In this document: one piece after another, positions 1 through 64,000 of the stretch
Position numbering within the stretch: position 1 is the first letter of the stretch
Layout: the number at the start of each line of letters is the position of its first letter
NCBI GenBank assembly: GCA_963728205.1
Contig: CAVSIV010000001.1
Coordinates: 1,152,001 to 1,216,000, forward strand
DNA length: 64,000 nt
Reading direction: 5' to 3'
Source of the DNA: an uncultured Chloroflexia bacterium
Lineage (GTDB): Bacteria; Chloroflexota; Dehalococcoidia; UBA2979
Notes under the pieces: generated by a model
Seen by the model: the letters and a program-made list of their open reading frames with translations, nothing else
Database searches by the model: none
Told to the model about the DNA's origin: nothing
Translations under genes and position numbers: made by a program

Positions 1-202
1 GCCAGAGCACGAGCACCGCCGTGGCGACGGTCGCGAGCGCGGCGGCCACGAGCCGCGCGCCGAGCGGCAGCGGCAGGTTGCTCACCGCGCTGTAGGCGAG
101 CGTCAGGCCGACCGCGGCGGAGAGGAGCTGCCGCATCGTGAGGCCGGCGAAGGCGCGGTCGGCGACGTTGAGATGGGTGGGGATCTCGTGGCGGCCGCTC
201 AC
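1..202 (-). CDS. PrgI/VirB3-like conjugation membrane protein, partial (runs off window)
   Basis: Manual translation VSGRHEIPTHLNVADRAFAGLTMRQLL followed by TM segments, matching the PrgI-type 'IP.....D+...GLT.RQ' pattern; GTG start overlaps the stop of the pilin gene. Confidence 0.7.
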   Translation of the reverse strand, partial: MSGRHEIPTHLNVADRAFAGLTMRQLLSAAVGLTLAYSAVSNLPLPLGARLVAAALATVATAVLVLW

Positions 203-429
203 GTGATCGCCCCCTTCACGACGCCGGCGATCGCGCGCGCGAGCAGCACGATCACGAGTCCGGTGAGCGCGTTGACGATCGCGGACTTCGCCGACTCCGC
301 CTGGCGCGGCGAGCCCGACGCCGCCATGTACATGAAGGCGCCCCACATCACGAAGAAGGCCGAGACCGCCACCGCGATGCCGGTGCCGATGTCGATCAGG
401 TTCGTGAAGAGCGTGTTGATCTGGTCCAT
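199..429 (-). CDS. TrbC/VirB2-like conjugative pilin
   Basis: 76 aa, two hydrophobic helices joined by 'G..YM.ASG.P....AK..I.NAL.GL'; T4SS context. Confidence 0.75.
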   Translation of the reverse strand: MDQINTLFTNLIDIGTGIAVAVSAFFVMWGAFMYMAASGSPRQAESAKSAIVNALTGLVIVLLARAIAGVVKGAIT

Positions 430-441
430 CTGGTTCTCCGA

Positions 442-966
442 TCAGCGGCCGCCGGATGCGGCCACGGCAGGTTGCTGTCCCAGCAGCTGGAAGTCGGCGA
501 CGAGCCAGCGCCCATCCGTGCGAACGAGCCCGAGGCTCACGTCCTGCGTCACTTGCTGGTGGACGAGCGCGCCGGACGCCGGGTCGCGCCACTCCCGGTC
601 CTGGGTGGAGCGCACGGTTGCCGCCGCGTTGCCTCCCGACAGCGCGGTGACCGTGACCGACTCGACGCGCGAGGAGCTCGTGCGCTCGGCGGCGATGGCG
701 GCGGGATCGACCGCGGCTTTCGCGACGGCGTGCTGGAGGTCGCCGGTGCTCAGGTCCGCGAGCCGCGCCGCGTACGCGCCGGCGTCCCGGAAGTCGAAGT
801 TGCCGTACGCGGCGACGAAGGAGCGGGCCGCGGCCTCGACGGCTGCACGGTCGTCCCGGCGCGCGGCGAGCCCCGACGCGCCGCTCCAGCCCGACGCGGC
901 CGCGATCGCGAGCAGCACCGCCGCGATCGCGAGCAGCGCGTACGCGGCGCCTCGCCCGCGGATCAC
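442..966 (-). CDS. VirB8/NTF2-like bitopic conjugation protein
   Basis: N-terminal TM, 'AARSFVAAYGNFDF' and C-terminal 'LVRTDGRWLV' NTF2-like strands; GTGA overlap at 963-966; fused to the SLT in the ORF track by an indel. Confidence 0.55.
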   Translation of the reverse strand: MIRGRGAAYALLAIAAVLLAIAAASGWSGASGLAARRDDRAAVEAAARSFVAAYGNFDFRDAGAYAARLADLSTGDLQHAVAKAAVDPAAIAAERTSSSRVESVTVTALSGGNAAATVRSTQDREWRDPASGALVHQQVTQDVSLGLVRTDGRWLVADFQLLGQQPAVAASGGR

Positions 967-1561
967 GGGGCCACCGCCACGGGCGACGGCCGGGAGGACC
1001 CGGCCACGGGCGTCGGCGTCGCGCCGGCGCCCGCGTACAGGCTCGCGCGTGCCAGCACGGTGCGCGACGTACGACCACGAGTGGTTGTAGGCGTAGACCG
1101 CGCCGGGGAGGTCGGTCGCCGCGCCCGCCGCGGCGAGCAGCCGCGCCATCGCCGGGATCGCGTCGCGGAAGTCGTACGGATCGCCGCCCCGTCCAAACAG
1201 CGCCCACGTCGACGGCAGGAACTGCCCGTAGCCGACGGCGCCTGCCGACGAGGTCGCCATGTTGGCGCCAAAGCCGCTCTCCACCGAGGCAATCGCCGCG
1301 AGCACCGGCCACGGGACGCCGGTCTCTGCGCTCGCGTCTTGCATCACCGCGAGCTGCGCGGACGGGATCGCGGGCGCCGACGTCGCGTGCGCGCCCGGGA
1401 TGCCGGGGATCAGCGACGCGACGAACGCGGCGATCGCGATCACGACCAGCAGCACGGGGACGAGCACGACCCCGGCCAGGGCGCCGGACGAGGCGGAGCC
1501 CCGCGCGCGGCAGGTCCCCGAGGACAGATGCGGCGACGAGCGTGGCCTGCAGCATCGTCAC
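963..1561 (-). CDS. lytic transglycosylase (SLT, VirB1-like), frameshifted
   Basis: 'VLAAIASVESGF', 'GAVGYGQFLPSTW', 'AVYAYNH' SLT motifs after a TM anchor. Confidence 0.85.
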
Positions 1562-2732
1562 GCTCCCCCCGCGCCCGCGGCGCCTGCGCCGCCGGAGCCC
1601 AGCCCACCGACGAAGCGGCTGAGGACCACGAGCGAGACGACGTTGCGCGAGGCCCGCGTGGCGCACCTGCCCGTGCAGGAGCGTGGGCACCTTGAGCGTC
1701 AGCCACGCGACGGCCATCCCCAGCATCAGCGTGAGCAGCGCGTTCGAGACGCTGCCGGGCGTGAGCTCGACCATCAGCGCGGCGCCGAGGCGCAGCACGG
1801 CCACCTGCACCGCCTGCTGGAAGACCGTGATCCCGAAGAGGTGCGCCCACCAGCGCGTCCACCCCTGGGTCTGGGGCAGCACCCAGAGCAGCACCATCAC
1901 GGGCGACAGCACGATCAGCACGTCCAGCAGCGCGAGCCGCATCAGCATCTGGAACACGAGCAGCAGCGCGACCACGACGTAGGCGATCGCGACGATCACG
2001 AGCGCGATCCCCTGCTGCTCGACGCCGGCCTGGTCGTAGCCGGGCAGCCCGACCTGCCCGACGCCGCCGGCGAAGGCGTTGTTCATGTCGATGAGGACGT
2101 GCGCGAGCTCGAGCGTGAGGTTGACGGCGAGCGCGGCGAGCAGCACGCGCGGCAGCAGCTCCATCACGCCGTGGTAGGGAGCGCGGATGTGGTCCTTCAC
2201 GACGACGTTGAAGCCGCCCCACATCACGACCAGCGCGAGGCCGGCGTTCGCGAGGGCGCGGCCGAAGTCCCAGAGCGTGCGGACGGTGCTGCTCTCGTAG
2301 GTGCCCGCGGCCGGCGTCCGCGTGACGAAGTTGAGCGACGAGCCGCCGAGGCCCATCGCCCAGTCGATGAAGCCGCGCATCGCCCCGCAGCAGCGCGCGC
2401 CCCAGCGCCGTGACGACGCCGTCGAGGATATCGCCCGCCCACTGGCGAGGATCGAGTCCGCTCAGCAGGCCGCCCGGGTTGGGCATGTTCGGCCCGGCGG
2501 CAGGGGCGGTGTTCACCCGGCTGGCGGAGAAGGGGGTCGCCGTGGAAGCCGCTGCCGGCGTCGGCGCCGCGTTCGCGGCGACGCTCGGCCGCGTCGGAGC
2601 GACCAGGGGCGCGCCCGCGCCGATGAGGGCAGCGAGCGCGTCCGGTGCCTGCTGGGCGCGGGCGGGTGCGACGAACACGAACCAGCAGACGAGGGCGGCG
2701 CAGACGCCGAGCAGCGGACCTCGCACGACCAA
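1558..2732 (-). CDS. VirB6/TrbL-like polytopic T4SS protein, frameshifted near 2390
   Basis: Alternate frame gives multiple TMs: 'LLPRVLLAALAVN', 'QMLMRLALLDVLIVLSPVMVLLWVLPQTQGWTRWW', 'LTLKVPTLL'. Confidence 0.75.
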
Positions 2733-2789
2733 GTCCCTTCTGCACCGCGTCCGCCTCGCCGATGGGCGGGGATTCGCGGTGCGGGGACT

Positions 2790-2877
2790 AGCGTCGCGTC
2801 ATGAGGTCCAACTCAAGTCCAAGATCGCACCCAGATCGCACCAATCCATACCAAGATCAGTCCAAGATCGCACCAAC
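2790..2877 (-). promoter_or_regulatory. 11-bp-period direct-repeat promoter, copy 1, upstream of the T4SS operon
   Basis: Minus strand TTGGTGCGATCTGGGTGCGATCTTGGACTTGAGTTGGACCT (2844-2804), 8 nt, then GACGCT; aligns without gaps to copies at 20844 and 28064. Confidence 0.75.
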
Positions 2878-3124
2878 GCGCTAGCTTCCGCGGGAGGCGC
2901 CTCACGGCACCAGGGCGGCGCGGATTCTCGATCCGTGTACGTTCGGCCGGACAAAGCAGGCGCAACGCCGCCACCCACCTGCTCGCCTCCGCTTTTGCGG
3001 CGGACGGCATCGCGCGTGTCCAGCGGTCAGCGCTTGGTGGGACAGCGCTCGCTCGCCCGACATGCCGGATACTTACTCAATTGTGAGGTGATCAGTCAGC
3101 GTCAGGACCGGTTGGCTGCTAGGA

Positions 3125-4654
3125 TTAGATGATCCCCTCTTCGCGTGCCTTGGACATGGCCGCCACCTTCCCGGAAACGCCGAGCTTGTCGTACAGCCGA
3201 TATGCATGCGTCTGAACCGTCCTCCATCCAACGCCGAGGAGATCAGCGGTTTCCCGGTAGCTCAACCCCTCCGACAGATGCGTCAACACCTCCACCTCAC
3301 GAGGCGTCAGGTTGCGGCCATGGCCGGCTGCCCGCTCTAACGCCACGGAGCGTACTGCGGCATAGCTGTGCGGCAGGGGGTCGATGGCGCGAGCGGATAG
3401 CGCCTCGCGCCCGGCGCGACGCAGCAAGATCGCCTCGCGCTCGGAGCGCGCCGTCCCCGCGAGCGCCAGTATCTCGGATAGTTGAACGCGGGCGAGGGCA
3501 GCCTCCAGATTGTACCCGGCAGCATCTGACCAACGAATCGACCGCCGGAGCGAGGTAACCCCACCCCGCCGATCTCCGTTCCGAATCTGGAGCAGGCCGC
3601 GGACTCGATCAGCTGAAACCGGCCACTCCATCGTTGATCGCACGTGGCGCGGCAATGCAGACCGAAGCCACTGCTCCCAGCGAACCGCTTCCGCCTGGGT
3701 ACCCGCGATAGCGACCGCCTCGGCACCAGCGAGGGCCGAAGGGAGCGACATGAGCGTCAGCGCAGGGGGAGGGTGTGGGCAATCGGCTACTGACTCTTGG
3801 CGATAACCGTCAATGAGGGCGCTGAATGACTCAGCGTTGGTCGCGTCGCGGTTTGCACCCGCCTCAACTGAGCGCAAGTGCCCAACCAGTTCTCGCGCCT
3901 CCTCCCAGTGAGCACCCACCACCGCCCGTCGAATCGCAAGCAATAACTCCCGCCAGCGAGTCAGGTAGTTACGGGACGCGAGCCGAGCGTGGCCCCCCGA
4001 TGGGCAGTCATTGATGCTCTGGAGAGCGGAGTCAAATGCGCGAGCGTCGTCCAGACGCCACTGACTGCCTGACTGTTCTGCCTGGACTCGCAGGGACTGT
4101 GCCCACGGACGGGCCCGCAACTGATCCCCTCGCGCCACCAACCATGGGACGAACCAGCTCTTCAAACCGCTCGCGAGCCACTCGTACCCGCTCCGCTCCG
4201 CTAGTCGAATGGGTTCGACGAACAGGTCGAGGTCAGCATCCTCAAGCAAGAGGCACGCAACGGTCGCAGAGTAGATCTTGTACTCGACGTCGGCGCGAGC
4301 GCTGCTAGCCGGGCATAGGAGTGCTGCGGCCCCCTGCAACGATTGGCGAGCGCCCCCGGGATCCCCGCTAATTGCCTCGTACGCCGCCTTCACGCACAGC
4401 AGGTGCATCACCGTATCGGGGACATCGCCAGCCATCCCGAGGCCAAAATCGAGTTGCGCCACCGCTTCCGGGAAGCGACCCTCGGCGTCCAGTCGGACAG
4501 CGGCGAGCATCGCGAGTTCCGCAACCTGGTCCGGTCGCTGCGCGCCGTAGGCTTCCGCGAGCGCCTGCTCGTAGATAGCCCGCCACTCCGCGCTCGACAG
4601 AGCGCCGGCACGGCGAAACTGCTCCCGAACTCGATCGACCAAGCTGTGCATCAT
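3125..4654 (-). CDS. large LuxR-family regulator (helical/TPR-like N-terminus, C-terminal HTH)
   Basis: C-terminal 'LTPREVEVLTHLSEGLSYRETADLLGVGWRTVQTHAYRLYDKLGV'. Confidence 0.85.
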   Translation of the reverse strand: MMHSLVDRVREQFRRAGALSSAEWRAIYEQALAEAYGAQRPDQVAELAMLAAVRLDAEGRFPEAVAQLDFGLGMAGDVPDTVMHLLCVKAAYEAISGDPGGARQSLQGAAALLCPASSARADVEYKIYSATVACLLLEDADLDLFVEPIRLAERSGYEWLASGLKSWFVPWLVARGDQLRARPWAQSLRVQAEQSGSQWRLDDARAFDSALQSINDCPSGGHARLASRNYLTRWRELLLAIRRAVVGAHWEEARELVGHLRSVEAGANRDATNAESFSALIDGYRQESVADCPHPPPALTLMSLPSALAGAEAVAIAGTQAEAVRWEQWLRSALPRHVRSTMEWPVSADRVRGLLQIRNGDRRGGVTSLRRSIRWSDAAGYNLEAALARVQLSEILALAGTARSEREAILLRRAGREALSARAIDPLPHSYAAVRSVALERAAGHGRNLTPREVEVLTHLSEGLSYRETADLLGVGWRTVQTHAYRLYDKLGVSGKVAAMSKAREEGII

Positions 4655-4767
4655 CGCAGACCACCTGACTTACCCGGGATCGTAAGTCAATCGACTGACG
4701 ACGGGGGGCACGTACTTCGCCATGCTGCCAGATACAGCGCAGCGGGCGGTAGCGAGAGGGTGAAGCC

Positions 4768-5181
4768 ATGGTCGTCCCAGAGTGTCTGCTATTGACGGAG
4801 TTCATCACAGACGTCCTTCGGGAGGACGAGGCGCTGCGAGCGCGGTTGCGGGCAATGCTGACAGCGGGAGCCTCATCCGGCGAGTTGACTGAGGCGCTCG
4901 CCGGGCACGCGGATGAGGGAACGGCCGAGACTATCCGGCACGAGTACTACGAGCTCCCCGAGTCGACCGTGGCGACGATCCTGACGGCATGGATGGCTGC
5001 TGAGAACGCGGGGCGGCCCTTCGTCCTCCGGTCGTCACCACCAGCCGAGCCGATTGCGGCGGCGCGCAAGCGCCGCGTCGAGATCTCGATCGCGATGGAC
5101 GAGGATGGCGTGGTAGTGTCCCTGTCCCACGTCTGGGATCGGCACGCCGATTGCTATAAACCGGTGATGACAGCGGCGTGA
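4768..5181 (+). CDS. hypothetical protein
   Basis: 137-aa ORF with globular composition and an upstream GAGAGG. Confidence 0.55.
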   Translation: MVVPECLLLTEFITDVLREDEALRARLRAMLTAGASSGELTEALAGHADEGTAETIRHEYYELPESTVATILTAWMAAENAGRPFVLRSSPPAEPIAAARKRRVEISIAMDEDGVVVSLSHVWDRHADCYKPVMTAA

Positions 5182-5254
5182 TTTGAGTCTAATGCCGCCG
5201 CAGCAGTTCTGGTGGCAGGACCTTGGAAGGGGCCGGTCAGGATGCGAGTGATCG

Positions 5255-5551
5255 ATGCCCACCGAGCCTTCGCGCGTAGTGCTACCAAGGATCACGATGC
5301 GCCGCGCAACTATCCTGCGGGACATCGCTGCCGGCTTGACGCTCCGCGAGATCGCGGAGACACAATCCCTCTCCTTCAATGGCGTGCGTAGCCACGTGGA
5401 GGATCTCAAGAACATCACGGGGTGCACATCTGTCCGGCAGCTAGGTCAGTGGTGGCGTGCGCACCGAGCTGAATGGATAAGACTAATGAACATGTGCGCC
5501 CGCGATTCGGAGCACGATCGTTTGATTCGAAGGAGGAGGCGGCTGCGTTAA
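5255..5551 (+). CDS. small LuxR-type HTH protein
   Basis: 'ILRDIAAGLTLREIAETQSLSFNGVRSHVEDLKNITG'. Confidence 0.7.
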   Translation: MPTEPSRVVLPRITMRRATILRDIAAGLTLREIAETQSLSFNGVRSHVEDLKNITGCTSVRQLGQWWRAHRAEWIRLMNMCARDSEHDRLIRRRRRLR

Positions 5552-5879
5552 GTGACAACGACCGGTCCAATCATCCGCGACTATCCGCCAACTGATCACG
5601 ACTGAAGCAATTGATGATGACCTTCAACCCCTCGGCTTGGTTCGCTGCATGACTTGCACGTCTCGGAGAACCCTACGCCCGCGCGTCGCTTACACCAGCT
5701 TCCGGACCGCGACCTAGTGCGACGTCCCGGTGAGCGGACAGTTGAACTCTGCGATCCGGATCTGTAACGCAAGCGCGGACAGCACGGGGGCGCGGCGTCT
5801 CGCTCCGGATCCCCCGATTGGCGCAAGCGAACAGCGCCCGCCTTTCGTCGACGGTGAGGAGGGCCACGACACCGTCCCT

Positions 5880-6519
5880 GTACTCTGTCTTCCTTCGAGG
5901 GACCGCAATCTGAGGGTGGTTACTTATGGTGATCACGGCGTCGTTGACGGCGATGGCGGTGCGAGACGAGCTCGTAAAGAGGTCCTCGGCCTGGGTCACG
6001 GTGTGCTCATGCGCATGCCGAAGTCGTCGCGGATGAGCAGCTCGGGCGAGAGGTGGCCACGCAGCCTGGGCTGCCAGCTGTGTGGTCGGCGCGGCCACCG
6101 GCGAGATCGACGAGCAGCGCCTGGGCTGGTGAAGAGCCGACCCTAACGGCAGGCCGCCACGCCGAGGGCCTGCGCGAAGAAGGTCTTCCCGACGCCGGTG
6201 GGCCCGCAAACCAGCACGCTGGGGTGCTCTTCGAGGTAGCGGCGAGCGGCGAGTTGCCAGAGTTCGGCCTTCGGGATCTCCGGGTTGTAGCTGAAGTCGA
6301 AGTCGCGCAGGTCGTACGCCTCGTCGAAGCGCGCCCGGCGGATGCGGCTCGCCATCCCGGCGGCCTCGCGGCGCCTGAGCTCGTCGTCGAGCAGCAACTC
6401 GAGGAACTCCACCGGGTCGAGGCCGCGCGCGCGTCTCCTCCACCCGCGCGGTGTTTCGCCTCCGGCATCCCGGATAGCTGCGAGCCGCAGGCGTGGCGCC
6501 AGCGCCCGACACCGCTCAT
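5880..6519 (-). pseudogene. istB: IS21-family helper ATPase IstB, frameshifted
   Basis: 'EFLELLLDDELRRRE...RARF...LRDFDFSYNP', Walker A 'GPTGVGKT', 'ELLIRDDFG'. Confidence 0.8.
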
Positions 6520-7097
6520 CGCGCACCTGCCGTCGCGAAGGCGGCCGGTCCGCGGAGGTAGGCATCGGCGGCGTCCGGACCTGGAGGCTGGTCGGGCGGC
6601 TCCGCGAGCCCGCGCTCGAGCAGGCCCCGCACCGTGCGGAGCCGCCCGTCGCCCGGCATCCAGCGCCGGCCGGTAAGCCTGCTCCAGCCCCTCCTCGCCG
6701 TCCCAACGATCAGGCGCAGCACCTACCTGCACCTCGCGGAGGTGGTGCAGGGCGTGCGTCTCGAGCACCGCGCCGACCAGCTCCCGGTCGCGGTCTCGAC
6801 CACACGGGCGCGACGCAGGCAGGCCCGCGGGGTGGCTCAGGTCTTCTATACTCGCCGCCGTCTGCACAGGGGCCCGATCTTCTTCAAACGCGACAACGCG
6901 ACGGCCGATTGAACCGAAGCAACTCGACCTTCTCCAGACTCAGAGCGAACTACCGAACGCCGCGGCGCTGGCCGCTGCGGAAGGCCGGCTGACCCACCGA
7001 TGCCCCCCGAACCTGCTCCGCCACGTCCCCCTGCAAATCGGGACGCGGCTCTCGACGAAGACCAGATCGTGCGTGAAGAACCGGCGATGGACCTCAC
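6516..7097 (-). pseudogene. istA: IS21-family transposase IstA, degraded C-terminal remnant
   Basis: Directly upstream of istB with ATGA overlap; 'RTVRGLLERGL...YLRGPAAF' tail typical of IstA. Confidence 0.5.
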
Positions 7098-7171
7098 CTT
7101 TCGCGCGAGCCCGACCCACGCCCGACTCTGGCTAGCAAACCGTCTTCGGGCCCGCGCCGCCTGTCGCGCGG

Positions 7172-8110
7172 CTATCTAAAAGTCCGTCCTGACCGCTCAC
7201 CAGGGCGGTGAAGCATGGCGGACCGCCCGAGCAACAGAAGCGCGAGCGCAACGACGCCCAGCAGCGCTCCTCCCGCCAAGCTCGCGCGGCCTTCGTCTAC
7301 TAGGCCAGCATTCCCTGTGGGTGCGGGAGTGGGAGCGGGTACGGAAGTCACGGTGAACTCGACAGGCGCTCCGACGGGAGCGGCATCCGGCTGCGCGGCG
7401 CGCCTCACAGACAGTTCGAAGTGGGCACCGGAGTCGCAGGTGTCAGCAAGCGACGCACGAGGAATCTCATACTTCAAGGCACCATCGGGCGGAACGGCAA
7501 GCCCCGCCGAGATGAACTGGCCGGCGTCGGGTTGGTCGATTCGGCGAAGGAAGAAGCGCACCTCCAGCCCGGACGGAAAGCCACGAGTAGTCGCTGCGAA
7601 TGACGCGGTACACGGTGCCTGCATTGGGCTAAGGAACAGTTCGGCAATAGGAGTGCAGGATCCCTGTGGTTCGATCTTGCGGTCCGCTAGAAGAGAACAA
7701 ACCGACGGCGGGTAGAGTTGATCGCTCGGCACTACCTGGTACCCAGCGAATGCAATCGTACGGCCTGGCTGAAAGGCCGGATGGAACGGGCGAAGTACGC
7801 CGCGAAAGTCGACGAATGTCAAACTGGCGCCAGCCTCGTGACACACATCCGGTTGGCTTGCCTGGCCGACTTGGATCTCACTGTAACGAGTCAAATCTAT
7901 CTCTGTGCAAAATGTGTCATTAGCGAAGATGAATACGCCTCCTCCAAGAACGGACCCGGCGTCGCCACTTACAAGCGGGAACCCAACCTCTGCCGGTGGA
8001 GGGAACGTGATCGTCGCCCGTTGCTCGGCAGGGGCTTGACCCACAGCCGCAGTAGTGGTGAGAACCAAACAAACTGTGACTAAGGCAATCGCAAGTCCGC
8101 CACGCAGCAC
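7172..8110 (-). CDS. secreted protein with C-terminal sorting-signal-like tail
   Basis: Signal peptide; 'PAPTGNAG', TM helix and basic tail at the C-terminus. Confidence 0.65.
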   Translation of the reverse strand: MLRGGLAIALVTVCLVLTTTAAVGQAPAEQRATITFPPPAEVGFPLVSGDAGSVLGGGVFIFANDTFCTEIDLTRYSEIQVGQASQPDVCHEAGASLTFVDFRGVLRPFHPAFQPGRTIAFAGYQVVPSDQLYPPSVCSLLADRKIEPQGSCTPIAELFLSPMQAPCTASFAATTRGFPSGLEVRFFLRRIDQPDAGQFISAGLAVPPDGALKYEIPRASLADTCDSGAHFELSVRRAAQPDAAPVGAPVEFTVTSVPAPTPAPTGNAGLVDEGRASLAGGALLGVVALALLLLGRSAMLHRPGERSGRTFR

Positions 8111-8194
8111 TGGTTCCCCGCTCTCACCTTCACCCGCTGAAAGAGCAGACGCGGGCTAGCAAGACGCCCCCGCCCGCCTCCGAAGAAATTGGCT

Positions 8195-9097
8195 CTACTG
8201 TACCACAACAGTCACGTTCGCATTGTCTCCATATGGCTGGTGAAGATTATCAGCGTAGCCCCGAGGGAAGACGCCGAAGGTCCAAGTGCCTGAAGGTTGT
8301 CCCGTCCACGTTCCTCCGCTCGAGTTCTTCGTGGTGGCACCAACATATGTCCAGCTGGAGCCCGTCCAGCGCCAGATACTGAAATCAGCCTCATTGTGGA
8401 CGTTCGAGGGATCCCACGAGAGCGATACCCCACCGGCATATGGCGACGAACCACTAAGGCTCGAAACGGCGTCGATGTGGTACGCGTTGTGGTAATTCGT
8501 GAGGTCCAGCGTTTGTGGCGTCGTGTACCAGCAAGTTTCTGTCGTGTCCATCAGCGTGGCACCTGCCGGGCAGCCAGAGTAATCCGCATGACCAAAGACG
8601 TGGCCCAACTCATGCGTCACGTCGCGTGACGTGTGGGCCGCCCCATCTGCCCAGCAGGATCCACCACAACCGAACAAGCTTGGATTGACCCAAACCGTGG
8701 TCGGGTTATTGAGACTGTAAGAAGGATCCCCGGTCGTGCTCGTTGGTGCCGTGCACATGTGCGCGCCAGACGTGCAGTTTGAAGAGAACCCGCTGGTCGT
8801 GACCGTCACGGATGCCGGACAAGTGACGGAGCTCAGGGCCGTGAAACCTAGCGCGGAGTTCCACCGTGAGACACCCGTCGAGGTCGAACTTGTGAACCCG
8901 CTGCTGCAGACCGTGACTGCGGTTCCGCCGATCAGGCCCTGCTGCAGGCCGTAGTTCCAACCAGCTATGAGGTGGCCGTCAGTGTGATCAGCGTGCGCGA
9001 CCTGCTGGCCAAAGAAGCCGGCCATGAAGCCGCCTGACATCACGACGAACACCGCTAGAAGCAGTAGCCAGCGATTTCGGAACTGCGAAGTGTTCAC
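8195..9097 (-). CDS. secreted zinc metallopeptidase (HExxHxxGxxD) with C-terminal FN3-like domain
   Basis: Signal peptide (AHA); HELGHVFGHAD, Met-turn-like 'TLMD', 'VSLSWD...NEADFSIWR'. Confidence 0.75.
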   Translation of the reverse strand: MNTSQFRNRWLLLLAVFVVMSGGFMAGFFGQQVAHADHTDGHLIAGWNYGLQQGLIGGTAVTVCSSGFTSSTSTGVSRWNSALGFTALSSVTCPASVTVTTSGFSSNCTSGAHMCTAPTSTTGDPSYSLNNPTTVWVNPSLFGCGGSCWADGAAHTSRDVTHELGHVFGHADYSGCPAGATLMDTTETCWYTTPQTLDLTNYHNAYHIDAVSSLSGSSPYAGGVSLSWDPSNVHNEADFSIWRWTGSSWTYVGATTKNSSGGTWTGQPSGTWTFGVFPRGYADNLHQPYGDNANVTVVVQ

Positions 9098-9579
9098 GGC
9101 GTGCTCCTGACTGAGGATGTAACATCGTCGAAGAGCTCGCCAGGAAGGCTTCCATTGGCCCCTGGAAGCCTGTCGACCTCTGTACCCTTGGCCCCGTCAA
9201 TTCGAAGCAACGCGCCAGTCTGAGGATCCTCGAAAATGAGCAAGAGGAGGCCGCCAGGATCGTTGACTGTTGCGACCTTGTAGGCGAGCTCGCCGCCGGC
9301 CGGGACCGTCAGATACCAACCCGTTCCGTCCACGCGATACGTCCCGGATCCGACCTCATCACCCCAGCGAACAATGGGGACTCCCCTCGCATCGAACTTC
9401 GGCGGGGATGAAGAAGGGCCCGGGGGAAGCGGCGGCAGGGCAGTGGGCCCCAGGGGTGGCGGGGTTGCGGACGGCGGGGGCGCACCAGCGCCAGGGGCGC
9501 CAAGTGCAACGCCAGCGCCGACGCTTAGGGCTGCTACCAGGACAAGGCCCGCTACGAGCGCGATAGGATTCCTTCTCAA
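9094..9579 (-). CDS. secreted Pro-rich hypothetical protein
   Basis: Signal peptide and Pro-rich linker; overlaps the peptidase start. Confidence 0.6.
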   Translation of the reverse strand: MRRNPIALVAGLVLVAALSVGAGVALGAPGAGAPPPSATPPPLGPTALPPLPPGPSSSPPKFDARGVPIVRWGDEVGSGTYRVDGTGWYLTVPAGGELAYKVATVNDPGGLLLLIFEDPQTGALLRIDGAKGTEVDRLPGANGSLPGELFDDVTSSVRSTP

Positions 9580-9679
9580 CGCGTTTGCTCCTCACCTACG
9601 GTTCGGGTGTCGCCTTCATCGTCTTAGATCATGCTTCGGCGCCCCCCTCTACTTCGCACTACGCACTACACCGTCGCTT

Positions 9680-10524
9680 CTATCTGTAATACGTGAACAC
9701 GAATAAGACCCAATGCGTACCGTAATTGTGATCGGTCGATCTTGCGCTCTCCTCCTCGACGGTCGCGGGGTAGTAGTCGAGCTGCGCCTCCGCCCGGGGC
9801 CGTGCGGTGTCTCTAGCACCCGACACCGCGCCCCGCTCGTCGAGAAGCCGCGCTGGTCCCCACGCTCGAGCACCGTGCGGAGCCACTCGGCGTCCTCGTA
9901 GGCCACCTCACGTCCGATGGATGCGGTGCGACCGCCGCGTGCGCCGAGCAGGCGCGAGCACTCCAGCTCCACGAGGCGGCGGGGGAGGCCGCGATCACCT
10001 CATTCGAGCCGCGGGGCTCGACGTGGGGGCTGAGGTCCGAGCGGGGTCCTCGAAATCGACGAGGCGGCCGAGCCAGTTCGGGCTCACGTGTCCCGTGCGG
10101 TCGGTGAGCGCGAGCATGCGAGGGATGTACGTGCATCGCGACGTACGCTCGCGTCTCCGGGCTCGCCGCCGGCGCGACGAGGTCCGCGGCCGAGCTTGGC
10201 GAGCGCGAAGCGACCGCGATAGCTGGAGCGGGCGGGCGCGGCCATCGCCTGGTGAGGGGCGACGCAGCCGGCTACGCACTGCCGGCCTCGAGCACGGGCC
10301 GGGAGCGCGTCATGATCGCGGTCGCCCACAGGTGTGCCGCCCGCGCGGGCGGCGAGGCGACGCCCACCGTTCCCCGCCAAAGCGCGAGGGCGTCCGCCGT
10401 CTGCCGCTCCATCGACACCCCGAGGGCCGCGAGCGCCTGCGCCACGTCGTTGCAGCGAAACGCGAGCAACGGTCGCGCGGCGGCGAGGTCGCTCTGGGCG
10501 GCGGGCGTCGGCGCGAGCAGTCCC
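9680..10524 (-). pseudogene. degraded or truncated ORF of unknown function
   Basis: Protein-like fragments in several minus frames, no identifiable start. Confidence 0.25.
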
Positions 10525-10712
10525 CTTTCTACACGGCTTCCGCCTACATCGCGGGCACGCGGGTGACGGCGCGGGAGATTGCCGCCCTCTACCGGCACGG
10601 TTTGACCGGCGAGCGGATCGGCGAGGAATTCCCGGACGTACCGCTCAGCCACATTCATGCGGCTGTCGCCTACTCCTCGCGAACCGTGAGCGGATCGATG
10701 CCGATCTGAGCG
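10525..10712 (+). CDS. DUF433 antitoxin-like protein, 5'-truncated and frameshifted
   Basis: 'AYIAGTRVTAREIAALYRHGLTGERIGEEFPDVPLSHIHAAVAY'. Confidence 0.7.
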
Positions 10713-11062
10713 CCGAGACCGCTTCTGTCTCGATGAAGACGTGGGTCGCGCGCTCCTGCTCGCGCTTCGTGCGAATGGGATCGACGTGCTCTCGATGGTC
10801 GGGCGGACAGCGCGGGCAGCCGGGCGCCACCCAACTCGCATTCGCGACGGCCAGTGGTCGCGTGCTTGTGACGCGCAACGTCAGCGACTTCGCCGTCCAC
10901 CGGGGGGATGCTGACGAGTGGGCGCACCAAGCCAGCATCATCGCGATCTCCCGCCAGCGATTCGCGGCCGGGCTCCACGCGGCCGCACTCGCCCGCCTCG
11001 CCGCTCGCTTCACCCCGGAAGAGACGACCGGGGGCATGAAGTACCTGAGCAACTGGCGGTAG
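10709..11062 (+). CDS. DUF5615 PIN-like toxin, frameshifted
   Basis: 'LDEDV...LRANGIDVL', 'QLAFATASGRVLVTRNVSDF'. Confidence 0.7.
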   Translation, partial: SAETASVSMKTWVARSCSRFVRMGSTCSRWSGGQRGQPGATQLAFATASGRVLVTRNVSDFAVHRGDADEWAHQASIIAISRQRFAAGLHAAALARLAARFTPEETTGGMKYLSNWR

Positions 11063-11176
11063 TGCGAGGTGGCACCGGACGCCGCCGCCTGGATGCGTCG
11101 CATCCCGTCGTCACTACAACCCGGCGAGGGAATTCCGCCGTGCCCCTTGGCATCGGGAGTACTTGGCAGCAACGTA

Positions 11177-12007
11177 TGGACCGGATGAGCGCGACTCGCG
11201 CGAGCTACGACGCGGACCCGCAGTCCGAGTGGGAACGCTTGGACGGACGGGTGCAGAACCGGATCGAGTATCTGGTAACCATCCGCCGCGCTCGAGCGGC
11301 ATCTGCCGCCACCAGCAGCGCGTGTGTCCGTGCTCGACGCCGGCAGCGGGCCGGGCCGATACACCATCGACCTTGCGCGCCGCGGCTACAGCGTGACCTT
11401 GCTCGATCCGAGCCCGCAGGTGCTCCGTCTCGCTCGTGAACGGGTCGCGGCGGCGGGCAACATGGTGTCCGCCCGTGTCATGGGGATGGTTGAGGGATCA
11501 ATCACCGCCCTCCCAACATCGACGGATCGTACGTTCGATGCCGTGCTCTGCGTTGGAGGTGTGCTCTCGCACCTGCTCGACGCGCGCGAGCGTCTCGCCG
11601 CGCTGCTCGAGCTGCGCCGGGTCGCTAAGCCCGGAGCGCCGATCGTCATCTCCGTGTTGAACCACCTCGCCTCGTACCGGGCGGCGGTGCTTTGGCCGGG
11701 ACTGTGGGACACCTGGGATCCGGCTTTCCTCGGCGACACTCGCACCGCGCCGATTGCGAATGGCGCCCTCGTGTATGAGTTCTGGCCGAGGAATTCGCCG
11801 CCGTGCTCTCTGAAGCAAGACTGACCATCAGAGACGTATACGGCTGTCAGAGCCTGGCAGCACATCTCCCGGCAGCGCGTGGAGACTCTGATGGCGGATC
11901 CACGACGCTGGACGCAGTGCCGCAGCGCGCTCCTCAGCAGAGCCAACGATCCGGGCGTCGTCGGGCTATCTTGCCATCTCATCGCCGTCACTGAAGCGAC
12001 GACATAA
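11177..12007 (+). CDS. class I SAM-dependent methyltransferase, frameshifted
   Basis: 'EWERL', 'VLDAGSGPGRY', 'FDAVLCVGGVLSHL', 'ELRRVAKPGA'. Confidence 0.8.
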
Positions 12008-12020
12008 GCGGCACCGTCGC

Positions 12021-12497
12021 TCAGCGGAGCAAGGCGACGACGCCCCCGAGCGCGAGCCAGGGCGCGTATGCGATGAGGATCCTGGCGCGCTCCCGGCGGA
12101 GGACCAGGATGATGCTCGCGGCGATGCCCCCTGCGATCGCGGTTACGATGCCGGCGACGACGATGCCGCGTATCCCCACCACCGCGCCCACGAGCGCTGC
12201 CATCTTTACGTCGCCCCCACCGAGCCCGCCCCGACTCAGCCCGCGGATGAGCAAGGCGACGCAGAACGCGATGAAGGCAGCGGCCACGCTCGCCAGGAGA
12301 TCACCGTGTGGTCGCACTACCGAGAATACGAGCGCGAGGACGATCGCCGGATAGACAACAGCGTTCGGGATCCGCTGGTAGCGCAGGTCGCACCACGCGA
12401 GCCACACGAGGCCCCCGCCGAACAACACGATCGCCGCGGTCTTCCAAGGGTCTCCGCTCGCGGAGGCCTCGAGCATCTTCAGCGCGCTACTCGCCAT
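12021..12497 (-). CDS. cpaA: A24 prepilin peptidase (CpaA/TadV)
   Basis: 'DLRYQRIPN', 'GLGGGDVK', 'IAYAPWL'. Confidence 0.9.
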   Translation of the reverse strand: MASSALKMLEASASGDPWKTAAIVLFGGGLVWLAWCDLRYQRIPNAVVYPAIVLALVFSVVRPHGDLLASVAAAFIAFCVALLIRGLSRGGLGGGDVKMAALVGAVVGIRGIVVAGIVTAIAGGIAASIILVLRRERARILIAYAPWLALGGVVALLR

Positions 12498-15400
12498 CCC
12501 GCTCGCCGTTCAACAGCTGCGCGAGCAGTTCGCTCGTCTCTGGCGACGGCGCCGCGCCGGGGTCGTCGAGCTCGCGCTGGACCGCCTCCGACAGTGCTCG
12601 GTAGGCCTTGCGTGCGCCGGCGAGATCCCCGTCGTCCGCGAGGGAGCGCATCAGCCTGCGTGTCGTCCCCTCGTCGATTGGCTCGACCGCCAGGATCGCG
12701 CGGTAGAGCCCGGCGGCGCGGTCATGCATGCCGAGGCGCTCCGCGATCACGGCGCCCTTCCGCGCGGCCTCGAACAGCTGACCTCGATACGTCTGGCGGT
12801 AGTCATCGACCCAGCTGAAGAACTCGCCGCCGAGGAAATCGCCCTCGTACAGGCTGACGGCGCGTTCGTACTCGGCCAGCGCCTCGGCGTCCCGCAGGTA
12901 GGCCGCGCGCCTGATCGCACCGTCGAAGACGTCGAGATCGACGTCGAACTCCTCCGCTGCGAGGTGCATGCGTTGCTTGACGACGACAACCGACCGGAGC
13001 CGCTTGTTCCCTGACGCCTTGCGCAAGGTGGAGCGGAGCATGCTCACCGCGTTCGACATCAAGTGTCTCGTGCTCGCATCCCAGCTGTAGTCCGGCCACA
13101 GCGCTTCGACGACCTGCTCGCGCCCCACCCACTGACCGCCATGAGCGAGCAGGAACGCCAGCAGTTCCCGCGCCTTGAACAGCGTCCATTGCTCGACGGG
13201 TTCGTCCCCGGCGAAGACCGCGAAGCGGCCCAGGCACTGCACGCGGATACTCGCCTCCGAGCTCGCTACGTCCGTGGCCTCTCCGCTGGCCTCACCTCGT
13301 CCAAAGAGCGCCGCCTGCCTCGCGCCCGCGAGCCTCGGCCCGGGCGCGGCTTCTGCCCCAGGGCGACTCTCGCTGCCGACTTCCGCGGCCGTTGCGGCCG
13401 TCGCGACGAGTTCATCCCTCGGCTCGCTGTCGTTCCCGCAAGACGCCTCACTGCACGGGGGCTCGTCGGCCACGAGCTCTTCGCCCAGCGCTGCTTCGCC
13501 GTCCGCGCGCTCCGCCAACTCGCGGCTGTCGGGAGTCGCGTCGTGGGAGCCACCGTCGGCCGTCCGATGGAGTTTCAGGCGTCGGTTGGTGCAGATCCGG
13601 AGCGTCGCCAGCCAGCGTGACGCCGGCGGGTCTGCGCGCCCTCCTCGCCTGGTTGGCGGGCTTCCTCACTGCTCGCCTCTGCCCTCACGTCGCAGTCGTC
13701 GCGGTCCGCTTCGTCGGGCCCCGTGTCGATCCACCGGGTCCTCTGAACTCGGGGCCGATGACCCGTCCGGTGGCGTGCTGCTTCCTGACTCGGGTTCCGG
13801 CTTGACCGTCGACGTCGCGCCATCGCTCCTGGTCGCTAGCAGGCGCCAGCTCGGGCGGCCACAGCGCCCAGCGGCTCTGCGCCGGCCGCGAGGCGCGGCG
13901 ACGCATCGCGGCGGACGGCGACGGGATGAAGGAGCAGCGGCTGCTCGCGACCGAGGGTGAGCGCGATCGGTCCGGCCTCCTCGTCGGCCGTCTCGTCTTC
14001 GGCTTCGTCGTCGGACGTGCGGAAGTTCACGGCGGCCCGCCAGATCGACGCACGCGCTGCCGCTTCCTCGGCTGGCACACTCACCACCGCGAACACGTCG
14101 GCTCGTGACGCGTCGCTCAGCACCGCCTCGAGCGCGGCATCGCGGTCCGCGGGCGGAGCATGCGACCACGACGAGCGGCCGGTCCCCGCCGCCACTCCCC
14201 CGCGATCGCACGAGCTCGCTGAGCTCTTCGACGAGCTCGCTGGCATCGATAGGCGGCGCCCCGCCGACGTGCGGCACGTCGGCCGCTTCGCCGAGAAGCG
14301 CTGCGGCGCCCGTGTCCAGGCGGACGCTCAGCTCCTGCGGCTGATGCGTCGTGGTGAGCGTGGCGAGCCAGGCTCGCAGGAGCTGGCGGCGTTCGAATCT
14401 CGCTGCCGGCGACCGCGACGGTGCCGGCCGCAGCGAGGTTCAGGTACACCGGCCCGTCTCGTCGGCTCCGACGGGTACGACGAGCGCGGCCGGGCCACCG
14501 CCTCCGAGCCCCTCGTCGAGCATCGCCGCGAGCCGCTGGAACCCGTCGACCGTGAGCGCCGCCTGCGTCCGCCCAATCACCTCGGCGTCAATCTCGCAGC
14601 GCAGTCGGCGTTCGAGGTCGTGGCGCTGGCCGACGAGCGCCTCGGCGTCTCCGTCCGGGCACTCCACCGTGAACTCGAGCCGGCTGCCCGCCTCGTGCAC
14701 GAGCAGCGGCCGCGCCCTGGCGAACCCGTAATCAGCGAGCGCGCGGGCGACCGCCCGGGTCGCGAGCGTCACGCGTCCGGCGTCACCCGCGCCTCCGCGT
14801 CCTCGGCCACGCAAGAGAGGCGCCCCCTCGCGCACGAGCCGCCGCACGAAGACCGCGGTGCCGCCGATGAGGATGAAGCCGGCGACGGACACGAGCACCG
14901 CGGGCGCGACCGATGGCCACTCCCAGCCCCGGCTGACATGCGCTTCCCCGCCACTCTGCGCGTGCGTCGCCCCGCCCGTCGCCCGTGAGCGCGTGGCGAC
15001 TTCTGCGGTAGCGGTCGGAGTGGGACTGCGCGCCGGCGCGACGTCGTTCGGCGACGCGCTCGTCACGTTCGCGGGCAGATCGAGCGTCCACCCCGGGAAG
15101 ATGAGGTTCGGATCCGTGAAGCGGCGGCCGTCGGGCATCTCGCGCCCGCGGTTGGCCTGCCAGATCTCCATCCAGCGGAAGCCGTCGCCGAGGAACCGCG
15201 CAGCGACGCCCCATAGGCTGTCGCCCGGGCGCACGCGGTAAGTGGTCGCGGCGGCGGCCGTGCTGACGTTCCCCGCGGGTAGCGGCAGGCGGAGCACCCA
15301 TCCCGGCTGGATCAGTCGCGGGTCGTCGAACCGCTCGCCGTCCGGCATGAGGCGGCCGCGGTTCGTCTCGACGATGTCGACGAACCGGCTGCCGTCGCCG

Positions 15401-16026
15401 TACACGCGTCGGGCGATGTCCCAGAGGAAGTCGCCGCGCGCCACGGTGTAGTCGAGGAAGCGTGGCTGTTGCGAGAGTTGCGCGTCGCTTTCGGCCAGCG
15501 GCAAACGCCCGACGGCACCGCCCGTGGCGCCAGCGCCAGCGTGGCCGAGATCGTCGTCGGCGCCGGCGCGGCGGTTGCGCGCGGCGCCGTTGGTGCCCAG
15601 CTGGCGACGAGGAGAGTCGCCGCGACTCCGCCGTCCACCAAGCGCCTCACTGCCGGAATCGTCACCAGCTCGCTCAGACTGCATCCCGACGCGCGCCCAG
15701 CTCGCGCCACCACTCAGCGCGTCGAGCGTCGCGACCACGAATCGCAGCGCGGTGGTCAGTGCGAGGTATCCGAGCGCGAGCCACGCAATCGTCGTCGCGA
15801 CCGTGATGATGTCCGCGTCGCTGAGCTGGGAGCCGGCCAGGACGTGACGGATGTACTGCCAGTCCGGCGGGGCGGCGGCGAACCGCGGTGTCCCGGTCAT
15901 CCTCCAGAGGCCGAGGGCGAGCAGCGACGCCAGGGCGAGCAGCGTCACCATGCCCAGCGCGCTCGCGGCTCTCGGGGCCGGGTCCGCCGTTCGCATGGAC
16001 GGGTGCTGCCTATGCGTAGTCGCCAT
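12487..16026 (-). CDS. membrane LysM-LysM / FtsK-like / wHTH-BTAD (SARP-type) protein, about 1180 aa, several frameshifts
   Basis: TMs; two LysM repeats 'YTVARGDFLWDIA...IQPGWVLRLP' and 'YRVRPGDSLWGVA...IFPGWTLDLP'; C-terminal 'VQCLGRF...ARELLAFL...LWPD' and BTAD 'YEGDFL...EPIDE...LMR...APSPET'. Confidence 0.8.
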
Positions 16027-16045
16027 CGCGGGCTCCGACTCCGTG

Positions 16046-16945
16046 CTACCGCGCGGCGGTCAGCACTGACTGCACCTGCTGGACCGGGTAGTCGCGCGCG
16101 AACGACCGCGAGACGGAGGCGAGCGGTGCCCAGGAGCCACCATTGACGCGGTAACGCGCGCTGAACGTGATCTCGAGCCGCACCGTGTAGGCGCCGCTCG
16201 CGGCCAGCGAGGACTGCTCATACGTGTGTCGAATGTCGCTCTCAGCCGGATAGGCCTGGCCGAGCGATTGGGTGGCGAGCGTCGCCCCGTCGCCGAAGCT
16301 CCACTGGTAGCTCTGCGGCGCGATCTCGACCTCCACCGTCGTAAGACCGAGCGTGCGCGATCCACGCAGCCCTGAGCCGTCGTAGCCCTCGACCCAGAAC
16401 CACGAGGGCATCGCGACGAGCCCGGTCGTCGGGTTCATGCCGACTTGGATCGGCGGGAGCGGCACGATCCCGAAGACGGAGTCCACGAGCGTCGCGGGAT
16501 CAACGGCCGGCGCCGGCCCCGCGACCTCCGAGACGCTCGGTGTAGTCGCGCCGGTCGGGACCCACGCGATGCCCGCCGTACCGTCGGTACAGCTCACGAA
16601 CCACGGCGTGCTATTTGGGTGCGCATCCGCGCCCTGCCGGAACCAGTGCGTGTCCGCGATGCCGATGTTCATCGGCGCTGCGTCGCACGCCGGTCCTTGC
16701 GTGCCGTTGACCCGTTGCGTGGAGCCGCCATCGGCGTGGCGCCCGGGCCGTGTGCTGGCTTGTTGGATGTAGATCGTCACGCCGTCGATCCGCTCGCCAC
16801 ATGAATCCGCCCTTGGTTGGCGCCAGGAGTTCCGCCGAGCCGATTTGTAGGGGCCGTCTGCAGCAGCGGTCTGCGATCACCAGTGCCATCGCCAGCACCC
16901 CGAGCGCACGAGCCTGCGAGCCGACCGGCGGCGCGCGGCACTCAC
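16046..16945 (-). CDS. secreted protein with PKD-like C-terminus, frameshifted
   Basis: 'GLVAMPSWFW', 'YQWSFGDG', 'HTYE', 'YPVQQVQSVL'; lies inside the Tad operon. Confidence 0.65.
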
Positions 16946-16961
16946 TCCTCGCGCACGCTGC

Positions 16962-17532
16962 CTAGGAGTCGACCTTCCAGAGGCCATCGACCTCGGACGA
17001 GCTTGAAGGTGTCCCGCAGCGACTGCGCTGACTTCCGATTGCCAGTCGGAGGGTTCTTCGTGACCGCGTCGACACGTAGCTGTTGTTCACGTATTGGTCG
17101 ATGACCGTCGGCGCTGTCCTCCGGCAACCTCGAGGCCACTGACGGAAGTCGTGCTTGACGACGACGCGCATCGGCGACGCCCTGACCTGCGCAGAGTCGC
17201 GAATCTCGTCGAGCGATCCGCTGGAGGCGCGTCTCCGGTCAGCTACCGCGTGGACGGTGCGAGCCATCGAGATCGGAGCAAGGCGCTGCTGTAGGCGCCC
17301 CAGTAGGCGAGGTACGCCCGCGAGACGCCGCGCGGAGCTCGTCGACCGTCGGAGTTCCCGTCGATGCCGGCATGTCGGCGGGTTCTGGCGTCGGCGGTAC
17401 GCGAGGCCGTAGGAGTCGTCGCACTCGCTTCACCGTCGGGCGTGCATCGCCCCCACCGCAACCCGCGATGATCGCGCACATGACTGCGACCACGACCAGC
17501 ACGACCCATGAGCGAGTGCGGCGCATCGACAT
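16962..17532 (-). CDS. lipoprotein, frameshifted
   Basis: Lipobox 'IIAGC'; 'AYLAYW' helix. Confidence 0.55.
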
Positions 17533-17534
17533 CG

Positions 17535-17973
17535 CTACCGTCCCGTCGTGATCCCGGCACGCGGCCGCGCGCTCGCCTGCGCCTCAATCGACACGCCGTC
17601 GATGCCGAGCACGCGCAGGAATGCGGTGTGCGCCGAGCGCTTCACGTCGACGATGACGCCGTCCGCCGTCGCGTCGATCGCGTAGTCGGCGGTGCTCGTG
17701 GCGAGGTAGTCCGTGGCAGCCGCGCGCGCCGCTGCCGGGTCGAGCACGACGTTCGAGCCGTTCGATGCGCGGTAGGCGTCCTGGTCGATCTGCATGGCAC
17801 CCGCGGCCGCCGCGGCGTCCGCGAGGCCCTGCAGATCCCGCCGCTGCACGAGCACCATGCCTCCGTCCGCGACCAGGCCCGCGACGGCCACGAGCCCGAG
17901 CATGAAGATCGCTACGAGCACCATCGCCTGGCCCGCGCTCCTCCCGGTGCAGTCCTTTCAGCCATCGGGTCAC
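17535..17973 (-). CDS. tadG: TadG-like pseudopilin
   Basis: 'ERGQAMV', 'GLVADGG', 'LQGLADAAAAAGA'. Confidence 0.8.
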
Positions 17974-18419
17974 GGCGCCGCCGCCGTCCGGCTGCGATAG
18001 AGGTCGACGCGCTCGGCCTGCGTGCTCGACACCGTCACAGCGAGCGTCCCGAGCAGCGGCAGGTCGCCCAGTCCCACCCGGTAGGATGCGCCCGCGCTCA
18101 CCGTCCCTCCCCTCGCAAAGCTGCCGGCGTCGATAGTGAGCCCGACCTGGTCGGGCGAGAGCCCATAGCCGCCGGCGACCTCCCGCGCTCGTGCCTGTGC
18201 CGCGTCGATGCCATCCGCTGCGGACGCGGAGGTCGCGAGCGTCCGCGCCGCCTCGCGCGCGACCGCGTGCACGCCAATCTCCGCCCGCGCCACGCGCCCG
18301 ACCATGACGACGACGAACGCGATCACGAGCACGACGGGGAGCACGAGCGCGGCCTCCACGAGCGCGCCCCCGGACTCGTCGGCGAGCATCCGCCGCAGCG
18401 CGGTGAGGTCATGGACCAC
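17970..18419 (-). CDS. tadE: TadE-like pseudopilin
   Basis: 'DESGGALVEAALVLP', 'AREAAR'. Confidence 0.85.
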   Translation of the reverse strand: MVHDLTALRRMLADESGGALVEAALVLPVVLVIAFVVVMVGRVARAEIGVHAVAREAARTLATSASAADGIDAAQARAREVAGGYGLSPDQVGLTIDAGSFARGGTVSAGASYRVGLGDLPLLGTLAVTVSSTQAERVDLYRSRTAAAP

Positions 18420-18832
18420 TGCGGAATCCCTCCTTGCGCACCTCCGACGTCGCGTCAGATCGGGATCGCCAGCCTCGTCACCCACGGGATGAAGAGCGGG
18501 TACGTGCCGCGCGCCTGCGTCACCACGACGTCCCCGCGGTCTTCGGTCGTGACCGTGAACGCTCCGCTCGTCGCGCCGAGCCCGGCCTGGAGCACCGACT
18601 GCGTGCGCGTCGCGCCGTCGGTGAGCGAGCCGCCGTCGGCCGCGGCGATGCGCGAGCCCTCGGCGGCGGCGGTCGCCGCGACGTTCTCGGCGTGCTGCAC
18701 GAGCGCGAACTGCACTGCGCCGAGCAGCGCGATCAGCAGGACCGGCAGCGCGATCGCGAGCTCGACCGTGCTCGCGCCCGACTCGTCGCGCAGCCAGCCC
18801 GCGCGCCTAGATGCTGCCGAGCGCCGTGACAA
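18410..18832 (-). CDS. tadE: TadE-like pseudopilin
   Basis: 'DESGASTVELAIALP', 'AAAEGSR'. Confidence 0.85.
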
Positions 18833-18992
18833 TGTTGCCGAACACTCCGGCGATCGTCGTGCCGAGCGTCTGCACGGCGGCCAGGGCCACGACCGCGATC
18901 AGCGCGGTGACGATCGCGTACTCGACCATCTCCGCCCCTCGTTCGTCTCGGTGGAGTGCGCGCGCTGCCGCCAGAACCAGCTCGAGCATCAC
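18807..18992 (-). CDS. flp: Flp type IVb major pilin
   Basis: 'RDERGAEMVEYAIV' Flp motif, hydrophobic helix, strong GAGGAGG RBS. Confidence 0.92.
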   Translation of the reverse strand: MMLELVLAAARALHRDERGAEMVEYAIVTALIAVVALAAVQTLGTTIAGVFGNIVTALGSI

Positions 18993-19018
18993 GTCCTCCT
19001 CTCCTCGTCACATGGGTT

Positions 19019-19957
19019 TCAGCGCAGGCCGAGCAGCTCCACCCCGGCGGGGTAGAGCAGCACGACCAGGAACACCGGGAAGATGAAGAGCGCGACCGGG
19101 AACAGCATGCGCACCGCCCCCTTGCCGCCCTCCTCGATGAGGTCTGTGCGCCGTCGCTCGCGCACGGTCTCCGCGAGCGCGAGCATCGCCGGCGCGAGTG
19201 GGAGCCCCTGCGCGTAGGCGAGGCGCCACGCATCGGCGAGCGAGCGCAGCTCCGCGATCCCCTCGCGCTCGGCCAGCGCCTGCAGTCCGTCGGCGTAGCT
19301 GCCGGTCCCGAGCCCCGCCTCGCGGACCACGCCGCGCAGCGCGTCGCCCAGCACGCCGGTGAGCTGCCGGCCGGCCTCGACGAGCGCCTGCTCCGGCGAG
19401 AGCCCCGCGCTGGCCGCGATCACGAAGAGGTCGAGCGCGACCGGCAGCTCCGCGCCGATCGCCCGGCGGCGCTCGCGCAGGCGGTCGTGCAGCATCCAGC
19501 TCGGGGCCGCGAAGCCCGCCACGAACCCGCCGGCCCACCACCACACGGGCCAGGTGCCGAAGGGGTGCACGCCGAGCAGGTTCATCGCGGGGAACGCCGC
19601 CGCCGACCACGGCGCCGCACGCCGCCTGCTGCCCGCGGAACTGTGCCGGCCGTCGTCCCCGGCCAGGCGAGCGCGAGGCGACGATCGAGGTCGCCGGCCT
19701 CGAAGCCGAGGCGGCCGGTCACGCGCACGAGCAAGGCGCCGGCGTCGTCGAGCACGGGCCGCAGCACGCGCTCGAGCAGCGGCGAGCGGAAGCGCGGCGG
19801 CCGCGCGGCGGCCTGCGTCGAGCTCCATCCGGCCCTGCGCCGAGAGCCGCCGCAGCCGCTCCTCGAGCGCCGGGCGCGGCCGCCCCAGCGGCTGCGCCAT
19901 CACGAGCAGCCACAGCCCGGCGCCGAGCGCGCCGCTGAGCAGGAGCGCCGGGGTCAC
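19019..19957 (-). CDS. tadC: TadC (T2SSF family), frameshifted
   Basis: 'ELPVALDLFVIAASAGLS', 'MLFPVALFIFPVFLVVLLYP'. Confidence 0.85.
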   Translation of the reverse strand: MTPALLLSGALGAGLWLLVMAQPLGRPRPALEERLRRLSAQGRMELDAGRRAAAALPLAAARARAAARARRRRRLARARDRPPRLRGRRPRSSPRARLAGDDGRHSSAGSRRRAAPWSAAAFPAMNLLGVHPFGTWPVWWWAGGFVAGFAAPSWMLHDRLRERRRAIGAELPVALDLFVIAASAGLSPEQALVEAGRQLTGVLGDALRGVVREAGLGTGSYADGLQALAEREGIAELRSLADAWRLAYAQGLPLAPAMLALAETVRERRRTDLIEEGGKGAVRMLFPVALFIFPVFLVVLLYPAGVELLGLR

Positions 19958-20809
19958 CGGAGCACCCGCCAATCGGTGGGCAGCGCCGCCGCCCGGCGCA
20001 TCAGCGCGTAGCCGGCCGCCACGCTCAGCAGGCAGAGCGCGAGCACCGCCTGCCCCCCGGGGGACGAGAAGACGTCGAGGTAGCCGGGGTTGCTGGCGCG
20101 GATCGTCACGATCAGCACGAGCGGCAGCGCCGCGATCACCCGCGCCGAGAGCACGTGCTGCGCCTGCTGGGCGCGCACCTCGCGCCGCACCTGCAGGCTC
20201 GCGCGCACCGAGCGCCCGAGGCCGTCGAGCACCGCCGCGAGGTTGCGGCCGCCAAGCCGGTAGGCGGTGAGCAGGGCCGCGACCAGCACGTCGAAAAGCG
20301 GGTCGGCCACCCGGTCACGCGTGCGCCGCGCCGCCTCCTCGAATCCCGAGAGGCGGGCGTCGCGCTCCATCGCCTGGAACTCGCGCCGGAGCGCCGCGGG
20401 GCCGGTGCGCCCGAGCGCGTGGATCGCCTCCTCGAGCCCCAGTCCCACGCGCACGGCGTCGCGCAGCGCGGCGACGGCCTCGCCGACGGCTTCCTCGACC
20501 TCGGCGCGCTCCCGCGCCGCGCGCTGGCCGAAGTACCAGGAGGGGAGCCCCAGCCCGACCGCGGTCGCGGCGAGCGTCACCACGGGCCAGCCGAAGCACG
20601 CCTGTGCGATAGCGCCGGCGACCGTGCCACTGGCTGCGCTCGCCAGCGCGAGCTCGCGCAGGCCCACACCGGGGACCGCCCGAGCGCGCCAGCGCGTCGC
20701 GCAGCCGGCGGCGCGCCGCGTCTCGCTCGCCGCCGCCCCGCCGCCCGGTGGCGGCGAGGTAGATCAGCAGCACGCCGGCGCCGAAGGTCATGCTCAGCAG
20801 GACGTTCAC
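19954..20809 (-). CDS. tadB: TadB (T2SSF family), frameshifted
   Basis: 'LRDAVRVGLGLEEAI', 'GGRNLAAVLD', 'SARVIAALP'. Confidence 0.85.
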
Positions 20810-20829
20810 GGCTCCCTCCTCAACGCCCC

Positions 20830-20915
20830 ATGGTCCCCGCGGCAGGTCCCAGTACGGTCCAAGACCGCACTCAGATCGCACCAATCGCTCCAAGATCGCG
20901 CCAGGATCGCACTCA
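20830..20915 (-). promoter_or_regulatory. 11-bp-period direct-repeat promoter, copy 2, internal to the tad locus upstream of tadB
   Basis: Minus strand TTGGTGCGATCTGAGTGCGGTCTTGGACCGTACTGGGACCT (20884-20844), 8 nt, then GACCAT. Confidence 0.75.
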
Positions 20916-20951
20916 CCCGGCCAGGAACCCGCCGAAATCGCACGGCGCGCA

Positions 20952-22221
20952 TCAGCCGCCCCGCTCCGGGCCCGGGTAGCCGGCCGCGAGCAGCCGCGCC
21001 TCGCGGCGCGCGCGGATGCCCGTCCAGCGCAGCACCCCCTGGTCGAGCGCGAACAGCTCGTTGCCGGCCACGGCCTCGCCCTCCATGCCCGTGACCTCGT
21101 AGACGCTGGCCAGCACGCGGCGCCCCGACGGGGCGAGCTGCAGGTGCAGCACGAGCTGGATCGCCTCGGCAATCATCTCGGTGAGCGCCTGGGCGGGGAG
21201 CGCTTCCTCGGCCATCAGCGCATAGGTGCGCAGCTTCGTGAGCGCCTCGCGGGGGCCGTTGGCGTGGATCGTGCACATCGAGCCCTCGTGGCCCGAGTTC
21301 ATCGCGGTCAGCATGTCGAGCGCCTCGCCGCCGCGGACCTCGCCCACCACGATCCGGGTCGGCCGCATGCGCAGCGCGTTCTGGACGAGCGCGCGGATCG
21401 CGATCGCGCCGGCGCCCTCGACGTTCGCCGGGCGCGCCTGCAGCGCCACGCAGTCGGGCAGCACCGCCTCGAGCTGGAGCTCGGCCGTCTCCTCGATCGT
21501 CACGACGCGCTCCTCGAGCCCGGAGATCGCCGAGGCCGAGGGCGTTGAGGCAGGTGGTCTTGCCGCTGCCGGTGCCGCCGGAGATCAGCATGTTCAGCCC
21601 GGCGCGCACGGCCGCCTGGAGGAAGACCGCGGCCTCCGGGGGCAGCGTCTCCAGCGCGACCAGCTCGTCCAGCGAGCGCGCGCGCAGCAGGAACTTGCGG
21701 ATGGTGACGTGCGTGGCGCCCGAGGTGAGCGGCGCGATGACCGCGTTGAGGCGCGAGCCGTCGGCGAGCCGGGCGTCGACCATCGGGCTCGTCTCGTCGA
21801 GCCGGCGCCCCAGCGGCCCGATCGCGCGTCGCACGAGCTGCAGCAGCTCCGCGTCGTCCTCGAACACGACGTCGGAGAGGCGCTTGCGGCCGCCGGCGAT
21901 CGCGAACACGCGCTCGGGGCCGTTGACGATGATCTCCTCGACCTCGGGGTCGTCGAGCAGCGGCTGCAGCGGCCCCAGGCCGAGCAGGTCGTCGAGCACC
22001 CGGCGCACGAGCGCCTCGGGCTCCCCGACCGGCGGCTCGCCGAGCGTCGCGGCGCGACGATTCGCGGCGGCGATGCACTCGAGCACGAGCCGGCGCGCCG
22101 CCTCAAACTCCACGGGTCCGGGCGCGAGCAGCGCCTCGACGTCGAGGGTGCGCCGCAGCTCGGCCTGCACCTCGCCGCGGATCGCCCGCTCCCGGGCGTC
22201 GGCCGCCGCGAGCGTCACCAT
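20952..22221 (-). CDS. cpaF: CpaF/TadA pilus assembly ATPase, frameshifted near 21530
   Basis: '[22 protein letters not shown]', 'GGTGSGKTT', 'TIEETAEL', '[16 protein letters not shown]', 'AMNSGH'. Confidence 0.93.
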
Positions 22222-22222
22222 C

Positions 22223-23395
22223 TCAGTCGGCCCCCGCCAGCCGCGGCACGAGCGGCTCCGCCACCGCGTCGCGACGCGCGCACCGCCGCGAGGCCGTCGG
22301 GCAGCGCCCGCAGGTCGCGTGCCGCGCGCCCGCCGCACCGGGGCAGCGGGAGCTGCCGATCGATCGCTCGCCGCGCGGCCTTGCGGTCCTCGCGCACGAC
22401 CGCCACCACCGGCATGCCCAGCACGCGCTCGATCTCGTTCGCGGTCGTAGTGCTCGCGTCCCTCCAGGCGGTTCACGACGGCGGCGAACGCGGTCCCGTC
22501 GGGGACGTCGTCCGCGATCCACCGCAGTCCGACCCGCGCATTCCAGACGGAGACGAGAATCGGCGCCGGTCACGAGCAGCACCTCGTCCGCGCAGTCGAG
22601 CACGCTCAGGTCCGCCGGCACGCCGGTGTCGACGACCACCGTCTCGAAGCGCGCCCTGAGCGCGTTCAGCACCCCGGCGAGCAGGTCCCGGGCGCGTGCT
22701 GAGCGCCAGCTCGGGCCGCTCGAAGCCGGCGAGCACCGCGCACCCCGGGCCTTCCTGCAACTCGTCGGTCACCTGCGCGCCGGGCGCCGCGAGGCCCACG
22801 AGGCCGCGCCGCGGATCGAGGTCCAGGTGGGGCGCGACGTTCCCGGTGCGGAGGTCGGCATCGACGAGCGCGACCGACCCGCGCTCGCCCGCGAGCGAGG
22901 CGAGCGCGATGCGCGAGCGTCGTCTTGCCGGTCGAGCCCTTTCCGCTCACGACGGCGACGACACGGCCGCTGCCTTCGCGGTCTTCCCGCGTTCGCGGTT
23001 CGGCAGGCGGTGCGTCCGCCACGGTTGGCCGTGCACCGCGGCTCTCCGCAAGGCGAAGCGCCGACGCGATCTCCCCGCCGCTGGAGGTGGCCGGGAGGAC
23101 GCGCGCGAGGGACGCGAAGGCCTCCGCGTCCGCTCCCGGGGGCGTGAGCGCCACCACCGGCAGCCGGCGTTCGCGCAGCGCCGCGAGCGTCGCCGGGCTC
23201 AACTGGTGCAGGTCGGTAGAGACCAGCGCGACGTCCACGCCCGGCGCCCGCGCCTGCTCCAGCAGGTCGGCCGCGCTGAGGCAGCGGGTGACCACCGTGA
23301 CGCCCTCGCGCGGAAGCTCTCGCGCCAGCCGACGCTCGAGCGCGCGGTCGCCGACGGCGAGCAGCGCGCGGATCGCGAATCGCCTCGCCGCTCAT
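22223..23395 (-). CDS. cpaE: CpaE/TadZ (receiver-like domain plus MinD-like ATPase), frameshifted
   Basis: '[15 protein letters not shown]', 'ALVDADL', 'FETVVVDTG'. Confidence 0.75.
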
Positions 23396-24086
23396 CGTGC
23401 GTCCCCTGCGCGGCGGCTGCGAGCTGCGCAGCAGCGAGCGTGAGCTGCGCGTTCACGACCGCGTCGGCGAAGCGCTCGGCGTCCGCGCCAGGGATGAGGA
23501 GGGTCACGTTGCTGACGCGACCGCTCGCAGCGGCTGAGTCGTGCGCGCCGAGCGTCACGCTCGAGGTCGCGCGCGACACGTCGTAGACCGTCGCGTCGTC
23601 GAGCAGCGTGCTGCTCTGGCTCTGCGGCTGGCCCTTGTCGGTCGTCGCGACGACGGTCACGTGATCGCCCGGGTGGAGCGCCGGGTAGACCGTGTCGGCG
23701 TTCACCGGGACGGTGACCGCGAGCTGGTCGGCGCCGATGGTCGGGACCGAGCCCAGGTCGGGTCGCAGCACGAGCGCGCCGGCGGGGATGGCCTGCTGCG
23801 CGGTCTGCCCGACGAGCGCCGCCAGGTCGGGAGCGGCCACCGCCAGCGCGGCCGGCGGCCCGTCGAGCCGCGCCTGCGCCGTGGTCAGGTCGTCGCTGCT
23901 GATGACGTGCCCCGCCGGGATCGCGTGCGCCGCGATCACCACCGGCTGCGTGATCCGCGCCTGGTCCGCGAGGCGCACGCCGCCGATCACCGCGGCCGCG
24001 ACGAGCACCACGCCCACGAGGAGCCGCACGTCCACGTGCGGCAGCGCTGCCGTTCGCCATCGCCGCCCGGAGGTAGTGATCGCCAT
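23392..24086 (-). CDS. cpaB: CpaB/RcpC SAF-domain protein
   Basis: 'VVIAAHAIPAGHVI', 'LHPGDHVTV'. Confidence 0.8.
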
Positions 24087-24095
24087 CGCCCTGCC

Positions 24096-24374
24096 TCAGC
24101 CTTTGAACTCGTGCCCATTGCGCGCGGGATGTGCCCGCGGTCCCCACCGCCGCCGCGCCACGAACCGCTCGCCGTCTGCCCAGCGCTGCTCGACCTGCTT
24201 CAGCCACGCGCCGAGGAACGACGCGGCCTCGTCTGAGTCGGCGAAGCGACGCTCGGTCTCGGGGTGGCCGTTGCCGGGGTGGCGGATCAGCACACGCAGG
24301 CGCCGTTCCTGGTCGGGCTCAATCCAGGCGCGTACCACCAGCCAGTCGATGAGCGTGCGCGGGTCGCTGGTCAT
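24096..24374 (-). CDS. small hypothetical protein, probably leaderless
   Basis: 'LVVRAWIEP...RRFADSDEAASFL'; TAGCGT lies 7 nt upstream of the ATG. Confidence 0.6.
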   Translation of the reverse strand: MTSDPRTLIDWLVVRAWIEPDQERRLRVLIRHPGNGHPETERRFADSDEAASFLGAWLKQVEQRWADGERFVARRRWGPRAHPARNGHEFKG

Positions 24375-24381
24375 GCCGGCG

Positions 24382-24525
24382 ACGCTACCCGACGCGCGTC
24401 TCAAGTCGCGCCACAGGTCTTCGCCGCACCGCCCTTCGCGGGTCGAACGGCGATCGCTCGAACGCCGACTCCCGACCGATCCGGATTCGCAACGGCGTCG
24501 CGCAACTTCGGCGCGAATTGAGACG
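24382..24525. promoter_or_regulatory. divergent promoter region with inverted 16-bp motif
   Basis: CGTCTCAAGTCGCGCC (24397-24412) versus GGCGCGAATTGAGACG (24510-24525), 15/16 inverted match. Confidence 0.55.
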
Positions 24526-24639
24526 GGTCTGCGATGCCGCCACCGCAACAACGCATGCAATGCGCGCGTTGGACGGAGCAGACGCAGGTCTGCCGCGTCG
24601 CCGAGACCGGCGGCGGCGCGGCGTGCGGGGGACCCTCCG

Positions 24640-25425
24640 GTGACCGCAGAGCCGAGCACAGCACCGCGGCCTGGCCGCCTTCAGCAGGCGCGTACCCCGC
24701 GCTGGCGCGTGTGCCTGCTCCCCGCCTTCGCCCTGCGGGCCGGGGAAGTTCCGGTCAAGGTGCCCGCGGCCGGGCGCCGCCTCGCCACTTTGCTCGCGCT
24801 CTACCCGGGACCGCTGACGGCACAGCAGGCGGCGTCGATGCTCTGGCCCCGCCTGTCCGAGCGCCAGGCAGCGTCGAGCCTGCGGACCGCGCGCTGGCGG
24901 GTGCGCGCAGCGAGCCCCTCGCTCCTCGTCGACGACCCGTCAGGGCTGCGGCTGCATCCCGACGTCACGGTGGACGCATGGGAGCTCGAAGCGCTCGCGC
25001 TCGACATGACCGAGCGTCCCGCGGACGTGATCGACACGGATCCGCGCCGGTTCGCGGCCGAGCTGCTGCCCGACTCCCGCGACGACTGGGTGCTCGCGCA
25101 GCACGCCCACCTCCGTGAGCTCTGCCTGCGCGCGGTCGAGGCGCAGGCGCGCCACTACCTCGCCTCGTCCGACTACGGCTCCGCGAGCAATGCCATCTAC
25201 GTGGCGATCACGATGGAGCCGGAGCGCGAGAGCGCTACGCGGACGCTGATGGAGATCGATCTCGCAGAGGGGAACCAGATCGACGCAGTGCGCGCCTATT
25301 TGCGCCTCGAACAGCGACTGGCGAGGGACGGCACCGCGCCGTCCAATGCGCTCCGCGCGCTCGTCGCACCGCTGCTCGACCAGCTCGCCCCCGGCGCGGC
25401 CGAGCGACTCTTGCGCTGGAGCTAA
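24640..25425 (+). CDS. SARP/AfsR-type transcriptional activator (wHTH plus BTAD)
   Basis: 'LLALYPG...LWP...SLRTARWRV', 'VDAWE', 'LLPD...WV', 'EPERES...LM...AEGN...A.RAY', 'PSNAL'. Confidence 0.85.
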   Translation: MTAEPSTAPRPGRLQQARTPRWRVCLLPAFALRAGEVPVKVPAAGRRLATLLALYPGPLTAQQAASMLWPRLSERQAASSLRTARWRVRAASPSLLVDDPSGLRLHPDVTVDAWELEALALDMTERPADVIDTDPRRFAAELLPDSRDDWVLAQHAHLRELCLRAVEAQARHYLASSDYGSASNAIYVAITMEPERESATRTLMEIDLAEGNQIDAVRAYLRLEQRLARDGTAPSNALRALVAPLLDQLAPGAAERLLRWS

Positions 25426-25587
25426 CGGCCTCTCGTGCCCAGGACAGACGAACTCCGCCGGAACAGATGCGTTGCCGATCCACCCATCTGCTCTCGACGA
25501 GCGGTGAAGCGAAGAGCCCACCCTTGACGCCTCCGCGACGCGGTGTACTGTACATATAGTACATTCACTGTATGAGGGGGGTGGCTT

Positions 25588-26037
25588 GTGGAAGAGATCG
25601 ACTTCACGCTCGACGGCGACCGGTACCACTTGAGCCGGGAATCGGTGATCCGCGCGATGCGGAAGCAGACTCCCGGTCGCATTCAGACCTACGCCGTTGA
25701 CGTCGAGGGCGTGCGATTCCCTGTGAAGCAGGTCCTAGCTCAGGCCCTCCAAATCCCGGTAACCACGTTCGTGTCCACGAGAGCGCAGGATCTGCTCGAG
25801 AAGCTCGACTTCAAGGTCATCAATGTCGAGATGGACGACGCGAGTTCCGGTGTCGATACACCAGAGGGACAGCGAGCGCTCGCCCTGCAGCTCGCCGTGG
25901 AACTTCTGAAGATGCGATCAGACGCGCAAGCCGCCGACGCCGTCGCTGCGGCTTCGGACTTCCTGCGCTGGTTGACAGCCTCGTCAGCGGCGGTGCCCAA
26001 CCCGAACTCGCTGCCGAAGCCACGCGCGGCGTCCTAG
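25588..26037 (+). CDS. SCO5918/ScoMcrA-head-like putative DNA-binding protein
   Basis: 'YAVDVEGVRFPVKQVL...FVSTRAQDLLEKLDF' pattern, recognised by eye only. Confidence 0.55.
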   Translation: MEEIDFTLDGDRYHLSRESVIRAMRKQTPGRIQTYAVDVEGVRFPVKQVLAQALQIPVTTFVSTRAQDLLEKLDFKVINVEMDDASSGVDTPEGQRALALQLAVELLKMRSDAQAADAVAAASDFLRWLTASSAAVPNPNSLPKPRAAS

Positions 26038-26212
26038 CGGCCACGTGGGTAGGCCCTGGCACTCCGTTCTGCGACCACCGCGCATGCGAGCTGGCTGCGG
26101 TCGTGCGTGCACAAATCGGCGGTGCTGCAAACCCCGTCACACAGTACGACCGCGACTTGGGCCTGACTGAGCACGAGCGCGTCGACCCGATCGGATGGTC
26201 CGCCGCTGGGAA

Positions 26213-26497
26213 CTACTGCTTTGGCCGTCGCCCTCGGCGAGCGGCTGATGCGCTCTTCTTCCACACCAGTGTGCGCTGATGCCCGTCCGTCCAACTCGAA
26301 CGAACGTTGATGCCGAGTTTCGCGGCGGCATCGGCAAGCCGTCGCTTCACGGTCGACGCAACTTCCCCTCGCTCGAGTGCGATCTGTCCCGCGTCAGCGG
26401 CGCGCAGAGCATCGAGATATGGCTTCCGTGCTGCGACCGCGGAACGCTCTCGTCCGATGCTGACTTCCTCTGGCTTCAACTGGACGAACTTCGGCAC
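26213..26497 (-). CDS. small basic hypothetical protein, possibly DNA-binding
   Basis: 'GEVASTVKRRLADAAAKLG' and basic tail. Confidence 0.55.
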   Translation of the reverse strand: MPKFVQLKPEEVSIGRERSAVAARKPYLDALRAADAGQIALERGEVASTVKRRLADAAAKLGINVRSSWTDGHQRTLVWKKSASAARRGRRPKQ

Positions 26498-26634
26498 GAA
26501 CTTCCCTCGTCTCTTCCAGCCGGGATTCCAGTGACGATAGCGTCCTCCTGGCCGGCCGCGAACGCCACTCTCCGAAACACATGAGTTCGCGCAGCAATCC
26601 GTATCGCCCATTGAAGCCGAGGGAGGGCTCTCAC

Positions 26635-27802
26635 ATGCCACAGGGACGCTCGTTCACGCGCGAGGAACTGCATGCCTTCGTGTGGTCCGAACCGGTCAGC
26701 AAGAATCGCGCCGCGCTTCGGAACCTCCGGCGTCACGCTCGCGAAGATCTGTGCCGGCGCGCGCATCCCGGTGCCGCAACGCGGGTACTGGGCGAAGCGT
26801 CAGTTCGGGAAGCACGTCGAGCCCGATCCGCTTCCTCTGCGCGCGCCCGGTCAGTTCGCACGGGTCTACGTTGGCTCGCGGAGGCCCGGCCGTTCGTTCC
26901 CCACGGTCGACGACCAGCAGCGCGCGCTGGTCGCGCCGGAGTTCCCCGACGACATCGTCGAGCTCACCGCGGCCGTTCGCCTGCGCGTTGGACGCCCACG
27001 CGCGCCGCGTCTCGAGCACCGTACGCACCCGCTCATCGATCGGTTGCTCCAGGAAGAGCGGCAGCGGCAGGGCGACGCCACGACCCCGACGTACATGCGC
27101 CGCGAGCCTCGGTTCGCGTCACCCCTCGACCGGCGCCGACTGCGCATCGTGAACGGCATCTTCCTCGCCGTTTCCCGCGTCGACGCGCGTCCCGGGCTCC
27201 AGGACTTCGGCGAGCTGCGCTTCGGGGTCACCGTGAGCGACACGTGGGTGCCATTCGTCATCGAGCGCGCCGCCTCACACAGCCGGCGGACCTCTGAGGC
27301 GCACGCGTCACTCGAGCTGCGCATCGATGTGCGCGACGTCTCGCACGACCTCGGTGCGTGGGACGAGCGGGAGCGCCCACTCGAGGAGCAACTCGGCGAC
27401 ATCGTCACCCGCATCGTCGTCGCTGGCGAGATCGTCTACCGCCACTGGGAGCGCGAGGTCTACGACTACACCGTCGCCGAGCGGCAGCGCCGCCGCGACG
27501 AGGCGGTGCGGATCGAGCGCGAGCGGCGCGAGGCCGATGACCGGGCACGCGTCAAGCGGCTGCTGCGAGAGGCGGGGTGCTTCCGCGACGCCGCCGTCAT
27601 CCGCGACTACGTCGCCGCCGCTCGAGCGGCGCACGCGGACGCCGCGGAGCCCGTCGACCGCGAGCGGTTCGAGGCGTGGGCGACTCGGGCGCTCACGCAG
27701 GCCGATCGCCTTGATCCCGTTACCTCCGGCGAGTACCTGCGCGAATCCGACAGCCCTGTGAGCGGCGATCGTGTGAGCGGCGAGCACCTGCCGTTTGCCT
27801 GA
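26635..27802 (+). CDS. conserved mobile-element hypothetical protein with N-terminal HTH-like motif, frameshifted near the start
   Basis: 'TREELHAFVWSEP...FGTSGVTLAKIC...IPVPQRGYWAK'. Confidence 0.7.
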
Positions 27803-28043
27803 GCGACCGGGATCCTCCGCGCGGTGAGCGGCGCGTGGCGTGCGCGGTGTGGGCGAGCGGCTCTCGCACGAAGCGTGTGCGTGTCCAGATCACCAATCAT
27901 CCGAGGGCAATTTCGCTCCAACTTCGCACCAACCCGGCGACGAAGCTGCGCGAATGCGCCCGTTCCGCGTGACCGACCGCCGGACGGCCGCGCGCTCCAG
28001 CCTCTCCCTGGCTCATGGGGCGCTCGCGCGGACCGATCCGAAG

Positions 28044-28118
28044 TTGGCGCGAATCTGGATGGGTTGGCGCTATCTGGGTGCGATCTTGGACCGATCTGGG
28101 ACCTCCGCTGCGTAGCGT
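28044..28118 (+). promoter_or_regulatory. 11-bp-period direct-repeat promoter, copy 3, upstream of the primase/anti-defence operon
   Basis: TTGGCGCTATCTGGGTGCGATCTTGGACCGATCTGGGACCT (28064-28104), 8 nt, then TAGCGT. Confidence 0.75.
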
Positions 28119-28676
28119 CTTCCTCGTAGTCAGTGCGTTTCGCCGGTACCGCCGCTCCCAGGAGCAGAGAAACCGACGCGGATCGCTCATCCGGCATGCC
28201 GGGGCGGATCGCCTCCACGAGGAAACGAGCAACGCGCTCTCCCCACCCGACAGCGAATCGAGCCGACAGCAAGCAAGGGATCCGTAGGAAGGAGGACTCG
28301 GAGACCGATTTCTGACCAGCGAATACGAACGACGAGAGGAGCAGGCAAGAGACAAGGACTCCCACGCAGCCCGGGCCAGGCGCCCGGATCGACATCGACA
28401 ACGACGTGATCGCGTGGCTCGGGCACGAGCGGAGGCCCGTGCGCCTGCACGAGATCGCGCCGGCAGAGGAGCTCCGACGGCATCGCCTCGGAGCTTCTCC
28501 GTTCCGGAGAGGAGACGACGGACGTGAACCGACGACATGACGGGCGACGACGTGACCGACGACAGCGACGGCTGCTGCGCGTGGTCGCCGCTGCCGGCAC
28601 GGCCACCTGGGTCGCAGCGCTGGTGATGAAGGTCGTGACGCTGCGGTGACGCAGCACGCCGGAAGGGACTGGACCG

Positions 28677-29291
28677 ATGGCCAGTAGAAGGAGAACACGG
28701 GGGCGGCGCGCGATCGCCCGTGCCGCAACGGTGCTCAGCCGGGCGCGGTCCGCCTGCCGTCGCACCGCGGCGTCGGCGGCGCGCGCAATCGTCGGGCGGC
28801 TGCGGCCGTGGAAACCGGCGGTCGCGGTGGACGTGCGCGGGCAGCGCGGCCGCCGCCTGCGCGGAACGGTCGGGCGCGTCACGCGCGAGCACCTGCGCGC
28901 CCTCGGCGTGCAGCCGCCCGCGCACCTGCTCGTGGTCGTGCAGCGCAGCGTCGCGGACGGCGACCGCCCGCTCGCGGCGCTGCTGCAGGTCTTCGACGAC
29001 GGCGCTCGACGCCGGCACGTGCTGTTCCTGGCGCTCTCGTCCGGGAACCGCCAGCTCAGCGACGACGACGTCGTGGCGACGCTGCGCCAGCAGCTGCACC
29101 AGGTCGTGGGCGACGAACTCGGGACGCTCCAGCTCAGTGCGCCGGTCGAGCCGGTGCGTGCGCCGCAGCCGGCGCCGGTCGTGCCGATCCGGCGCGAACC
29201 GGAGCCGCCGCCGTTCGACGACGCACCGCCGGCGGCAGAGGCATTCGACGCCTACGACGGCGACGCGTTCGCCGTCGGGGCACAGCGATAA
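28677..29291 (+). CDS. hypothetical protein
   Basis: 204-aa ORF with high-GC3 codon usage, in operon orientation. Confidence 0.6.
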   Translation: MASRRRTRGRRAIARAATVLSRARSACRRTAASAARAIVGRLRPWKPAVAVDVRGQRGRRLRGTVGRVTREHLRALGVQPPAHLLVVVQRSVADGDRPLAALLQVFDDGARRRHVLFLALSSGNRQLSDDDVVATLRQQLHQVVGDELGTLQLSAPVEPVRAPQPAPVVPIRREPEPPPFDDAPPAAEAFDAYDGDAFAVGAQR

Positions 29292-29301
29292 GGAAGGGAC
29301 G

Positions 29302-30291
29302 ATGACACAGACACAGGAACTGGTGCTCACCAGCCTCGGTGAGCTCGCACGGGTCCGCGACCGCTTCGCCGACGCGCGGGTGCCCGACGCGATGGCGCTC
29401 GTGCCCGTGGTCGCGGCCAGCGGTCCGGAGGAGATCGCCGCGCTCGCGCGCTCCGCGCGGCGCGCGCTCGATGAACTCGAGGCGCTCGTCGCGAGCGACC
29501 GCCAACGTCGGCGCGAGGCCGAGCAGTGCCTCGCGCGCTGGCAGAGGCTGCGCGACGAGAGCGCGCGCGTCCGCGGCATCGCGGAGGAGATGCGCGCCGC
29601 GGCCGAGCGGGCCACCGGTCTCGGCACGGCTGCGCTGGACGACGCAGCCCGCCGGGCCGCGGAGGGCGTCGCCGCCACGGCGGGTCGCCTCGCGACGCAG
29701 GCCGAGGTGCACGCCGAGACGCTCGCGAGCGAGGCCGACCGCCTCGCCGAGCGCGACGACGTGAGCAGGCTCCTCGCGGAGGAGCGGACGAAGGAGGTGG
29801 AGACGGAGCTGCGTGAGCGGCTGGCGCTGGCCGGGACATACCTGGACGGCGGCAGATACAACGAGGCCCGGCGACTGCTGGATTCTCTTGGCGGACAACT
29901 CAGCAGCGTGCCGGACCTCGAACGAACGTTCGAAACGCTACGACGGCGCGACGAGGCCGTCAAGGTTCGGACCGCCGAGCTGGCGCTGCGCGAGGCGCGG
30001 CGCTGCCACCGGCGCGAACCCGCGCGCGCGCTCGACCTCATCGAGCCGCTCGCGCTCGACGAGCTGCCCGACGAACTCGCCCGTCACCTCTACGGGCTCT
30101 GGCTCACCGCCTGCCGGCGGCTGGGCCTGATCGCGGCGGTTCACTACCGCGCCGGCTTCGGCCGGGGCGCGGTGCTGGTTCCCGCGTCCGACGGCCGCTG
30201 GGAGGTCGTCTCCGCCGTCGGGCTGCGCGGCTGGCAGCGCGGCGGACGCTTCGCGCCCCAGGCATTGCGGGGCGCACGCCCGCTCGCCTGA
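29302..30291 (+). CDS. coiled-coil hypothetical protein
   Basis: AAGGAAGG RBS; long E/R/A-rich helices. Confidence 0.7.
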   Translation: MTQTQELVLTSLGELARVRDRFADARVPDAMALVPVVAASGPEEIAALARSARRALDELEALVASDRQRRREAEQCLARWQRLRDESARVRGIAEEMRAAAERATGLGTAALDDAARRAAEGVAATAGRLATQAEVHAETLASEADRLAERDDVSRLLAEERTKEVETELRERLALAGTYLDGGRYNEARRLLDSLGGQLSSVPDLERTFETLRRRDEAVKVRTAELALREARRCHRREPARALDLIEPLALDELPDELARHLYGLWLTACRRLGLIAAVHYRAGFGRGAVLVPASDGRWEVVSAVGLRGWQRGGRFAPQALRGARPLA

Positions 30292-30307
30292 ACCCATCGA
30301 GACATCC

Positions 30308-30419
30308 GCGCAGACCTGTCCTCTTCGGGGCCGCCTTCGGGCGGCCCCGACATCGTCGCGCCCGAAATCGGGGGTGACGCGCGCCCGCATCCGGGCGCGC
30401 CGAGGCAAGCAGGTTGCGC
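30308..30419 (+). ncRNA. predicted four-way-junction structure (RNA leader or ssDNA signal)
   Basis: Outer stem encloses three hairpins, one with a cUUCGg loop. Confidence 0.45.
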
Positions 30420-30436
30420 AGTGAACGGAGAAAGAC

Positions 30437-30754
30437 ATGTTCGACGAGAAGAGTCGCTTCGGAGCGGCGGCGGTGGGCGTGTGGGAGCGCTCGCACCGCG
30501 AGTACGCGGGCTGGCCGCCCGCCGAACAGGCGGTCGCACGGGCCGCCATTGAGTCGCTGTCCGCGCAGCTGGCGGAGTGCGCCGATGAGCACGGGCTGCA
30601 CGAGCAGTACTGGGCCTTCGGGGATCCGCTGGGACAGGTGCTGCAGGCGCAGCTCCCGCCGGGGTTCGACCCCGAGCGGCTGCTCACGCTCGAGGAGGCG
30701 TGCCTCTGGCTGCGCCTGCTCGAGCTGCGGGGGACGCCGCCCTGTTCGACGTAG
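30437..30754 (+). CDS. hypothetical protein
   Basis: 105 aa, GGAG RBS. Confidence 0.65.
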   Translation: MFDEKSRFGAAAVGVWERSHREYAGWPPAEQAVARAAIESLSAQLAECADEHGLHEQYWAFGDPLGQVLQAQLPPGFDPERLLTLEEACLWLRLLELRGTPPCST

Positions 30755-31801
30755 CCGCAATCCGCGCCCAGCACCCGATCGCCGAGACGGTGCGCGGCGC
30801 CGGCATCGAGCTCACGCGGAGCGGGCGGCGCCTGCTGGGGCGCTGCCCGTTCCACGCCGACCGCGATCCGAGCTTCGTCGTCTACGCGGACACGAGCAGC
30901 TGGTTCTGCTTCGGCTGCAACGCCGGCGGCGACGTCATCGACTTCGTCGGCCGGCTGCGGGGCACGCCGTTTCGGGAGACGGCGGAGCGGCTCGCGACGA
31001 GCGCGCCCGCGCCGCCCGCGAACGTTGCGCCCCTCCGTCCGCGCCGAGCGCCGCCGGCGCTCGACGCGTGCGCGCTCGCGGTCGTCGAAGCCGCGACGGC
31101 GTACTACGAGCTGGCGCCGGCCGACCGTGCCGCGTGGTCGTACCTCCGCGCTCGCGGAATCGACGTGGCGACCGCGCGCCGGCACCGGCTCGGCTACGCA
31201 CGGGGCGGGCTCGCACGCCATCTCCACGACCGCGGCCTGAGCCAGGACGTGGCGCGGCAGCTCGGGCTGCTCTCCCGCGACCGCGACGCCCTGGCCGGAC
31301 GGCTCGTGGTGCCGAACCTCGACCGCCGCGGACGGGCGCGCTGGCTGACCGCTCGCGCGCTCGGCGCGGGCGAGCCGCGCTACCTCAACCTGCGCGCGCC
31401 GGTGCCGCTGCTCGGCCTGGCGCGCACGCGCGGCGTGGCGCCGCGCGGTCGTCGTCACCGAGGGACCGTTCGACTGGCTCACGGCCAGCGGCTGGGGCCT
31501 CCACAGCCTGGCGCTCCTCGGGACGCACGTCTCGCTCGACGCGCTCGCGGCGCTCCGCTCCTTCCGGCGCGTCTACGTCGCGCTCGACGCCGACGAGGCC
31601 GGCCGCCAGGCGGCCGCGCGCATCGCGGGCGAGCTGGGCGAGCGGGCGGTGGTCGTGACGCTCCCACCCGGGGCGCACGACCTGAGCGAGCTCGGAACGC
31701 GGCGCGATGGCCGCGCGGCGTTTCTCCGCTCGCTCTACCGCGCACGCGCACGGAGGCAGGGATCGTGGTCGAGATCCGCGGGCAGCGCCCGCGCCGCCTG
31801 A
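30700..31801 (+). CDS. DnaG-like primase (CHC2 zinc finger plus TOPRIM), frameshifted near 31440
   Basis: 'CPFHADRDPSF...WFCFGCNAGGDVIDF', 'YLRARGI', 'YLN', 'TEGPFD', 'LDADEAG'. Confidence 0.88.
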
Positions 31802-32427
31802 GCCGCGCCGCCCTCGAGGCGCTGCGGCAGCCGCTCGCGCCGGAGCTCGTCTCCGAGCGCACCACCGACGACGGCGAGGTCCTCCGCTACCTGGAGGGCT
31901 GGCGCGTCATCGAGCAGGCCAACGCGATCTTCGGCCACGACCGCTGGGGCGTGGAGCTCGTGGGCGAGGTCGCCTACCGCGCCGTCCCCGCGGCCGGCCG
32001 TCCGCGCGCCGAGGCCGCGGGCCTCTACACGGCGACGGTCCGCGTCACGGTCGACGGCGCGTTGCCGCACGCAGACGTCGGCGTCGGCATCGTCGCCGAG
32101 CCGACGCCGGAGGCGCACGCGACGGCCTACAAGGCGGCCGTCACCGATGCCCTCAAGCGGGCGTTCCGCCACTTTGGTCCCCAGTTCGGTGGGGACCTGG
32201 CACGGGGCGCCGAAGGCACGCCGGCGGCAGACGACCCGCCCGACGAGCTGCGCCGCCGCGTGCTCGACATCGCGGCGCGCGCCGGCTCCGACGAGGCGCG
32301 CACGCGCGAGTGGATCTCGCAGCACTACGGCTGCCCGCTCGAGGAACTCGACGGGCGGCCGCTCGCACACGCCGTGGCCGCGCTCTCCCGCGGCCTCGAG
32401 CGCCGCAACGGCCACCACGCGGCCTGA
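31765..32427 (+). CDS. Rad52/Rad22 (Sak-like) single-strand annealing protein
   Basis: 'YLEGWRVIEQANAIFGHDRW', 'KAAVTDALKRAFRHFG'. Confidence 0.85.
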   Translation: MVEIRGQRPRRLSRAALEALRQPLAPELVSERTTDDGEVLRYLEGWRVIEQANAIFGHDRWGVELVGEVAYRAVPAAGRPRAEAAGLYTATVRVTVDGALPHADVGVGIVAEPTPEAHATAYKAAVTDALKRAFRHFGPQFGGDLARGAEGTPAADDPPDELRRRVLDIAARAGSDEARTREWISQHYGCPLEELDGRPLAHAVAALSRGLERRNGHHAA

Positions 32428-32646
32428 ATGTTCGACACCGAGCACACGCGGAGGCGGGTCATCACCACGCGCTCCGCTCGCTACCGGGTGGCGTGGATCC
32501 CGCTCGCCCGCTCGCCCCTGCCCGGCTTCCGCGCCTGCGCCGTCCAGGCGGTGCCCGTCGAGGAGCCGCCCACGCGCGCCGTCCGGCTCGTCCTCTTCGA
32601 GCGGCTCACGCCGCCCGACGAGGGCGACCGGCCCGGCGCCGCATGA
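32428..32646 (+). CDS. small hypothetical protein
   Basis: 72 aa abutting the previous stop codon. Confidence 0.5.
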   Translation: MFDTEHTRRRVITTRSARYRVAWIPLARSPLPGFRACAVQAVPVEEPPTRAVRLVLFERLTPPDEGDRPGAA

Positions 32647-32680
32647 CGACCCACCGCCCACATCGAAAAGGAGTACCGAC

Positions 32681-33082
32681 ATGCCAGAGTTCGTTCGGCG
32701 CGCCCGGCGCCGCACTGAGATCAGCTACACGCGGGAGTTCCGCTACCGCGACAGCGAGTACGCGGGCTTCGGCTTCCCCTGCGACGCGGCGGGCAACGTC
32801 GACCGCGACGCGCTGCCCGCGCCTGCTCGCTCGAACCTCGACCGCTGCCTCGCGGGCGAGCTGGACGTCGTCGACCTCGGCGTGCGCCGCGACGAGCACC
32901 GCTGGACCGAGCCCGCCGTGCTCCGCTGCGACTGCGGGGCCGACGTCGTGCTCGGCCACTTCACGAACGCCTGCCCGGTCTGCCCGCGCGACTACGACTC
33001 CGCCGGCTCCCTCCTCGCGCCAGGCGACCAGTGGGGCGAGGAGACCGGCGAGGCCCTCTCCGAGATCCTGCGGACGCCGTGA
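32681..33082 (+). CDS. hypothetical protein with C-terminal Zn-ribbon-like motif
   Basis: AAGGAG RBS; 'RCDCG...NACPVC...Y...G..LAP..QWGEETGE'. Confidence 0.7.
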   Translation: MPEFVRRARRRTEISYTREFRYRDSEYAGFGFPCDAAGNVDRDALPAPARSNLDRCLAGELDVVDLGVRRDEHRWTEPAVLRCDCGADVVLGHFTNACPVCPRDYDSAGSLLAPGDQWGEETGEALSEILRTP

Positions 33083-34033
33083 CGCCTGAGGCGAAGACGG
33101 TCACGCGCGGAAGCCGCGTGCCTCCCGGCCGGCGTCCGCGCGCGAATGCGCGCCGTGACGCCTACGCGGCGGTCACCGACCGCATCATCGCCGCGCTCGA
33201 CCGCGGCACCGTCCCGTGGCGCCAGCCCTGGCGCGCACGCGGGCACCGCAACGCGTTCTCCGGTCACGCCTACCGGGGCATCAACCTGCTGATCCTCGGG
33301 CTCACCGCGCTCGAGCGCGGCTTCGACGACCCGCGCTGGCTGACATACCGGCAGGCCGAGGGCCGCGGCGGGCATGTGCGCCGCGGCGAGCGCGGGACGC
33401 AGGTCGTGCTCTGGCGCTGGCTCGAACGCGACGACCCGGACGCGGCCGACGGCGTGCGGCGGTACCCGCTGCTCCGCCTCTTCACCGTCTTCAACGCTGC
33501 TGCCCAGTGCGACGGCTTCGCGCTGCCGCCGATGGACGGCGAGCCGTTCGACCCGATCGAGCGCGCCGAGGCGATCGTCGCCGGCTACGCGGACGGACCG
33601 CGCATCCTGCACGACGCCGACTGCGCCTACTACGCCCCCGTCACCGACGAGGTGCACCTGCCGCCGCGCGGCGCCTTCCGCGACGCCGACAGCGAGTTCG
33701 CCACGCTCGCCTCACGAGCTCGGGCATAGCACGGGGCATCGTTCGCGCCTGCACCGCGAGGGGTTCGAGCGCGACCTCGCACCCTTCGGCTCCCCGAGCT
33801 ATTCGCGCGAGGAGCTCGTCGCCGAGTTCGCCGCCGCCTTCCTCTGCCATGAGGCGGGCGTCGACGCGTCCCGCCTCGAGCAGTCCGCCGCCTACATCGC
33901 GAGCTGGCTACGCGCGCTCCGCGACGACCGGCGCCTCGCCGTCGTCGCGGCCGCGCAGGCACAGCGCGCCGCCGATCACATCCTCGGGCAGCCGTCCGGG
34001 GACCAGCCACCAGCCATCCAGGACGAGAGCTGA
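33079..34033 (+). CDS. ardC: ArdC-family ssDNA-binding antirestriction protein, frameshifted near 33712
   Basis: 'VTDRIIAAL..GTVPWRQPW', 'YRGINLL', 'WLTYRQA', 'VFN', 'HELGHSTGH', 'YSREELVAE', 'YIASW'. Confidence 0.9.
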
Positions 34034-34112
34034 CACATCGAGCGCCGGCACGAAGCCCCGCGAGCGATCGCGGGGCGGCCTCGTCATGCCCGATCCACGA
34101 AAGGACCCAGCA

Positions 34113-34445
34113 ATGACCGACCAGATCACGCAGACCGAAACGCGCGTCATCGAGCGCGACATCACCGGTGCCGAGTGCGGCGCCTGCCCGCCGCGGGGGA
34201 GCAAGCACGTCGAGGTCGACGACCTCACGGCGCAGGAGCGCCGCATCGCGAAGCGCCTGCTCCACGGCGACAGCCCGCAGCAGATCGCACTTGCGCTGGC
34301 GATCAGCACGCGCACCGTCTACTGGCACCAGGAGAACGTGTATGTGAAGACGGGCGCGCGCAGCCTCGGCGAGTTCTTCGCCTGGGCCTACCGGCACCGC
34401 GAGTGCTGCGGCTTCGCGGCGCTCTTCGAGCGCTCGCCGCGATGA
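34113..34445 (+). CDS. small LuxR-type HTH protein
   Basis: 'LTAQERRIAKRLLHGDSPQQIALALAISTRTVYWHQENVYVKTG'. Confidence 0.8.
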   Translation: MTDQITQTETRVIERDITGAECGACPPRGSKHVEVDDLTAQERRIAKRLLHGDSPQQIALALAISTRTVYWHQENVYVKTGARSLGEFFAWAYRHRECCGFAALFERSPR

Positions 34446-34855
34446 CCGACGACCGCGGTCGGTGCGAGGTCTGCCCGACCCTCACTGATCCCTACGCGCT
34501 CCTGCAGGAGCTGCGGCACCACGCGCGGGAGCTCGTCGAGGCACCCACGCCGCAGTCGGTAAGCCGGCTGCGCGTCGCCCTCGACCACTTCGAGCCCGAC
34601 GCCGAGCTGCGGTCGTTCGTGCGCGCCGCGGCGCTCACAATCGTCGCCGGGCAGCAGTGCCACCCCGAGCTCGACGAGCTGCACGGCTACGTCTGCCCGT
34701 GTCGGCTCGGCGGGCCCGCGCACCAGCTCACGGCCGAGGAGATCTCGGATGCGCTGGCCGCGCTCGTCGCGTCGGGCCGCGCGCTCTACGACGGGCGCAA
34801 CCGCTTCCAGCTCGCCCCGCCGCCACACGGCGGGCCGACTGCCGCGGCCGCGTGA
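34442..34855 (+). CDS. hypothetical protein
   Basis: ATGA overlap with the upstream gene; Cys pairs. Confidence 0.55.
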   Translation: MTDDRGRCEVCPTLTDPYALLQELRHHARELVEAPTPQSVSRLRVALDHFEPDAELRSFVRAAALTIVAGQQCHPELDELHGYVCPCRLGGPAHQLTAEEISDALAALVASGRALYDGRNRFQLAPPPHGGPTAAAA

Positions 34856-34871
34856 TCGCGGACGACGGACG

Positions 34872-35590
34872 ATGGCACGCTTCCGTCACGTGATCCTGCC
34901 GGGCGGGTACGGCCTGCCGGGGCACCTCGCGTACACGCGCTGCGGGCACGTCGTCGCCTACGGGCGACAACCGAACGTCCCGCGCGGCGACCCGCGCTTC
35001 TGCCCGCGCTGCCGCGAGCTCGACGACGAGCCACAGCCGAGGGCGGCGGTCGATGCGGCTAGCCACCTGACCGAGGGTGACGCGGAGCGCCTCCAGCACC
35101 TTATCCGCATCAGCTGCGCCTGCTCGGCGAGCTGCGATCGCACTACGGCTGGCAGCCGTCGCCCGACGAGCGAAGACGGCTGCGCGGCCCGCGCGACATC
35201 TACGCGCTGCTGGCTCCGGAAATGGAACCCCTCGAGCAGGAGCAGTTGCGCGTGCTCCTCCTCAACACGCGTCACGACGTCGTCGACGTCGTCATGCTCT
35301 ACCAGGGCACCGTCAACGGGGCACCCGGTCGCATCGCCGAGGTGTTTCGCGACGCGATTCGGCGGAATGTCCCCGCGATCGCGCTGGTGCACCAGCACCC
35401 GTCCGGCGATGCCGAGCCCAGCGCCGACGACCGTGCCTTCACGCAGGAGGTGGCGCGGGCCGCCGAGCTGCTCGGGATCAGCCTGCTCGACCACGTCGTG
35501 ATTGGAGGCGGCTCCTTCGTGAGCCTCCGCGAGCGCGGCTACCTCGGCAGCGCAGCGCTGACCGCGCGTCCTTCGACCCCGACCAGATGA
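34872..35590 (+). CDS. radC: RadC/JAB-domain protein with N-terminal Cys-containing extension, frameshifted
   Basis: 'EQLRVLLLN', 'HQHPSGDAEPSADD', 'LLDHVVIG'. Confidence 0.88.
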
Positions 35591-35603
35591 AAGGAGAGTA
35601 TCG

Positions 35604-35870
35604 ATGACTGCTCGAAACGGTGACCGCAGCCAACGTCGAGGTGCACCGTGGACCGACGCGGAGGACGACCGGCTCCTGCGCATCGCCGACCTGCCCCCGC
35701 GACAGGTCGCGGAGCACATGCAGCGCAGCTGGCATGCGTGTCGCAGGCGGCTCGCCTACCTGCGCGCCAACGGCGCCCCACTAGCGGGGAACGCTCCCGC
35801 TCGCGGCGGGCCCGCGTCGATCGCGCACGCGGCAGGCGGCGGCGCGTCGACCCGCCAAGACCGTCCGTAG
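35604..35870 (+). CDS. small SANT/HTH-like protein
   Basis: 'WTDAEDDRL...VAEHMQRSWHACRRR'. Confidence 0.6.
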   Translation: MTARNGDRSQRRGAPWTDAEDDRLLRIADLPPRQVAEHMQRSWHACRRRLAYLRANGAPLAGNAPARGGPASIAHAAGGGASTRQDRP

Positions 35871-36152
35871 ACGCACCTGACGGGACTCGAAGCGGAACGG
35901 ACGTCCGCTCGAGTCCCGGCAGCGCGATCTGTCGCAAGAAGGAAGATCGTGCAAGTCGCAGGGCCGGCATTCGGCGCGGCGGTCGATGCGCACGCGGCCG
36001 AATCGCGAGCTCTGGTTCGTCGCTGTCCGGCAACCGCGACTCCGTGGGCGACAGTGGGGCAGCACCGCGCCGGCGCCCGCAAGTGTGACCGCGAGATACC
36101 GGTGTGCTAGCAGATTGTACCTAGCGTACGCTGAGTACGCAGGGAGGCCCTG

Positions 36153-36455
36153 ATGAGTGAACACGTGTCGGCCCGAGATGCCCGGAGCCGTTTCGCGGAA
36201 CTCACGGACCGCGTGAAGTACACGGGCGATCCGGTGATCATCGACAAGCAGGGACGCCCGTTCGTCGCCCTGATCCGCGCCGAGGACCTCGCAGTCCTCG
36301 AGCGCGCGCTCGTCGCGGAGCGGCAGGCGGCGTTCAGCCGCCTCGCCGCCGCGGCCAGCGAGCACGCGCCGGCGGCGCCCTCCGAGGAGGAGATCACCGA
36401 GGCCGTCCGCGTGACGCGCGAGGCGCTGCACCGCGAGCGCTATGGCGCTGCCTAG
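36153..36455 (+). CDS. Phd/YefM antitoxin
   Basis: 'VSARDARSRFAELTDRV...PVIIDKQGRP'. Confidence 0.88.
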   Translation: MSEHVSARDARSRFAELTDRVKYTGDPVIIDKQGRPFVALIRAEDLAVLERALVAERQAAFSRLAAAASEHAPAAPSEEEITEAVRVTREALHRERYGAA

Positions 36456-36933
36456 GCTGCGGGTCGCGCTCGACGCCAACGTCCTGATCGCCGGTACCGT
36501 CTGGCCCCGCTGGCCGCACGAAGTGCTGCGGGCGGCGCTCGGACGCCATTTCGACCTCGTGCTCCCGGAGCAGGTGGTCGAGGAGGCACGCCGGCACCTC
36601 ACCGCGCAGCAACAGGCGGCACTCTCCTATCTGCTCGACCACACGCCGCACGAGCGGTTGCCCATACCACCGCGGGCCGAGGTGCTCGCGGCGCGGGATC
36701 TCGTGCGGCACGACCCCGACGTGCCGATCGCGCTCGCCCTGCTCACCGCGGGCATCGACATCTTCGTGACGAACGACCGCGACTTCACCGACGCGGACGC
36801 CGTCGCCGGACGCTTCAGCCGCCAGGTGCGCGTGATGCTCCCGGCGGTGTTCCTCCGCGACGTGCTCGGCTGGAGCTCCGAGGCGCTCGAGGCGATCCGG
36901 TCACGCACGTGGGACGACCTTCGCGACCGGTAG
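36442..36933 (+). CDS. PIN-domain toxin
   Basis: 'ALDANVL', 'DPDVPI', 'FVTNDRDF'. Confidence 0.88.
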   Translation: MALPRLRVALDANVLIAGTVWPRWPHEVLRAALGRHFDLVLPEQVVEEARRHLTAQQQAALSYLLDHTPHERLPIPPRAEVLAARDLVRHDPDVPIALALLTAGIDIFVTNDRDFTDADAVAGRFSRQVRVMLPAVFLRDVLGWSSEALEAIRSRTWDDLRDR

Positions 36934-37020
36934 CGCCGTCTGACCGCTGCCGCGATCACGCCAGAGCCGCCCAGTCAGGGCGGCTCTGCGCATTCCCGTG
37001 CACATCCGAAGGAGAGACCG

Positions 37021-37252
37021 ATGGACCTCTACTGCCCGATCTGCGGTGAACCGTGGGCGCTCGACGCGCTGCACGATGTTCCCGACGCCGGCTTCGACGT
37101 GGCGCGCCGCCGCTTTCGCACCGAGGGCTGCGCGCTTCTCGGCTCGCCCCACAACCGCCCGATCGACGGCGCGACCGCCGCGAAGTCGGCGCTGCTCCCA
37201 CGAACTGCTCGGCGACGACCTCGACGACATCGCCAGCCTCATGGCCGAATGA
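37021..37252 (+). CDS. small CxxC protein, frameshifted
   Basis: 'MDLYCPICGEPW', 'ELLGDDLDDIASLM'. Confidence 0.6.
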
Positions 37253-37356
37253 GCATGGCGACCTCGCACATCCGCTGCGCGGGATTCGCGGCGGCCGTCG
37301 ACGCATATGCCGCGGACGAGCGCGAGCTGTGGTTCGTCTCGCTGCTCGGCAACGTT
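37249..37356 (+). pseudogene. 5' fragment of an ICE gene truncated by lower-GC cargo
   Basis: 'VDAYAADERELWFVSLLG' followed by an abrupt composition change. Confidence 0.4.
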
Positions 37357-37507
37357 GGCTTCGAATCAAGAATCCCTTGCCTTTCTCAAGACTCGGGGCA
37401 CGAGTCACAGGCACGAGTCACGTACTTGACGGCATACGTTAGACTGCCGGCAGCCGGTAGGCCGAATCGATGCTCGAGTCAAGTGACCGACTTCCGCGAG
37501 TCAACGG

Positions 37508-38188
37508 ATGACTACCGTGCCTGTCCCCGTAATTCTCTGTGACTCCGATCCATATTCAAGATCGCAACTTCACGACATCTTCTCAGATGCGTCACACTTC
37601 GAGTTGGTCTGTGAGGTCGCGGATCCGATGGCGATACCTCCTACCGACGTGCCCTCTGTGGTCGTTATTGATCCCGCGGTCCGCAACCGGTTCGTTCCGC
37701 AAGTGCTCGAATGCGCGCACGAGCGTGCGCCAGCCGCCCAGTTGGTCGCTTATACAAGCGACTTCTCTCCGGAGTTCCTCGAGACCGCCCTCGAGGTCCG
37801 TCTCCGCGCGTACTTCCTCAAGGGGCCGGTACACGAGACCCTGCTCCCGTCCTGCGTGGAGCTCATCGGTTCTTCCGATCTCATCATCGTCGACGGATCC
37901 TTTCGCGACTGGTTCGAATCCGAACCCTGGAGACTCCGCTTTGAAGCAGCGCCTCCGTCGTCGAGAGCGCTGTCGGTACAAGAAGAAGTCATCCTGCGAT
38001 TGCTCGCAGACGGGCTCTTCGACAGTGATATCGCGCGGCAACTGTCCGTCAAGGAGACCACGGTCCGGACGCACATCAGTCGCATCGAGGAGAAGCTCGA
38101 GGCGCGCCACAGGGCGCATGCCATCGCGATTGCGATTCGGCGTGGTCTGATCGATCCGATGGCATTGGCTGCTTCTGCCGTCTTGTAG
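37508..38188 (+). CDS. NarL/LuxR-family response regulator
   Basis: Receiver-like N-terminus; 'LSVQEEVILRLLADG...IARQLSVKETTVRTHISRIEEKL'. Confidence 0.85.
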   Translation: MTTVPVPVILCDSDPYSRSQLHDIFSDASHFELVCEVADPMAIPPTDVPSVVVIDPAVRNRFVPQVLECAHERAPAAQLVAYTSDFSPEFLETALEVRLRAYFLKGPVHETLLPSCVELIGSSDLIIVDGSFRDWFESEPWRLRFEAAPPSSRALSVQEEVILRLLADGLFDSDIARQLSVKETTVRTHISRIEEKLEARHRAHAIAIAIRRGLIDPMALAASAVL

Positions 38189-38549
38189 CGGGATGTCGAC
38201 GCTGCTTGTGGCCAGACGGGCCTTGCCTTGCGATCGCCTTCCGTGCAGTCTTTGGCCCGAACCGCCCACACTGCCCTCAATCGAGGGAAGACGGGAAGAG
38301 GGAAGGGACGAGGATGACGCCAGAGAATGACCAGGCGTCTCGCCGCTACGTCTAACCGGAGACTCTTATAGCTAAATCCCGCGAGTGGATGCAGAGTTCG
38401 CGGTTTGCTTCCGCGATGGCGCGGAGGGCGATTCATGCCTGTAGCGTCGTCATCCTCATGCGTCGTGCGGGTGTTGAGCATCCATGATGCGGCTTCCGGA
38501 CGCGACTAACTGCGCTACTGGCCATGATAGCTTGGGAGACGAGAACAAG

Positions 38550-38966
38550 ATGGACACTCAGACGCGCACCGACGTCGATGGACAGTCGCTCTCTCGGCGA
38601 CGCCTCCTTGGAAAGTCCTTGGCAGCCGGGATAGCAGGGGTTGCGGCACTCGCGTTGCCTACCCAGTTCCGCGTCATCGACCGTGCGGAGGCGTCAAGCT
38701 GTACCTCTTGTGGTCCCGGGACGTTGTACTACGGCGATGCAACGTTCTGCGGATGCAGCAGCGGAGACACATGCGACCATGACCCGCTGGGCTGCTGCTC
38801 TGGCAGCCAGCAAGAAACTGGCGGTATCGTCTGCGCATGGACCTACTGTGAGTCGTGCTGGCCGGGTACCTGTTGCCATCCCGTCTACTCATTCGTGGCG
38901 TGCTGCTGCTGGGGTGCTTGTTACCCATGCGACGGCAGACAGATTTCCGCGACCCAGTATTGCTGA
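38550..38966 (+). CDS. Tat-exported cysteine-rich peptide (18 Cys in about 90 mature residues)
   Basis: 'SRRRLL' Tat motif, h-region, 'AEA' cleavage site. Confidence 0.8.
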   Translation: MDTQTRTDVDGQSLSRRRLLGKSLAAGIAGVAALALPTQFRVIDRAEASSCTSCGPGTLYYGDATFCGCSSGDTCDHDPLGCCSGSQQETGGIVCAWTYCESCWPGTCCHPVYSFVACCCWGACYPCDGRQISATQYC

Positions 38967-39008
38967 CGATCCCTCAAACAACACGTACACGCGAACAGGA
39001 TCTCAGAG

Positions 39009-39548
39009 ATGCCTCAATACGCAGCCATCACTGTAAGCAGCATCGAAGACGCGCGGGCGCTTGCGTCCTTCCCGGTCGCCATGCCTAGCTTCGTCCCGGC
39101 TGGATACGAACTGCGCTCCATCAGGCAACTGTGGCCACCCCATATCAGCGACGCCGCGCGTCAGAAAAAAGTGCATGCCGACTTCGTCGATTCGATCCAC
39201 GTCAACGCTGCGGGAGACCAGATTCTGATCACACAAGGATTCTTCGCGCGTCTGATTGGCACCGTTATGGAAGGACTCGCGCCGGCCGACAGCTCTGGCA
39301 CGCTACGCATCGGGCAGCGCGATGCGGTGTGGCTCACGGCACAGCCAATGACTCCTCCGGTACACGATGGTGCGGGCCGACGCGTCATTCCCGACTGGAA
39401 GAAGAATGCCATGACTTGCGTGGGCTGGCTCGCGGGTACGGTGCCGCCGCCCGAAGGCGGCAGAACTCCGAGCTCCAGGTACTACGCCATCGAGGCTACA
39501 GCGCTGTCGCTCGATGAAGTCATCAAGGTCGCAGAGTCCGTGTCTTAG
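39009..39548 (+). CDS. DUF4367-like hypothetical protein
   Basis: 'MPSFVPAGYEL' and 'LSLDEVIKVAES'. Confidence 0.55.
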   Translation: MPQYAAITVSSIEDARALASFPVAMPSFVPAGYELRSIRQLWPPHISDAARQKKVHADFVDSIHVNAAGDQILITQGFFARLIGTVMEGLAPADSSGTLRIGQRDAVWLTAQPMTPPVHDGAGRRVIPDWKKNAMTCVGWLAGTVPPPEGGRTPSSRYYAIEATALSLDEVIKVAESVS

Positions 39549-39565
39549 GTGGTGGTGCACTGGCC

Positions 39566-40144
39566 ATGATGCTTGATCAAGGACTAGGCGATGCGTTAGT
39601 GACCATCGCGCGTCTGTCACTTGCTTCCATCTTCTTGATGGCGGGTTGGACGAAAGCCGCAGAAGGCGAAAACTTTGTCGCGACAGTGGAAAAGTACGGG
39701 ATTCTTCCTCGTCGAGTGGTCCGTCCATTCTCCATATCGCTCCCTTGGGTCGAGTTGATCGCGAGCGCGCTGCTGTTTTCCGGATTTGAGATCCAAGTGG
39801 CGTGCGCTGTCACGGTCGCCTTGCTCGCCGCCTTCGTCTTCGCTTCGCTTACCGCGATGTCGAGAGGAGTCGCTCTGGATTGCAGCTGCTTCGGGCTGTT
39901 ATATCGCGAGCGGATCGGGTCTGCCACCGTGGCCCGCGACGCTGTCTTGCTGTGCTTGTCTGTCGCCGTCTTTGCTCTCGATGGAGGAAGGTTCTCGCTC
40001 GCAGCGTTGCTCTCGGGTACCGAAAGCGCGGCAGTAGGTGTGGCAGTCGCCGTTGCAACAGCGGCCTCATTCGCTTTGAGCGCCACGCTGGCTTCCAAAG
40101 CGACGGGCTCTGACCTTGCGGGTCAACCCGGGCTCGCGCGCTGA
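39566..40144 (+). CDS. MauE/DoxX-family membrane protein
   Basis: 'FLMAGWTK', 'LPWVEL', 'RGVALDCSCFG', 'VARDAVL'. Confidence 0.85.
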   Translation: MMLDQGLGDALVTIARLSLASIFLMAGWTKAAEGENFVATVEKYGILPRRVVRPFSISLPWVELIASALLFSGFEIQVACAVTVALLAAFVFASLTAMSRGVALDCSCFGLLYRERIGSATVARDAVLLCLSVAVFALDGGRFSLAALLSGTESAAVGVAVAVATAASFALSATLASKATGSDLAGQPGLAR

Positions 40145-40439
40145 TGTCGGGTTCAGCTCACCGACGAGCGACCCGTTGCCACCACCTCGGGACGCGTGCG
40201 ATGCCGTCGACTGCGGCGACGTGGGTCACGCGGAGCAAGACGCGGTTCTGGAGCGAGGCGGGCGGCACCAAGCAGGGTACCTCCAGCGAGCTGCGGACGC
40301 GCGTGATGAGGCGTCGGAGACGGCCGTCCCGCAAAACTCCATTGCGGCCGAGAAAGGGGGGTCCGGGGTTGGTGGGGGGGAGGGCTCGTCTCCGTGCAGT
40401 TCCGCGACGGTTCCGAGGCTGCGAAACCCGAGCGAGATC

Positions 40440-40463
40440 TAGACCTACCGAGATTGGTGGACA
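40440..40463. mobile_element. isolated IS3-like terminal repeat
   Basis: TAGACCTACCGAGATTGGTGGACA resembles IS3-family ends; no partner end or intact transposase seen. Confidence 0.3.
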
Positions 40464-40599
40464 TGAATCAGGTCTCCTCGCCAGGTGATCCCATCGTTGG
40501 CACCCGAGGCGGTTGATCTTCATGGCGCGGGGCCGTCCACTGCGTAGGGCACGGGCGACGAGTGGCGTGCTCGGCTGCACCAGGGGCGGACGGACGCAG

Positions 40600-41814
40600 A
40601 TGGACGACCGGCGTGCGAATCACGGGCCTTGCCCGCTGGCCGTGACCGGCAGGATTGCTGGCGTGCTCGCGGTCGCGCTGATCCTCGCCGCATGCAGCGG
40701 CTCGCCGCTCGGCGGCGGCTCAGGGAGCGCGACGCCGTACGCGCTGCCGCCGGATGCGACGCCCTATCACGGACCGACCCGCCCTGTTACCGGACTCGAC
40801 GCGACGCCCGGCCCGACGCACGTTGACCAAACCCGCGCGCTCGGGCCCCCGCCGCCATCGCAACTCCCGGCATGGGACGGCACGTCGGTCATCCTCTACA
40901 ACCTCAAGACCGGCGAGCGGATCGACCTGGGGCCCGGGCGGATCACCGTGGGGTCGTTCGCCGGCGGAGCGGGCCGGTTCGCGTGGCTCGTGGGGCCGTC
41001 GAGCACCGTTCCGATGGGTCAGTCCCCCGCGTGGGGCACGGCGCGCGTAATCGACCTCGCGACGCGGCAGCAGCGCGACTACGGCCGTGCGACGAACGTC
41101 GGGTTCGGTGAGCCGGGCCAACTCTTTGTCGCGAGCGCGCACGGGTTCGTGCGCATCGACCTCGCGACCGGCGCGACCGCGACGCCGACATTCGCGACGT
41201 TCCCGCCCTCCATGCACTACCCGGGCTACATCATCGAGCCCTTGCACCCGGCCGCGACGCCGCCGACCGGCGGCAACGCCGGTTACCTGATCGTGCCTGA
41301 CGATGGTTCACCCGCCCTGACCGCGCAGGCAGCGATGCTCTTCGCGGTCCCGGGAGGGCGCGCAGTGCTGGCACTCGTTCGCGAGAGCGGCAGCGTGTAC
41401 GGCCTCTTCCGAGTCGATGTGCCGAGCGCGCGCGCCACCCCCGTCGCGTGGGCCGACTTCGACGGCTACGACTACCCGCTCGGCCTTGCGTCCGACGAGA
41501 TCGCGATCGGCGACCGGCTCTGCCACGACGACGGCCGTATCTTCGTCTACCACTTCGACAGCGAACGACTGGACGCACTGCGCACGAACCTGCCGCCCGT
41601 CACGATCAACGGAAACGGGTTCGGCGTCGACGGCGGCGCCGACGTCGCGCGCGCCCGGATAAATCCGACGTCGCTCGACTATTCGACGGTGCTGCCCACG
41701 CCCGGCGTATGGTCGCCGGACGGGACGTGGGCTGCCGTCGGTCCGACGGTCTACACGCGGACGACGCCGAGTCCGTGCGGGACTCCGAAAGAGACGCCGA
41801 CGCCCGAGCGGTAG
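40600..41814 (+). CDS. lipoprotein, probable beta-propeller
   Basis: Lipobox 'LAAC'; repeated 'IDLAT' strands, 'WSPDG'. Confidence 0.7.
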   Translation: MDDRRANHGPCPLAVTGRIAGVLAVALILAACSGSPLGGGSGSATPYALPPDATPYHGPTRPVTGLDATPGPTHVDQTRALGPPPPSQLPAWDGTSVILYNLKTGERIDLGPGRITVGSFAGGAGRFAWLVGPSSTVPMGQSPAWGTARVIDLATRQQRDYGRATNVGFGEPGQLFVASAHGFVRIDLATGATATPTFATFPPSMHYPGYIIEPLHPAATPPTGGNAGYLIVPDDGSPALTAQAAMLFAVPGGRAVLALVRESGSVYGLFRVDVPSARATPVAWADFDGYDYPLGLASDEIAIGDRLCHDDGRIFVYHFDSERLDALRTNLPPVTINGNGFGVDGGADVARARINPTSLDYSTVLPTPGVWSPDGTWAAVGPTVYTRTTPSPCGTPKETPTPER

Positions 41815-42139
41815 GGGGGCAACGCGCGTCTGACCCCCGTGGCGGCGAAGATGCTGGGGTGCCGGCGTATCCAGGACTCTCGATCAACGGTGTGCGGGCA
41901 TGGCGCACGGTCGAGGCGCTGGAGTGGCGACGGCGACATGCGCATCCCCTTGAGCGCCGTCAGACCCGTCGAAGCAGCGCGCGTAGCGAGTAGTTACTTG
42001 GTCGTTCGTGCAGCCCAGACAGCGTCCCGAACTTCGGAGTCTCGACCGAACGCAGGTCCGTCCAGGTCGTCCACTCCGCGCCGCCGGTGTCGCCCATGAA
42101 TTGAAACCTGGCGAATCCTCCACTGCGGCGGGATTCCTG

Positions 42140-42201
42140 GACCGTCATGACGCAGACATGACCCTCGCATGACCGTCATGACCCTGCGGTGACCCTCGTC
42201 T
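42140..42201 (+). repeat. phased (CA)TGAC repeats (9-11-11 twice, 31-bp period)
   Basis: gaccgtcat gacgcagacat gaccctcgcat gaccgtcat gaccctgcggt gaccctcgtct. Confidence 0.6.
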
Positions 42202-42211
42202 GAGCTTGCAA

Positions 42212-42580
42212 TTAAACCTTCGGGCTGGTTCGGGCGAGCTCCTGCAAGCTCAGTTCGAGCGCTTTGGCGGCGATCTCGCGCATCTGCTGGATCAAGCGAC
42301 GCATCTCACGATCGTTGGCGATCCACTCTTGATAGAGCTGTGCCTGCTGCGCGGTGAGGCGGCGCGAGGCGGTCTTGCCGTGGAGCTTGGTCGACCACTG
42401 GTAGTACGGCCCGTGGAGGCGTGAGGGGTCGGTGCGGCAGTGGCAGCCGGGGGTGCTGCAGTGGGTGTAGCGACGAACGACGCTGCCCGACGAGATGAAC
42501 CCGATGGTCGCGAGCTGCGCGGCGAGCTGCGCGTACCGCCGCTCGTACGCGGCCAGCCGCGCGGCGCGTCGCTCCGCCAT
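42212..42580 (-). CDS. DUF6788-like protein
   Basis: 'GSVVRRYTHCSTPGCHC...HGPYYQW...GKT'. Confidence 0.75.
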   Translation of the reverse strand: MAERRAARLAAYERRYAQLAAQLATIGFISSGSVVRRYTHCSTPGCHCRTDPSRLHGPYYQWSTKLHGKTASRRLTAQQAQLYQEWIANDREMRRLIQQMREIAAKALELSLQELARTSPKV

Positions 42581-42686
42581 CGCGCTTCCTCTCCCGCGCG
42601 CGCATGGTACCGCCAGGCGCAATCAGTATGTAGACTGATCGTCACAGCGCGCGGGGAGACGCAGCGGCAGGGGTCGGGAGACCCCC

Positions 42687-43932
42687 ATGGACGAAGCACC
42701 GGCTGGCAGCCCGGATGCGCAGACGCTGGTCCGGTTCCGCCGTGGGCTGCACGGGTGCCTGGCGCGCTGGGACGACGCGCTGTTCGAGCTGGGCGACGCA
42801 CTGCTGGGCGCGCCGGGTTCGGTGAGCTCGGTACCGGCGCTCAGCCTCGAGCCCGAGTTCCGCCGCTCACACGGCAGCCTCTACAAGGCCCTCGCCCGCG
42901 GACAGATCGACGGGGACGCGCCGCGCCGGCTGTGCTCGTCGCGCACCGGCCCGCGCGCTGGCCGCTGGTGTTCGCCGTCGACGCCTCGACCTGGGCGCGC
43001 TGCGACGCGGAGTGCAGCCCGGAACGCGGCTTCTACTACTCCGCGTCGCGCCACTCGACGCGACCACCATGACCGCGCAGCAGGTGCAGCGCCTGGTCGC
43101 GCTGCTGCCCGCCGACGGCCCCGCTCCGCTGTTCGTCTTCGACGCCGGCTGCGATCCGATCGCGCTCAGTGTCGGGCTCGCCGACTGCCACGCCGCGGTG
43201 CTGGTCCGCATCCGCTCGGACCGCGTGTTCTACCCCGATCCCGCCCCCTCCGCCGGGGCCGTCGGTCGTCCGCGCCGTCACGGACCGCGCTGCGCGCTCG
43301 CCGCTCCGGACGCCCTGCCCACGGCGGATGCCCGTCTCACCGTCGACCACCCGCGCTACGGCACGGTCCGGGTGACGGCCTGGCACGGCCTGCACCCCAA
43401 GCTCCACCGCCGCGGCCGCTGGGCCGGCGAGGGCCTCCCGCCGATCGTGCGCGGCACGGTGCTGCGGGTCGAGGTCGACCATCTGCCGAAGCCGACCGCC
43501 CGCGCCAAGAAGACCCTCTGGCTGTGGTGGTCCGGTGCGGGCGCACCCGATCTCGACACCTGCTGGCGCGCCTACCTGCGCCGCTTCGACATCGAGCACA
43601 CGTTCCGCTTCATCAAGTCCACGCCGGGCTGGACCACCCCCGCGCTCTGCCATCCGCAACAGGCCGACCGCTGGAGCTGGCTGATCGCCGCCGTCTATAC
43701 GCAGTTGCGGCTCGCTCGCGGCCTCATCGCCGACCTCCGGCTGCCATGGGAGCGCCCCCGCGACCCCACCAAGCTCACCCCCGCCAGGGTGCGCCGGGGT
43801 TTCCGTCGACTGGCCGCTCTCCTCGGCACGCCGGCCAGTGCACCGAAACCCAGCCGGGCCGGCCCCGGACGCCCCAAAGGCACCCGCAGACCGCCTCGAA
43901 CCCGCTATCCGGCAGTCAAGAAAGCCGCCTGA
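42687..43932 (+). pseudogene. IS701-related DDE transposase with frameshift and probable internal deletion near 43060
   Basis: 'DALFELGDALL', 'FAVDASTW', 'FVFDAG', 'YLRRFDIEHTFRF', 'LPWERP', 'GPGRPKG'. Confidence 0.8.
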
Positions 43933-44234
43933 GCGCCGCCACGAGGTTCAATCGCAAGCTCAGAACCGGATCGTCAGTCGGAATGGGGCACCGACCGTTT
44001 CGCACGAGCGCGTCGTCATGCCGATGTTCACGTGCCTGGAACGCCCCGCCCACGAGCCGGGCCGGATAGGGACGAGACGGGACCAGACGGGACGGGGCGG
44101 CACGAGCAGGTACAGCGTCGGCGACTCTATGCGGCGTGGGAGTCACTTGGCCACGCGATACCTCGCGCATCCCAATCGTGGTCGACTCGGTGCGGAAGCA
44201 CGAGCCGTCGGCTTGGAGTTACCAGAGATGGGGC

Positions 44235-44251
44235 CTCCCCCGTCTCCACCA
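44235..44251 (+). other. tmRNA (ssrA) 3'-end fragment, putative att site
   Basis: CTCCCCCGTCTCCACCA: acceptor 3' strand with U70, A73 and CCA; no upstream gene body. Confidence 0.55.
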
Positions 44252-44260
44252 GCCCACTAC

Positions 44261-44293
44261 AAACGGGGCGCCAACGGGCGCTCCGTTTCGTTT
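44261..44293 (+). terminator. intrinsic terminator
   Basis: AAACGGGGCGCC / GGCGCTCCGTTT stem followed by CGTTT. Confidence 0.65.
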
Positions 44294-44447
44294 GTCCACC
44301 ACGGACATGCACAACTCTTCGCTCAGCACCCGACCGGGCGAGCGTCGATGCCGCTCCTTGGGTCGACGACTCTCCCCCAGGCCTGCGCGCACCGAACCAT
44401 GAGCACGGCGGCGCACAAACCGTCGTCGCGGTGCCCGGGCGAGCCCT

Positions 44448-44801
44448 TCAGACGGGGCATCCCATGTCCGCGCCGGCGTCCGGATCGACCGCCAGACCGA
44501 TGGCGGGGCCGCGGCCGAGCCGCAGCGTCGCTGGAACGCTGCGGTCGGCGAGCGTGAGCACGTAACGGCCGGGCTGTGGCAGCAGCGAGTGCTCGGGCGC
44601 GAAGTCGATCGTCGGGGGCGCACCGGGCACGGTCGGACAGAGGAGGCGGCCGACGGCGATCAGGCTGCCACGCCCGTCGCCGACCAGCACCCGCGTCCCA
44701 TCCAGCGACGACCCGGCCGCCTGCGCGGCTGGAGCCGCGGTGCCGGCTCCGATCGGAGCGTCGACCGCTTCCCGGATCTGAGCGTCGCGTGTGGCGGACA
44801 T
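44448..44801 (-). CDS. hypothetical protein
   Basis: GAGGAGG RBS, 117 aa. Confidence 0.5.
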   Translation of the reverse strand: MSATRDAQIREAVDAPIGAGTAAPAAQAAGSSLDGTRVLVGDGRGSLIAVGRLLCPTVPGAPPTIDFAPEHSLLPQPGRYVLTLADRSVPATLRLGRGPAIGLAVDPDAGADMGCPV

Positions 44802-44916
44802 CACTTCCTCCTCAGCGGTGGAAGCGCCGGCGTGGTTCGCCCGGGTCGCTCCCACCGGTCATGTGTTCTCGTGTTCGCGTGCGCCCTTGCCGACGCAGCG
44901 ACGCGCGCCGGATCGG

Positions 44917-45318
44917 TCAGCCGGACGCCGCCCCGGCATGAGGGTCGCCGGCGACCGTGACCAGGAACGCGCAGTCTTCCTGCGCGGTCAGCGCGTGCGC
45001 CACGCCGGTGTCGAGCACGACCATGCCGCCCCGGCCGAGGCTGACGGATCCCGCATCGCTCGTGAGCGCCATGCGTCCCGCGAGCACCTGGACCGACGCG
45101 GGGGCGTCCACATGGTGCTCCTGGACCACGGTCCCCTCGCGCAGACCGACCACCGTCACGCGCAGCGGGCCCTCCTTCACGAGCGTCTTCGCGATGCGCC
45201 CGCCCAGTGCCCCGCGCGCCTGCTCGAGGAGGTCGGCGACCTCCGCGTCCAGCTCGAACTCCAGCTGTCGGGCTGCGAGCGTGTGGGTTCGCGCGTATGT
45301 CGACTCGTGTGCTGTCAT
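44917..45318 (-). CDS. cupin-domain protein
   Basis: 'AKTLVKEGPLRV...EHHVDAPASVQVLAG...VAHALTA'. Confidence 0.85.
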   Translation of the reverse strand: MTAHESTYARTHTLAARQLEFELDAEVADLLEQARGALGGRIAKTLVKEGPLRVTVVGLREGTVVQEHHVDAPASVQVLAGRMALTSDAGSVSLGRGGMVVLDTGVAHALTAQEDCAFLVTVAGDPHAGAASG

Positions 45319-45447
45319 GATGTCTCCTCCTCGTCGGCCGCTCCCGACGGCGTTCGCTCGTCGCCGGTCGATCCGACCGTATGGCGCGGATGCCGGTTCA
45401 TCGCCCGGCGAACGTCCCGGCTCGCGGCTCGTCGGTCTCGAGAGTTC

Positions 45448-45461
45448 GGGACCTTCGGTCT
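45448..45461. promoter_or_regulatory. DosR-like box
   Basis: GGGACCTTCGGTCT in a divergent intergenic region; related copies at 49593 and 52002. Confidence 0.55.
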
Positions 45462-45547
45462 CGGGGAAGCGTGGGGACGCCCCGCGTCCTGGCGTCGGAG
45501 GGGTCGCTAGACTGGGGATTCCGAATCTCCGCGACGAAGGGGCATCC

Positions 45548-45997
45548 ATGACGCGCCCTACGAGCGTGTTGCTCGTCGACGACCAGCCGGTGGCGCGCAT
45601 CGGCCTGCGGGCCGTGCTCGAGGGTGGCGGGCGCTTCTCCGTCGTCGGCGAAGCGGACTCCGTGAGCCGGGCCGCCATGCGCGCCGTCGAGGTCCAGCCC
45701 GAACTCGTCATCGTGGCGCTCCGGCTCCCGGACGGCAGCGGCGTTGACGCCATCCGCGCCGTCCAGTCCGCGGTGCCGGGTGCGCGGTGCGTCCTGTTCT
45801 CACCGGAGCAGGACGACGAGGCTGTGATGGAGGCGTTCGCCGTCGGCGCCTCGGGATTCCTGCTCAAGACCCTCGAACCCGACCTCATCGTCGAGTGGCT
45901 CGAGGTCGTCGCCGCGGGCGGCTTCGCGCTCGGCCCGGTGATGACCGAGCGCCTGCTCGTGCGCTACCGCGACGCGAAGACGTGGACCGGGTCGTGA
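45548..45997 (+). CDS. stand-alone DosR/NarL-like receiver domain lacking the phospho-Asp and the HTH
   Basis: 'LLVDDQPVARIGL', 'VIVALRLPDGSG', 'GASGFLLK'. Confidence 0.8.
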   Translation: MTRPTSVLLVDDQPVARIGLRAVLEGGGRFSVVGEADSVSRAAMRAVEVQPELVIVALRLPDGSGVDAIRAVQSAVPGARCVLFSPEQDDEAVMEAFAVGASGFLLKTLEPDLIVEWLEVVAAGGFALGPVMTERLLVRYRDAKTWTGS

Positions 45998-46014
45998 CGG
46001 ACGGGGGGCACGCG

Positions 46015-46557
46015 ATGCCACCCGACGACCGGCGAGCTGCGGGCGCGCCCGGCGACGACGCGGACATGAGCGCCGCTCTTGCGGCCGAGGACCCGACCGC
46101 GCTGCTGCGTGCGGAACATCGACGCCTGCGCGCCGACCTGCGGTCTCTCCGCGACCTCGTCCAGTCGGACGCGGCGGGCGCGGATGTTCGCGCGCGGGAG
46201 GCGCTCGCCGCGCTGCGCGAGCGGGTGTCGCGGCATGCCCGGATCGAGGAGGAGGTCTACCTGCCGGGCATCGAGGCGCTGCTCGGCGACGACGCGGCGG
46301 CGACCGCGGAGGAGGCGAAGGGCGAGCACGACGGGATCACCATCCGTGCGAGCCAGCTCGCGGAGGCGCTGGCAGGTAGCGGGGAGCGCGAGCTCGCGCT
46401 CCGCCATTTCGAGCGGTCGCTCACGATCCACTTCGACAACGAGGAAGAGCAGTTCCTCGACGTCGCGGACCGGCGGCTGACTCCCGGGCGCCAGCGCGAC
46501 CTGTTCCGCCGCATGCGCGCGTGGCAGGCTCGCGAGGAGGGCGCGCACTCCCCCTGA
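46015..46557 (+). CDS. hemerythrin-domain protein
   Basis: 'LRAEH', 'HARIEEEVYLP', 'EH', 'HFDNEE'. Confidence 0.85.
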   Translation: MPPDDRRAAGAPGDDADMSAALAAEDPTALLRAEHRRLRADLRSLRDLVQSDAAGADVRAREALAALRERVSRHARIEEEVYLPGIEALLGDDAAATAEEAKGEHDGITIRASQLAEALAGSGERELALRHFERSLTIHFDNEEEQFLDVADRRLTPGRQRDLFRRMRAWQAREEGAHSP

Positions 46558-46595
46558 CCGGCGCGACGCGCGCCGGCCGGCCTCCCGTCGGTACG

Positions 46596-47990
46596 TCAGC
46601 CGACGGGCGCCTCGACGGCGCGCGCCCCGCCCGCCTCCCCGCCGCAGAGCGGCCACGCGACGACGGCGAAGCACGCGAGCGCCGCGAGCCCGAGGACGCC
46701 CGAGAGCGCGAGCGTTGCGGTCGCGCCGGCGGCGATCACGCCCCCGGCGAGGCGGAGCACGACCGATGCGTTGAGCAGCGCGAACGCGGCGTCCATCGCG
46801 CGCGGCATCGGGAGCGGCCGCCCTTCGAACAGCGGCAGCACGCGCGCGGCGAAGCCAAAGATCGTCATCGTCACGAAGCCCATCGCGAACGTGTGCAGTC
46901 CGGGCAACGCCCGCAGCGGCCGGGCCGCGCCGGCGAGGTCTTCGACGGCGGCGACGACCAGCAGCACCGCCGCGACGACCAGCCACCCGTACGCCGCGCG
47001 GAGGAACCAGGCGAAACGCGCGTACGTGGCCGGGGCAGCGTCCGCGCCCGGCGGCGCTTCGGGGGGCGCCCCACCACGCGTCGCCGGCGGTCGCGCCGGA
47101 TCGAACACGCGCAGCGCGACGGCGAACGCGACGGCGCCGGCGGCCCACAGCAGCGTCCCCCCGGCCGCGACGCCCGCCGGGGCGGCCGCCGCCGCGGCTA
47201 CGGTTGTCCACGCGACGCCCGCGTTCACCGCCACGAACGCGACGCGCTCCACCCGCGCCCGCCGCGCCTGCAGTCGCAGGAAGCCCGCCGACGCTCGCAG
47301 CGAGACGCCGAAGAGGAAGTCGCCGAGGAAACCGAATGTCCCCGCGGACACGACCGCCGCGTCGAGGGACGGCGACGCCACCGCGCTGCCGTCGCGCGCC
47401 ATCCGCGCGGTGAGTGCGAGATGGAGCGCCGCCGCCACGACCGCCCACGCGAGCCCCGCCCAGGCCCAGCGCTCGAACGGCACGGCCGAGGGCGTGCCTC
47501 GCCGCAGGGGGCCGGCGAGCGCCGCGGCCAGCACCGCGACGCCTGCGAGCAGTGCCGGCCCGGACGCCGCGATTGCCCCGGCGCCGAGCCACGCGGCGTC
47601 TCCGCCGGCGACCGCGAACTGTCCGCCGGCGCGCAGCGCGATCGCCATGAGGATCAGCGCCAGGCCGGCCCGCTGCGGCCACGGGAACGCGATGCGTGCG
47701 TTGCCGCGAAACCGCGGCACGACGTGGCTCGCGATGCCGAAGACGAAGAGCCCCGCCCACCCGAACACCTGCGCGACGCCGTGAGGCTGCACCGCCCCCG
47801 CCCACGGGATCGCGTCGCTGCCGGCAGCCTGCTCGCCGAGCATGGCGGCGCCGAGCGTGAAGCCCAGCGTCAGCCCCACGACCAGCGCCGCGCGGACGAA
47901 CGGGCGGTAGAGGCGCTGCCGCGCCCAGGGCGTCGGCGCGTAGCGCGCGGGTCGGGCCCGTGCCGTCCCCTGTCGTCCCGCCTCCGGCAT
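46596..47990 (-). CDS. nnrS: NnrS-family membrane protein
   Basis: 'HGVAQVFGWAGLFVFG...VPRF', 'HTFAMGF...IFG...RVLP'; many TMs. Confidence 0.75.
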   Translation of the reverse strand: MPEAGRQGTARARPARYAPTPWARQRLYRPFVRAALVVGLTLGFTLGAAMLGEQAAGSDAIPWAGAVQPHGVAQVFGWAGLFVFGIASHVVPRFRGNARIAFPWPQRAGLALILMAIALRAGGQFAVAGGDAAWLGAGAIAASGPALLAGVAVLAAALAGPLRRGTPSAVPFERWAWAGLAWAVVAAALHLALTARMARDGSAVASPSLDAAVVSAGTFGFLGDFLFGVSLRASAGFLRLQARRARVERVAFVAVNAGVAWTTVAAAAAAPAGVAAGGTLLWAAGAVAFAVALRVFDPARPPATRGGAPPEAPPGADAAPATYARFAWFLRAAYGWLVVAAVLLVVAAVEDLAGAARPLRALPGLHTFAMGFVTMTIFGFAARVLPLFEGRPLPMPRAMDAAFALLNASVVLRLAGGVIAAGATATLALSGVLGLAALACFAVVAWPLCGGEAGGARAVEAPVG

Positions 47991-49021
47991 CACCGCGCAG
48001 ACGGCTCCGCGTCCGCGTCCGTACCCGTGCCCGTGTCCGCATCGACGTCGACGTCGATGCTCGAGCCGAGCGCGCGGAGCACGGCCTCGGCCTCCGCCAC
48101 GATCCCCTCGACGATGCGCGCCGCCGGCCGGACCTCGTGCACGAGGCCGACAATCTGGCCGGCGTACGCGGGTGTCGGGTCGCGGTCGTCGCCGGGGCCG
48201 GGCTCGCCGATCGCGCCTGCGCGCCCGCGCCGGAGTGCGTCCTCGCGGCCGTGCCAGCGCTCGTTGAAGGGCGTGCGCACGGTGCGTCCCTGCACGCCGT
48301 CGGGCCACGCCATGTCGATCGCGATGTCGTGCACCGCCGTCCAGACGGTGTCGTCGGCGCCCGCGGCCAGGAGCCGCTCGCGGTGCAGCGGCCATGGTTG
48401 CCGCACCTCCTCGGCCGCGAGCAGCGCGGTGCCGAGCACCGCGCCCTGGGCGCCGAGCGCCAGCGCCGCCGCGAGCCCCCGCCCGGTGGCGATGCCGCCC
48501 GCGGCGAGCACGGGCGTCTGCCCGGCGATCGCGACGACCTGCGGGACGAACGCGAGCGTTCCGATCTGCCCGGTGTGGCCGCCCGCCTCGCCGCCCTGCG
48601 CGATCAGCACGTCGACGCCGGCGGCCAGCGCTCGCTCGGCGTCGCGCATCGTCTGGGCCTGGTGCATCACCGTGACGCCGGCGTCGTGCAGCCGCGCGAC
48701 GTACGGCGACGGGTCGGTGAACGAGAGCGTGACGACGGGGACGCCGGCCTCCACGCAGACGTCGAGCGCGGACGGCGGGTCCGGCAGCGCGTGCGCGATG
48801 AAGTTCACCGCGAAGGGCGCGGACGTGAGCGACCGGCAGAGCGCGAGGTGCGCACGGAGCCGGTCGACGCTGCCCCGCCCGGTCGCGCCGCCGATGCTCC
48901 CGAGGCCGCCGGCCTCGCTCACGGCGGCGGCGAGCTCCGGGCCCGCCGACCCGGCCATGCCGGCGCCGACGATCGGCACGCGGATGCCGAGCCGATCGCA
49001 GAGCGGCGTGTGGAGGGTCAC
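47990..49021 (-). CDS. nitronate monooxygenase/FabK-family flavoprotein
   Basis: 'PIVGAGM', 'AVSEAGGLG', 'QGGEAGGH', 'LAAGGI', 'LGAQGAVLGT'. Confidence 0.88.
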   Translation of the reverse strand: MTLHTPLCDRLGIRVPIVGAGMAGSAGPELAAAVSEAGGLGSIGGATGRGSVDRLRAHLALCRSLTSAPFAVNFIAHALPDPPSALDVCVEAGVPVVTLSFTDPSPYVARLHDAGVTVMHQAQTMRDAERALAAGVDVLIAQGGEAGGHTGQIGTLAFVPQVVAIAGQTPVLAAGGIATGRGLAAALALGAQGAVLGTALLAAEEVRQPWPLHRERLLAAGADDTVWTAVHDIAIDMAWPDGVQGRTVRTPFNERWHGREDALRRGRAGAIGEPGPGDDRDPTPAYAGQIVGLVHEVRPAARIVEGIVAEAEAVLRALGSSIDVDVDADTGTGTDADAEPSAR

Positions 49022-49442
49022 GGTGCCGCCGCCCGGGACCGCGGCCGGCGCGGCGGCGCCGGCGCGATCCCGCGCAGGTAGACCGGGGCGCGCAGCTGCG
49101 CATCGAGCGGCCCGCTCTTCGCGGGCGCGGCTCCGAGCGCGCGGCTGACGTCGAGGATCGCGGGGCGCCGCGCCTCGGTGCGGCTGGAGCGCGCCGGGTC
49201 CCCGAACCATCGCTCGCCGGCTTCGAGCACCGCCCGGATCGGGTTGGACGCTGCGTTCTTGCCCGGGGGGCGCATGTGGGGCACTGGCTTCCTCCGCACC
49301 CTCGGCTGCTCCTCGCAACCGGAGCGTACGACCGCCGACGGCGGGCGCCCACTCCTCGGCGCACCCGGCCCGCGTGGTCTCATGGGACCTCTCGACGCTG
49401 GTGCCTGCGGAGGGAGGGCAGCGCCGTCGCGCTAACTTCCGC

Positions 49443-49574
49443 GCTGCCGCTGCCGCTGCCGCTGCCGCTGCCGCTGCCGCTGCCGCTGCCGCTGCCGCTG
49501 CCGCTGCCGCTGCCGCTGCCGCTGCCGCTGCCGCTGCCGCTGCCGCTGCCGCTGCCGCTGCCGCTGCCGCTGCC
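49443..49574. repeat. perfect simple sequence repeat (GCTGCC)22
   Basis: 132-bp uninterrupted hexamer tract. Confidence 0.95.
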
Positions 49575-49592
49575 CTTCGTCGGGGGGCGATC

Positions 49593-49606
49593 GGGCCGAA
49601 GGTCCC
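49593..49606. promoter_or_regulatory. DosR-like box
   Basis: GGGCCGAAGGTCCC, reverse complement GGGACCTTCGGCCC. Confidence 0.55.
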
Positions 49607-49652
49607 TGCCTGCCCCGGACCGCGGCTGGGAGGCTGACGCGAGGAGTTGCCT

Positions 49653-50811
49653 GTGCCTGCACCCCGCGCCCCCCGGCCCGCCGCCCGCCGCACGCGCGAG
49701 CTCGAGTTGCTCTACTCGCTCAGCTCGACCGCGCTGGCCCACACCGACCTCGACGACATCCTGCGCGATGCGCTGCGGCTCGTCGTTGCCGGTGCGGGCG
49801 CCGACGCCGGCGAGATCTGGGTCCACGACGCGGACGACGGCGCCGTGCGTCTGCGTGCGCTGCACGCCATGGACGATTCGTTCCTCGAGCGCGAGCGGTT
49901 CGCCGTCGGCGAGGGCCTTCCCGGTCTCGCCGTGCAGCAGTGCGTGAGCCTCCGCACCGACCTTCGCACCGACGGGCGCTTCGTGAGGCGCTCCGTCGTC
50001 GACGCCGGCTTCACGACGTTCCACGTCGTGCCGATGCGCGCCGGCGGGGCGGTGGAAGGTGCGCTGTGCCTCGCGTACCGCGTGCCCGCGCGGCGTCGCC
50101 CGTCGCACGAGCGTCTGCTGACGCGCGTGGCGAACGAGCTGGCCCTCGTGCTCACCAACCATCGACTGCAGCAAGAGCGCTTCGCGGCGCTGCAGCGGCT
50201 CGAGGGGCTGGGCATCCGCGACGCGGTGTCGCGGGAGCTCCAGGATCACGTCATGCAGGTCCTCTTCTCGGTCGGCCTCGCGCTCCGGCGGGTCGGCGGC
50301 GCCGGGCCCTCCGACACGTACGTGCTCGAGAAGGCCGCCTCCGACCTCGGCGCCGTGATCCGCGACATGCGCGGGCTGCTGCTGGACCTCGAGCGCGAGC
50401 CGACGACCTTCGGCTCGGCGCACAGCCTGCAGGGCCGCATCGCGGCGCTCCTGGCCGTCGGAGGGGCGGGCCCGTCGTGGAACCTCGAGTTCGACATCGG
50501 GGACGTCCGCATCGACCCTCGGTCCGAGGTCGAGCTGTACCTCGTCGCGCGCGAGCTCATCGCGAACGTGCACGCCCATGCGAACGCCGAGCGCGGGATG
50601 GTCGCCTTCGCACGCCGAGGCGACGTCATCGAGATCGAGGTCACGCGACGACGGGATGGGGTTCGACGTGGAACGTGCGCGCGCCGGCGCGGTCGGCCTC
50701 GCCGATGTCGAGGAGCGTGTCGCGCGGCTCGGCGGTGCGGTGGCGATCGACTCCCGTCACGGGCAGGGGACCGTTGTGCGGGTCTGCGTGCCCTCGTTGC
50801 CGCCGGTCTAG
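49653..50811 (+). CDS. GAF plus HisKA_3 DosS-like sensor kinase (H-box His replaced by Gln), frameshifted near 50645
   Basis: GAF 'GEGLPG'; 'SRELQDHVMQVLFSVGLAL'; N-box 'ELIANVHAHA'; 'DDGMGF'. Confidence 0.82.
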
Positions 50812-50852
50812 ACGCGGCTGCGCAAGCCCCACACAGCGCAAGGAGCCGCTCG

Positions 50853-51326
50853 TTACGGCCCGACTGCCGCCGACGGCCCGGCCGCCGGCGGCGCCGGCTC
50901 TCGACCGCCGAGTGCTCGATAAATCTCCGCCTCGGCGGCGAGATGCGACCCCACCAGCGTATGCAGGCCGTAGGCGATGCGGCGCACGTCGCGCATGTGC
51001 GACGGCAACTCCCGGCGCGTACGGATTGCCCGGCGGAACCCCGCCAGGTCCTCGGCTAGCCCCTCAATCACGCGGTGCTCGCGCGCGAGGGACAGTGCCG
51101 TCGTGGTGCCGCCACCAGCCCCGGCGATGCCCGGGTAGAGGCGGTCCTCCTCGGCCGCCGCGTGCGTCAGCAGGCGCGCATGCAGAAAGTCGATCGCGTC
51201 GTCGAGCAGCGGCAGCCAGACGTCGAGCGACCGATCGGCCGCGTCGCCGAGGGCGCGCAACTGCTCCAGGCCGGCGAGCAGGTCGCGATGCTCGTCATCG
51301 AGGCGAGCGAGGGTGGGCATGTTCAC
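50853..51326 (-). CDS. hemerythrin-domain protein
   Basis: 'EH', 'HAAAEEDRLYP', 'EH', 'HLAAE'. Confidence 0.85.
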   Translation of the reverse strand: MNMPTLARLDDEHRDLLAGLEQLRALGDAADRSLDVWLPLLDDAIDFLHARLLTHAAAEEDRLYPGIAGAGGGTTTALSLAREHRVIEGLAEDLAGFRRAIRTRRELPSHMRDVRRIAYGLHTLVGSHLAAEAEIYRALGGREPAPPAAGPSAAVGP

Positions 51327-51543
51327 GGGGCGCCTCCATCCGCCGGCCGGCGCGGCAACCTCGGCCGCGCACCGGAGCAGCCATCGTCCAGCGTGGGCGT
51401 GGGCGGTGCTGTGACTTCGGTCACGCCCTCACCGGGTCCGGGCGTGGAGTGCGCACAGCGCTCCGGCGGGTTCGGGCTCGCGCCGCCGGGCGTACGCCGC
51501 AGGGTGCGCGTGCCTGCTGGCAGAGAGGTCGAGAGCGTACCGC

Positions 51544-51894
51544 TCAGCGCCGCTCCTCGAGGAACTGCTTCAGCACGACGGCGTCGTTGTGGACGGTGTC
51601 CTTCGCGCCGTACACGAGCGTGACCCTTCCCCGCTGCGCCTCCTCGGCGATGCGCCGCACGGCGTCGTCGTGCGCTCTCAGCTCGGCGCGGTAGCGCTCC
51701 TGGAACTCGCTCCACTTCGCCGCGTCGTGTCCGAACCACTTGCGCAGCTCGGTGGACGGCGCGATGTCCTTCAGCCAGAGATCGACGCGCGCGGCCTCTT
51801 TCGACAGGCCACGCGGCCACAGTCGATCGACGAGGACGCGCGTGCCGTCGCCGCGCGCAGGTGGCTCGTACACGCGTCTCAGGCGTATCTCCAT
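51544..51894 (-). CDS. DUF488/YeaO-family protein
   Basis: 'RRVYEP...DGTRVLVDRLWPRGLSK...APSTELRKWFGH'. Confidence 0.92.
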   Translation of the reverse strand: MEIRLRRVYEPPARGDGTRVLVDRLWPRGLSKEAARVDLWLKDIAPSTELRKWFGHDAAKWSEFQERYRAELRAHDDAVRRIAEEAQRGRVTLVYGAKDTVHNDAVVLKQFLEERR

Positions 51895-52001
51895 GTGCCC
51901 GCTCCCACCAGCAGGATAGCCGCGGCGACCAGCTCGACCGTCAGACGGTTCGCCGCGGTCGACCGAGCGCCCGGAAGCCCGCCTACGACTCGAGGCATCG
52001 C

Positions 52002-52015
52002 GGGGCGAAGGTCCC
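52002..52015. promoter_or_regulatory. DosR-like box
   Basis: GGGGCGAAGGTCCC in a divergent intergenic region. Confidence 0.5.
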
Positions 52016-52150
52016 GGCCCCCGCCCGTTCTCATGGGGACGTGACGTGACGTTCGACCGCGGTGTGGGCCCTGGCTCGCGCCGTAGCGTGGGCGTCGACG
52101 TCCGAGCGCGCCACCGCGGCGCCTCCGCGTGCCCCCGAAGGAGCGACCAG

Positions 52151-53491
52151 ATGCTGATCGACGACCGTTCTCCCGTGACCTCCCTCAGCGAGTACCTCGA
52201 TCGCGGAGGCGGGAACGCATATATCCGCGCCCGCTCCATGCCGCCGGACGCGGTGATCGAGGAGCTCCGCGTGGCCGGGTTGAGGGGCCGCGGGGGTGCC
52301 GGCTTCCCGACCGCGATCAAGTGGCGGAGCATCCGCGACTCCGTCTGCGAGCGGAAGTTCGTCTGCTGTAACGCGGCTGAGGGCGAGCCCGGCACGTTCA
52401 AGGACCGCTTCCTGCTGCGGCACAACCCGTACCTCGTGCTCGAGGGCCTCGCGATCGCCGCGCAGGTGCTGGGCGCCGAGGCGGCGTACATGGCCACCAA
52501 GCAGTCGTTCACGCGCGAGCTCGAGGGCCTCGAGCGCGCGTACGCCGAGATGAAGGACGCGACGCCGATGATGGAGCGCGTCGAGATCGTGCGCGGGCCG
52601 GACGAGTACCTGTTCGGCGAGGAGAAGGCGTTGCTCGAGGTGGTGGAAGGCGGTTTGCCGCTTCCACGGGTCTTCCCGCCGTACATGCACGGCCTGTTCA
52701 CCGGGACGTACGGCGGTCCGGACGACCGCCACAACAACCCGACCGTCGTCAACAACGCCGAGACGCTCGCGCACGTCACGAACATCCTCGGTCGCGGGGT
52801 CCAGTGGTTCCGCGCGACCGGCACGGAGGCGACGCCCGGAACGACGATCTTCACCGTCTCCGGGGACGTGCGCCGGCCGACCGTGGTCGAGCTCCCGATG
52901 GGGACGTCGCTGCGGACGCTGATCGAGGAGCACGCCGGCGGCCCGGTCGGCCCGCCGATCAAGGCCGTGTTCCCGGGTGTCGCCGCGCCCGTGATCACGC
53001 CGGACATGCTCGACACGCCGCTCGACTTCGACGCGCTGCGCGCGGCCGGCTCCGGGCTGGGCTCCGGCGGGTTCGTGGTCTTCGACGAGAGCGCCTGCAT
53101 GGTGCGCGCGGCCTACCTCTTCTCGCACTTCCTCCACGTCGAGTCGTGCAACCAGTGCGCGCCGTGCAAGCTCGGATCGAGCGAGATCAGCAAGCGGCTG
53201 CGCGCGCTCCTCGCCGGCTCCGCGCACCGGCACGACTTCGAGGAGATCCATCAGATCGCGGGGTGGGTGACCGGCGGGCACCGCTGCGGGCTCGCCGTGT
53301 CGGAGCAGGTAGTGATGTCGAGCATCGTCGAGCGCCTGCCCGAGGACTTCGAGGCGCACCTCGAGCACCGGTGCACGCTCCGGCACGACCTCATCCTGCC
53401 GAAGCTGCTCGACTACGAGCCGGGTCGCGGGTTCACGTACGACGCAAACTATGCGCACAAGAAGACGGACTGGACCTACGCGCCGGCCTGA
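52151..53491 (+). CDS. stand-alone NuoF-like NADH-binding flavo-FeS protein
   Basis: 'GLRGRGGAGFPT', 'NAAEGEPGTFKDR', 'GEEKALL', 'ESCNQCAPC', 'RC'. Confidence 0.88.
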   Translation: MLIDDRSPVTSLSEYLDRGGGNAYIRARSMPPDAVIEELRVAGLRGRGGAGFPTAIKWRSIRDSVCERKFVCCNAAEGEPGTFKDRFLLRHNPYLVLEGLAIAAQVLGAEAAYMATKQSFTRELEGLERAYAEMKDATPMMERVEIVRGPDEYLFGEEKALLEVVEGGLPLPRVFPPYMHGLFTGTYGGPDDRHNNPTVVNNAETLAHVTNILGRGVQWFRATGTEATPGTTIFTVSGDVRRPTVVELPMGTSLRTLIEEHAGGPVGPPIKAVFPGVAAPVITPDMLDTPLDFDALRAAGSGLGSGGFVVFDESACMVRAAYLFSHFLHVESCNQCAPCKLGSSEISKRLRALLAGSAHRHDFEEIHQIAGWVTGGHRCGLAVSEQVVMSSIVERLPEDFEAHLEHRCTLRHDLILPKLLDYEPGRGFTYDANYAHKKTDWTYAPA

Positions 53492-53602
53492 CGGCCGCGA
53501 CCGGCGCCGCCGCCCCCGCGCGCCCGCCGCCACCGCAGCCGCGATCGACCACGGGAACTGGCCACTTCCGGAGTCGGCGACAGGCCCGAAGGATGCAGGC
53601 AG

Positions 53603-54286
53603 GTGATCGTGAACGTCAGCGAGCTGCTCGTCCGGTGCCTCGAGAACGAAGGCGTGCGCTACGTCTTCGGGGTGCCGGGCGAGGAGAACCTCGACTTCAT
53701 GGATGCGCTCTCGCGGAGCGAGCAGATCCGCTTCGTGCTCGCCCGCGACGAACGCGGCGCCGCCTTCATGGCGAACGTATACGGCCGGCTCGCCGGCGCC
53801 CCCGGCGTCTGCCTCGCCACGCTGGGCCCCGGCGCGACGAACCTCGTCACCGGGCTCGCCGACGCGACGCTCGACGGCGCGCCGGTGGTGGCGATCACCG
53901 GTCAGGTCGAGCTCCCCGCGCTCCACAAGGAGTCGCATCAGCTCCTCGACGTGCCGGCGCTGATGCGGCCGGTGACGAAATGGGGCGCCCGCATCGAGTT
54001 GCCCGAGACGGTGCCGGAAATCGTCCGCACCGCGTTCCGCCGTGCGCGTCTCGAGAAGCCCGGTGCCACGCACATCGAGCTGCCGGAAGACGTCGCGGCG
54101 CTCGCGGCAGACGGCGAGCCCCTGCCCGTGCGGCGCACCACGTACCCGGCCGTGCGCCCGGACACGGTCGCGCGCGCCGTCGCCGTGCTGCGCGACGCGC
54201 GGCACCCCGTCGTCCTGTGCGGCAACGGCGTGATCCGACGGCGCGCCGCGGATGCACTGCGCGCCTTCGCGCAGCATGTCGGCGTC
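53603..54286 (+). CDS. acetolactate synthase large subunit-like, 3'-truncated at the junction
   Basis: 'VFGVPGEEN', 'ATLGPGATN', 'ITGQ'; homology stops after about 228 aa. Confidence 0.85.
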
Positions 54287-54913
54287 CTCGGTCGGCACCA
54301 TCCGGTCGAGGAACTCGACGATCGTGACATCGACCCCGAAGTTCTTCATGACGTAGGCGAACTGACGCCGATCCGCCCGAGCCGGCGATGATGATCGAGC
54401 CGGGGAGGGTGTCGTCGAAGAATATGCTCCTCGTAGGTCACGACGTTCTGGCTGACCTGGACCCCCGGCACCATCCGGTCACCGAGCCCCGTGGCGATGA
54501 TGAGGTTGTCGAAGCTGATCGACCGTAACCCACCGTCGGTGACGCGACCTCCATCGTCGTCGGCGAGGTGAGCGTCCCCAGCCGTCGATCTCCTCGATCG
54601 AGTTCTTCTTCATGAGGTAGTGCACGCCCCGGACGATGTTCTCGGACACCTTGCGCGAGCGCGCGTGGGTGGGCCCGAAGGCCATCGTCGCGTCGCCCTC
54701 GATGCCGTAGAGGTCCTTCTCGTGCGCGAGCGTATGTGCGAGCTCGGCGTTGCGCAGGAGTGCCTTGGACGGGATGCACCCGACGTTGAGACACACCCCG
54801 CCCCAGTACTTCGCCTCGACGACCGCGGCCTTGAGGCCGAGCTGCGAGGCGCGGATCGCGGAGACATAGCCACCGGGACCGGCACCGAGAACGACAACAT
54901 CGAAGTCAGCCAT
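54278..54913 (-). CDS. lpdA: dihydrolipoamide dehydrogenase, 3'-truncated and frameshifted
   Basis: '[20 protein letters not shown]', '[18 protein letters not shown]', 'VEFLDRMVP'. Confidence 0.9.
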
Positions 54914-55092
54914 GCGGCCAACCATAGTCGCGGCAGTCGTGACGGCTGACCCGCGCCCGCGGGCCGGAAGCGAGGTCGGGCGGCATACCCGCCGGGTCCG
55001 GTCGGTCCGTCCGTCGCCGGACGGGGATCGGCAGCCGGAGCGACCCGGAACACCGGGAGGGCGGTGCCGCCCGGCGCGAGGAGCCGGCGGAC

Positions 55093-55512
55093 TCAGAGCG
55101 AGGGGAACCAGATGGCGATCTCGCGGGCGGCGGACTCGGGGCCGTCGGAGCCGTGCACGATGTTCTGCTGCACCGTGGTCCCCCAGTCCCGGCCGAGGTC
55201 GCCGCGGATCGTGCCGGCCGCGGCCGACGTGGGGTCGGTGGCCCGCGCAAGGGCCCGGAAGCCCTCGATGCACCGGTCGCCCTCGATGACGACGGCTGCC
55301 ACGGGGCCGGAGGCCATGAAGTCGAGAAGCGGCTCGTAGAACGGCTTGCCCTCGTGCTCGGCGTAGTGCCGGGCCAGAAGGTCGCGGGTCGGGGTGAGGA
55401 CCTGCAGGGCGAGCAGGCGGTATCCCTTGGCCTCGACCCGGCGCAGCACCTCGCCGGTGAGACCCCGGGCGAAACCGTCGGGCTTGACGAGGACGAGGCT
55501 GCGTTCGGTCAC
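55093..55512 (-). CDS. ndk: nucleoside diphosphate kinase
   Basis: '[11 protein letters not shown]', 'GTIRGD', 'NIVHGSD'. Confidence 0.95.
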
Positions 55513-56000
55513 GCCGGCCAGCCTACCCAGAGTGCCGGACCGTCCTCGGGGGCCGACCCGGCGGCGTCGCGGGCGGCGACGAGGCGCTCGGCCCGGTACC
55601 CCTGGGCCATGAGAAGGAGCCACAGCCCGGTGAAGATGACCCCGACCCCGATCATCGCGGGAAGCAGGAGGGCGCCGAGCCAGGTGAGCACCTGGACGAC
55701 CCAGCCGACGGTGACGCCGTAGGGACGGCGCATCAGCCCGGCGGCGACGACGGAGAGCACGGCAAGGCCGGAGCCGAGCCAGAGGAGCGTCGACGGGCTG
55801 GTCCCGCCGTTCGCGTCGGCGAGTCCCCGGGCCAGGGTGGCCCCGAGGAAGATGGCCACCCCCTGGCCGACGAGGACGACGGCGAGCAGCCGCCAGGTGA
55901 ACGGCCCGAGGATGCCGTAGAGCGGAAACCGGCGCATGACGCCCAAGGGTATGCCGCCCCGACGGTCCGGATCGGTGCCGCTGCCGTCGTCAGTCGTCAT
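55509..56000 (-). CDS. DUF4233-like membrane protein
   Basis: Hydrophobic ORF between folC and ndk, as in actinobacterial synteny. Confidence 0.7.
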
Positions 56001-57388
56001 CCAGGCCGAGCAGCATCCGGACCTCGGCGGCGGTGACGACCGACCCGGTGGCGAGGACCCCACCGCTGACCCCGCCCTCGTCGGCGAGGCCGGCGGCGCG
56101 GTCGAGCGCGTCGGGCAGGTCGTCGACGACGGTGACCCGGTGCTCCCCGAAGATGTCCACGGCGATCTCGCCGAGCGCGGCGGGCGCATGGCCCGGGGCG
56201 AGGTCGTTCCGGGTCACGACGACCTCGTCGAGGACCGGCTCGAGGACCTCGAGCATGCGGCCGCGTCCTTGTCGGCGAGGATGGCGAGGACGCCGACGAG
56301 CCGGGCGAAGGTGAAGGAGTCGTCGCAGGGCGGCCCGCAGGGCCCGAGCCCCGGCCGGGTTGTGTGCGGCGTCGACGAGGACGGTCGGGCTGCGACGGAC
56401 GATCTCGAGCCGTCCCGGCGAGGTGGCCGTCGGCGAGGCCGGCACGAAGGACCTCGAGGTCGAGCGGCTGCTCGCCACCCCCGAGGAACGCCTCGACCGC
56501 CGCGACGGCGATGGCGGCGTTGCTGCGCCTGGTGCGCGCCGTGGAGCGGGAGGAACAGGTCGGCGTAGTCCGCCGGCCAGCCCGCGCACGGAGACCAGCT
56601 GGCCGCCGACCGCGACATCGCGGGCGAGGACGCCGAAGTCGATCCCCTCGACGGCGATCCGGGCCCGACCTCCTCGGCGCGGGCCGAGGAGGATCTCGGC
56701 GACGTCGCGGCTCCTGGACGCCGACGACGGCGATCGCGTCGGCCTTGATGATGCCGGCCTTCTCGGTGGCGATCTCGCCTCGAGTGCGTCGCCGAGGAAG
56801 TGGGTGTGGTCGATGGCGACCGGGGTGATGACCGAGACCGCGGCGTCGATGACGTTCGTCGCGTCCCACCGGCCGCCCATGCCCGACCTCGACGACGGCG
56901 ACGTCGACCGGGGCATCGGCGAACGCGGCATACGCGACGGCGACGAGCACCTCGAAGTAGGTCATCCGTGGACCGCCCTGAGCCACCGATGCGGCGTCGA
57001 CCAGTCTCGATGAACGGGATGACCTCGGCGTAGGCCGCGAGGAAGCGTTCCTCGTCGAGCCGGCTCCCCGGACAGGGCGATCCGCTCCCGCATGGAGTGC
57101 AGGTGGGGTGAGGTGAACCGCCCGGTGCGCAGGCCCATCTCGCGCAGGATCGCGTCGATGATCCGGGTCGTCGAGGTCTTGCCGTTCGTGCCGGTGAGAT
57201 GGATGGCGGGGAAGGTGCGCTGGGGTTCGCCGAGCAGGTCCATGACCGCCGCGATCCGGTCGAGGCGACGGCTGGAGGTCGTGCTCCGGCGCGCGAGCGA
57301 GGATCGCCTCCTCGGTCAGGCGCATCCTCCTGGTGAGGTCGAGGCGGCGTTCGGCCTCGCGTCGGGCAGCGTCGGGAGCGGGAGTCAC
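55990..57388 (-). CDS. folC: folylpolyglutamate synthase/dihydrofolate synthase, multiple frameshifts
   Basis: '[11 protein letters not shown]', 'FTSPHL', 'GGRWDATN', 'PGRLE', 'DAAHNP', 'TGSV'. Confidence 0.92.
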
Positions 57389-57483
57389 AGGGTCAATCCT
57401 GCATCAGGTCGGCGGGTTCCCCGGACGCACAGGTATGCCGCGACCCGCCCGCCCGAGGAGGTGAGGGTGGCGGGACGAGCACC

Positions 57484-60400
57484 TCAGGCCGTGGCCACCC
57501 GGATCCGCACCGGCAGCCGCTCCTCGCCGACCTCGGCCACCGACACGCCATCGCCGGAGGGGAGGTCGTCGAGGTTGACCAGGATGCCGAGATGCGTGGC
57601 CAGGGTCTCCCCCATGACGAGATCGCGGTGTGTGTGCACCGCGCGCTGCATGAGCTCGGCGCCGGCCACGGTGAGCGAGATCCGGTCGGTCACCTCCAGG
57701 CCGGCCTCCCGCCGCGCCTGCTGGACGCCGCGGACGAGGTCCCGCGCCACCCCTTCCAGGGCCAGCTCCGCGGTGACCTCGGTGTCGAGGACGACGAACC
57801 CGCCCCCGGGCAGCATCGCCGTCGCGTGGCTACCCGCAGCGGAGGGGTCGACGACCGTCTCGAGGGTGTACTCACCCGCGACGAGGGCGATCCCCCCCGG
57901 GAGGACCGACCCGTCATCGCCGATCGACCAGTCACCGGTCTTGCTGCCCCTGATGGCGACCTGGACCTCCTTGCCGAGCCGCGGCCCGGCGGCCCGGGCG
58001 TTGACGGTGAGCCGCTGGGTGATGCCGAAGTCGGACTCGTGCGCCGACGCGACGTCGAGCACCCGGACCGAGCGGACGTTGACCTCGTCGGCGACGATCC
58101 CGGCATACGCCTCGAAGGCGGCCGCACCGGAGGTCACCACCGTCAGCTCGCGTAGCGGCAGACGCACCCGCAGCCCCACGCCCTTGCGCAGCGAGGAGGC
58201 CACCGAGCACACCGAACGCACCTGGTCCATCGCCGCGACGAGGCCGTCGTCGGTCGGTAGCAGCGAGGCGTCCGGCCAGTCGGCGAGGTGGACCGACCGG
58301 TCGCCGGTCAGCCCACGCCAGATCTCCTCCGAGACGAGGGGCAGCAGGGGCGCGGTGACCCGGGTCAGCACCTCGAGGGTCGTGTACAGCGTGTCGAACG
58401 CCGCCCGCGTCGACCCGGTGGACGAGCCCCCCGAGGTGTCCCAGAACCGCTCCCGCGACCGTCGGATGTACCAGTTCGTCAGGACGTCGACGAAGGAGCG
58501 CACCGACTCCGACGCCCCCGGGATGTCATAGACGTCCAGCTGCCCGGTGACGGTGGCGACGAGGTCGTGGAGCTTGGCGAGCAGGTAGCGGTCGAGGGGG
58601 TCGCCCGAGTCCACCGACCAGCGGGCCTCATAGCCCGCTGACCCGTCGACCGAGAGTGCGTTGGCGTAGAGCGAGAAGAAGGACCAGCTGTTCCACAGCG
58701 GGATGATGACCTGACGGACGCCCTCGCGGATGCCCTCCTCGGTGACGATGAGGTTGCCGCCGCGCAGGATCGGTGAGGACATGAGGAACCAGCGCATCGC
58801 GTCGGCGCCGTCGCGGTTGAACACCTCGGTGACATCGGGGTAGTTGCGCAGCGACTTGCTCATCTTCTGCCCGTCGTTGCCGAGGACGATCCCGTGCGAG
58901 ACGCAGGACCGGAAGGCCGGCCGGTCGAACAGGGCCGTCGCGAGGATGTGCAGCGTGTAGAACCACCCCCGGGTCTGCCCGATGTACTCGACGATGAAGT
59001 CGCCCGGGAAGTGGTGCTCGAACCAGTCGGCGTTCTCGAACGGGTAGTGGACCTGGGCGAAGCTCATCGACCCCGAGTCGAACCACACGTCGAGGACGTC
59101 CTCGACCCGGCGCATCGTCGAGTTCCCTGTCGGGTCGTCGGGGTTCGGCCGGGTCAGCCGGTCGATGAACGGCCGGTGGAGGTCCGGCTCTCCCGCGTCG
59201 TTGACCGGCAGACGCCCGAAGTCCCGCTCCAGCTCCGCGAAGGACCCGTAGACGTCGATCCGCGGGTATGCCGGGTCGTCCGACCGCCAGACCGGGATCG
59301 GGCTGCCCCAGAACCGGTTCCGGGAGATCGACCAGTCGCGGGCGTTCTCGACCCACTTGCCGAACTGGCCGTCCTTGACGTGCTCGGGCACCCAGGTGAT
59401 CTCCTGGTTGAGCTCGCCCATCCGGTCCTTGATGGCCGTCACCTCGACGAACCAGCTCGACACCGCCATGTACATGAGCGGCTCGCGGCAGCGCCAGCAG
59501 TGCGGGTAGGAGTGCTCGTAGGTCTCCTTGCGGAGCAACACGGTGCCCTGGGTCGTCGAGCCGACCTCGGCCTCGCCGTGGAACCCGTCGACATAGGTGC
59601 GGTTCTTGAGGTGCTCGACGACGAGCGGGTTGGCGTCGAAGACATGCAGCCCCTCGTAGTCGGCGATGGGATACGGTGAACCGCCCGTCGGCGGCGACCG
59701 GGACGACCGGCGCGATGCCGTACTGGTCGGTCAGCAGCTTGTCGTCCTCACCGAACGCCGGAGCGATGTGGACCAGCCCCGAGCCGTCCTCGGTCGTCAC
59801 GTAGTCCGCGGGCAGGACGACGTGGCTGTTCGGGTGGCCGAGGTAGTAGGAGAACGGCGGCGTGTAGCGCCGGCCGACGAGATCCGAGCCCTTCATCCGG
59901 GCGACCACCCTGGCCGACAGCTCGTCATCGGTGAGCGAGGCGTCACCGAACAGCTCCGCGGCATACGTCCGCAACCGGGCCTCGGCGAGGATGTAGCGCT
60001 CGGGACGTCCCGCGTAGTCCGACTCGACGACGACGTAGTCGATGTCCGGGCCGACGGCCGTCGCGAGGTTGCTCGGCAGCGTCCACGGCGTCGTCGTCCA
60101 CACCAGGGCCAGCTCGCCGGACTCGAGCCGGCAGCCGACGGTGACCGCCGTGTCCTTGCGGATCCGGTAGGACTCCTCGTCCATCCGCAGCTCGTGCGTG
60201 GACAGCGGGGTCTGGTCGTTCCAGCAGTAGGGCAGCACCCGGAAGCCCTCATAGACCAGCCCCTTGTCGTAGAGCTGCTTGAAGGCCCACAGGACGCTCT
60301 CCATGAAGCTCGGGTTGAGCGTCTTGTAGTCGTTGTCGAAGTCGACCCACCGCGCCTGGCGGGTGACGTAGGACCGCCACTCGTCGGTGTACGTCATGAC

Positions 60401-60823
60401 CGACTCGCGGCACTTGGCGTTGAAGGTCTCGATCCCCAGCTCGAGGATCTCCTCCTTGGTCTTGATCCCGAGCTGGCTCATCGCCTCGAGCTCGGCCGGC
60501 AGGCCGTGGGTGTCCCACCCGAAACGCCGGTCGACCCGGTGCCCGCGCATCGTCTCGTAGCGGGGGACGATGTCCTTGACGTAGCCGGTGAGCAGGTGGC
60601 CGTAGTGCGGCAGGCCGTTGGCGAACGGCGGGCCGTCGTAGAAGACGAACTCGTTGCTGCCGTGCTCGCCCGCGGGCCGGTTCTCGACCGAGGCCCGGAA
60701 CGTGTCGTCGGCCGCCCAGTAGGCGAGCACCGCCTCCTCGATCTGCGGGAACCGCGGGCTGGAGGGGACGCCGAAGGCCGCGCCGGTGTGCTGGGCGGTC
60801 GTGGAGACCTTGGGGTAGGGCAT
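57484..60823 (-). CDS. ileS: isoleucyl-tRNA synthetase (IleRS2 type), frameshifted near 59670
   Basis: '[16 protein letters not shown]', '[11 protein letters not shown]', '[11 protein letters not shown]', 'KMSKS'. Confidence 0.95.
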
Positions 60824-60827
60824 CGGG

Positions 60828-61075
60828 GTACTCCTGCGGCGAGTCGGTCTTCTCGGGCCTGCCACGAGGACGACATCGCCGCCGGGGTATGCCGGTCGGC
60901 GGCACCGCGGTACCACCTCGCTTGCCGCACGTCGCCGCCTCGGGGGCCACGGCATACGACCGCTCGTTCGCGGGCTGTGACGGGCCCACCCGTCCGGGTC
61001 TAGTGAGCGGCTCCCGTCCGCCGGGTGCACGCCGTTCTTCCGGAGGCTCGCCGCTGATGACGGCTCGAACGCCTT
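60828..61075 (-). ncRNA. actinobacterial ileS translational T-box riboswitch
   Basis: Short stem I with ATC specifier (61058-61056), 'GAGCC.CCGGAAGAAC', 'GGCCCGTCACAGCC', T-box AAGCGAGGTGGTACCGCG (60923-60906). Confidence 0.9.
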
Positions 61076-61149
61076 TCGGCGCAGGAGTCTACCGGCCCGC
61101 GCCGACCGGTCCGACCGGGTCTCGGGCCGGGAGTAGAGTTGCCGGCAGC

Positions 61150-61262
61150 CGCCTCCGAGGCGGCACCACACGCGCGAGCGAGGGGAAGCCGGTCCAAGTC
61201 CGGCGCTGACCCGCAACCGTAGGCCATCGCGAGGTGGCGAGCCGGAATGCCTCGGGAGCGCG
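61150..61262 (+). ncRNA. cobalamin riboswitch
   Basis: AGGGGAAGCCGGT...AGTCCGGCGCTGACCCGCAACCGTA...GAGCCGGA core. Confidence 0.85.
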
Positions 61263-61360
61263 AGCGGCTCCATCACACCGTCGAGGACTGCGGGACGGAG
61301 CCCGGCTCGCTGGGGTCCAGCGGTCGGGACGAACGTCACGAACCGCTCGGAAAGGGACCC

Positions 61361-62850
61361 ATGTCCACCGCTTCTGCCCGCATCGGCGCCGCCGTCTGCC
61401 GGCGTCCTGCTGGCCGCTCTCGCCCTCGCCCAGGCGGCGAGTGCCGACACCGCGTCCACCCCGACCGGGACGCCGACCACGTCGCCCACCCCGAGCCTGA
61501 CCCCGTCCTCCTCGCCCTCGCCCGCGGGCACGGCGACCCCGACGACCAGCGCGACGACCACACCCAGCACGACGACAACCAGCGCGGCCCCCACGCCATC
61601 GGGCCTGACGACCTCGTCGACACCGACGGGCTCGCCCACGCCGGCCGGAGGCGTCCGCCTCTCGGCACCGGCCCTGAGCGGCTCGACCCCTCAGCGGGCG
61701 GAGGACGCCGCAGCCTTCATCGCAGCGACCCTCGCCGCCGGGGGCGACCACTACGTCTACCCCGGCACGACCTACGTCGACGGCGGCAACACGATCGACG
61801 CGATCCTCGCGCTCGACGGCGCCGGGGTCGGCCAGCGCGAGGCGACCGCAGCGACGGATACCTCGCTGCCCACCTCGGCGAGCTACATCGGCACGGGCGG
61901 CGAGAGGTATGCCGGCGCGACCGCCAAAGCGCTCCTCGCCTTCGTCGCCCAGGGGCGGGACCCGCACGACGTCGGCGGAACGGATCTCGTCAGCACCCTC
62001 GAGGGGCTCGAGACGGTCAGCGGTCGCTTCTCCGACGTCGTCCGGGTACGGGGACTACTCGAACACGATCGGGCAGTCGCTGGCGCTCATCGCTCTGACG
62101 CGGGCGGGCGGCACGGTGTCCAGCCGGGCCGTGACCTTCCTCCTCGCGCAGCAGTGCCCGGACGGCGGGTTCCGGGCGACCCGCTGCGCAGGTCTGCGTG
62201 AGCGATCCCGACGCGACGGCGTTCGCCGTCCAGGCGCTTCTCGCCGTCGGGACGGCGAACCCAGCCACGTCGTGCGCGGCGGCCTCGGGCCTGGACTTCC
62301 TCGTCGGGCCCGGCAGGGGGCGGACGGCGGCATCGCGAGCGCGCAGAGCGCGGAGAACGCCAACACGACCGGCGTGGCGGCCCAGGCGTTCGCCGCCGGC
62401 GGTCGGGCCGCCGCGCTCTCCTCGGCCCAGAGCTTCATCGCCGGACTCCAGTACGACTGCTCCTACCAGGCCGCCCTGCGCGGGGGGATCGCGTTCACCG
62501 CGGCCGACCGGACCGGGACCGGCGCCACCGCCCCCGCCGACCGTGACCTGCGGGCGACCCCGCAGGCCGCGCTCGGTCTGGCCGCCGGGACCCTCGCCTG
62601 GGTGTCCGGGACCGATAACCCCCCAGGGACCACCGCGATGGTCTGCCCGGTCCGGCACGACGAGCCGCCTCGACCTCCCCCGATGCGACGACCCGGCCGA
62701 CCACGGCACTCGAGCCGTCGCCCCGGTTCGCTCGCCTACACCGGTGCTCCGGTGCTCGGACAGGTCCTCCTCGGCCTCGGCCTGCTCGGCACGGGTGGCG
62801 CTCTTCTCGTCACCGGGTCGCTGGTGCGCCGCCGCGGAGCGCACGCATGA
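61361..62850 (+). CDS. secreted prenyltransferase/squalene-oxidase-repeat surface protein, frameshifted
   Basis: S/T/P linker; '[12 protein letters not shown]', '[12 protein letters not shown]', 'NANTTG'; 'LAYTG' plus TM plus RRR sorting signal. Confidence 0.75.
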
Positions 62851-63644
62851 GCCGCCGCGGCGGTGCCGTGGCGCGGCCTGCTGGCCGGGTCGCTGCTCGC
62901 GGCCGCCCTGCCGGTGCTCGGTCCGACGGCTCCCGCCTCGGCCGCGGCCTGCACCGGGTCGACCGGGGTGACCGTCGTCGTCGACTCGTCGCATCGGAGT
63001 GCGCGCCCGGCGACCCGTCCAGCGGCCTCGACGCCCTCCACGCGACCGGCCACCGACGACGATGGTGGCCACCGCCCCCGGCGTTCCTGTGCCAGATCGA
63101 CGGGAAGCCGGCCTCCGACCCGTGCGTGCGCATCCCCCCAGCCAACGCCTACTGGAGCTTCTGGACGGCCAGGCGCGGCGGTCGGCTGGGTCTACACCGA
63201 CCTCGCCGTGACCGAGCCGACCTGGGCCCCCGGACCGTCGTCGGGTTCGCGTTCGGTGCGGGCGGCCCGCCGGCCGCCATCGCCCCGCCGGCCGCCGCGC
63301 CGACACCCAAGCCGAGCCCTCCAGGCGAGCACGCCGGCCGGCACGTCCCAGCGTGACGGCGACCCATCCGGCGACGAGCGACGCCCGGGCCGACCACGCG
63401 GCCGTCGAGCCCCGCCGCGGTGTCGAGCGCCGCCTCGTCGGCGACCCCGGCGACCGAGTCGGCGACGACGGTCGGCGCGAGCCCCACGGCCTCGAGCACC
63501 ACAGCCCCGCTCGACCGCACCCTGGCGGCGTCGGGCATCTCCCCGGTCGGCTCGTCCGGGCTGCTCCCGGTCGGCATCGGCATCGCGCTCCTCGCGGCGC
63601 TCGGCGCCGGGACGGCATACGCCATCCGCCGGCGCCGGGCCTGA
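62847..63644 (+). CDS. secreted DUF4430/SCO2322-like protein with C-terminal TM, frameshifted
   Basis: 'GVTVVVD', 'FLCQIDGKP', 'AYWSFW'. Confidence 0.6.
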
Positions 63645-63656
63645 CGGAGCGCCGCG

Positions 63657-64000
63657 ATGCCCACCCTCCCCCGACACCTCCACCCCGGTGCGTGGTGGCT
63701 GTGGGCGCTCGGGATGGCGGTGGCGGGGGGCGCGACGCACCAACCCGCTCCTGCTGGGCCTCGTCCTCGCCGTCGCTCGGTCTCGTCGTCGCAAGCCGCC
63801 GCGGGGACTCCCCCTGGGCCCGGGCGTTCCGGCTCTACCTCCTGCTCGGGGCGGCGATCGTCGTCGTCTGCGTGTCGTCCTGCTACGTCCTCGTCGGGCT
63901 CAAGCTCGGCGAGCATCTCCTCGTCCGGCTGCCCGAGCCCGACCCTGCCGTCCTGGGCGGCCGGGATCACCCTCGTTCGGCCCCGTCTACCTCGAGGGAC
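63657..64000 (+). CDS. ECF transporter T component (CbiQ family), partial
   Basis: 'LHPGAWWLWALG', 'TNPLLLG'. Confidence 0.75.
   Translation, partial: MPTLPRHLHPGAWWLWALGMAVAGGATHQPAPAGPRPRRRSVSSSQAAAGTPPGPGRSGSTSCSGRRSSSSACRPATSSSGSSSASISSSGCPSPTLPSWAAGITLVRPRLPRG

Follow-up and report, generated by a model that had tools for sequence, protein, structure and literature searches.

The pairing of Tad pilus genes with transfer genes is known as such, having been reported earlier for plasmids of Cutibacterium acnes and, in 2010, for Listeria LGI1. LGI1 is described as carrying T4SS-like genes (VirB4, VirD4 and others) beside cpa pilus genes, together with serine recombinases and a dnaG primase that adjoins the coupling protein (PMC2834635), and the linear tad plasmids p15.1.R1, pIMPLE-HL096PA1 and p09-9 of C. 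acnes have T4SS-like genes beside tad genes (PMC5696575). In IncI plasmids (R64, TP114) and in PAPI-1, an element-encoded pilus of the type IV family, separate from the T4SS, joins the mating partners (PMC9045228, PMC12102498). The Dehalococcoides ssrA islands are mobilisable elements of 10-30 kb with a six-gene integration module, described as lacking transfer genes (PMC3146451), and the T4SS systems reported in Patescibacteria mostly lack a relaxase (PMC12102498).

We analysed a stretch of 64,000 nt (the window), and put at about 0.6 the probability that it holds most of a ~54-kb ICE from a family of four co-inherited parts, in which a SARP protein would control the T4SS, the Tad pilus and the leading region, and the pilus would aid mating. 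The parts are a monoderm-type T4SS, a secretin-less Tad/Flp operon ending with a SARP gene and a prepilin peptidase gene, a second BTAD regulator, and a primase-Rad52/ArdC/RadC/toxin-antitoxin operon. LGI1 and the C. acnes plasmids are likewise monoderm mobile elements with T4SS-like and cpa/tad genes, the role of the pilus in transfer being only putative in each; compared by description, they differ in phylum (Bacillota and Actinomycetota) and in integration site, and the excerpts of the two reports describe neither SARP regulators nor shared repeat promoters (PMC2834635, PMC5696575). The first-pass annotation had called the system undescribed, a claim that falls with these published cases of Tad/cpa genes beside Gram-positive T4SS genes (PMC2834635, PMC5696575). 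What is new is the Chloroflexota family, its ssrA/serine-recombinase integration in common with the Dehalococcoides islands, and the putative SARP-type regulon. Gene calls come from Pfam and NCBIfam profile searches of the ORFs:

1-2732, minus: promoter-proximal end of the T4SS operon, continuing left of the window (small ORF across the window edge)
199-429, minus: VirB2-like pilin (Pfam T4SS_pilin 1.6e-11)
442-1467, minus: lytic transglycosylase, VirB1-like (Pfam SLT 8.3e-7)
1440-2732, minus: TrbL/VirB6-like protein (Pfam TrbL_4 2.6e-11), frame change ~2380
2785-2880, minus: promoter P_trbL, ~6 direct repeats in 11-nt phase, 8-nt spacer, hexamer GACGCT (2795-2790)
3125-11824, no strand: inserted material between T4SS promoter and Tad locus, particular to this genome, with a DUF433 ORF
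3125-4654, minus: LuxR-type gene
6143-6706, minus: IstB fragment
9808-10123, minus: VirB4 fragments (second copy)
11324-11824, plus: methyltransferase
12021-24086, minus: Tad locus (Pfam/NCBIfam)
12021-12497, minus: prepilin peptidase (A24, TadV-like), final Tad operon gene (Peptidase_A24 6.6e-17)
12487-13518, minus: SARP1, OmpR-type winged helix plus BTAD (BTAD 5.7e-15; Trans_reg_C 27.9 bits, cut-off 26.2)
14440-16026, minus: LysM protein (LysM 2.1e-14)
16046-16780, minus: PKD-like protein (PKD_4 1.9e-5, under its cut-off)
17535-17924, minus: TadG-like (Pfam Tad)
17970-18485, minus: TadE (Pfam TadE)
18455-18832, minus: second TadE (Pfam TadE)
18807-19007, minus: Flp pilin (Pfam Flp_Fap)
19019-19972, minus: TadC platform protein (T2SSF)
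19954-20667, minus: TadB platform protein (T2SSF)
20840-20940, minus: promoter P_tadB, repeat array between cpaF and tadB, then hexamer GACCAT
20952-22476, minus: CpaF/TadA ATPase (T2SSE in two ORFs), frame break ~21503-21537
22666-23295, minus: ORF without assigned function, conserved in relatives
23199-24086, minus: CpaB/RcpC (RcpC 2.6e-12, SAF), conserved in relatives
~24650-25425, plus: SARP2, BTAD protein divergent from cpaB (BTAD 2.4e-10), start codon uncertain
28030-28118, plus: promoter P_lead, repeat array, 8-nt spacer, TAGCGT (28113-28118)
28119-28676, plus: long leader, 5' part conserved (alignment of 7 elements)
28677-36933, plus: leading-region-like operon (Pfam/NCBIfam), same order in relatives
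28677-29291, 29323-30291, 30437-30754, plus: unassigned ORFs
30700-32427, plus: primase-Rad52 fusion
33031-34033, plus: ArdC, frame change ~33700
34113-34445, plus: LuxR
35222-35590, plus: RadC
36153-36455, plus: Phd
36442-36933, plus: PIN
37021-43932, no strand: variable cargo (Pfam/NCBIfam; GC ~60% at 38-40 kb)
37508-38188: LuxR-type response-regulator-like gene
39566-40144: MauE/DoxX
40513-41814: cargo ORF without assigned function
42212-42622, minus: DUF6788
43012-43932: IS701-like transposase, truncated
44235-44251, plus: attR, 17-nt copy of the tmRNA 3' end

Judged by its sequence, the element is an ICE that a recombinase of the CcrB-like large serine type has inserted into the tmRNA gene at its 3' end. 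It spans ~54 kb (genome contig C1:1142108-1196251), the right 44 kb lying inside the window. A 17-nt direct repeat, CTCCCCCGTCTCCACCA, marks both ends, one copy being in the tmRNA 3' end and the other at 44235-44251. Searched with the tmRNA region, the genome gives this second copy, attR, as its sole exact match of 17 nt; attR is followed by a terminator-like hairpin (~44262-44292) and then by housekeeping genes; the right limit is at ~44251, not at 37356 as first proposed. The left flank, wholly on the minus strand, runs SmpB, tmRNA, serine recombinase (its ORF crosses attL and enters the tmRNA gene), Replic_Relax, TraG-D_C coupling protein, Toprim primase and VirB4. The first-pass annotation had claimed an ICE whose missing genes would lie to the left, and leftward extension found them adjoining the window edge (recombinase, Replic_Relax, coupling protein and VirB4, and also a primase), with tmRNA-derived att repeats at both ends; as for the relaxase, a Replic_Relax protein is present but no classical relaxase was found. 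With a winged helix and a restriction-endonuclease-like fold, the Replic_Relax protein is a candidate nicking enzyme, its fold matches being middling (Z 7-8.5, a range that the tool calls common for chance matches). The Dehalococcoides ssrA islands (DsiB) share with the ICE the ssrA 3' end target, the direct repeat, to which their direct-repeat primer is the reverse complement (PMC3146451), and a CcrB-like large serine recombinase adjoining attL on the reverse strand; unlike them, the ICE has a full T4SS. The host was suspected to belong to Chloroflexota, and this is upheld by the flanking SmpB, which shares 80% identity with the SmpB of a record titled Dehalococcoidia bacterium, and by VirB4, whose closest relatives are without exception Dehalococcoidia or Chloroflexota MAGs. 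The family belongs to Chloroflexota, class Dehalococcoidia. The genome has 4.1 Mb in 6 contigs, is 89% complete and has a GC content of 72.5%; the one sequencing run located contains low-depth fragments only.

The pilin, lytic transglycosylase and TrbL/VirB6-like genes first placed at 1-2732 stand by Pfam, within a monoderm-type set of VirB2-like pilin, VirB1-like hydrolase, TrbL/VirB6, PrgI-like protein, VirB4, primase, coupling protein and Replic_Relax. The pilin resembles the Mbov_0395 pilin-like family of NCBIfam (35.3 bits, below the cut-off of 40); T4SS orthologues in relatives are 52-88% identical, TrbL being single-frame there. The MPF_FATA-related T4SS of Patescibacteria, with VirB2-like pilins, are similar in their VirB4 (~40% identity with Peregrinibacteria/Peribacteria homologues) and in having a PF18895 pilin gene near virB4 (PMC12102498), but homologues of the Tad, SARP and primase-operon genes were not found within 10 kb in any of the 32 loci of non-Chloroflexota type (VirB4 at most 43%; L074-L105, mostly titled Patescibacteria). 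The Tad locus is full and secretin-less, as had been noted: no secretin was found among the 142 ORFs scanned nor genome-wide (in a genome 89% complete), while the same search recovered one in 6 diderm genomes. The pilus is of the Tad type (type IVc) in a monoderm-type host and no member of the type IVb family (PilQ/R/S/V) of IncI and PAPI-1, which works with secretins in diderm Proteobacteria. CpaF, single-frame in relatives, best matches TIGR03819 in NCBIfam (142.6 + 139.5 bits), and the LysM and PKD-like genes are conserved operon members with orthologues in 9/9 elements compared. Both announced SARP/BTAD proteins are present by Pfam; a profile of 9 SARP1 orthologues matches EmbR 2FEZ (E 4.5e-4), and relatives of SARP2 align to residues ~327-577 of its long ORF, in which Pfam detected no winged helix or DNA-binding domain. 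The announced primase-Rad52-ArdC-RadC-TA operon is also there, preceded by a leader with 22 predicted pairs, 5 of them with compensatory changes in the 7-element alignment, and no match in Rfam. The 3-12 kb region is inserted debris, with a GC content of 62-67% against 72.5% for the genome and no counterparts in relatives such as the compact L004-L007.

Each module had been said to have the same repeat promoter upstream. The three copies, at 2800-2880 (-), 20840-20940 (-) and 28030-28105 (+), are real and restricted to this element in the genome, but the Tad copy is internal, between cpaF and tadB. Exact copies of the 10-mer number 7 in 4.1 Mb, 4 of them within the three sites; the double unit, with at most 3 substitutions allowed, has 10 matches, of which 5 fall in these sites and the remaining 5 have 3 mismatches each. 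Self-similarity is best at lag 11 in the P_trbL array, and in 21 of 26 arrays against 233 of 5000 control windows. Eleven P_trbL promoters align with a gap-free core and invariant G...A..CT, and seven P_lead promoters with invariant G16, T29, A30 and T34; the proximal heptamer, 8-nt spacer and xAxxxT hexamer are gap-free throughout (11/11 and 7/7). Within an element, arrays recur at P_trbL, P_lead, P_tadB and, for split operons, P_virB4, with a unit that differs from element to element. One genome has three elements; there the array of a T4SS module finds its match in the far-off Tad/primase part belonging to it, and none in the other two elements. The Tad array shares the unit of the T4SS promoter in 6/9 elements; no array precedes tadB in the three elements of one relative genome, so that pilus co-regulation is not universal. 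In a relative that lacks Tad (VirB4 57%), the 30 kb upstream contain neither an array nor a SARP gene or primase operon.

At the sequence level, this array geometry agrees with what has been published for SARPs, namely repeats spaced by 11 or 22 bp and a distance of 8 bp between the 3' repeat and the -10; Streptomyces SARP promoters (AfsR/afsS, ActII-ORF4 type) have direct repeats 11 bp apart, the last 8 bp from a weak -10, no -35 (PMC10936776), and an activator with OmpR-type winged helix and BTAD, like the ICE. The activator role first assigned to a SARP protein fits this promoter geometry (8-nt spacer, 11-nt phase), from which binding is predicted. Studied SARPs typically have two or three repeats per promoter, and those of Streptomyces govern antibiotic biosynthesis, whereas the arrays of the ICE hold ~6-8 units each in a Chloroflexota host and would serve a putative conjugation regulon.

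In relatives, Tad loci are linked to T4SS genes and not separate from them. Eight further elements (L004-7, L012-15, L016-19, L008-11 with L106-7, L108-110, L111-113, L114-117 and L118-121) have the full module set in an unchanged order, and the T4SS stays linked to the Tad locus, the two SARP genes and the primase/ArdC operon across the nine elements compared in detail; some of the eight sit at other integration sites, without this recombinase. The co-occurrence that had been proposed across Chloroflexota was found in 10 genomes of a 301-genome class sample: these have TadB at at least 45% identity and all fall within the 13 genomes with VirB4 at at least 54%, and of 10 VirB4-TadB pairs on a shared contig, 9 are separated by 13-37 kb and the other by 75 kb, across an IS nest. 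Distances of T4SS and Tad proteins are correlated (Mantel r = 0.985, 8 elements, p = 1e-4) and co-divergence extends to ~40% protein divergence, a correlation that may partly reflect shared descent, as the related elements are kin. In the three closest actinomycete plasmid matches (Embleya sp. NBC_00896 and NBC_00888, Streptomyces sp. BHT-5-2; VirB4 39-40% identical), which share PrgI-like protein, coupling protein and Replic_Relax with the ICE, Tad genes lie 10-20 kb away in 3/3. There too T4SS genes are followed by CpaB, TadA, TadB/C and TadE/G, with an annotated BTAD regulator adjoining the Tad genes in one record. Unlike the ICE, these Streptomycetaceae plasmids are linear and not ssrA-integrated, and no 11-nt arrays of the ICE kind were seen, three 14-nt-spaced repeats preceding the Tad genes in one record (by eye). 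In the literature searched, these clusters are known from annotation only, and no characterisation of them was found.

Because the T4SS, Tad pilus and early-entry genes share a repeat promoter type, the data suggest that the pilus helps mating. A SARP-family activator would bind the 11-bp-phased arrays, which would replace the -35 element, and would jointly turn on the T4SS, tadB-to-peptidase and leading-region promoters. As the SARP1 gene ends the Tad operon, positive feedback would follow. The retractile Tad pilus would then bring the donor into contact with the recipient for the wall-embedded T4SS, by analogy with the type IVb thin pili of IncI plasmids and PAPI-1, and each element's own repeat unit would keep co-resident elements under separate control.

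Whatever the family does elsewhere, the copy in this genome may be a decaying, immobile remnant, which we regard as possible though doubtful. TrbL (~2380), CpaF (~21503-21537) and ArdC (~33700) are in two frames here and single-frame in relatives, 9 kb of debris separates modules, the right end has a truncated transposase, and the recombinase ORF runs into the tmRNA gene. However, neighbouring housekeeping genes are broken at similar density, the flanking aminoacyl-tRNA synthetase being split over two frames exactly at profile position 184/185, and the genome is 89% complete although in 6 contigs, both of which point to assembly indel errors; the remaining genes have their full length, and the arrays are undamaged. 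With element and flanking housekeeping genes both frame-broken, decay and assembly error are indistinguishable.

It is rather unlikely that the Tad locus is adaptive cargo, an adhesion/biofilm island carried along by the ICE to the host's benefit, with no part in DNA transfer. Among type IV filament systems, Tad is the one most frequently carried by plasmids and most frequently transferred horizontally (PMC6668835), so a cargo role also fits; the authors of the C. acnes plasmid study saw in the tad locus above all a factor for colonisation (PMC5696575), and the three elements without an array before tadB favour the same view. But true cargo (3-12 kb, 37-44 kb) lacks counterparts in relatives whereas the Tad locus co-diverges with the T4SS, still accompanies the same type of T4SS in another phylum, and shares its promoter array in most elements. 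A Tad machine serving DNA uptake or another DNA-handling step, instead of donor-recipient contact, is improbable: Flp-pilus-dependent natural transformation of Micrococcus luteus offers a precedent (cited in PMC5696575), and the best NCBIfam clade of CpaF is named 'TadA family conjugal transfer-associated ATPase', an annotation not based on experiment, but no comEA, comEC or other competence genes were found among the ICE ORFs scanned, and its apparent co-regulation with a leading-region operon and a full T4SS speaks for a role in the donor. Least probable of all is accretion of a T4SS ICE, a Tad island and a primase island downstream of ssrA, with the repeats as recombination scars or a mobile repeat and not operators, since, despite the tandem islands documented there in Dehalococcoides (PMC3146451) and the second-copy VirB4 fragments and IS debris in this island, the att repeat has just one further copy in the genome, module order is kept in the 8 other elements, some at other sites without this recombinase, and the arrays stand a fixed 8 nt from a -10-like hexamer at homologous promoters despite differing units.

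The 20 kb to the left of the window (L003) hold, in this order, SmpB, the tmRNA (9767-10124), and then genes for a serine recombinase, a Replic_Relax protein, a TraG-D_C coupling protein, a Toprim primase and VirB4, those from recombinase to VirB4 all lying on the minus strand. The 17 nt at the tmRNA 3' end (attL, L003:10108-10124) recur a single time in the genome, at window 44235-44251 (attR), and are followed there by a terminator-like hairpin and then by genes for a response regulator, hemerythrin, NDK and an aminoacyl-tRNA synthetase. The element between the two copies is thus about 54.1 kb long. With a recombinase, att repeats, VirB4 and a coupling protein, it is, on sequence grounds, an ICE with nameable ends. 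The first-pass annotation had proposed an ICE and had placed VirB4, coupling protein, relaxase and integrase to the left; VirB4, coupling protein and recombinase were indeed there, while for the relaxase the one candidate was the Replic_Relax protein. VirB4 is supported by P-loop_TraG (5.1e-18) and by the CD1110-family model NF045971 (324.3 bits, cut-off 325), and the coupling protein by TraG-D_C (23.9 bits, cut-off 22) and 29% identity to an annotated T4CP. When the right flank (44252-47000) was compared with 25 relatives, 3 of them of the same genus, only chance-level DNA matches appeared; because no empty site was found among them, the insertion point is set by the att repeat alone. The recombinase ORF overlaps the tmRNA gene by about 185 nt across attL (L003:9940-10124). 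Unless the assembly has created this overlap, excision would change the C-terminus of the enzyme.

Coding frames were selected by third-position GC because high GC makes open frames abundant (the source genome comprises 6 contigs and 4.13 Mb at 72.5% GC). We compared 142 ORFs (1-42 kb), and later 68 more, with Pfam, and 56 ICE proteins with NCBIfam. These scans recovered all the genes named at first reading, from the T4SS and the Tad locus to the two BTAD proteins and the primase-Rad52-ArdC-RadC-TA operon. The main features are as follows:

L003:9940-11760, minus strand: large serine recombinase (Resolvase 8.8e-35, Recombinase 4.5e-14)
199-429, minus strand: VirB2-like pilin (Pfam)
442-1467, minus strand: lytic transglycosylase (Pfam)
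1440-2732, minus strand: TrbL-like gene (Pfam)
12021-24086: Tad locus, with A24 peptidase, SARP, LysM, PKD-like, TadG/TadE/TadE, Flp, TadC, TadB, CpaF, a conserved ORF and CpaB
Divergent from cpaB: second BTAD gene (SARP2)
28677-36933, plus strand: primase operon, with a primase-Rad52 fusion, ArdC, LuxR, RadC and Phd/PIN

The host had been guessed to be a member of the Chloroflexota, and its proteins agree: the SmpB of the flank shares 80% identity with that of a record titled Dehalococcoidia bacterium, and the closest VirB4 relatives (74-82% identity) all come from Dehalococcoidia or Chloroflexota MAGs, with more distant ones in Anaerolineae (about 57%), Ktedonobacterales (about 50%) and Patescibacteria (about 40%). 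In NCBIfam, the T4SS pilin is similar to the pilin-like family of Mycoplasma ICEs, and the plasmid relatives, among the matches listed and in the organism tally, belong to Actinomycetota, Bacillota and other monoderms, the few exceptions including Rhizobium (25 records). Judging from the VirB4 model score, this pilin likeness and the hosts of the plasmid relatives, we have here a monoderm-type T4SS.

The only relaxase candidate is the Replic_Relax (PF13814) protein, at L003:12023-12799. Its predicted structure (pLDDT 80) joins a MarR-like winged helix to a restriction-endonuclease-like domain (Z 7-8.5 in a wide structural search, where rows of both kinds stood at Z 6-8.5), and Foldseek returned nothing for the same model at E<=0.001. 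D133, E150, D152 and K164 are invariant. We take the fold and the conserved acidic and lysine residues to recall the endonuclease-like MOB_C relaxases, and the model is consistent with a protein that may be an unconventional relaxase.

The integration site has a close parallel in the ssrA genomic islands of Dehalococcoides, which, in the accessible text of their description, share with the ICE the target, the direct repeat of the ssrA 3' end and a serine recombinase beside attL (PMC3146451). Except for its last two bases, the ICE repeat is the reverse complement of the direct-repeat primer given there, and the ICE recombinase is CcrB-like (143.5 bits in NCBIfam, far under the equivalog cut-off), as was published for DsiB, the serine recombinase of those islands (PMC3146451). 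The common ssrA site ties these ICEs to islands that spread organohalide-respiration genes.

The pilus genes form a Tad/Flp (type IVc) set, with Flp prepilin, A24 peptidase, TadA/CpaF, TadB, TadC, TadE/F/G pseudopilins and CpaB all above Pfam cut-offs. No RcpA secretin was found among the ICE ORFs or in the genome, as the first reading of the locus had it, and a control search found secretin in six diderm genomes. RcpA belongs to diderm systems only; its absence is expected in a monoderm Tad locus and does not exclude membership. No ParA-like match to TadZ/CpaE appeared in the scanned ORFs, and the conserved ORF between cpaB and cpaF (22666-23295) has no family in Pfam or NCBIfam. Whereas the type IVb pili of IncI plasmids and PAPI-1 employ the PilQ ATPase, PilS pilin, PilV adhesin and PilN secretin, the window pilus has Flp, TadE, TadB, TadC and CpaF instead, and the likeness is confined to the proposed function. 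NCBI gives a TadA clade the name 'conjugal transfer-associated'. The C-terminal domain of CpaF was of no use as a plasmid probe, being about 50% identical to generic CpaF everywhere.

Linkage of the modules was followed with 67 query proteins (64 from the element and three from flanking housekeeping genes), searched by tblastn against stretches around VirB4 homologues. Eight further elements, which belong to six genomes and at least three families, have the same genes in the same order: the T4SS, the Tad locus with SARP1, then SARP2 and the primase operon. In these relatives the Tad loci are linked to T4SS genes, contrary to the refuting case named at first reading. In one copy that seemed to be T4SS-only, an IS nest some 65 kb long stands between this module and its Tad and primase part. 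We also sampled 301 genomes evenly across the class: TadB (identity of at least 45%) marked 15 loci in 10 genomes, and all 10 are among the 13 that have VirB4 (at least 54%). Of the three VirB4 genomes lacking TadB, two are interrupted by the end of a contig, and the third (L123-125) truly has no Tad within 30 kb. TadB and VirB4 on the same contig are 13-37 kb apart in 9/10 pairs. Tad-flank genes lie within 10 kb of VirB4 at 8/28 Chloroflexota-type loci with a TrbL match and sufficient sequence upstream, a table count that is a lower bound because the window's own locus lies beyond 10 kb. Mean protein distances of T4SS and Tad correlate strongly (r=0.985, 8 elements, 9999 permutations, p=1e-4), which points to co-inheritance, not to function, since the elements are kin.

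Outside the phylum, VirB4 finds its three best actinomycete plasmid matches at 39-40%; in each of them Tad genes lie at a distance of 10-20 kb, directly followed in one by an annotated BTAD regulator. A Bacillota match, a Pontibacillus plasmid (VirB4 35% identical), has no Tad genes within 20 kb, and up to 10 kb from 32 non-Chloroflexota-type loci, mostly titled Patescibacteria, no homologues of the Tad, SARP or primase-operon genes were seen. Pilus and T4SS stay linked while their proteins diverge by about 40%, and also from one phylum to another. Another VirB4 family, often multicopy and with 36-39% identity to that of the ICE, was seen in about 40/301 genomes of the class and is probably a further ICE family. 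One 3.67-Mb Dehalococcoidia chromosome holds five T4SS module copies, two with Tad-flank genes within 10 kb.

The repeat promoter noticed at first reading is present at trbL, tadB and the primase operon, as three arrays of about six units each in 11-nt phase. Arrays in other elements were located by BLAST of each P_trbL array (that before trbL) against its own element; strict lag-11 window and chained-motif finders had missed most of them. An array precedes trbL in every related element; matching ones are seen upstream of the primase operon (7 elements), in the interval from cpaF to tadB (6/9) and upstream of the virB4 sub-operon (the three elements whose trbL operon is inverted). Three elements of one relative genome have no array before tadB, and a Tad-less relative has none (a single case). 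Self-similarity is strongest at lag 11 in 21/26 arrays, against 233/5000 random windows. In gap-free alignments, 8 nt separate the proximal heptamer, xGGAxCx, from a hexamer whose A2 and T6 are invariant (xAxxxT). This hexamer is CACGCT-like in 11/11 P_trbL promoters, TAGCGT-like in 7/7 P_lead promoters (before the primase operon) and, by eye, CAGGAT or GACCAT in six P_tadB promoters. The unit is GCGATCTTGG in the window element and GGAACG, TGGACC, TTGGAG or GGGAGCGAT in others; in a genome with three elements, the array of one T4SS module matches its own element's partner alone. On the Embleya plasmid (L135, 30600-30700), three 14-nt-spaced GCAAGATCA repeats upstream of the Tad cluster may be an actinomycete counterpart. 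The leader of the primase operon (28119-28330) has a 5' part conserved in six relatives (L005, L014, L018, L107, L109, L111) whose proteins are about 40% diverged; RNAalifold gave 22 pairs, 5 with compensatory changes, and the leader may act in regulation as an RNA or, as single-stranded DNA, be a signal to the primase of the element.

SARP-family activators are known in actinomycetes as switches for antibiotic synthesis. SARP1 has both Trans_reg_C (27.9 bits, cut-off 26.2) and BTAD (56.4 bits) in Pfam, and SARP2 has BTAD alone; a profile of 9 SARP1 sequences matches EmbR (2FEZ, E 4.5e-4), and phmmer of both proteins against PDB sequences gave no match. T4SS-only stretches of relatives contained no other regulator, just IS nests and unrelated genes. 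SARP promoters are described, in the available part of the source, as having direct repeats 11 or 22 bp apart with the 3' repeat 8 bp from the -10 (PMC10936776). The ICE arrays, with their lag of 11 and fixed 8-nt spacer to xAxxxT, follow this spacing rule and so appear to carry the published signature of SARP-dependent promoters.

The system had been presented at first as undescribed, which does not stand, as Tad/cpa genes beside Gram-positive T4SS genes were published for LGI1 (Listeria genomic island 1) in 2010 (PMC2834635) and for C. acnes plasmids (PMC5696575); the accessible text of these papers contains no mating test of the pilus. Titles and abstracts of the literature, with subscription journals and supplements outside the search, yielded no test of Tad pili in conjugation and no SARP/BTAD control of transfer genes, and at the same level we found no description of a Chloroflexota ICE. 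What is new is the Chloroflexota family of Tad-bearing elements, its tie to the Dehalococcoides ssrA integration system and, as read from the promoters, the SARP-type, element-specific operator arrays joining T4SS, pilus and leading region. Monoderm conjugation is usually held, according to the part of a published account available to us, to use surface adhesins, not pili (PMC12102498).

To our knowledge, almost nothing is known of DNA exchange in uncultured soil phyla such as the Chloroflexota. The boldest joint reading, to which we give a probability of roughly 0.3, would have SARP-family activators control, as a master switch, a conjugation regulon in monoderms of two phyla. The element-specific 11-bp arrays would serve as an address code through which the T4SS, the leading region and a Tad mating pilus are fired jointly, co-resident elements staying independent, and the ssrA islands of Dehalococcoidia, which are non-conjugative and bear reductive dehalogenase genes, could owe their movement to ssrA-targeting ICEs as the missing helpers. 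The family offers a defined, testable model: a single type of operator recurs at three or four promoters, there is a candidate for the activator, and the pilus is linked to the T4SS. Its plasmid relatives in Streptomycetaceae give access to genetically tractable hosts for asking whether Tad pili promote conjugation of the Gram-positive type.

A frame change lies within each of TrbL, CpaF and ArdC in this assembly, CpaF having two frames here and one in relatives. The class I aminoacyl-tRNA synthetase to the right (57484-61639) also occupies two frames, split exactly at Pfam profile position 184/185, and the TPP enzyme gene at 53603-54391 is truncated, which suggests indel errors across the whole assembly; since the neighbouring synthetase is broken as well, assembly error and decay are equally likely sources of the three frame changes. 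A second T4SS module copy, on an 18-kb contig of the same genome (L025, 2200-12400), is heavily fragmented, its VirB4 being broken into three parts and its coupling protein into four, and is either a decayed element or part of a low-quality contig. An Rfam search of window 1-46000 gave no family match. Among public reads, one soil run shared few sampled words and gave only short low-depth pieces, some identical to 38.8-42.1 kb; no RNA run was among those listed. Close to where a nitronate-monooxygenase-like ORF starts in the housekeeping flank, window 49406-49603 contains a perfect hexanucleotide tandem repeat of the GCTGCC type, about 150 nt long.

Follow-up and report, generated by a model that had tools for sequence, protein, structure and literature searches.

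Three operons of a conjugative element in Chloroflexota are probably served by activator-dependent promoters of the SARP type

SARPs are known as the antibiotic-synthesis switches of actinomycetes. The stretch of DNA analyzed in this study (64,000 nucleotides, hereafter the window) comes from a host of the phylum Chloroflexota, not from an actinomycete, and the putative targets are ICE operons rather than secondary metabolism, the usual though not structurally defining setting of SARPs. The question raised by this locus is what three blocks of 11-nt repeats do in front of three operons of a mobile element. An earlier note on the sequence had read them as promoters of a SARP-type regulon. Our analyses support that reading, in that the promoter features which the literature gives for SARPs are present at all three sites, and from sequence comparisons we consider it quite probable that the blocks are activator-dependent, SARP-type core promoters forming a private regulon of a T4SS/Tad conjugative element.

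This element, an ICE, encodes a serine recombinase, a T4CP and VirB4 together with a Tad pilus, and it carries primase/Rad52/ArdC/RadC genes. The integrase, VirB4-type ATPase and coupling protein by which an ICE is recognized were all found: a large serine recombinase, a TraG P-loop/AAA_10 ATPase and a TraG-D_C protein are encoded to the left of the window, and TrbL_4 and SLT domains inside it. No relaxase family was detected among the ORFs scanned, and several long ORFs matched no family. The genome contains no second copy of this ICE, and an 18-kb contig carries T4SS fragments. The T4SS operon begins with an ORF of ~116 aa that has no Pfam family (2385..2732, minus strand), followed by a TrbL/VirB6-like gene running leftwards from 2380, and includes an SLT-domain gene (445-1467). 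The Tad pilus genes (16046..24086, minus strand) comprise cpaB, an ORF, tadA, tadB, tadC, three tadE/G-like genes and a PKD-domain gene; the tadA of the window is split over two frames. The third operon (28677..35590, plus strand) contains two conserved ORFs without a family, a small ORF, a primase-Rad52 fusion, ArdC and RadC.

Promoter A (2790..2876, minus strand) lies upstream of the T4SS operon, promoter B (20830..20915, minus strand) in a gap of 142 nt between the tadA stop at ~20952 and the tadB GTG at 20809, and promoter C (28044..28118, plus strand) upstream of the primase/Rad52/ArdC/RadC operon. The 41-bp blocks, 8-nt spacers and xAxxxT hexamers that had been described were recovered letter for letter, each block being a gap-free series of three 11-mers and an 8-mer. 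Block, spacer and hexamer occupy 2844-2804, 2803-2796 and 2795-2790 at A, 20884-20844, 20843-20836 and 20835-20830 at B, and 28064-28104, 28105-28112 and 28113-28118 at C. The further units claimed upstream of each block are also present (2876-2845 at A, with lengths of 11, 11 and 10 nt; 20915-20885 at B; 28044-28063 at C), so that a promoter has as many as seven units. These upstream units, with lengths of 10, 9 and 12/8 nt, do not keep the register of the block. Two unit subtypes occur in the window: positions 5-7 of the unit read TGC in a distal pair, but ACC or ACT in a proximal pair.

As far as the excerpts of PMC10936776 go, a SARP promoter contains direct repeats with a period of 11 or 22 bp, of which the 3' one lies 8 bp from the -10; its -10 and -35 are both poor (the afsS hexamer is CACTGT), and a SARP dimer takes over the -35 contact. 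At A, B and C, the -35 position is covered by the second repeat unit and the -35 itself is poor or absent. The hexamers, which are predicted -10 elements, are weak (CAnnnT, GAnnnT, TAGCCT), and no sigma-70 consensus promoter was detected at A, B or C, the promoter rules of Chloroflexota not being established.

The repeats are specific to these sites. A search with a 17-mer of the block allowing up to three mismatches gave four matches in the window versus 0.23 expected, a number reached in none of 100 shuffles. Scatter of the motif through the genome, which had been named as grounds against the SARP reading, was not observed: a 41-mer PWM, built from the same three sites and run over both strands of all six contigs (4.1 Mb), returned only those sites and a shifted copy inside A. 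Similarly, the genome holds four chains of at least three unit matches at 10-12-nt steps, each at A, B or C. By itself, the bare 8-mer core shows no enrichment (64 matches with one mismatch versus 63 expected), and therefore the signal is the tandem arrangement. Exact 8-mer matches at 26378, 34282 and 37559 were set aside as isolated sites without adjoining units. A de novo search for 11-nt self-similarity was uninformative because codon periodicity dominates at periods 9 and 12.

Comparison with homologous ICEs, a check proposed in the earlier note, extended the SARP features to 30 promoters beyond the three of the window. In total, 33 promoters were found at the three equivalent positions in 17 ICE copies (6 for the T4SS, 10 for tadB and 17 for the primase operon), and all 33 fit the register of direct repeats at 11 nt (sometimes 22 nt), a last 8-mer, 8 nt and a hexamer; the 22-nt spacing is that of distal units in the G012/G096 lineages. 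Among 18 promoters representing 10 lineages, a G is present at -13 and -35 in all 18, at -24 in 17 and at -46 in 15. The -10 is a prediction throughout. At promoter C, the leader is conserved from the predicted start onward, which fixes the hexamer position independently of the repeats, and all 17 ICE copies with the conserved leader, from which their C hexamers were set, parse in the identical register. In contrast, the A and B hexamers were chosen by a script that required xAxxxT at 8 nt, so their fit is checked by separate anchors only. Those anchors are the start codon of tadB, 20-21 nt after the B hexamer in all 10 repeat-bearing loci, and a conserved 5'UTR motif 2-3 nt after the A hexamer in five of six; for two of the 16 assignments at A and B (L034 B and L071 A), an upstream repeat set had been picked and the position was shifted manually to the proximal set. 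The A equivalents in five related ICEs share the register and have ICE-specific units. Promoter B is missing in five of 15 related loci, four with a tadA-tadB overlap and one with a gap that lacks repeats, and therefore the regulon is not uniform.

The conserved leader of ~170 nt (28119..28290, plus strand) starts directly after the hexamer of promoter C. It showed no sign of protein coding, an Rfam search of 27800-28900 with E values up to 1 matched no family, and a search of sequencing runs for 27800-29300 returned no RNA run and two DNA runs with 0.05-0.07 of the words. Facing away from promoter C are two further repeat units (27911..27932, minus strand), which are ~12 nt from the nearest -10-like hexamer and so break the 8-nt rule. 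This divergent arrangement recurs in two other lineages, made each time of the units of the respective ICE. The ORFs between promoter C and the smaller BTAD gene (25.5-27.9 kb) have no relatives in other ICEs.

While the layout is common to these elements, the repeat sequence is private to each. Repeat blocks are 0.73 identical between different operons of the same ICE (n=11) versus 0.40 between the same operon of different ICEs (n=23), a result reached in none of 5000 label permutations, whereas the spacer, hexamer and 30 nt downstream give the reversed order (0.32 for the same ICE, 0.47 for the same operon). PWMs specific to individual ICEs match only A, B, C and the divergent site in the 20-64 kb scanned per ICE. 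The TKGG units of the window were matched once in the related loci (in L045), again indicating that units differ between ICEs, and even ICEs sharing one genome differ in unit type, with two kinds in each of G094 and G085. The repeats thus change jointly across the operons of an ICE and differ between ICEs, as an element-encoded reader predicts.

These results bear on what else such repeats might be. Winged helices of the OmpR family generally recognize 11-nt direct repeats standing in for the -35, and a host response regulator of the OmpR/PhoB type could read the boxes, leaving the element's SARPs with other targets. We consider this very unlikely, as the motif is absent elsewhere in the host genome, different unit types coexist within one genome (G094, G085) and unit type follows an element protein. 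Least probable of all, in our view, is that the arrays serve as iterons, centromere-like sites or transfer-origin sites without a role in transcription. Tandem direct repeats on mobile elements are often used for replication or partition, and promoter C does have a primase gene and conserved non-coding DNA beside it. However, the three arrays are separate and each is directed at a downstream operon; each also keeps a constant phase to a hexamer whose own position is tied to a start codon, 5'UTR or leader.

Somewhat less improbable, though still unlikely, is that the repeats are operators, where a SARP-like or other repressor over the -35 and spacer would keep the conjugation operons off until induction. 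Many ICEs hold their transfer genes repressed, the boxes overlap the core promoter, and up to seven units per promoter exceed the two that an AfsR-type dimer needs. Against this, a repressor would have nothing to occlude, as neither a -35-like hexamer nor a consensus promoter is present, and the 8-nt phase fixed in 10 lineages is the geometry described for activation, which an operator would not require.

Under the activator reading that we prefer, SARP-domain protomers would line up in tandem on the 11-nt direct repeats, all contacting the same face of the helix. If transcription starts ~7 nt beyond the hexamer, the proximal pair of units would span roughly -39 to -18, within 1 nt of the AfsR box of afsS (-40 to -19). 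The SARP would replace the missing -35 and dock sigma region 4, and RNA polymerase would thereby be able to use the weak hexamer 8 nt downstream. In this manner, the T4SS operon, the pilus genes from tadB onward and the primase/anti-restriction leading-region operon may be switched on jointly, and a repeat of its own for each ICE lineage would prevent cross-activation among co-resident elements.

As for the protein that reads the boxes, the element does encode two BTAD proteins, as claimed, each of which by profile and by fold has a full SARP domain, i.e., an OmpR-type wHTH and a BTAD. Neither has the receiver domain of OmpR/PhoB response regulators in Pfam searches. SARP1 (12487..13242, minus strand; Pfam Trans_reg_C and BTAD) forms the C-terminal portion of a large LysM membrane protein encoded at 12487..16026 on the minus strand. 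In the window, this gene is not a single open frame, having two in-frame stops as well as several frame changes when judged against an intact homologue of 1154 aa; this copy is either broken or mis-assembled. Intact homologues have 1075-1220 aa, three hydrophobic segments and two LysM domains. SARP2 is a small stand-alone protein (24640..25425, plus strand; Pfam BTAD) with a conserved core from 24709, and its gene is divergent from the cpaB-tadA genes. Single-sequence searches of the PDB with SARP1 or SARP2 gave no match and profiles were needed: SARP1 matched EmbR over the whole SARP domain (residues 16-253, E 1.4e-7) and SARP2 matched AfsR (residues 35-262, E 6.6e-7). AfsR and EmbR were also the top fold matches of the SARP1 model, whose wHTH was modelled with low confidence, and of the SARP2 model (pLDDT 82.7, three-strand wing; TM 0.67).

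Across 11 related ICEs, motif similarity rises with SARP1 identity (rho 0.56, Mantel 0/5000; 0.50 with the backbone removed), although TadA (0.54) and TadB (0.49) are nearly equal to it. The value for the mean of seven backbone proteins is 0.29 and that for SARP2, whose identities are compressed to 38-60%, is 0.11 (1197/5000). These comparative data lead us to lean towards SARP1 of the LysM protein over the small SARP as the reader. Judged on sequence, the chances appear about even for the C-terminal domain of the LysM protein, distinctly lower for the small SARP, and the small remainder falls to both acting together; the distal TGC and proximal ACC/ACT units could be where the small SARP and the LysM-SARP sit side by side on the DNA. 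More tentatively, the boxes may be read by a LysM protein anchored in the membrane, which would use its cytoplasmic SARP domain and act as a single-chain sensor-activator with private boxes per lineage, a proposal that we hold possible yet somewhat doubtful.

Several known systems invite comparison. The promoters resemble Streptomyces SARP targets (AfsR-afsS and those of ActII-ORF4, DnrI and RedD) in their 11/22-bp repeats, the 8 bp to a poor -10, the lack of a usable -35 and a regulator with an OmpR-type wHTH and BTAD. They differ in that the host belongs to Chloroflexota, the operons serve ICE conjugation, the pilus and the leading region rather than antibiotic clusters, the in-phase units number four and are joined by out-of-phase distal ones, against two or three units in Streptomyces, and the repeat sequence varies between related elements. 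In addition, the extra domains of large SARPs come after the SARP domain in the excerpts of PMC10936776, whereas the candidate reader here is the C-terminal SARP domain of a LysM membrane protein. EmbR of Mycobacterium tuberculosis, the best profile match of SARP1 over wHTH and BTAD and a top fold match of both models, is soluble with a C-terminal FHA domain, while the LysM-SARP has N-terminal hydrophobic segments and LysM domains. ToxR/CadC-type activators combine an OmpR-type DNA-binding domain, membrane segments and an outside domain in one chain, as the LysM-SARP would, but their DNA-binding domain is N-terminal; that of the LysM-SARP is C-terminal with a BTAD, its topology being a guess from hydropathy. 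The Microbacterium plasmid pYJNG and a Candidatus Chlorohelix plasmid have the same order of cpaB, tad ATPase, tadB, tadC, tadE/G and a large LysM gene, adjoining T4SS or relaxase genes, but their LysM proteins have no BTAD in Pfam, and a register scan of both stretches revealed no SARP-type repeat promoter, only one weak, unrelated match in Microbacterium.

Within the portion of the literature reached by our search, no link of SARPs or BTADs to conjugative elements or Chloroflexota, nor such transfer regulation, was found. Here, the SARP promoter geometry appears to govern horizontal gene transfer in another phylum. The related ICEs form a natural collection in which at least eight different boxes are matched with related SARP domains, useful for studying how SARP winged helices read DNA and as orthogonal activator/promoter pairs. 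They also yield a concrete model of the way in which transfer is switched on by a Tad-pilus/T4SS element in single-membrane bacteria. If the membrane-anchored protein is indeed the reader, the LysM-SARP would link a cell-wall or mating-contact signal directly to three transfer operons, and the private boxes would have evolved per ICE lineage, allowing several elements to share a cell without cross-talk.

Re-reading of the sequence showed that the repeat blocks standing before predicted −10 hexamers (xAxxxT) are real, and exactly as the earlier note had described them at the predicted promoters of the T4SS operon (A), of tadB and the genes following it (B) and of the primase/Rad52/ArdC/RadC operon (C). 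At each site a 41-nt block of 11-nt direct repeats (units) is followed by 8 nt and the hexamer: 2844–2804 and 2795–2790 on the minus strand for A, 20884–20844 and 20835–20830 on the minus strand for B, and 28064–28104 and 28113–28118 on the plus strand for C. Read in 11-nt steps, every block consists of three 11-mers followed by an 8-mer; its two distal in-phase units have TGC at unit positions 5–7 (in C, the first unit has CGC) and its two proximal units ACC or ACT. The extra units claimed upstream of each block are present, two or three per site, but lie out of phase with it, one unit being of 8, 9, 10 or 12 nt.

Promoters of SARPs, activators with an OmpR-type winged helix and a BTAD domain, are described in the extract of PMC10936776 as having direct repeats 11 or 22 bp apart, with the 3′ member 8 bp from the −10. 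According to the same extract, both the −10 (CACTGT) and the −35 of afsS are poor, the afs box of 22 bp extends from −40 to −19, and a side-by-side SARP dimer replaces the −35 for sigma region 4. Assuming a transcription start 7 nt downstream of the hexamer, the proximal two units at these sites would occupy about −39 to −18, and no sigma-70 consensus promoter was found at A, B or C. Thus, the repeats, the 8-bp spacing, the box position and the lack of a sigma-70 consensus match agree with all the sequence-level features of SARP promoters drawn from that extract.

The genome-wide scatter of the motif that had been named beforehand as contrary to this reading was not seen in profile and unit-chain scans of the 4.1-Mb genome (an assembly of six contigs, 89% completeness and 5.6% contamination), since the 41-mer profile scored only at A, B and C, plus a shifted copy within A, and chains of at least three units occurred only at the same three sites. 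A 17-mer of the block, allowing up to three mismatches, was found at four places in the window versus 0.23 expected. Unit pairs number 14 in the genome, three of them in the window: one within A, a weak one at 12202, and one at 27932–27911 on the minus strand, ~130 nt upstream of promoter C and facing away from it. Equivalent divergent pairs were identified in two related loci (L032, ~8010, and L037, ~8066, both plus strand). The pair is followed by a conserved stretch containing CGGAT, with ~12 nt to the nearest −10-like hexamer, and no conserved coding sequence was found downstream in the window, L032 or L037.

Related integrative conjugative elements (ICEs) share the layout, and this comparative evidence supports the interpretation of A, B and C as putative SARP-type promoters. 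Of 99 genomes of the order, 35 (the window's own included) have relatives of the small SARP gene. Twenty stretches around such matches were taken, 12 of which align to the Tad genes through tadC; nine of those 12 also have primase-operon genes, and the T4SS side was added by extending the stretches. The pattern of the conserved leader behind promoter C identified 15 loci in species-representative genomes, mostly in the same elements. At C, where the hexamer was positioned from the leader independently of the repeats, all 17 leader-bearing copies have at least two 11-nt units, the last 8-mer, 8 nt and a TA(G/C)(C/G)(C/G)T hexamer (TAGCCT in 12). At B, repeats occupy the tadA–tadB gap in 10 of 15 loci, followed by 8 nt and CAnnnT or GAnnnT, with the hexamer 20–21 nt upstream of the tadB start codon in all ten; the repeats are missing from the other five, in four of which tadA and tadB overlap and in one of which the gap is repeat-free. 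The register fits all six examined copies of A, a count that leaves out four further loci whose first T4SS gene lies beyond the fetched DNA, and in five of the six a conserved 5′UTR begins 2–3 nt after the hexamer. Of the 16 placements at A and B, two were shifted by hand from an upstream repeat set to the proximal one. Across 18 promoters from 10 lineages, G was found at −13 and −35 in all 18, at −24 in 17 and at −46 in 15, and A at −12 in 16. A promoter C and leader matching those of the Chloroflexota ICEs, and nearly identical to those of locus L058, are also present on a 1477-nt contig (L064) that was assigned, most likely through a binning error, to a Phenylobacterium MAG.

The repeats themselves vary by lineage. 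The last 8-mer is TGGGACCT in the window's ICE, with TGTGAACG, CTGGACTG, GTGGAGTC, CAGGAAGG, CCGGAACG, TGTGATGG and CGGGGATG among those of other ICEs. In five lineages with at least two promoters each, repeat-block identity was 0.73 between different operons of the same ICE (n = 11) versus 0.40 between the same operon of different ICEs (n = 23); the corresponding values for the spacer, hexamer and 30 nt downstream were 0.32 and 0.47. When ICE labels were shuffled within operon classes, the observed value was reached in 0 of 5000 trials. Outside A, B, C and the divergent site, ICE-specific profiles located no units in the 20–64 kb searched per ICE, and genomes with two ICEs (G094, G085) have two unit types each. 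Such concerted, ICE-private change of the units is the signature of a regulon that would be read by an element-encoded protein.

Two conserved regulators, a small SARP and a LysM-SARP, are encoded in every ICE compared. The small SARP (24640–25425, core from 24709) has a profile match to AfsR residues 35–262 (E 6.6e-7), and its confident model, winged helix included, has its best fold matches to AfsR in the transcription complex and EmbR (TM 0.67). The intact LysM-SARP homologue, of 1154 aa, combines three hydrophobic segments with two LysM domains and, at its C-terminus, a BTAD; its C-terminal 250 aa match EmbR by profile across the entire SARP domain (E 1.4e-7), and the fold of this domain, in which the winged helix is poorly modelled, also matches AfsR and EmbR. 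The two SARP domains are homologous (hhalign probability 98.6). Similar proteins with LysM and BTAD form many clusters labelled mostly Actinomycetota, which is a lead only. When box similarity was compared with protein identity across 11 ICEs, themselves related to one another, the SARP domain of the large protein gave rho 0.56 (0.50 with the backbone removed; Mantel 0/5000), the small SARP 0.11 (1197/5000) and the mean of seven backbone proteins 0.29 (137/5000); TadA and TadB, at 0.54 and 0.49, were nearly as high as the large protein's domain. In the clearest pair, G016 and G085a, the box type is identical, the LysM-SARP domain 74% identical and the small SARP 49%. We therefore lean, short of proof, towards the SARP domain of the large protein rather than the small SARP as the putative reader of the boxes. 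Three further small-SARP-like genes are on contig 6 of the window's genome (671539–672219, 772516–773202 and 774977–775651), outside any copy of this ICE and with none of its unit chains nearby.

Conserved leaders lie behind two of the promoters. The ~170-nt leader directly after the promoter C hexamer (28119–28290, plus strand) is conserved, with invariant stretches, in all related ICEs (L051–L065). It had no match in Rfam, and RNAalifold predicted 32 pairs, 11 with compensatory changes, but the covariation term was weak (−0.97). Possible roles are those of a structured 5′ leader, a small RNA or a leading-region DNA site. The 5′UTR behind promoter A (2789–2733, minus strand) is conserved in L066, L071, L074 and L075, and its homologs have an 11-nt inverted repeat ending just before the RBS of the first T4SS gene.

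By Pfam, the genes behind A include a TrbL/VirB6-like gene and an SLT gene, those around B a full Tad pilus set (cpaB, tadA, tadB, tadC, three tadE/G-like genes and a prepilin peptidase), and those behind C a primase–Rad52 fusion, ArdC and RadC. To the left of the window are a VirB4-type ATPase, a Toprim primase, a coupling protein and a large serine recombinase (9943–11760, minus strand, of the flanking locus L078), and then housekeeping genes: S41 peptidase, AhpC, hydrolase, MFS transporter and pyruvate:ferredoxin oxidoreductase. The element is an ICE whose left end is likely at that recombinase, ~10 kb to the left of the window; among the ORFs scanned in the window and left flank, Pfam recognised no relaxase family. 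Its host is not an actinomycete, since the MAGs with related copies are labelled Dehalococcoidia or Chloroflexota. Frame changes affect the LysM-SARP gene (12487–16026), tadB (20315–20809/19954–20667) and tadA (20952–22476), all on the minus strand, and represent either element decay or assembly indel errors; homologs of the LysM-SARP gene and tadA, the two genes compared in this respect, are each in a single frame, and split matches occur at other loci of the same genome. Lower G+C (0.62–0.69) marks 3100–12000, a stretch lying between promoter A and the prepilin peptidase gene that is absent from related ICEs and therefore probably inserted cargo. Its genes are a LuxR-type one of 509 aa, a DUF433 gene, a methyltransferase and a fragment of IstB (IS21 helper). 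A periodicity scan also detected perfect 12-nt periodicity at ~49442 (33/33 positions).

At the level of titles and abstracts, our literature search found no published account of such SARP-type control on an ICE. Compared to known SARP systems, the one predicted here is in another phylum, Chloroflexota, has transfer genes as its predicted targets, four in-phase units plus distal ones and boxes private to each lineage, and its reader is possibly membrane-anchored. A Tad/LysM/T4SS module like that of this ICE is also present on plasmids of Microbacterium and Candidatus Chlorohelix, but their LysM proteins show no BTAD in Pfam, and a register scan of those loci found no SARP-type boxes (one weak match, of unrelated sequence, in Microbacterium). 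With neither BTAD nor boxes recognised in the plasmid versions, the SARP circuit seems to have been added to the Tad/LysM/T4SS module in part of its range.

Follow-up and report, generated by a model that had tools for sequence, protein, structure and literature searches.

What does MauE act on, and how, in a cassette on a low-GC island that carries no dehydrogenase gene? That MauE is a major enzyme of disulfide formation has only lately been recognized, and beyond methylamine dehydrogenase it has no known natural substrate. The locus considered here, in a 64,000-nt stretch of DNA (the window), brings together within 1.6 kb an oxidase, its obvious substrate, for which nine disulfides are predicted, and an enigmatic helper. 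It lets one ask how a MauE that lacks a thioredoxin partner gains access to its substrate, to which side of the membrane the MauE active site is turned and why such cysteine-rich proteins take the Tat route of folded proteins. Taken as a whole, we explain the locus best, with modest confidence, as an operon that was gained horizontally and makes a secreted, disulfide-knotted mini-protein. Its new element is the signal-less protein encoded in the middle, whose predicted fold may resemble the C-terminal domain of RseB/MucB. The evidence consists of gene content, family membership, motifs and gene order, together with folds taken from predicted models.

The cassette lies on a low-GC island

The initial annotation described a four-gene cassette of lower GC content, and all four open reading frames were confirmed (Table 1). 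GC content is 0.58-0.62 over positions 37500-40000, compared with 0.70-0.79 in the flanks, and GC3 is 0.65-0.70 in the four cassette ORFs, compared with 0.86-0.91 in neighbouring genes. The upstream side of the island carries a primase-Rad52 fusion, ArdC, RadC and a Phd/YefM-PIN pair; the downstream side carries DUF6788 and a transposase-like ORF. We sought flanking repeats around the island and found none that were convincing, and a scan for promoter and terminator consensus sequences returned 0 sites. Among the ORFs scanned between 26672 and 51059 there is no radical SAM, YcaO, lanthionine, MNIO or similar enzyme, as the annotation had stated for RiPP-modifying enzymes next to the peptide. 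MauE alone is present there, and the dedicated modifying enzyme beyond disulfide formation that marks a RiPP cluster was not found among these ORFs.

Of the sequencing runs listed for the window, none is of RNA. One soil-metagenome DNA run contains short contigs identical to portions of the window and may be the sample from which it came.

Table 1. Features of the cassette and its island, in window coordinates
Feature	Position	Strand	Basis or remark
Low-GC island holding the cassette	37340..40400	.	GC and GC3; limits approximate; mobile-element surroundings
LuxR/NarL-type regulator, 226 aa	37508..38188	+	C-terminal GerE helix-turn-helix, divergent receiver-like N-terminal domain
Precursor ORF, 160 aa	38484-38966	+	Likely start Met at 38550, giving 138 aa
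Predicted Tat signal peptide (SRRRLL ... AEA)	38550..38693	+	TIGR01409; longest ORF opens at 38484
Cys-rich mature domain of 90 aa with 18 Cys, TGA stop	38694..38966	+	Residue counts, alignment columns
Middle protein, 179 aa, signal-less, own ribosome-binding site	39009..39548	+	Predicted RseB/MucB C-domain-like (DUF4367-like) fold
MauE-family membrane protein, 192 aa, probable DsbB-like thiol oxidase	39566..40144	+	PF07291; CSC codons 39881-39889

A rare family of cysteine-rich precursors with Tat leaders

The precursor scores above the cut-off of the NCBIfam model TAT_signal_seq (TIGR01409, 17.6-17.9 bits against 16.7), as do all six full-length members of its family. The family profile aligns with the Tat leader of NosZ (PDB), an AxA-type cleavage site is kept across the family alignment, and the host genome (G000) encodes TatC (197 bits). 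Given a signal above threshold in a host equipped with Tat machinery, the precursor is a predicted Tat substrate, whose conserved twin-arginine leader would target it to the Tat translocase, with cleavage after AEA. The motifs SRRRLL and AEA, and CSCFG in MauE, read in the sequence as annotated, and a recount of the mature part after AEA returned the annotated composition, including two CC pairs, one CCC, three Trp and a terminal Cys. Its C-terminal motif is CCW-G-A-C-Y-P-C-D-G-R-x7-C. The precursor has no Pfam match, and a protein-atlas look-up with the mature part gave no usable match. Structure prediction reached pLDDT 41, too low for a fold search, so we deduce the proposed disulfide knot from cysteine counts.

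The family is very rare, with six distinct members. An exhaustive phmmer search of 1.84 billion representatives gave four matches at E<=1e-3, three of them true (P0002-4), and a profile search brought in P0007 and P0008; the remaining phmmer match (P0001) is a repeat protein that matches the leader only and was discarded as spurious. A word-seeded search with the precursor produced 98 candidates, none significant, and a pattern search of genome contigs seeded with P0004 produced 597 pattern matches, no relative among them. When the C-terminal motif was back-translated and scanned against DNA, genome contigs yielded 23 stretches, all chance and out of frame, and metagenome contigs yielded 36, of which one is a true locus (L056). 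The precursor as a single-protein query found no relative in 98 other genomes of the order, nor did the family profile in 400 sampled genomes of the phylum.

At L056, the sole other family locus with readable context, the gene order of the window recurs: the peptide comes first, followed by a 180-aa middle-protein homologue and MauE. Because homologues share a conserved motif and a conserved gene order, the precursor ORF is real beyond chance; the annotation had named a lack of conservation as grounds for dropping its reading, and its proposed linkage of the peptide to a dedicated MauE and middle gene is retained at L056. At both loci the peptide and middle genes lie in the same frame. We considered a stop-codon read-through fusing the two products and rejected it: one locus uses TGA as the stop and the other TAA, the two spacers bear no relation to each other, and a separate ribosome-binding site serves each middle gene.

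The invariant columns of the family are CC, P, CCW, C-x-P-C-D-x-R and the terminal C, and its members contain 18, 12, 16, 20, 12 and 14 cysteines. The count is even in all six, as expected were every cysteine paired. Disulfides are not the only use to which such clusters might be put. The peptide could instead bind a metal or cluster, as a metallothionein-like protein or a copper or iron-sulfur carrier, folding around the metal in the cytoplasm and hence requiring Tat export, with MauE redox-protective or not directly involved. The CC and CCC clusters and a cysteine content of 20% fit such a binder, and Tat export is typical of cofactor-bearing cargo; however, even counts that range from 12 to 20 accord more with disulfides than with a metal site of fixed composition, the peptide has 2 His only, and no match to a known metal-binding family was found. 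The linked enzyme also belongs to an oxidase family and has its CXC motif intact. Its match to HvfX, an NCBIfam family for maturation of a Cu-binding RiPP, is weak (E 0.05) and at 13.8 bits falls far under the cut-off of 80. We therefore regard metal binding as improbable.

An analogous architecture recurs in genome G792, which has two trios, each with a Tat-leader Cys-rich peptide, a signal-less protein and MauE. The G792 peptide leaders align with the family profile (94% probability, E 9e-8), and across 400 genomes of the class no MauE matches the window MauE better than the two G792 copies, at 36-38% identity. The G792 middle proteins (183 aa, and 142 aa as read in a degraded copy) are not significantly similar to the window middle family by hhalign (probability 1-3%), and consequently the recurrence is architectural only.

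MauE as the probable oxidase of the peptide

The window MauE matches PF07291 with 83.3 bits (cut-off 27) over residues 10-136, with CSCFG at residues 106-110, a Lys in AGWTK and a Glu in PWVE. In the accessible part of a recent preprint, MauE is presented as a general DsbB-like disulfide oxidase whose family features are a CXC motif followed by Phe-Gly, a conserved Lys in TM1 and a conserved Glu in TM2; two MauE proteins replaced DsbB of Escherichia coli, the CXC motif being essential, and about 90% of MauE-bearing species were without MauA (Gonzalez et al., bioRxiv 10.64898/2026.03.05.709764). The window protein is like these in its CXC and Phe-Gly, its Lys and Glu and its occurrence without MauA. 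By analogy with such homologues, it would be a DsbB-like thiol oxidase, probably quinone-linked, and the 18 cysteines of the peptide would become nine disulfides made by the cassette's own MauE through its CSC motif.

MauE is thought to act via a thioredoxin-like partner of the MauD/DsbA type (same preprint, accessible part). The cassette encodes no such partner, which counts against the proposed mechanism. The host already has VKOR and another MauE, to which two thioredoxin domains are fused; the cassette MauE is therefore an extra copy that travels with the peptide, and it has no match at E<=1e-8 in any of 25 genomes from the family to which the host belongs. In this respect it differs from the MauE that Gonzalez et al. 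describe, in the part available, as a housekeeping oxidase, since the window copy would be tied to one substrate on a mobile island.

Which way would the active site face? By a positive-inside count, which is a crude heuristic with transmembrane limits set by eye, 10 of the 11 loop Lys/Arg residues of the window MauE lie on the side of the CSC loop and one lies opposite; in the MauE of genome G766, the corresponding numbers are 13 of 16 and three. Such loop charges would make the active site cytoplasmic, at odds with an outside-facing model, and they argue weakly for a topology opposite to the one given to MauE in the accessible part of Gonzalez et al. They bring in a different order of events, in which the CSC loop faces the cytoplasm, the middle protein holds the 18-Cys chain while it is oxidized on the inner side of the membrane, and the finished knot leaves via Tat, perhaps still bound to its escort. 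Tat would then be needed because the cargo is already folded. Such an order would account for Tat leaders in six of six members, though Sec is possible in principle for a small disulfide-rich protein, and for the absent signal in three of three copies of the middle protein. It conflicts with the two MauE proteins that complement an E. coli dsbB deletion, which requires a periplasm-facing site, and with TOPCONS, which puts their CXC motifs in the periplasm (Gonzalez et al., accessible part). The cytoplasm is moreover reducing, and the charge count remains crude. We consider oxidation inside the cell unlikely, both for the inward-facing MauE itself and for the sequence of holding, oxidation and export built on it. 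If true, it would explain why such Cys-rich peptides retain Tat leaders, and the explanation would extend to MauA. In our preferred reading, the active site of MauE would face outward and the peptide would be oxidized there.

A signal-less middle protein as a putative escort

Two close relatives of the middle protein were found, P0006 (49% identity) and the L056 homologue (48%). It has no Pfam match, neither to DUF4367 nor to MucB_RseB_C. The annotation had called it DUF4367-like; membership of that family found no backing, since PF14285 is matched by none of the three middle proteins even at E<=10, and what stands is a tentative resemblance, by a language-model look-up that led to clusters with 20-25% DUF4367-bearing members and by the predicted fold. 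The AF2 model (pLDDT 85) aligns in VIA-align with MucB (Z 8.8), RseB (Z 8.4) and Tsi3 (Z 7.8), the MucB and RseB matches spanning about 95 residues and all lying in the Z 7-9 range that the tool calls common for unrelated proteins. A Foldseek search with the model gave nothing at E<=1e-3.

The middle protein lacks a hydrophobic segment (maximum 19-aa Kyte-Doolittle score 1.28). A transmembrane or signal segment is present in all eight distant homologues and in none of the three cassette copies. The distant homologues carry the domain fused behind either a MucB_RseB_N/LolA-like domain or a GerE helix-turn-helix with a transmembrane segment, and an anchored protein of the middle-domain family adjoins a MauE (37% identity) in genome G766. 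The protein may be like the RseB/MucB C-domain and the outer domains of DUF4367-type anti-sigma factors in its modelled fold, at background-level Z of 8.4-8.8, and it has the distant homologues fused behind MucB_RseB_N/LolA-like domains. It differs from them in standing alone, in having no signal and in its linkage to MauE.

Because the cassette copies are signal-less while their distant relatives are membrane-anchored, the middle protein may serve as an escort or a Tat hitchhiker. The annotation had proposed a receptor or immunity factor; the modelled fold and the absent signal point rather to an escort or a binding partner. With what may be a peptide-binding type of fold, it would most likely bind the precursor before export, in the cytoplasm. 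It would then serve the unfolded Cys-rich chain as a proofreading chaperone or holdase, or be a passenger exported alongside it. A complex prediction for the middle protein and the precursor gave a score of 0.07 and a mark of 0.32, which, obtained without controls, are not evidence either way. A known case of such export is the gamma subunit of the Burkholderia glucose dehydrogenase, a small Tat-leader protein that carries a signal-less partner (PMC6719666, as described in its accessible part). As in the cassette, the sole Tat leader is on a small protein encoded beside the signal-less one; the Burkholderia passenger is a large cofactor enzyme whose binding is seen in a crystal structure, whereas binding in the cassette is proposed.

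Relation to methylamine dehydrogenase and to Streptomyces precursors

In mau clusters a small Cys-rich protein with a Tat leader depends on an adjacent MauE, as the cassette peptide would. The cassette is unlike them in that its peptide has no sequence kinship with MauA, MauB and MauG were not found in the genome and MauD is not in the cassette. The mature part of MauA has about 130 residues and 12 Cys; the window peptide is shorter and Cys-richer, at 90 residues and 18 Cys. Where a mau-like thioredoxin partner would be expected, the cassette has the signal-less RseB-C-like protein.

Could the peptide nevertheless be a diverged small subunit with a quinocofactor of the TTQ/CTQ kind, like MauA or QHNDH gamma, whose large subunit is encoded elsewhere? 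Like MauA, it combines a Tat leader, many cysteines and MauE, and one Trp (in CCW) is invariant and a second Trp position partly conserved. However, the MauA model PF02975 does not match the window precursor at E<=0.1, nor any of seven family sequences at E<=10, and phmmer and profile searches of the PDB returned no MauA chain, the matches being to the Tat leader of NosZ only. In the host genome (89% complete) we found no MauA, no MauB (PF06433, 0 at E<=1) and no MauG (PF03150, 0 at E<=0.01), and the island holds no dehydrogenase gene. We judge a quinocofactor subunit highly improbable. These searches bear out the annotation on two points, that the peptide is not a recognizable MauA and that neither MauB nor MauG is found.

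The annotation also called the peptides a new family of MauE-folded secreted peptides. The family is indeed distinct and conserved, but MauE-linked Cys-rich precursors without other mau genes have already been reported from Streptomyces as candidate RiPP families (decRiPPter, PMC7794033, accessible part), and the general oxidase role of MauE has been demonstrated. Consequently, the cassette varies a known theme and is not a novel type. As far as that report is accessible, its Streptomyces families have MauE beside a short precursor that contains 8 Cys or more, for which disulfide maturation was proposed, and their leaders, compared by eye, show a hydrophobic-hydrophobic-Pro motif ahead of an Ala-rich cleavage site, as in the window family. 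They differ in having precursors of about 60 aa with short leaders, with no twin-arginine and no CCW...PCDxR motif when compared by eye and unaligned; unlike in the cassette, no middle gene is described in that part of the report. A literature search whose coverage stopped short of subscription journals returned no account of these peptides as a family, nor of an RseB-C-like protein linked to MauE.

The regulator and the possible role of the peptide

The family is a new, very rare scaffold, dense in predicted disulfides, on mobile DNA of soil bacteria, with a possible part in competition or signalling. A part in competition or antimicrobial activity is a tentative option for the mature peptide, a structural or other function is possible to a like degree, and signalling is rather doubtful.

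A specific form of signalling would make the peptide an extracellular signal, with the middle protein and the LuxR/NarL-type regulator as its sensing arm in an autoregulatory loop. Distant homologues of the middle domain form the outer domains of membrane-bound GerE-type regulators (three of eight) and of RseB-like, anti-sigma-like proteins (two of eight), and a LuxR-family regulator is encoded on the same island. A middle protein with neither signal nor anchor, however, can come into contact with an exported peptide outside the cell only if it is itself exported along with it, and the two G792 trios have no adjoining regulator. Such a loop seems unlikely to us, and we retain the reading of the middle protein as an escort. 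No LuxR gene adjoins either G792 trio, and L056 breaks off on its upstream side.

The shared low GC of the regulator gene is what would tie it to the cassette, whose expression it would then probably govern. No histidine kinase adjoins it, and Pfam Response_reg gives no match at E<=0.1. Its GerE domain scores 50.3 bits (cut-off 23.5) over residues 154-209. NCBIfam NarL, MctR and similar models match it over its full length at 37-41 bits, far under their equivalog cut-offs of 250-300, and the Asp/Asp/Thr/Lys positions of a receiver domain can be picked out in it by eye.

A rare family of exported cysteine-rich peptides

The most likely start of the precursor is the Met at 38550. Each element proposed in the initial annotation was found in the sequence: an SRRRLL Tat signal, an AEA site, and a mature region of 90 residues that includes 18 Cys and 3 Trp and ends in Cys. 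A Pfam search returned no match to the precursor, and its sole NCBIfam match was to a Tat-signal model. We searched 1.84 billion representatives exhaustively with phmmer (E ≤ 1e-3) and found four matches, three of them true homologues (130–144 aa); the fourth, a repeat protein aligning to the leader alone, was rejected as spurious. A profile search contributed two further family members, bringing the total to six distinct members. In all six, the Tat leader follows the pattern SRRxxIGxSLAAG...FLP and the cleavage site is of the AxA type; they also share a CC pair and an invariant C-terminal motif, CCW-x(2-3)-C-x-P-C-D-x-R-x7-C. The ORF, which the initial annotation allowed might not be conserved, is therefore part of a family defined by an invariant motif. 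Full disulfide pairing predicts even Cys counts, and the counts agree in six of six members (18, 12, 16, 20, 12 and 14).

Members are very rare: none was found in 98 other genomes of the order or in 400 sampled genomes of the phylum, and scanning a species-representative genome collection for the C-terminal motif yielded 23 matches, all due to chance. Among metagenome contigs, the motif scan returned 36 stretches, one of which (L056) is a true member.

With 7 Asp/Glu versus 1 Lys/Arg, the mature peptide is acidic and in this differs from typical cationic antimicrobial peptides. By eye, the aligned family leaders contain a hydrophobic-hydrophobic-Pro motif (FLP/FVP/ALP) 8–14 residues ahead of the AxA site, and the Streptomyces MauE-linked precursors in table S2 of PMC7794033 have a similar LVP/FVP/VLP right before an Ala-rich site. 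The motif may be a shared recognition element. The Streptomyces leaders are short and non-Tat.

The initial annotation recognized no motifs of MauA, the light chain of methylamine dehydrogenase, in the peptide, and the searches agreed. The light-chain model PF02975 matched none of seven family sequences, even at E ≤ 10; PDB searches by sequence and by family profile matched the precursor to the Tat leader of nitrous-oxide reductase alone and to no amine dehydrogenase light chain; and MauA, MauB and MauG were not found in the host genome (89% complete), where TatC is present. A role as a quinocofactor subunit is disfavoured by these negative MauA, MauB and MauG tests.

Gene order is conserved in a second family locus

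Reading the window sequence bore out the four ORFs of the cassette, the last of them the MauE protein with its CSCFG motif (table). The proposed linkage to MauE was also seen at L056, the sole other family locus read. This 1448-base contig carries the C-terminus of a peptide identical to the family member P0007, followed by a 180-aa middle-protein homologue (48% identity) and a MauE gene with DCSCFGLLYRE, so that the order of peptide, middle gene and MauE is kept. The L056 MauE gene lies in two overlapping frames, split just ahead of DCSCFG; the split reflects a frameshift or an assembly error.

Coordinates of the cassette, its surroundings and related loci
Feature	Source	Coordinates	Strand	Description
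Primase-Rad52 ORF	window	30700-32427		one 575-aa ORF
Phd/YefM and PIN genes	window	36153-36933		39 bits; 25.8 bits; overlapping
Regulator	window	37508-38188	+	GerE helix-turn-helix, 50.3 bits (Pfam)
Precursor	window	38550-38966		138 aa
Middle protein	window	39009-39548		179 aa
MauE-family protein	window	39566-40144	+	83.3 bits vs cut-off 27 (Pfam); CSCFG
Split MauE gene	L056	98-687	minus	two overlapping frames
Trio	L111 (G792:C15)	2846-4506
Trio	L082/L112 (G792:C38)
MauE locus	L085 (G699:C19)	523-3264		Tat-leader protein 303 aa, MauE, membrane-anchored AhpC/TSA-type thioredoxin, 14-Cys Tat-leader peptide
MauE locus	L084 (G821:C58)			14-Cys Tat-leader peptide closely resembling that of L085, beside MauE
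MauE-thioredoxin fusion	G000:C1 (host)	581135-582670 (L003 394-1929)	minus	511 aa; MauE domain (CNCFG), two thioredoxin-like domains (CGPC, CGFC)

At both loci, the peptide and middle gene share a reading frame (window 38964-39011; L056 1258-1300, minus strand), with no further stop in the 39–42 nt spacer. Read-through was rejected: the stop codons differ (TGA, TAA), the spacer sequences bear no relation to one another and a separate ribosome-binding site serves each middle gene, and the shared frame is therefore taken as coincidence.

Similar architectures recur around other MauE genes. Against 400 genomes of the class, the window's MauE had matches in 59 at E ≤ 1e-8, and in none of the 25 genomes of the host's own family. 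Genome G792 contains the top two matches (36–38% identity), and each belongs to a trio arranged like that of the cassette: a Cys-rich peptide with a Tat leader, a signal-less protein and MauE. The intact trio adjoins a XerC-like integrase and encodes a peptide that has 12 Cys and a terminal Cys, and a signal-less protein of 183 aa; the degraded trio adjoins recA, with a frameshifted peptide, a signal-less protein of 142 aa as read and a stop codon within MauE. The leaders of the G792 peptides align with the family profile at a probability of 94% and E 9e-8, but the peptide cores do not, and the similarity of their middle proteins to the window's is not significant; the recurrence is consequently architectural, with homology not proven. 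Two further good MauE matches, at L084 and L085, belong to a different conserved module and stand beside a different Tat-leader peptide, with 14 Cys; Pfam confirms the MauD-like thioredoxin of L085. Of 29 MauE loci, each fetched with flanks of 1.5 kb, three showed a convincing ORF for a Cys-rich protein with a Tat leader and one showed a middle-type domain; the remaining Cys-rich frames were judged by eye to be out-of-frame noise.

A proposed route to the oxidized peptide

According to a 2026 preprint (10.64898/2026.03.05.709764), MauE proteins of two phyla can substitute for DsbB in Escherichia coli, their CXC motif is essential, and MauA is present in only ~10% of MauE-bearing species. The best-supported mechanism is that the precursor would be targeted to Tat and cut after AEA, and that the cassette MauE would form nine disulfides through its CSC motif. 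Metal binding is disfavoured by Cys counts that are even and variable across the family, and by the link to an oxidase. The host genome also has a VKOR, on contig 6, and a MauE-thioredoxin fusion (table), which together are probably its housekeeping disulfide system; the cassette MauE is consequently an additional copy, one that moves with its substrate.

The weak point of the mechanism is the topology of MauE. With transmembrane limits set by eye from hydropathy, the window's MauE has 10 Lys/Arg in loops on the CSC side and 1 on the other, and the MauE of genome G766 has 13 and 3. By the positive-inside rule, the CSC-loop side would be cytoplasmic, which conflicts with the periplasmic site predicted in the preprint and with its dsbB complementation. 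If the loop faces inward, the peptide would be oxidized ahead of export, and both the Tat leader and a cytoplasmic helper would be explained; this is the most novel of the readings and one of low probability.

The general idea that an exported Cys-rich protein may have a MauE of its own is not new, given that preprint and the decRiPPter study (PMC7794033). The latter describes three MauE-containing candidate RiPP families in Streptomyces, one of which also includes MauD; their precursors have 8 or more Cys, and the genomes lack other mau genes. The initial observation is thus confirmed and its interpretation partly supported: the new peptide family stands, while the novelty of the MauE-linked Cys-rich theme does not. 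What is new, and what the cassette adds to that theme, is the precursor family and its unexplained helper, the middle protein.

The putative helper has an exported-type domain and no export signal

The middle protein has two close relatives alone in the databases searched, and no Pfam match. Its AlphaFold model, from a three-sequence input, is confident (pLDDT 85). MucB (Z 8.8) and RseB (Z 8.4) provide the closest structures, in each case the C-terminal domain, and the immunity protein Tsi3 (Z 7.8) comes next; all three scores are near the tool's background level, and Foldseek found nothing at E ≤ 1e-3. Sequence support independent of these structure matches comes from the architectures of distant homologues: a profile of the three middle proteins found eight in 4 of 400 class genomes. 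The domain follows a GerE helix-turn-helix and a transmembrane segment in three, a transmembrane or lipoprotein-like signal in three, and, in two, an anti-sigma-like N-terminus, a transmembrane segment and a MucB_RseB_N/LolA-like domain (Pfam-confirmed for L073, judged from the translated frame alone for L074). A hydrophobic segment precedes the domain in all eight (19-residue Kyte-Doolittle 1.73–2.93) versus none of the three cassette middle proteins (maximum 1.27–1.32). In G766, an anchored domain member is the divergent neighbour of a MauE with 37% identity to the window's.

The sequences thus point to a normally extracellular domain that, in the cassette, sits without an export signal beside a Tat-leader gene. 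Two readings are simplest: the middle protein may act in the cytoplasm as an escort of the precursor or as a chaperone that proofreads it, or it may, by analogy, be a passenger co-exported via Tat, as described for Burkholderia glucose dehydrogenase, in which a small subunit bears the Tat leader (PMC6719666).

Three of the homologues, L067 and L071 (in tandem, G799:C51) and L068 (G620:C25), are membrane-bound one-component regulators, laid out as a GerE/LuxR helix-turn-helix, one transmembrane segment, a Cys-x3-4-Cys pair and the same RseB-C-like domain as the cassette middle protein.

The cassette is compositionally foreign

As claimed initially, the cassette is lower in GC than its surroundings, by both GC (0.58–0.62 versus 0.70–0.79 in the flanks) and GC3 (0.65–0.70 versus 0.86–0.91 in neighbouring genes), and it is compositionally foreign. 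The regulator and the middle protein may together form a signalling loop, but the regulator is tied to the cassette by shared composition alone, and the G792 trios have no regulator.

Mobile-element genes lie upstream (a primase-Rad52 fusion, ArdC, RadC and a Phd/YefM-PIN pair), and DUF6788 and a transposase-like ORF lie downstream. The Phd/YefM antitoxin and PIN-domain toxin genes form a type II toxin-antitoxin pair immediately upstream of the low-GC island. In the fusion, a Rad52/Rad22-type annealing domain is combined with a DnaG-type primase (CHC2 zinc finger and catalytic core N-domain), and the ArdC- and RadC-like genes follow it; together they resemble a module with which an integrated element would replicate and establish itself.
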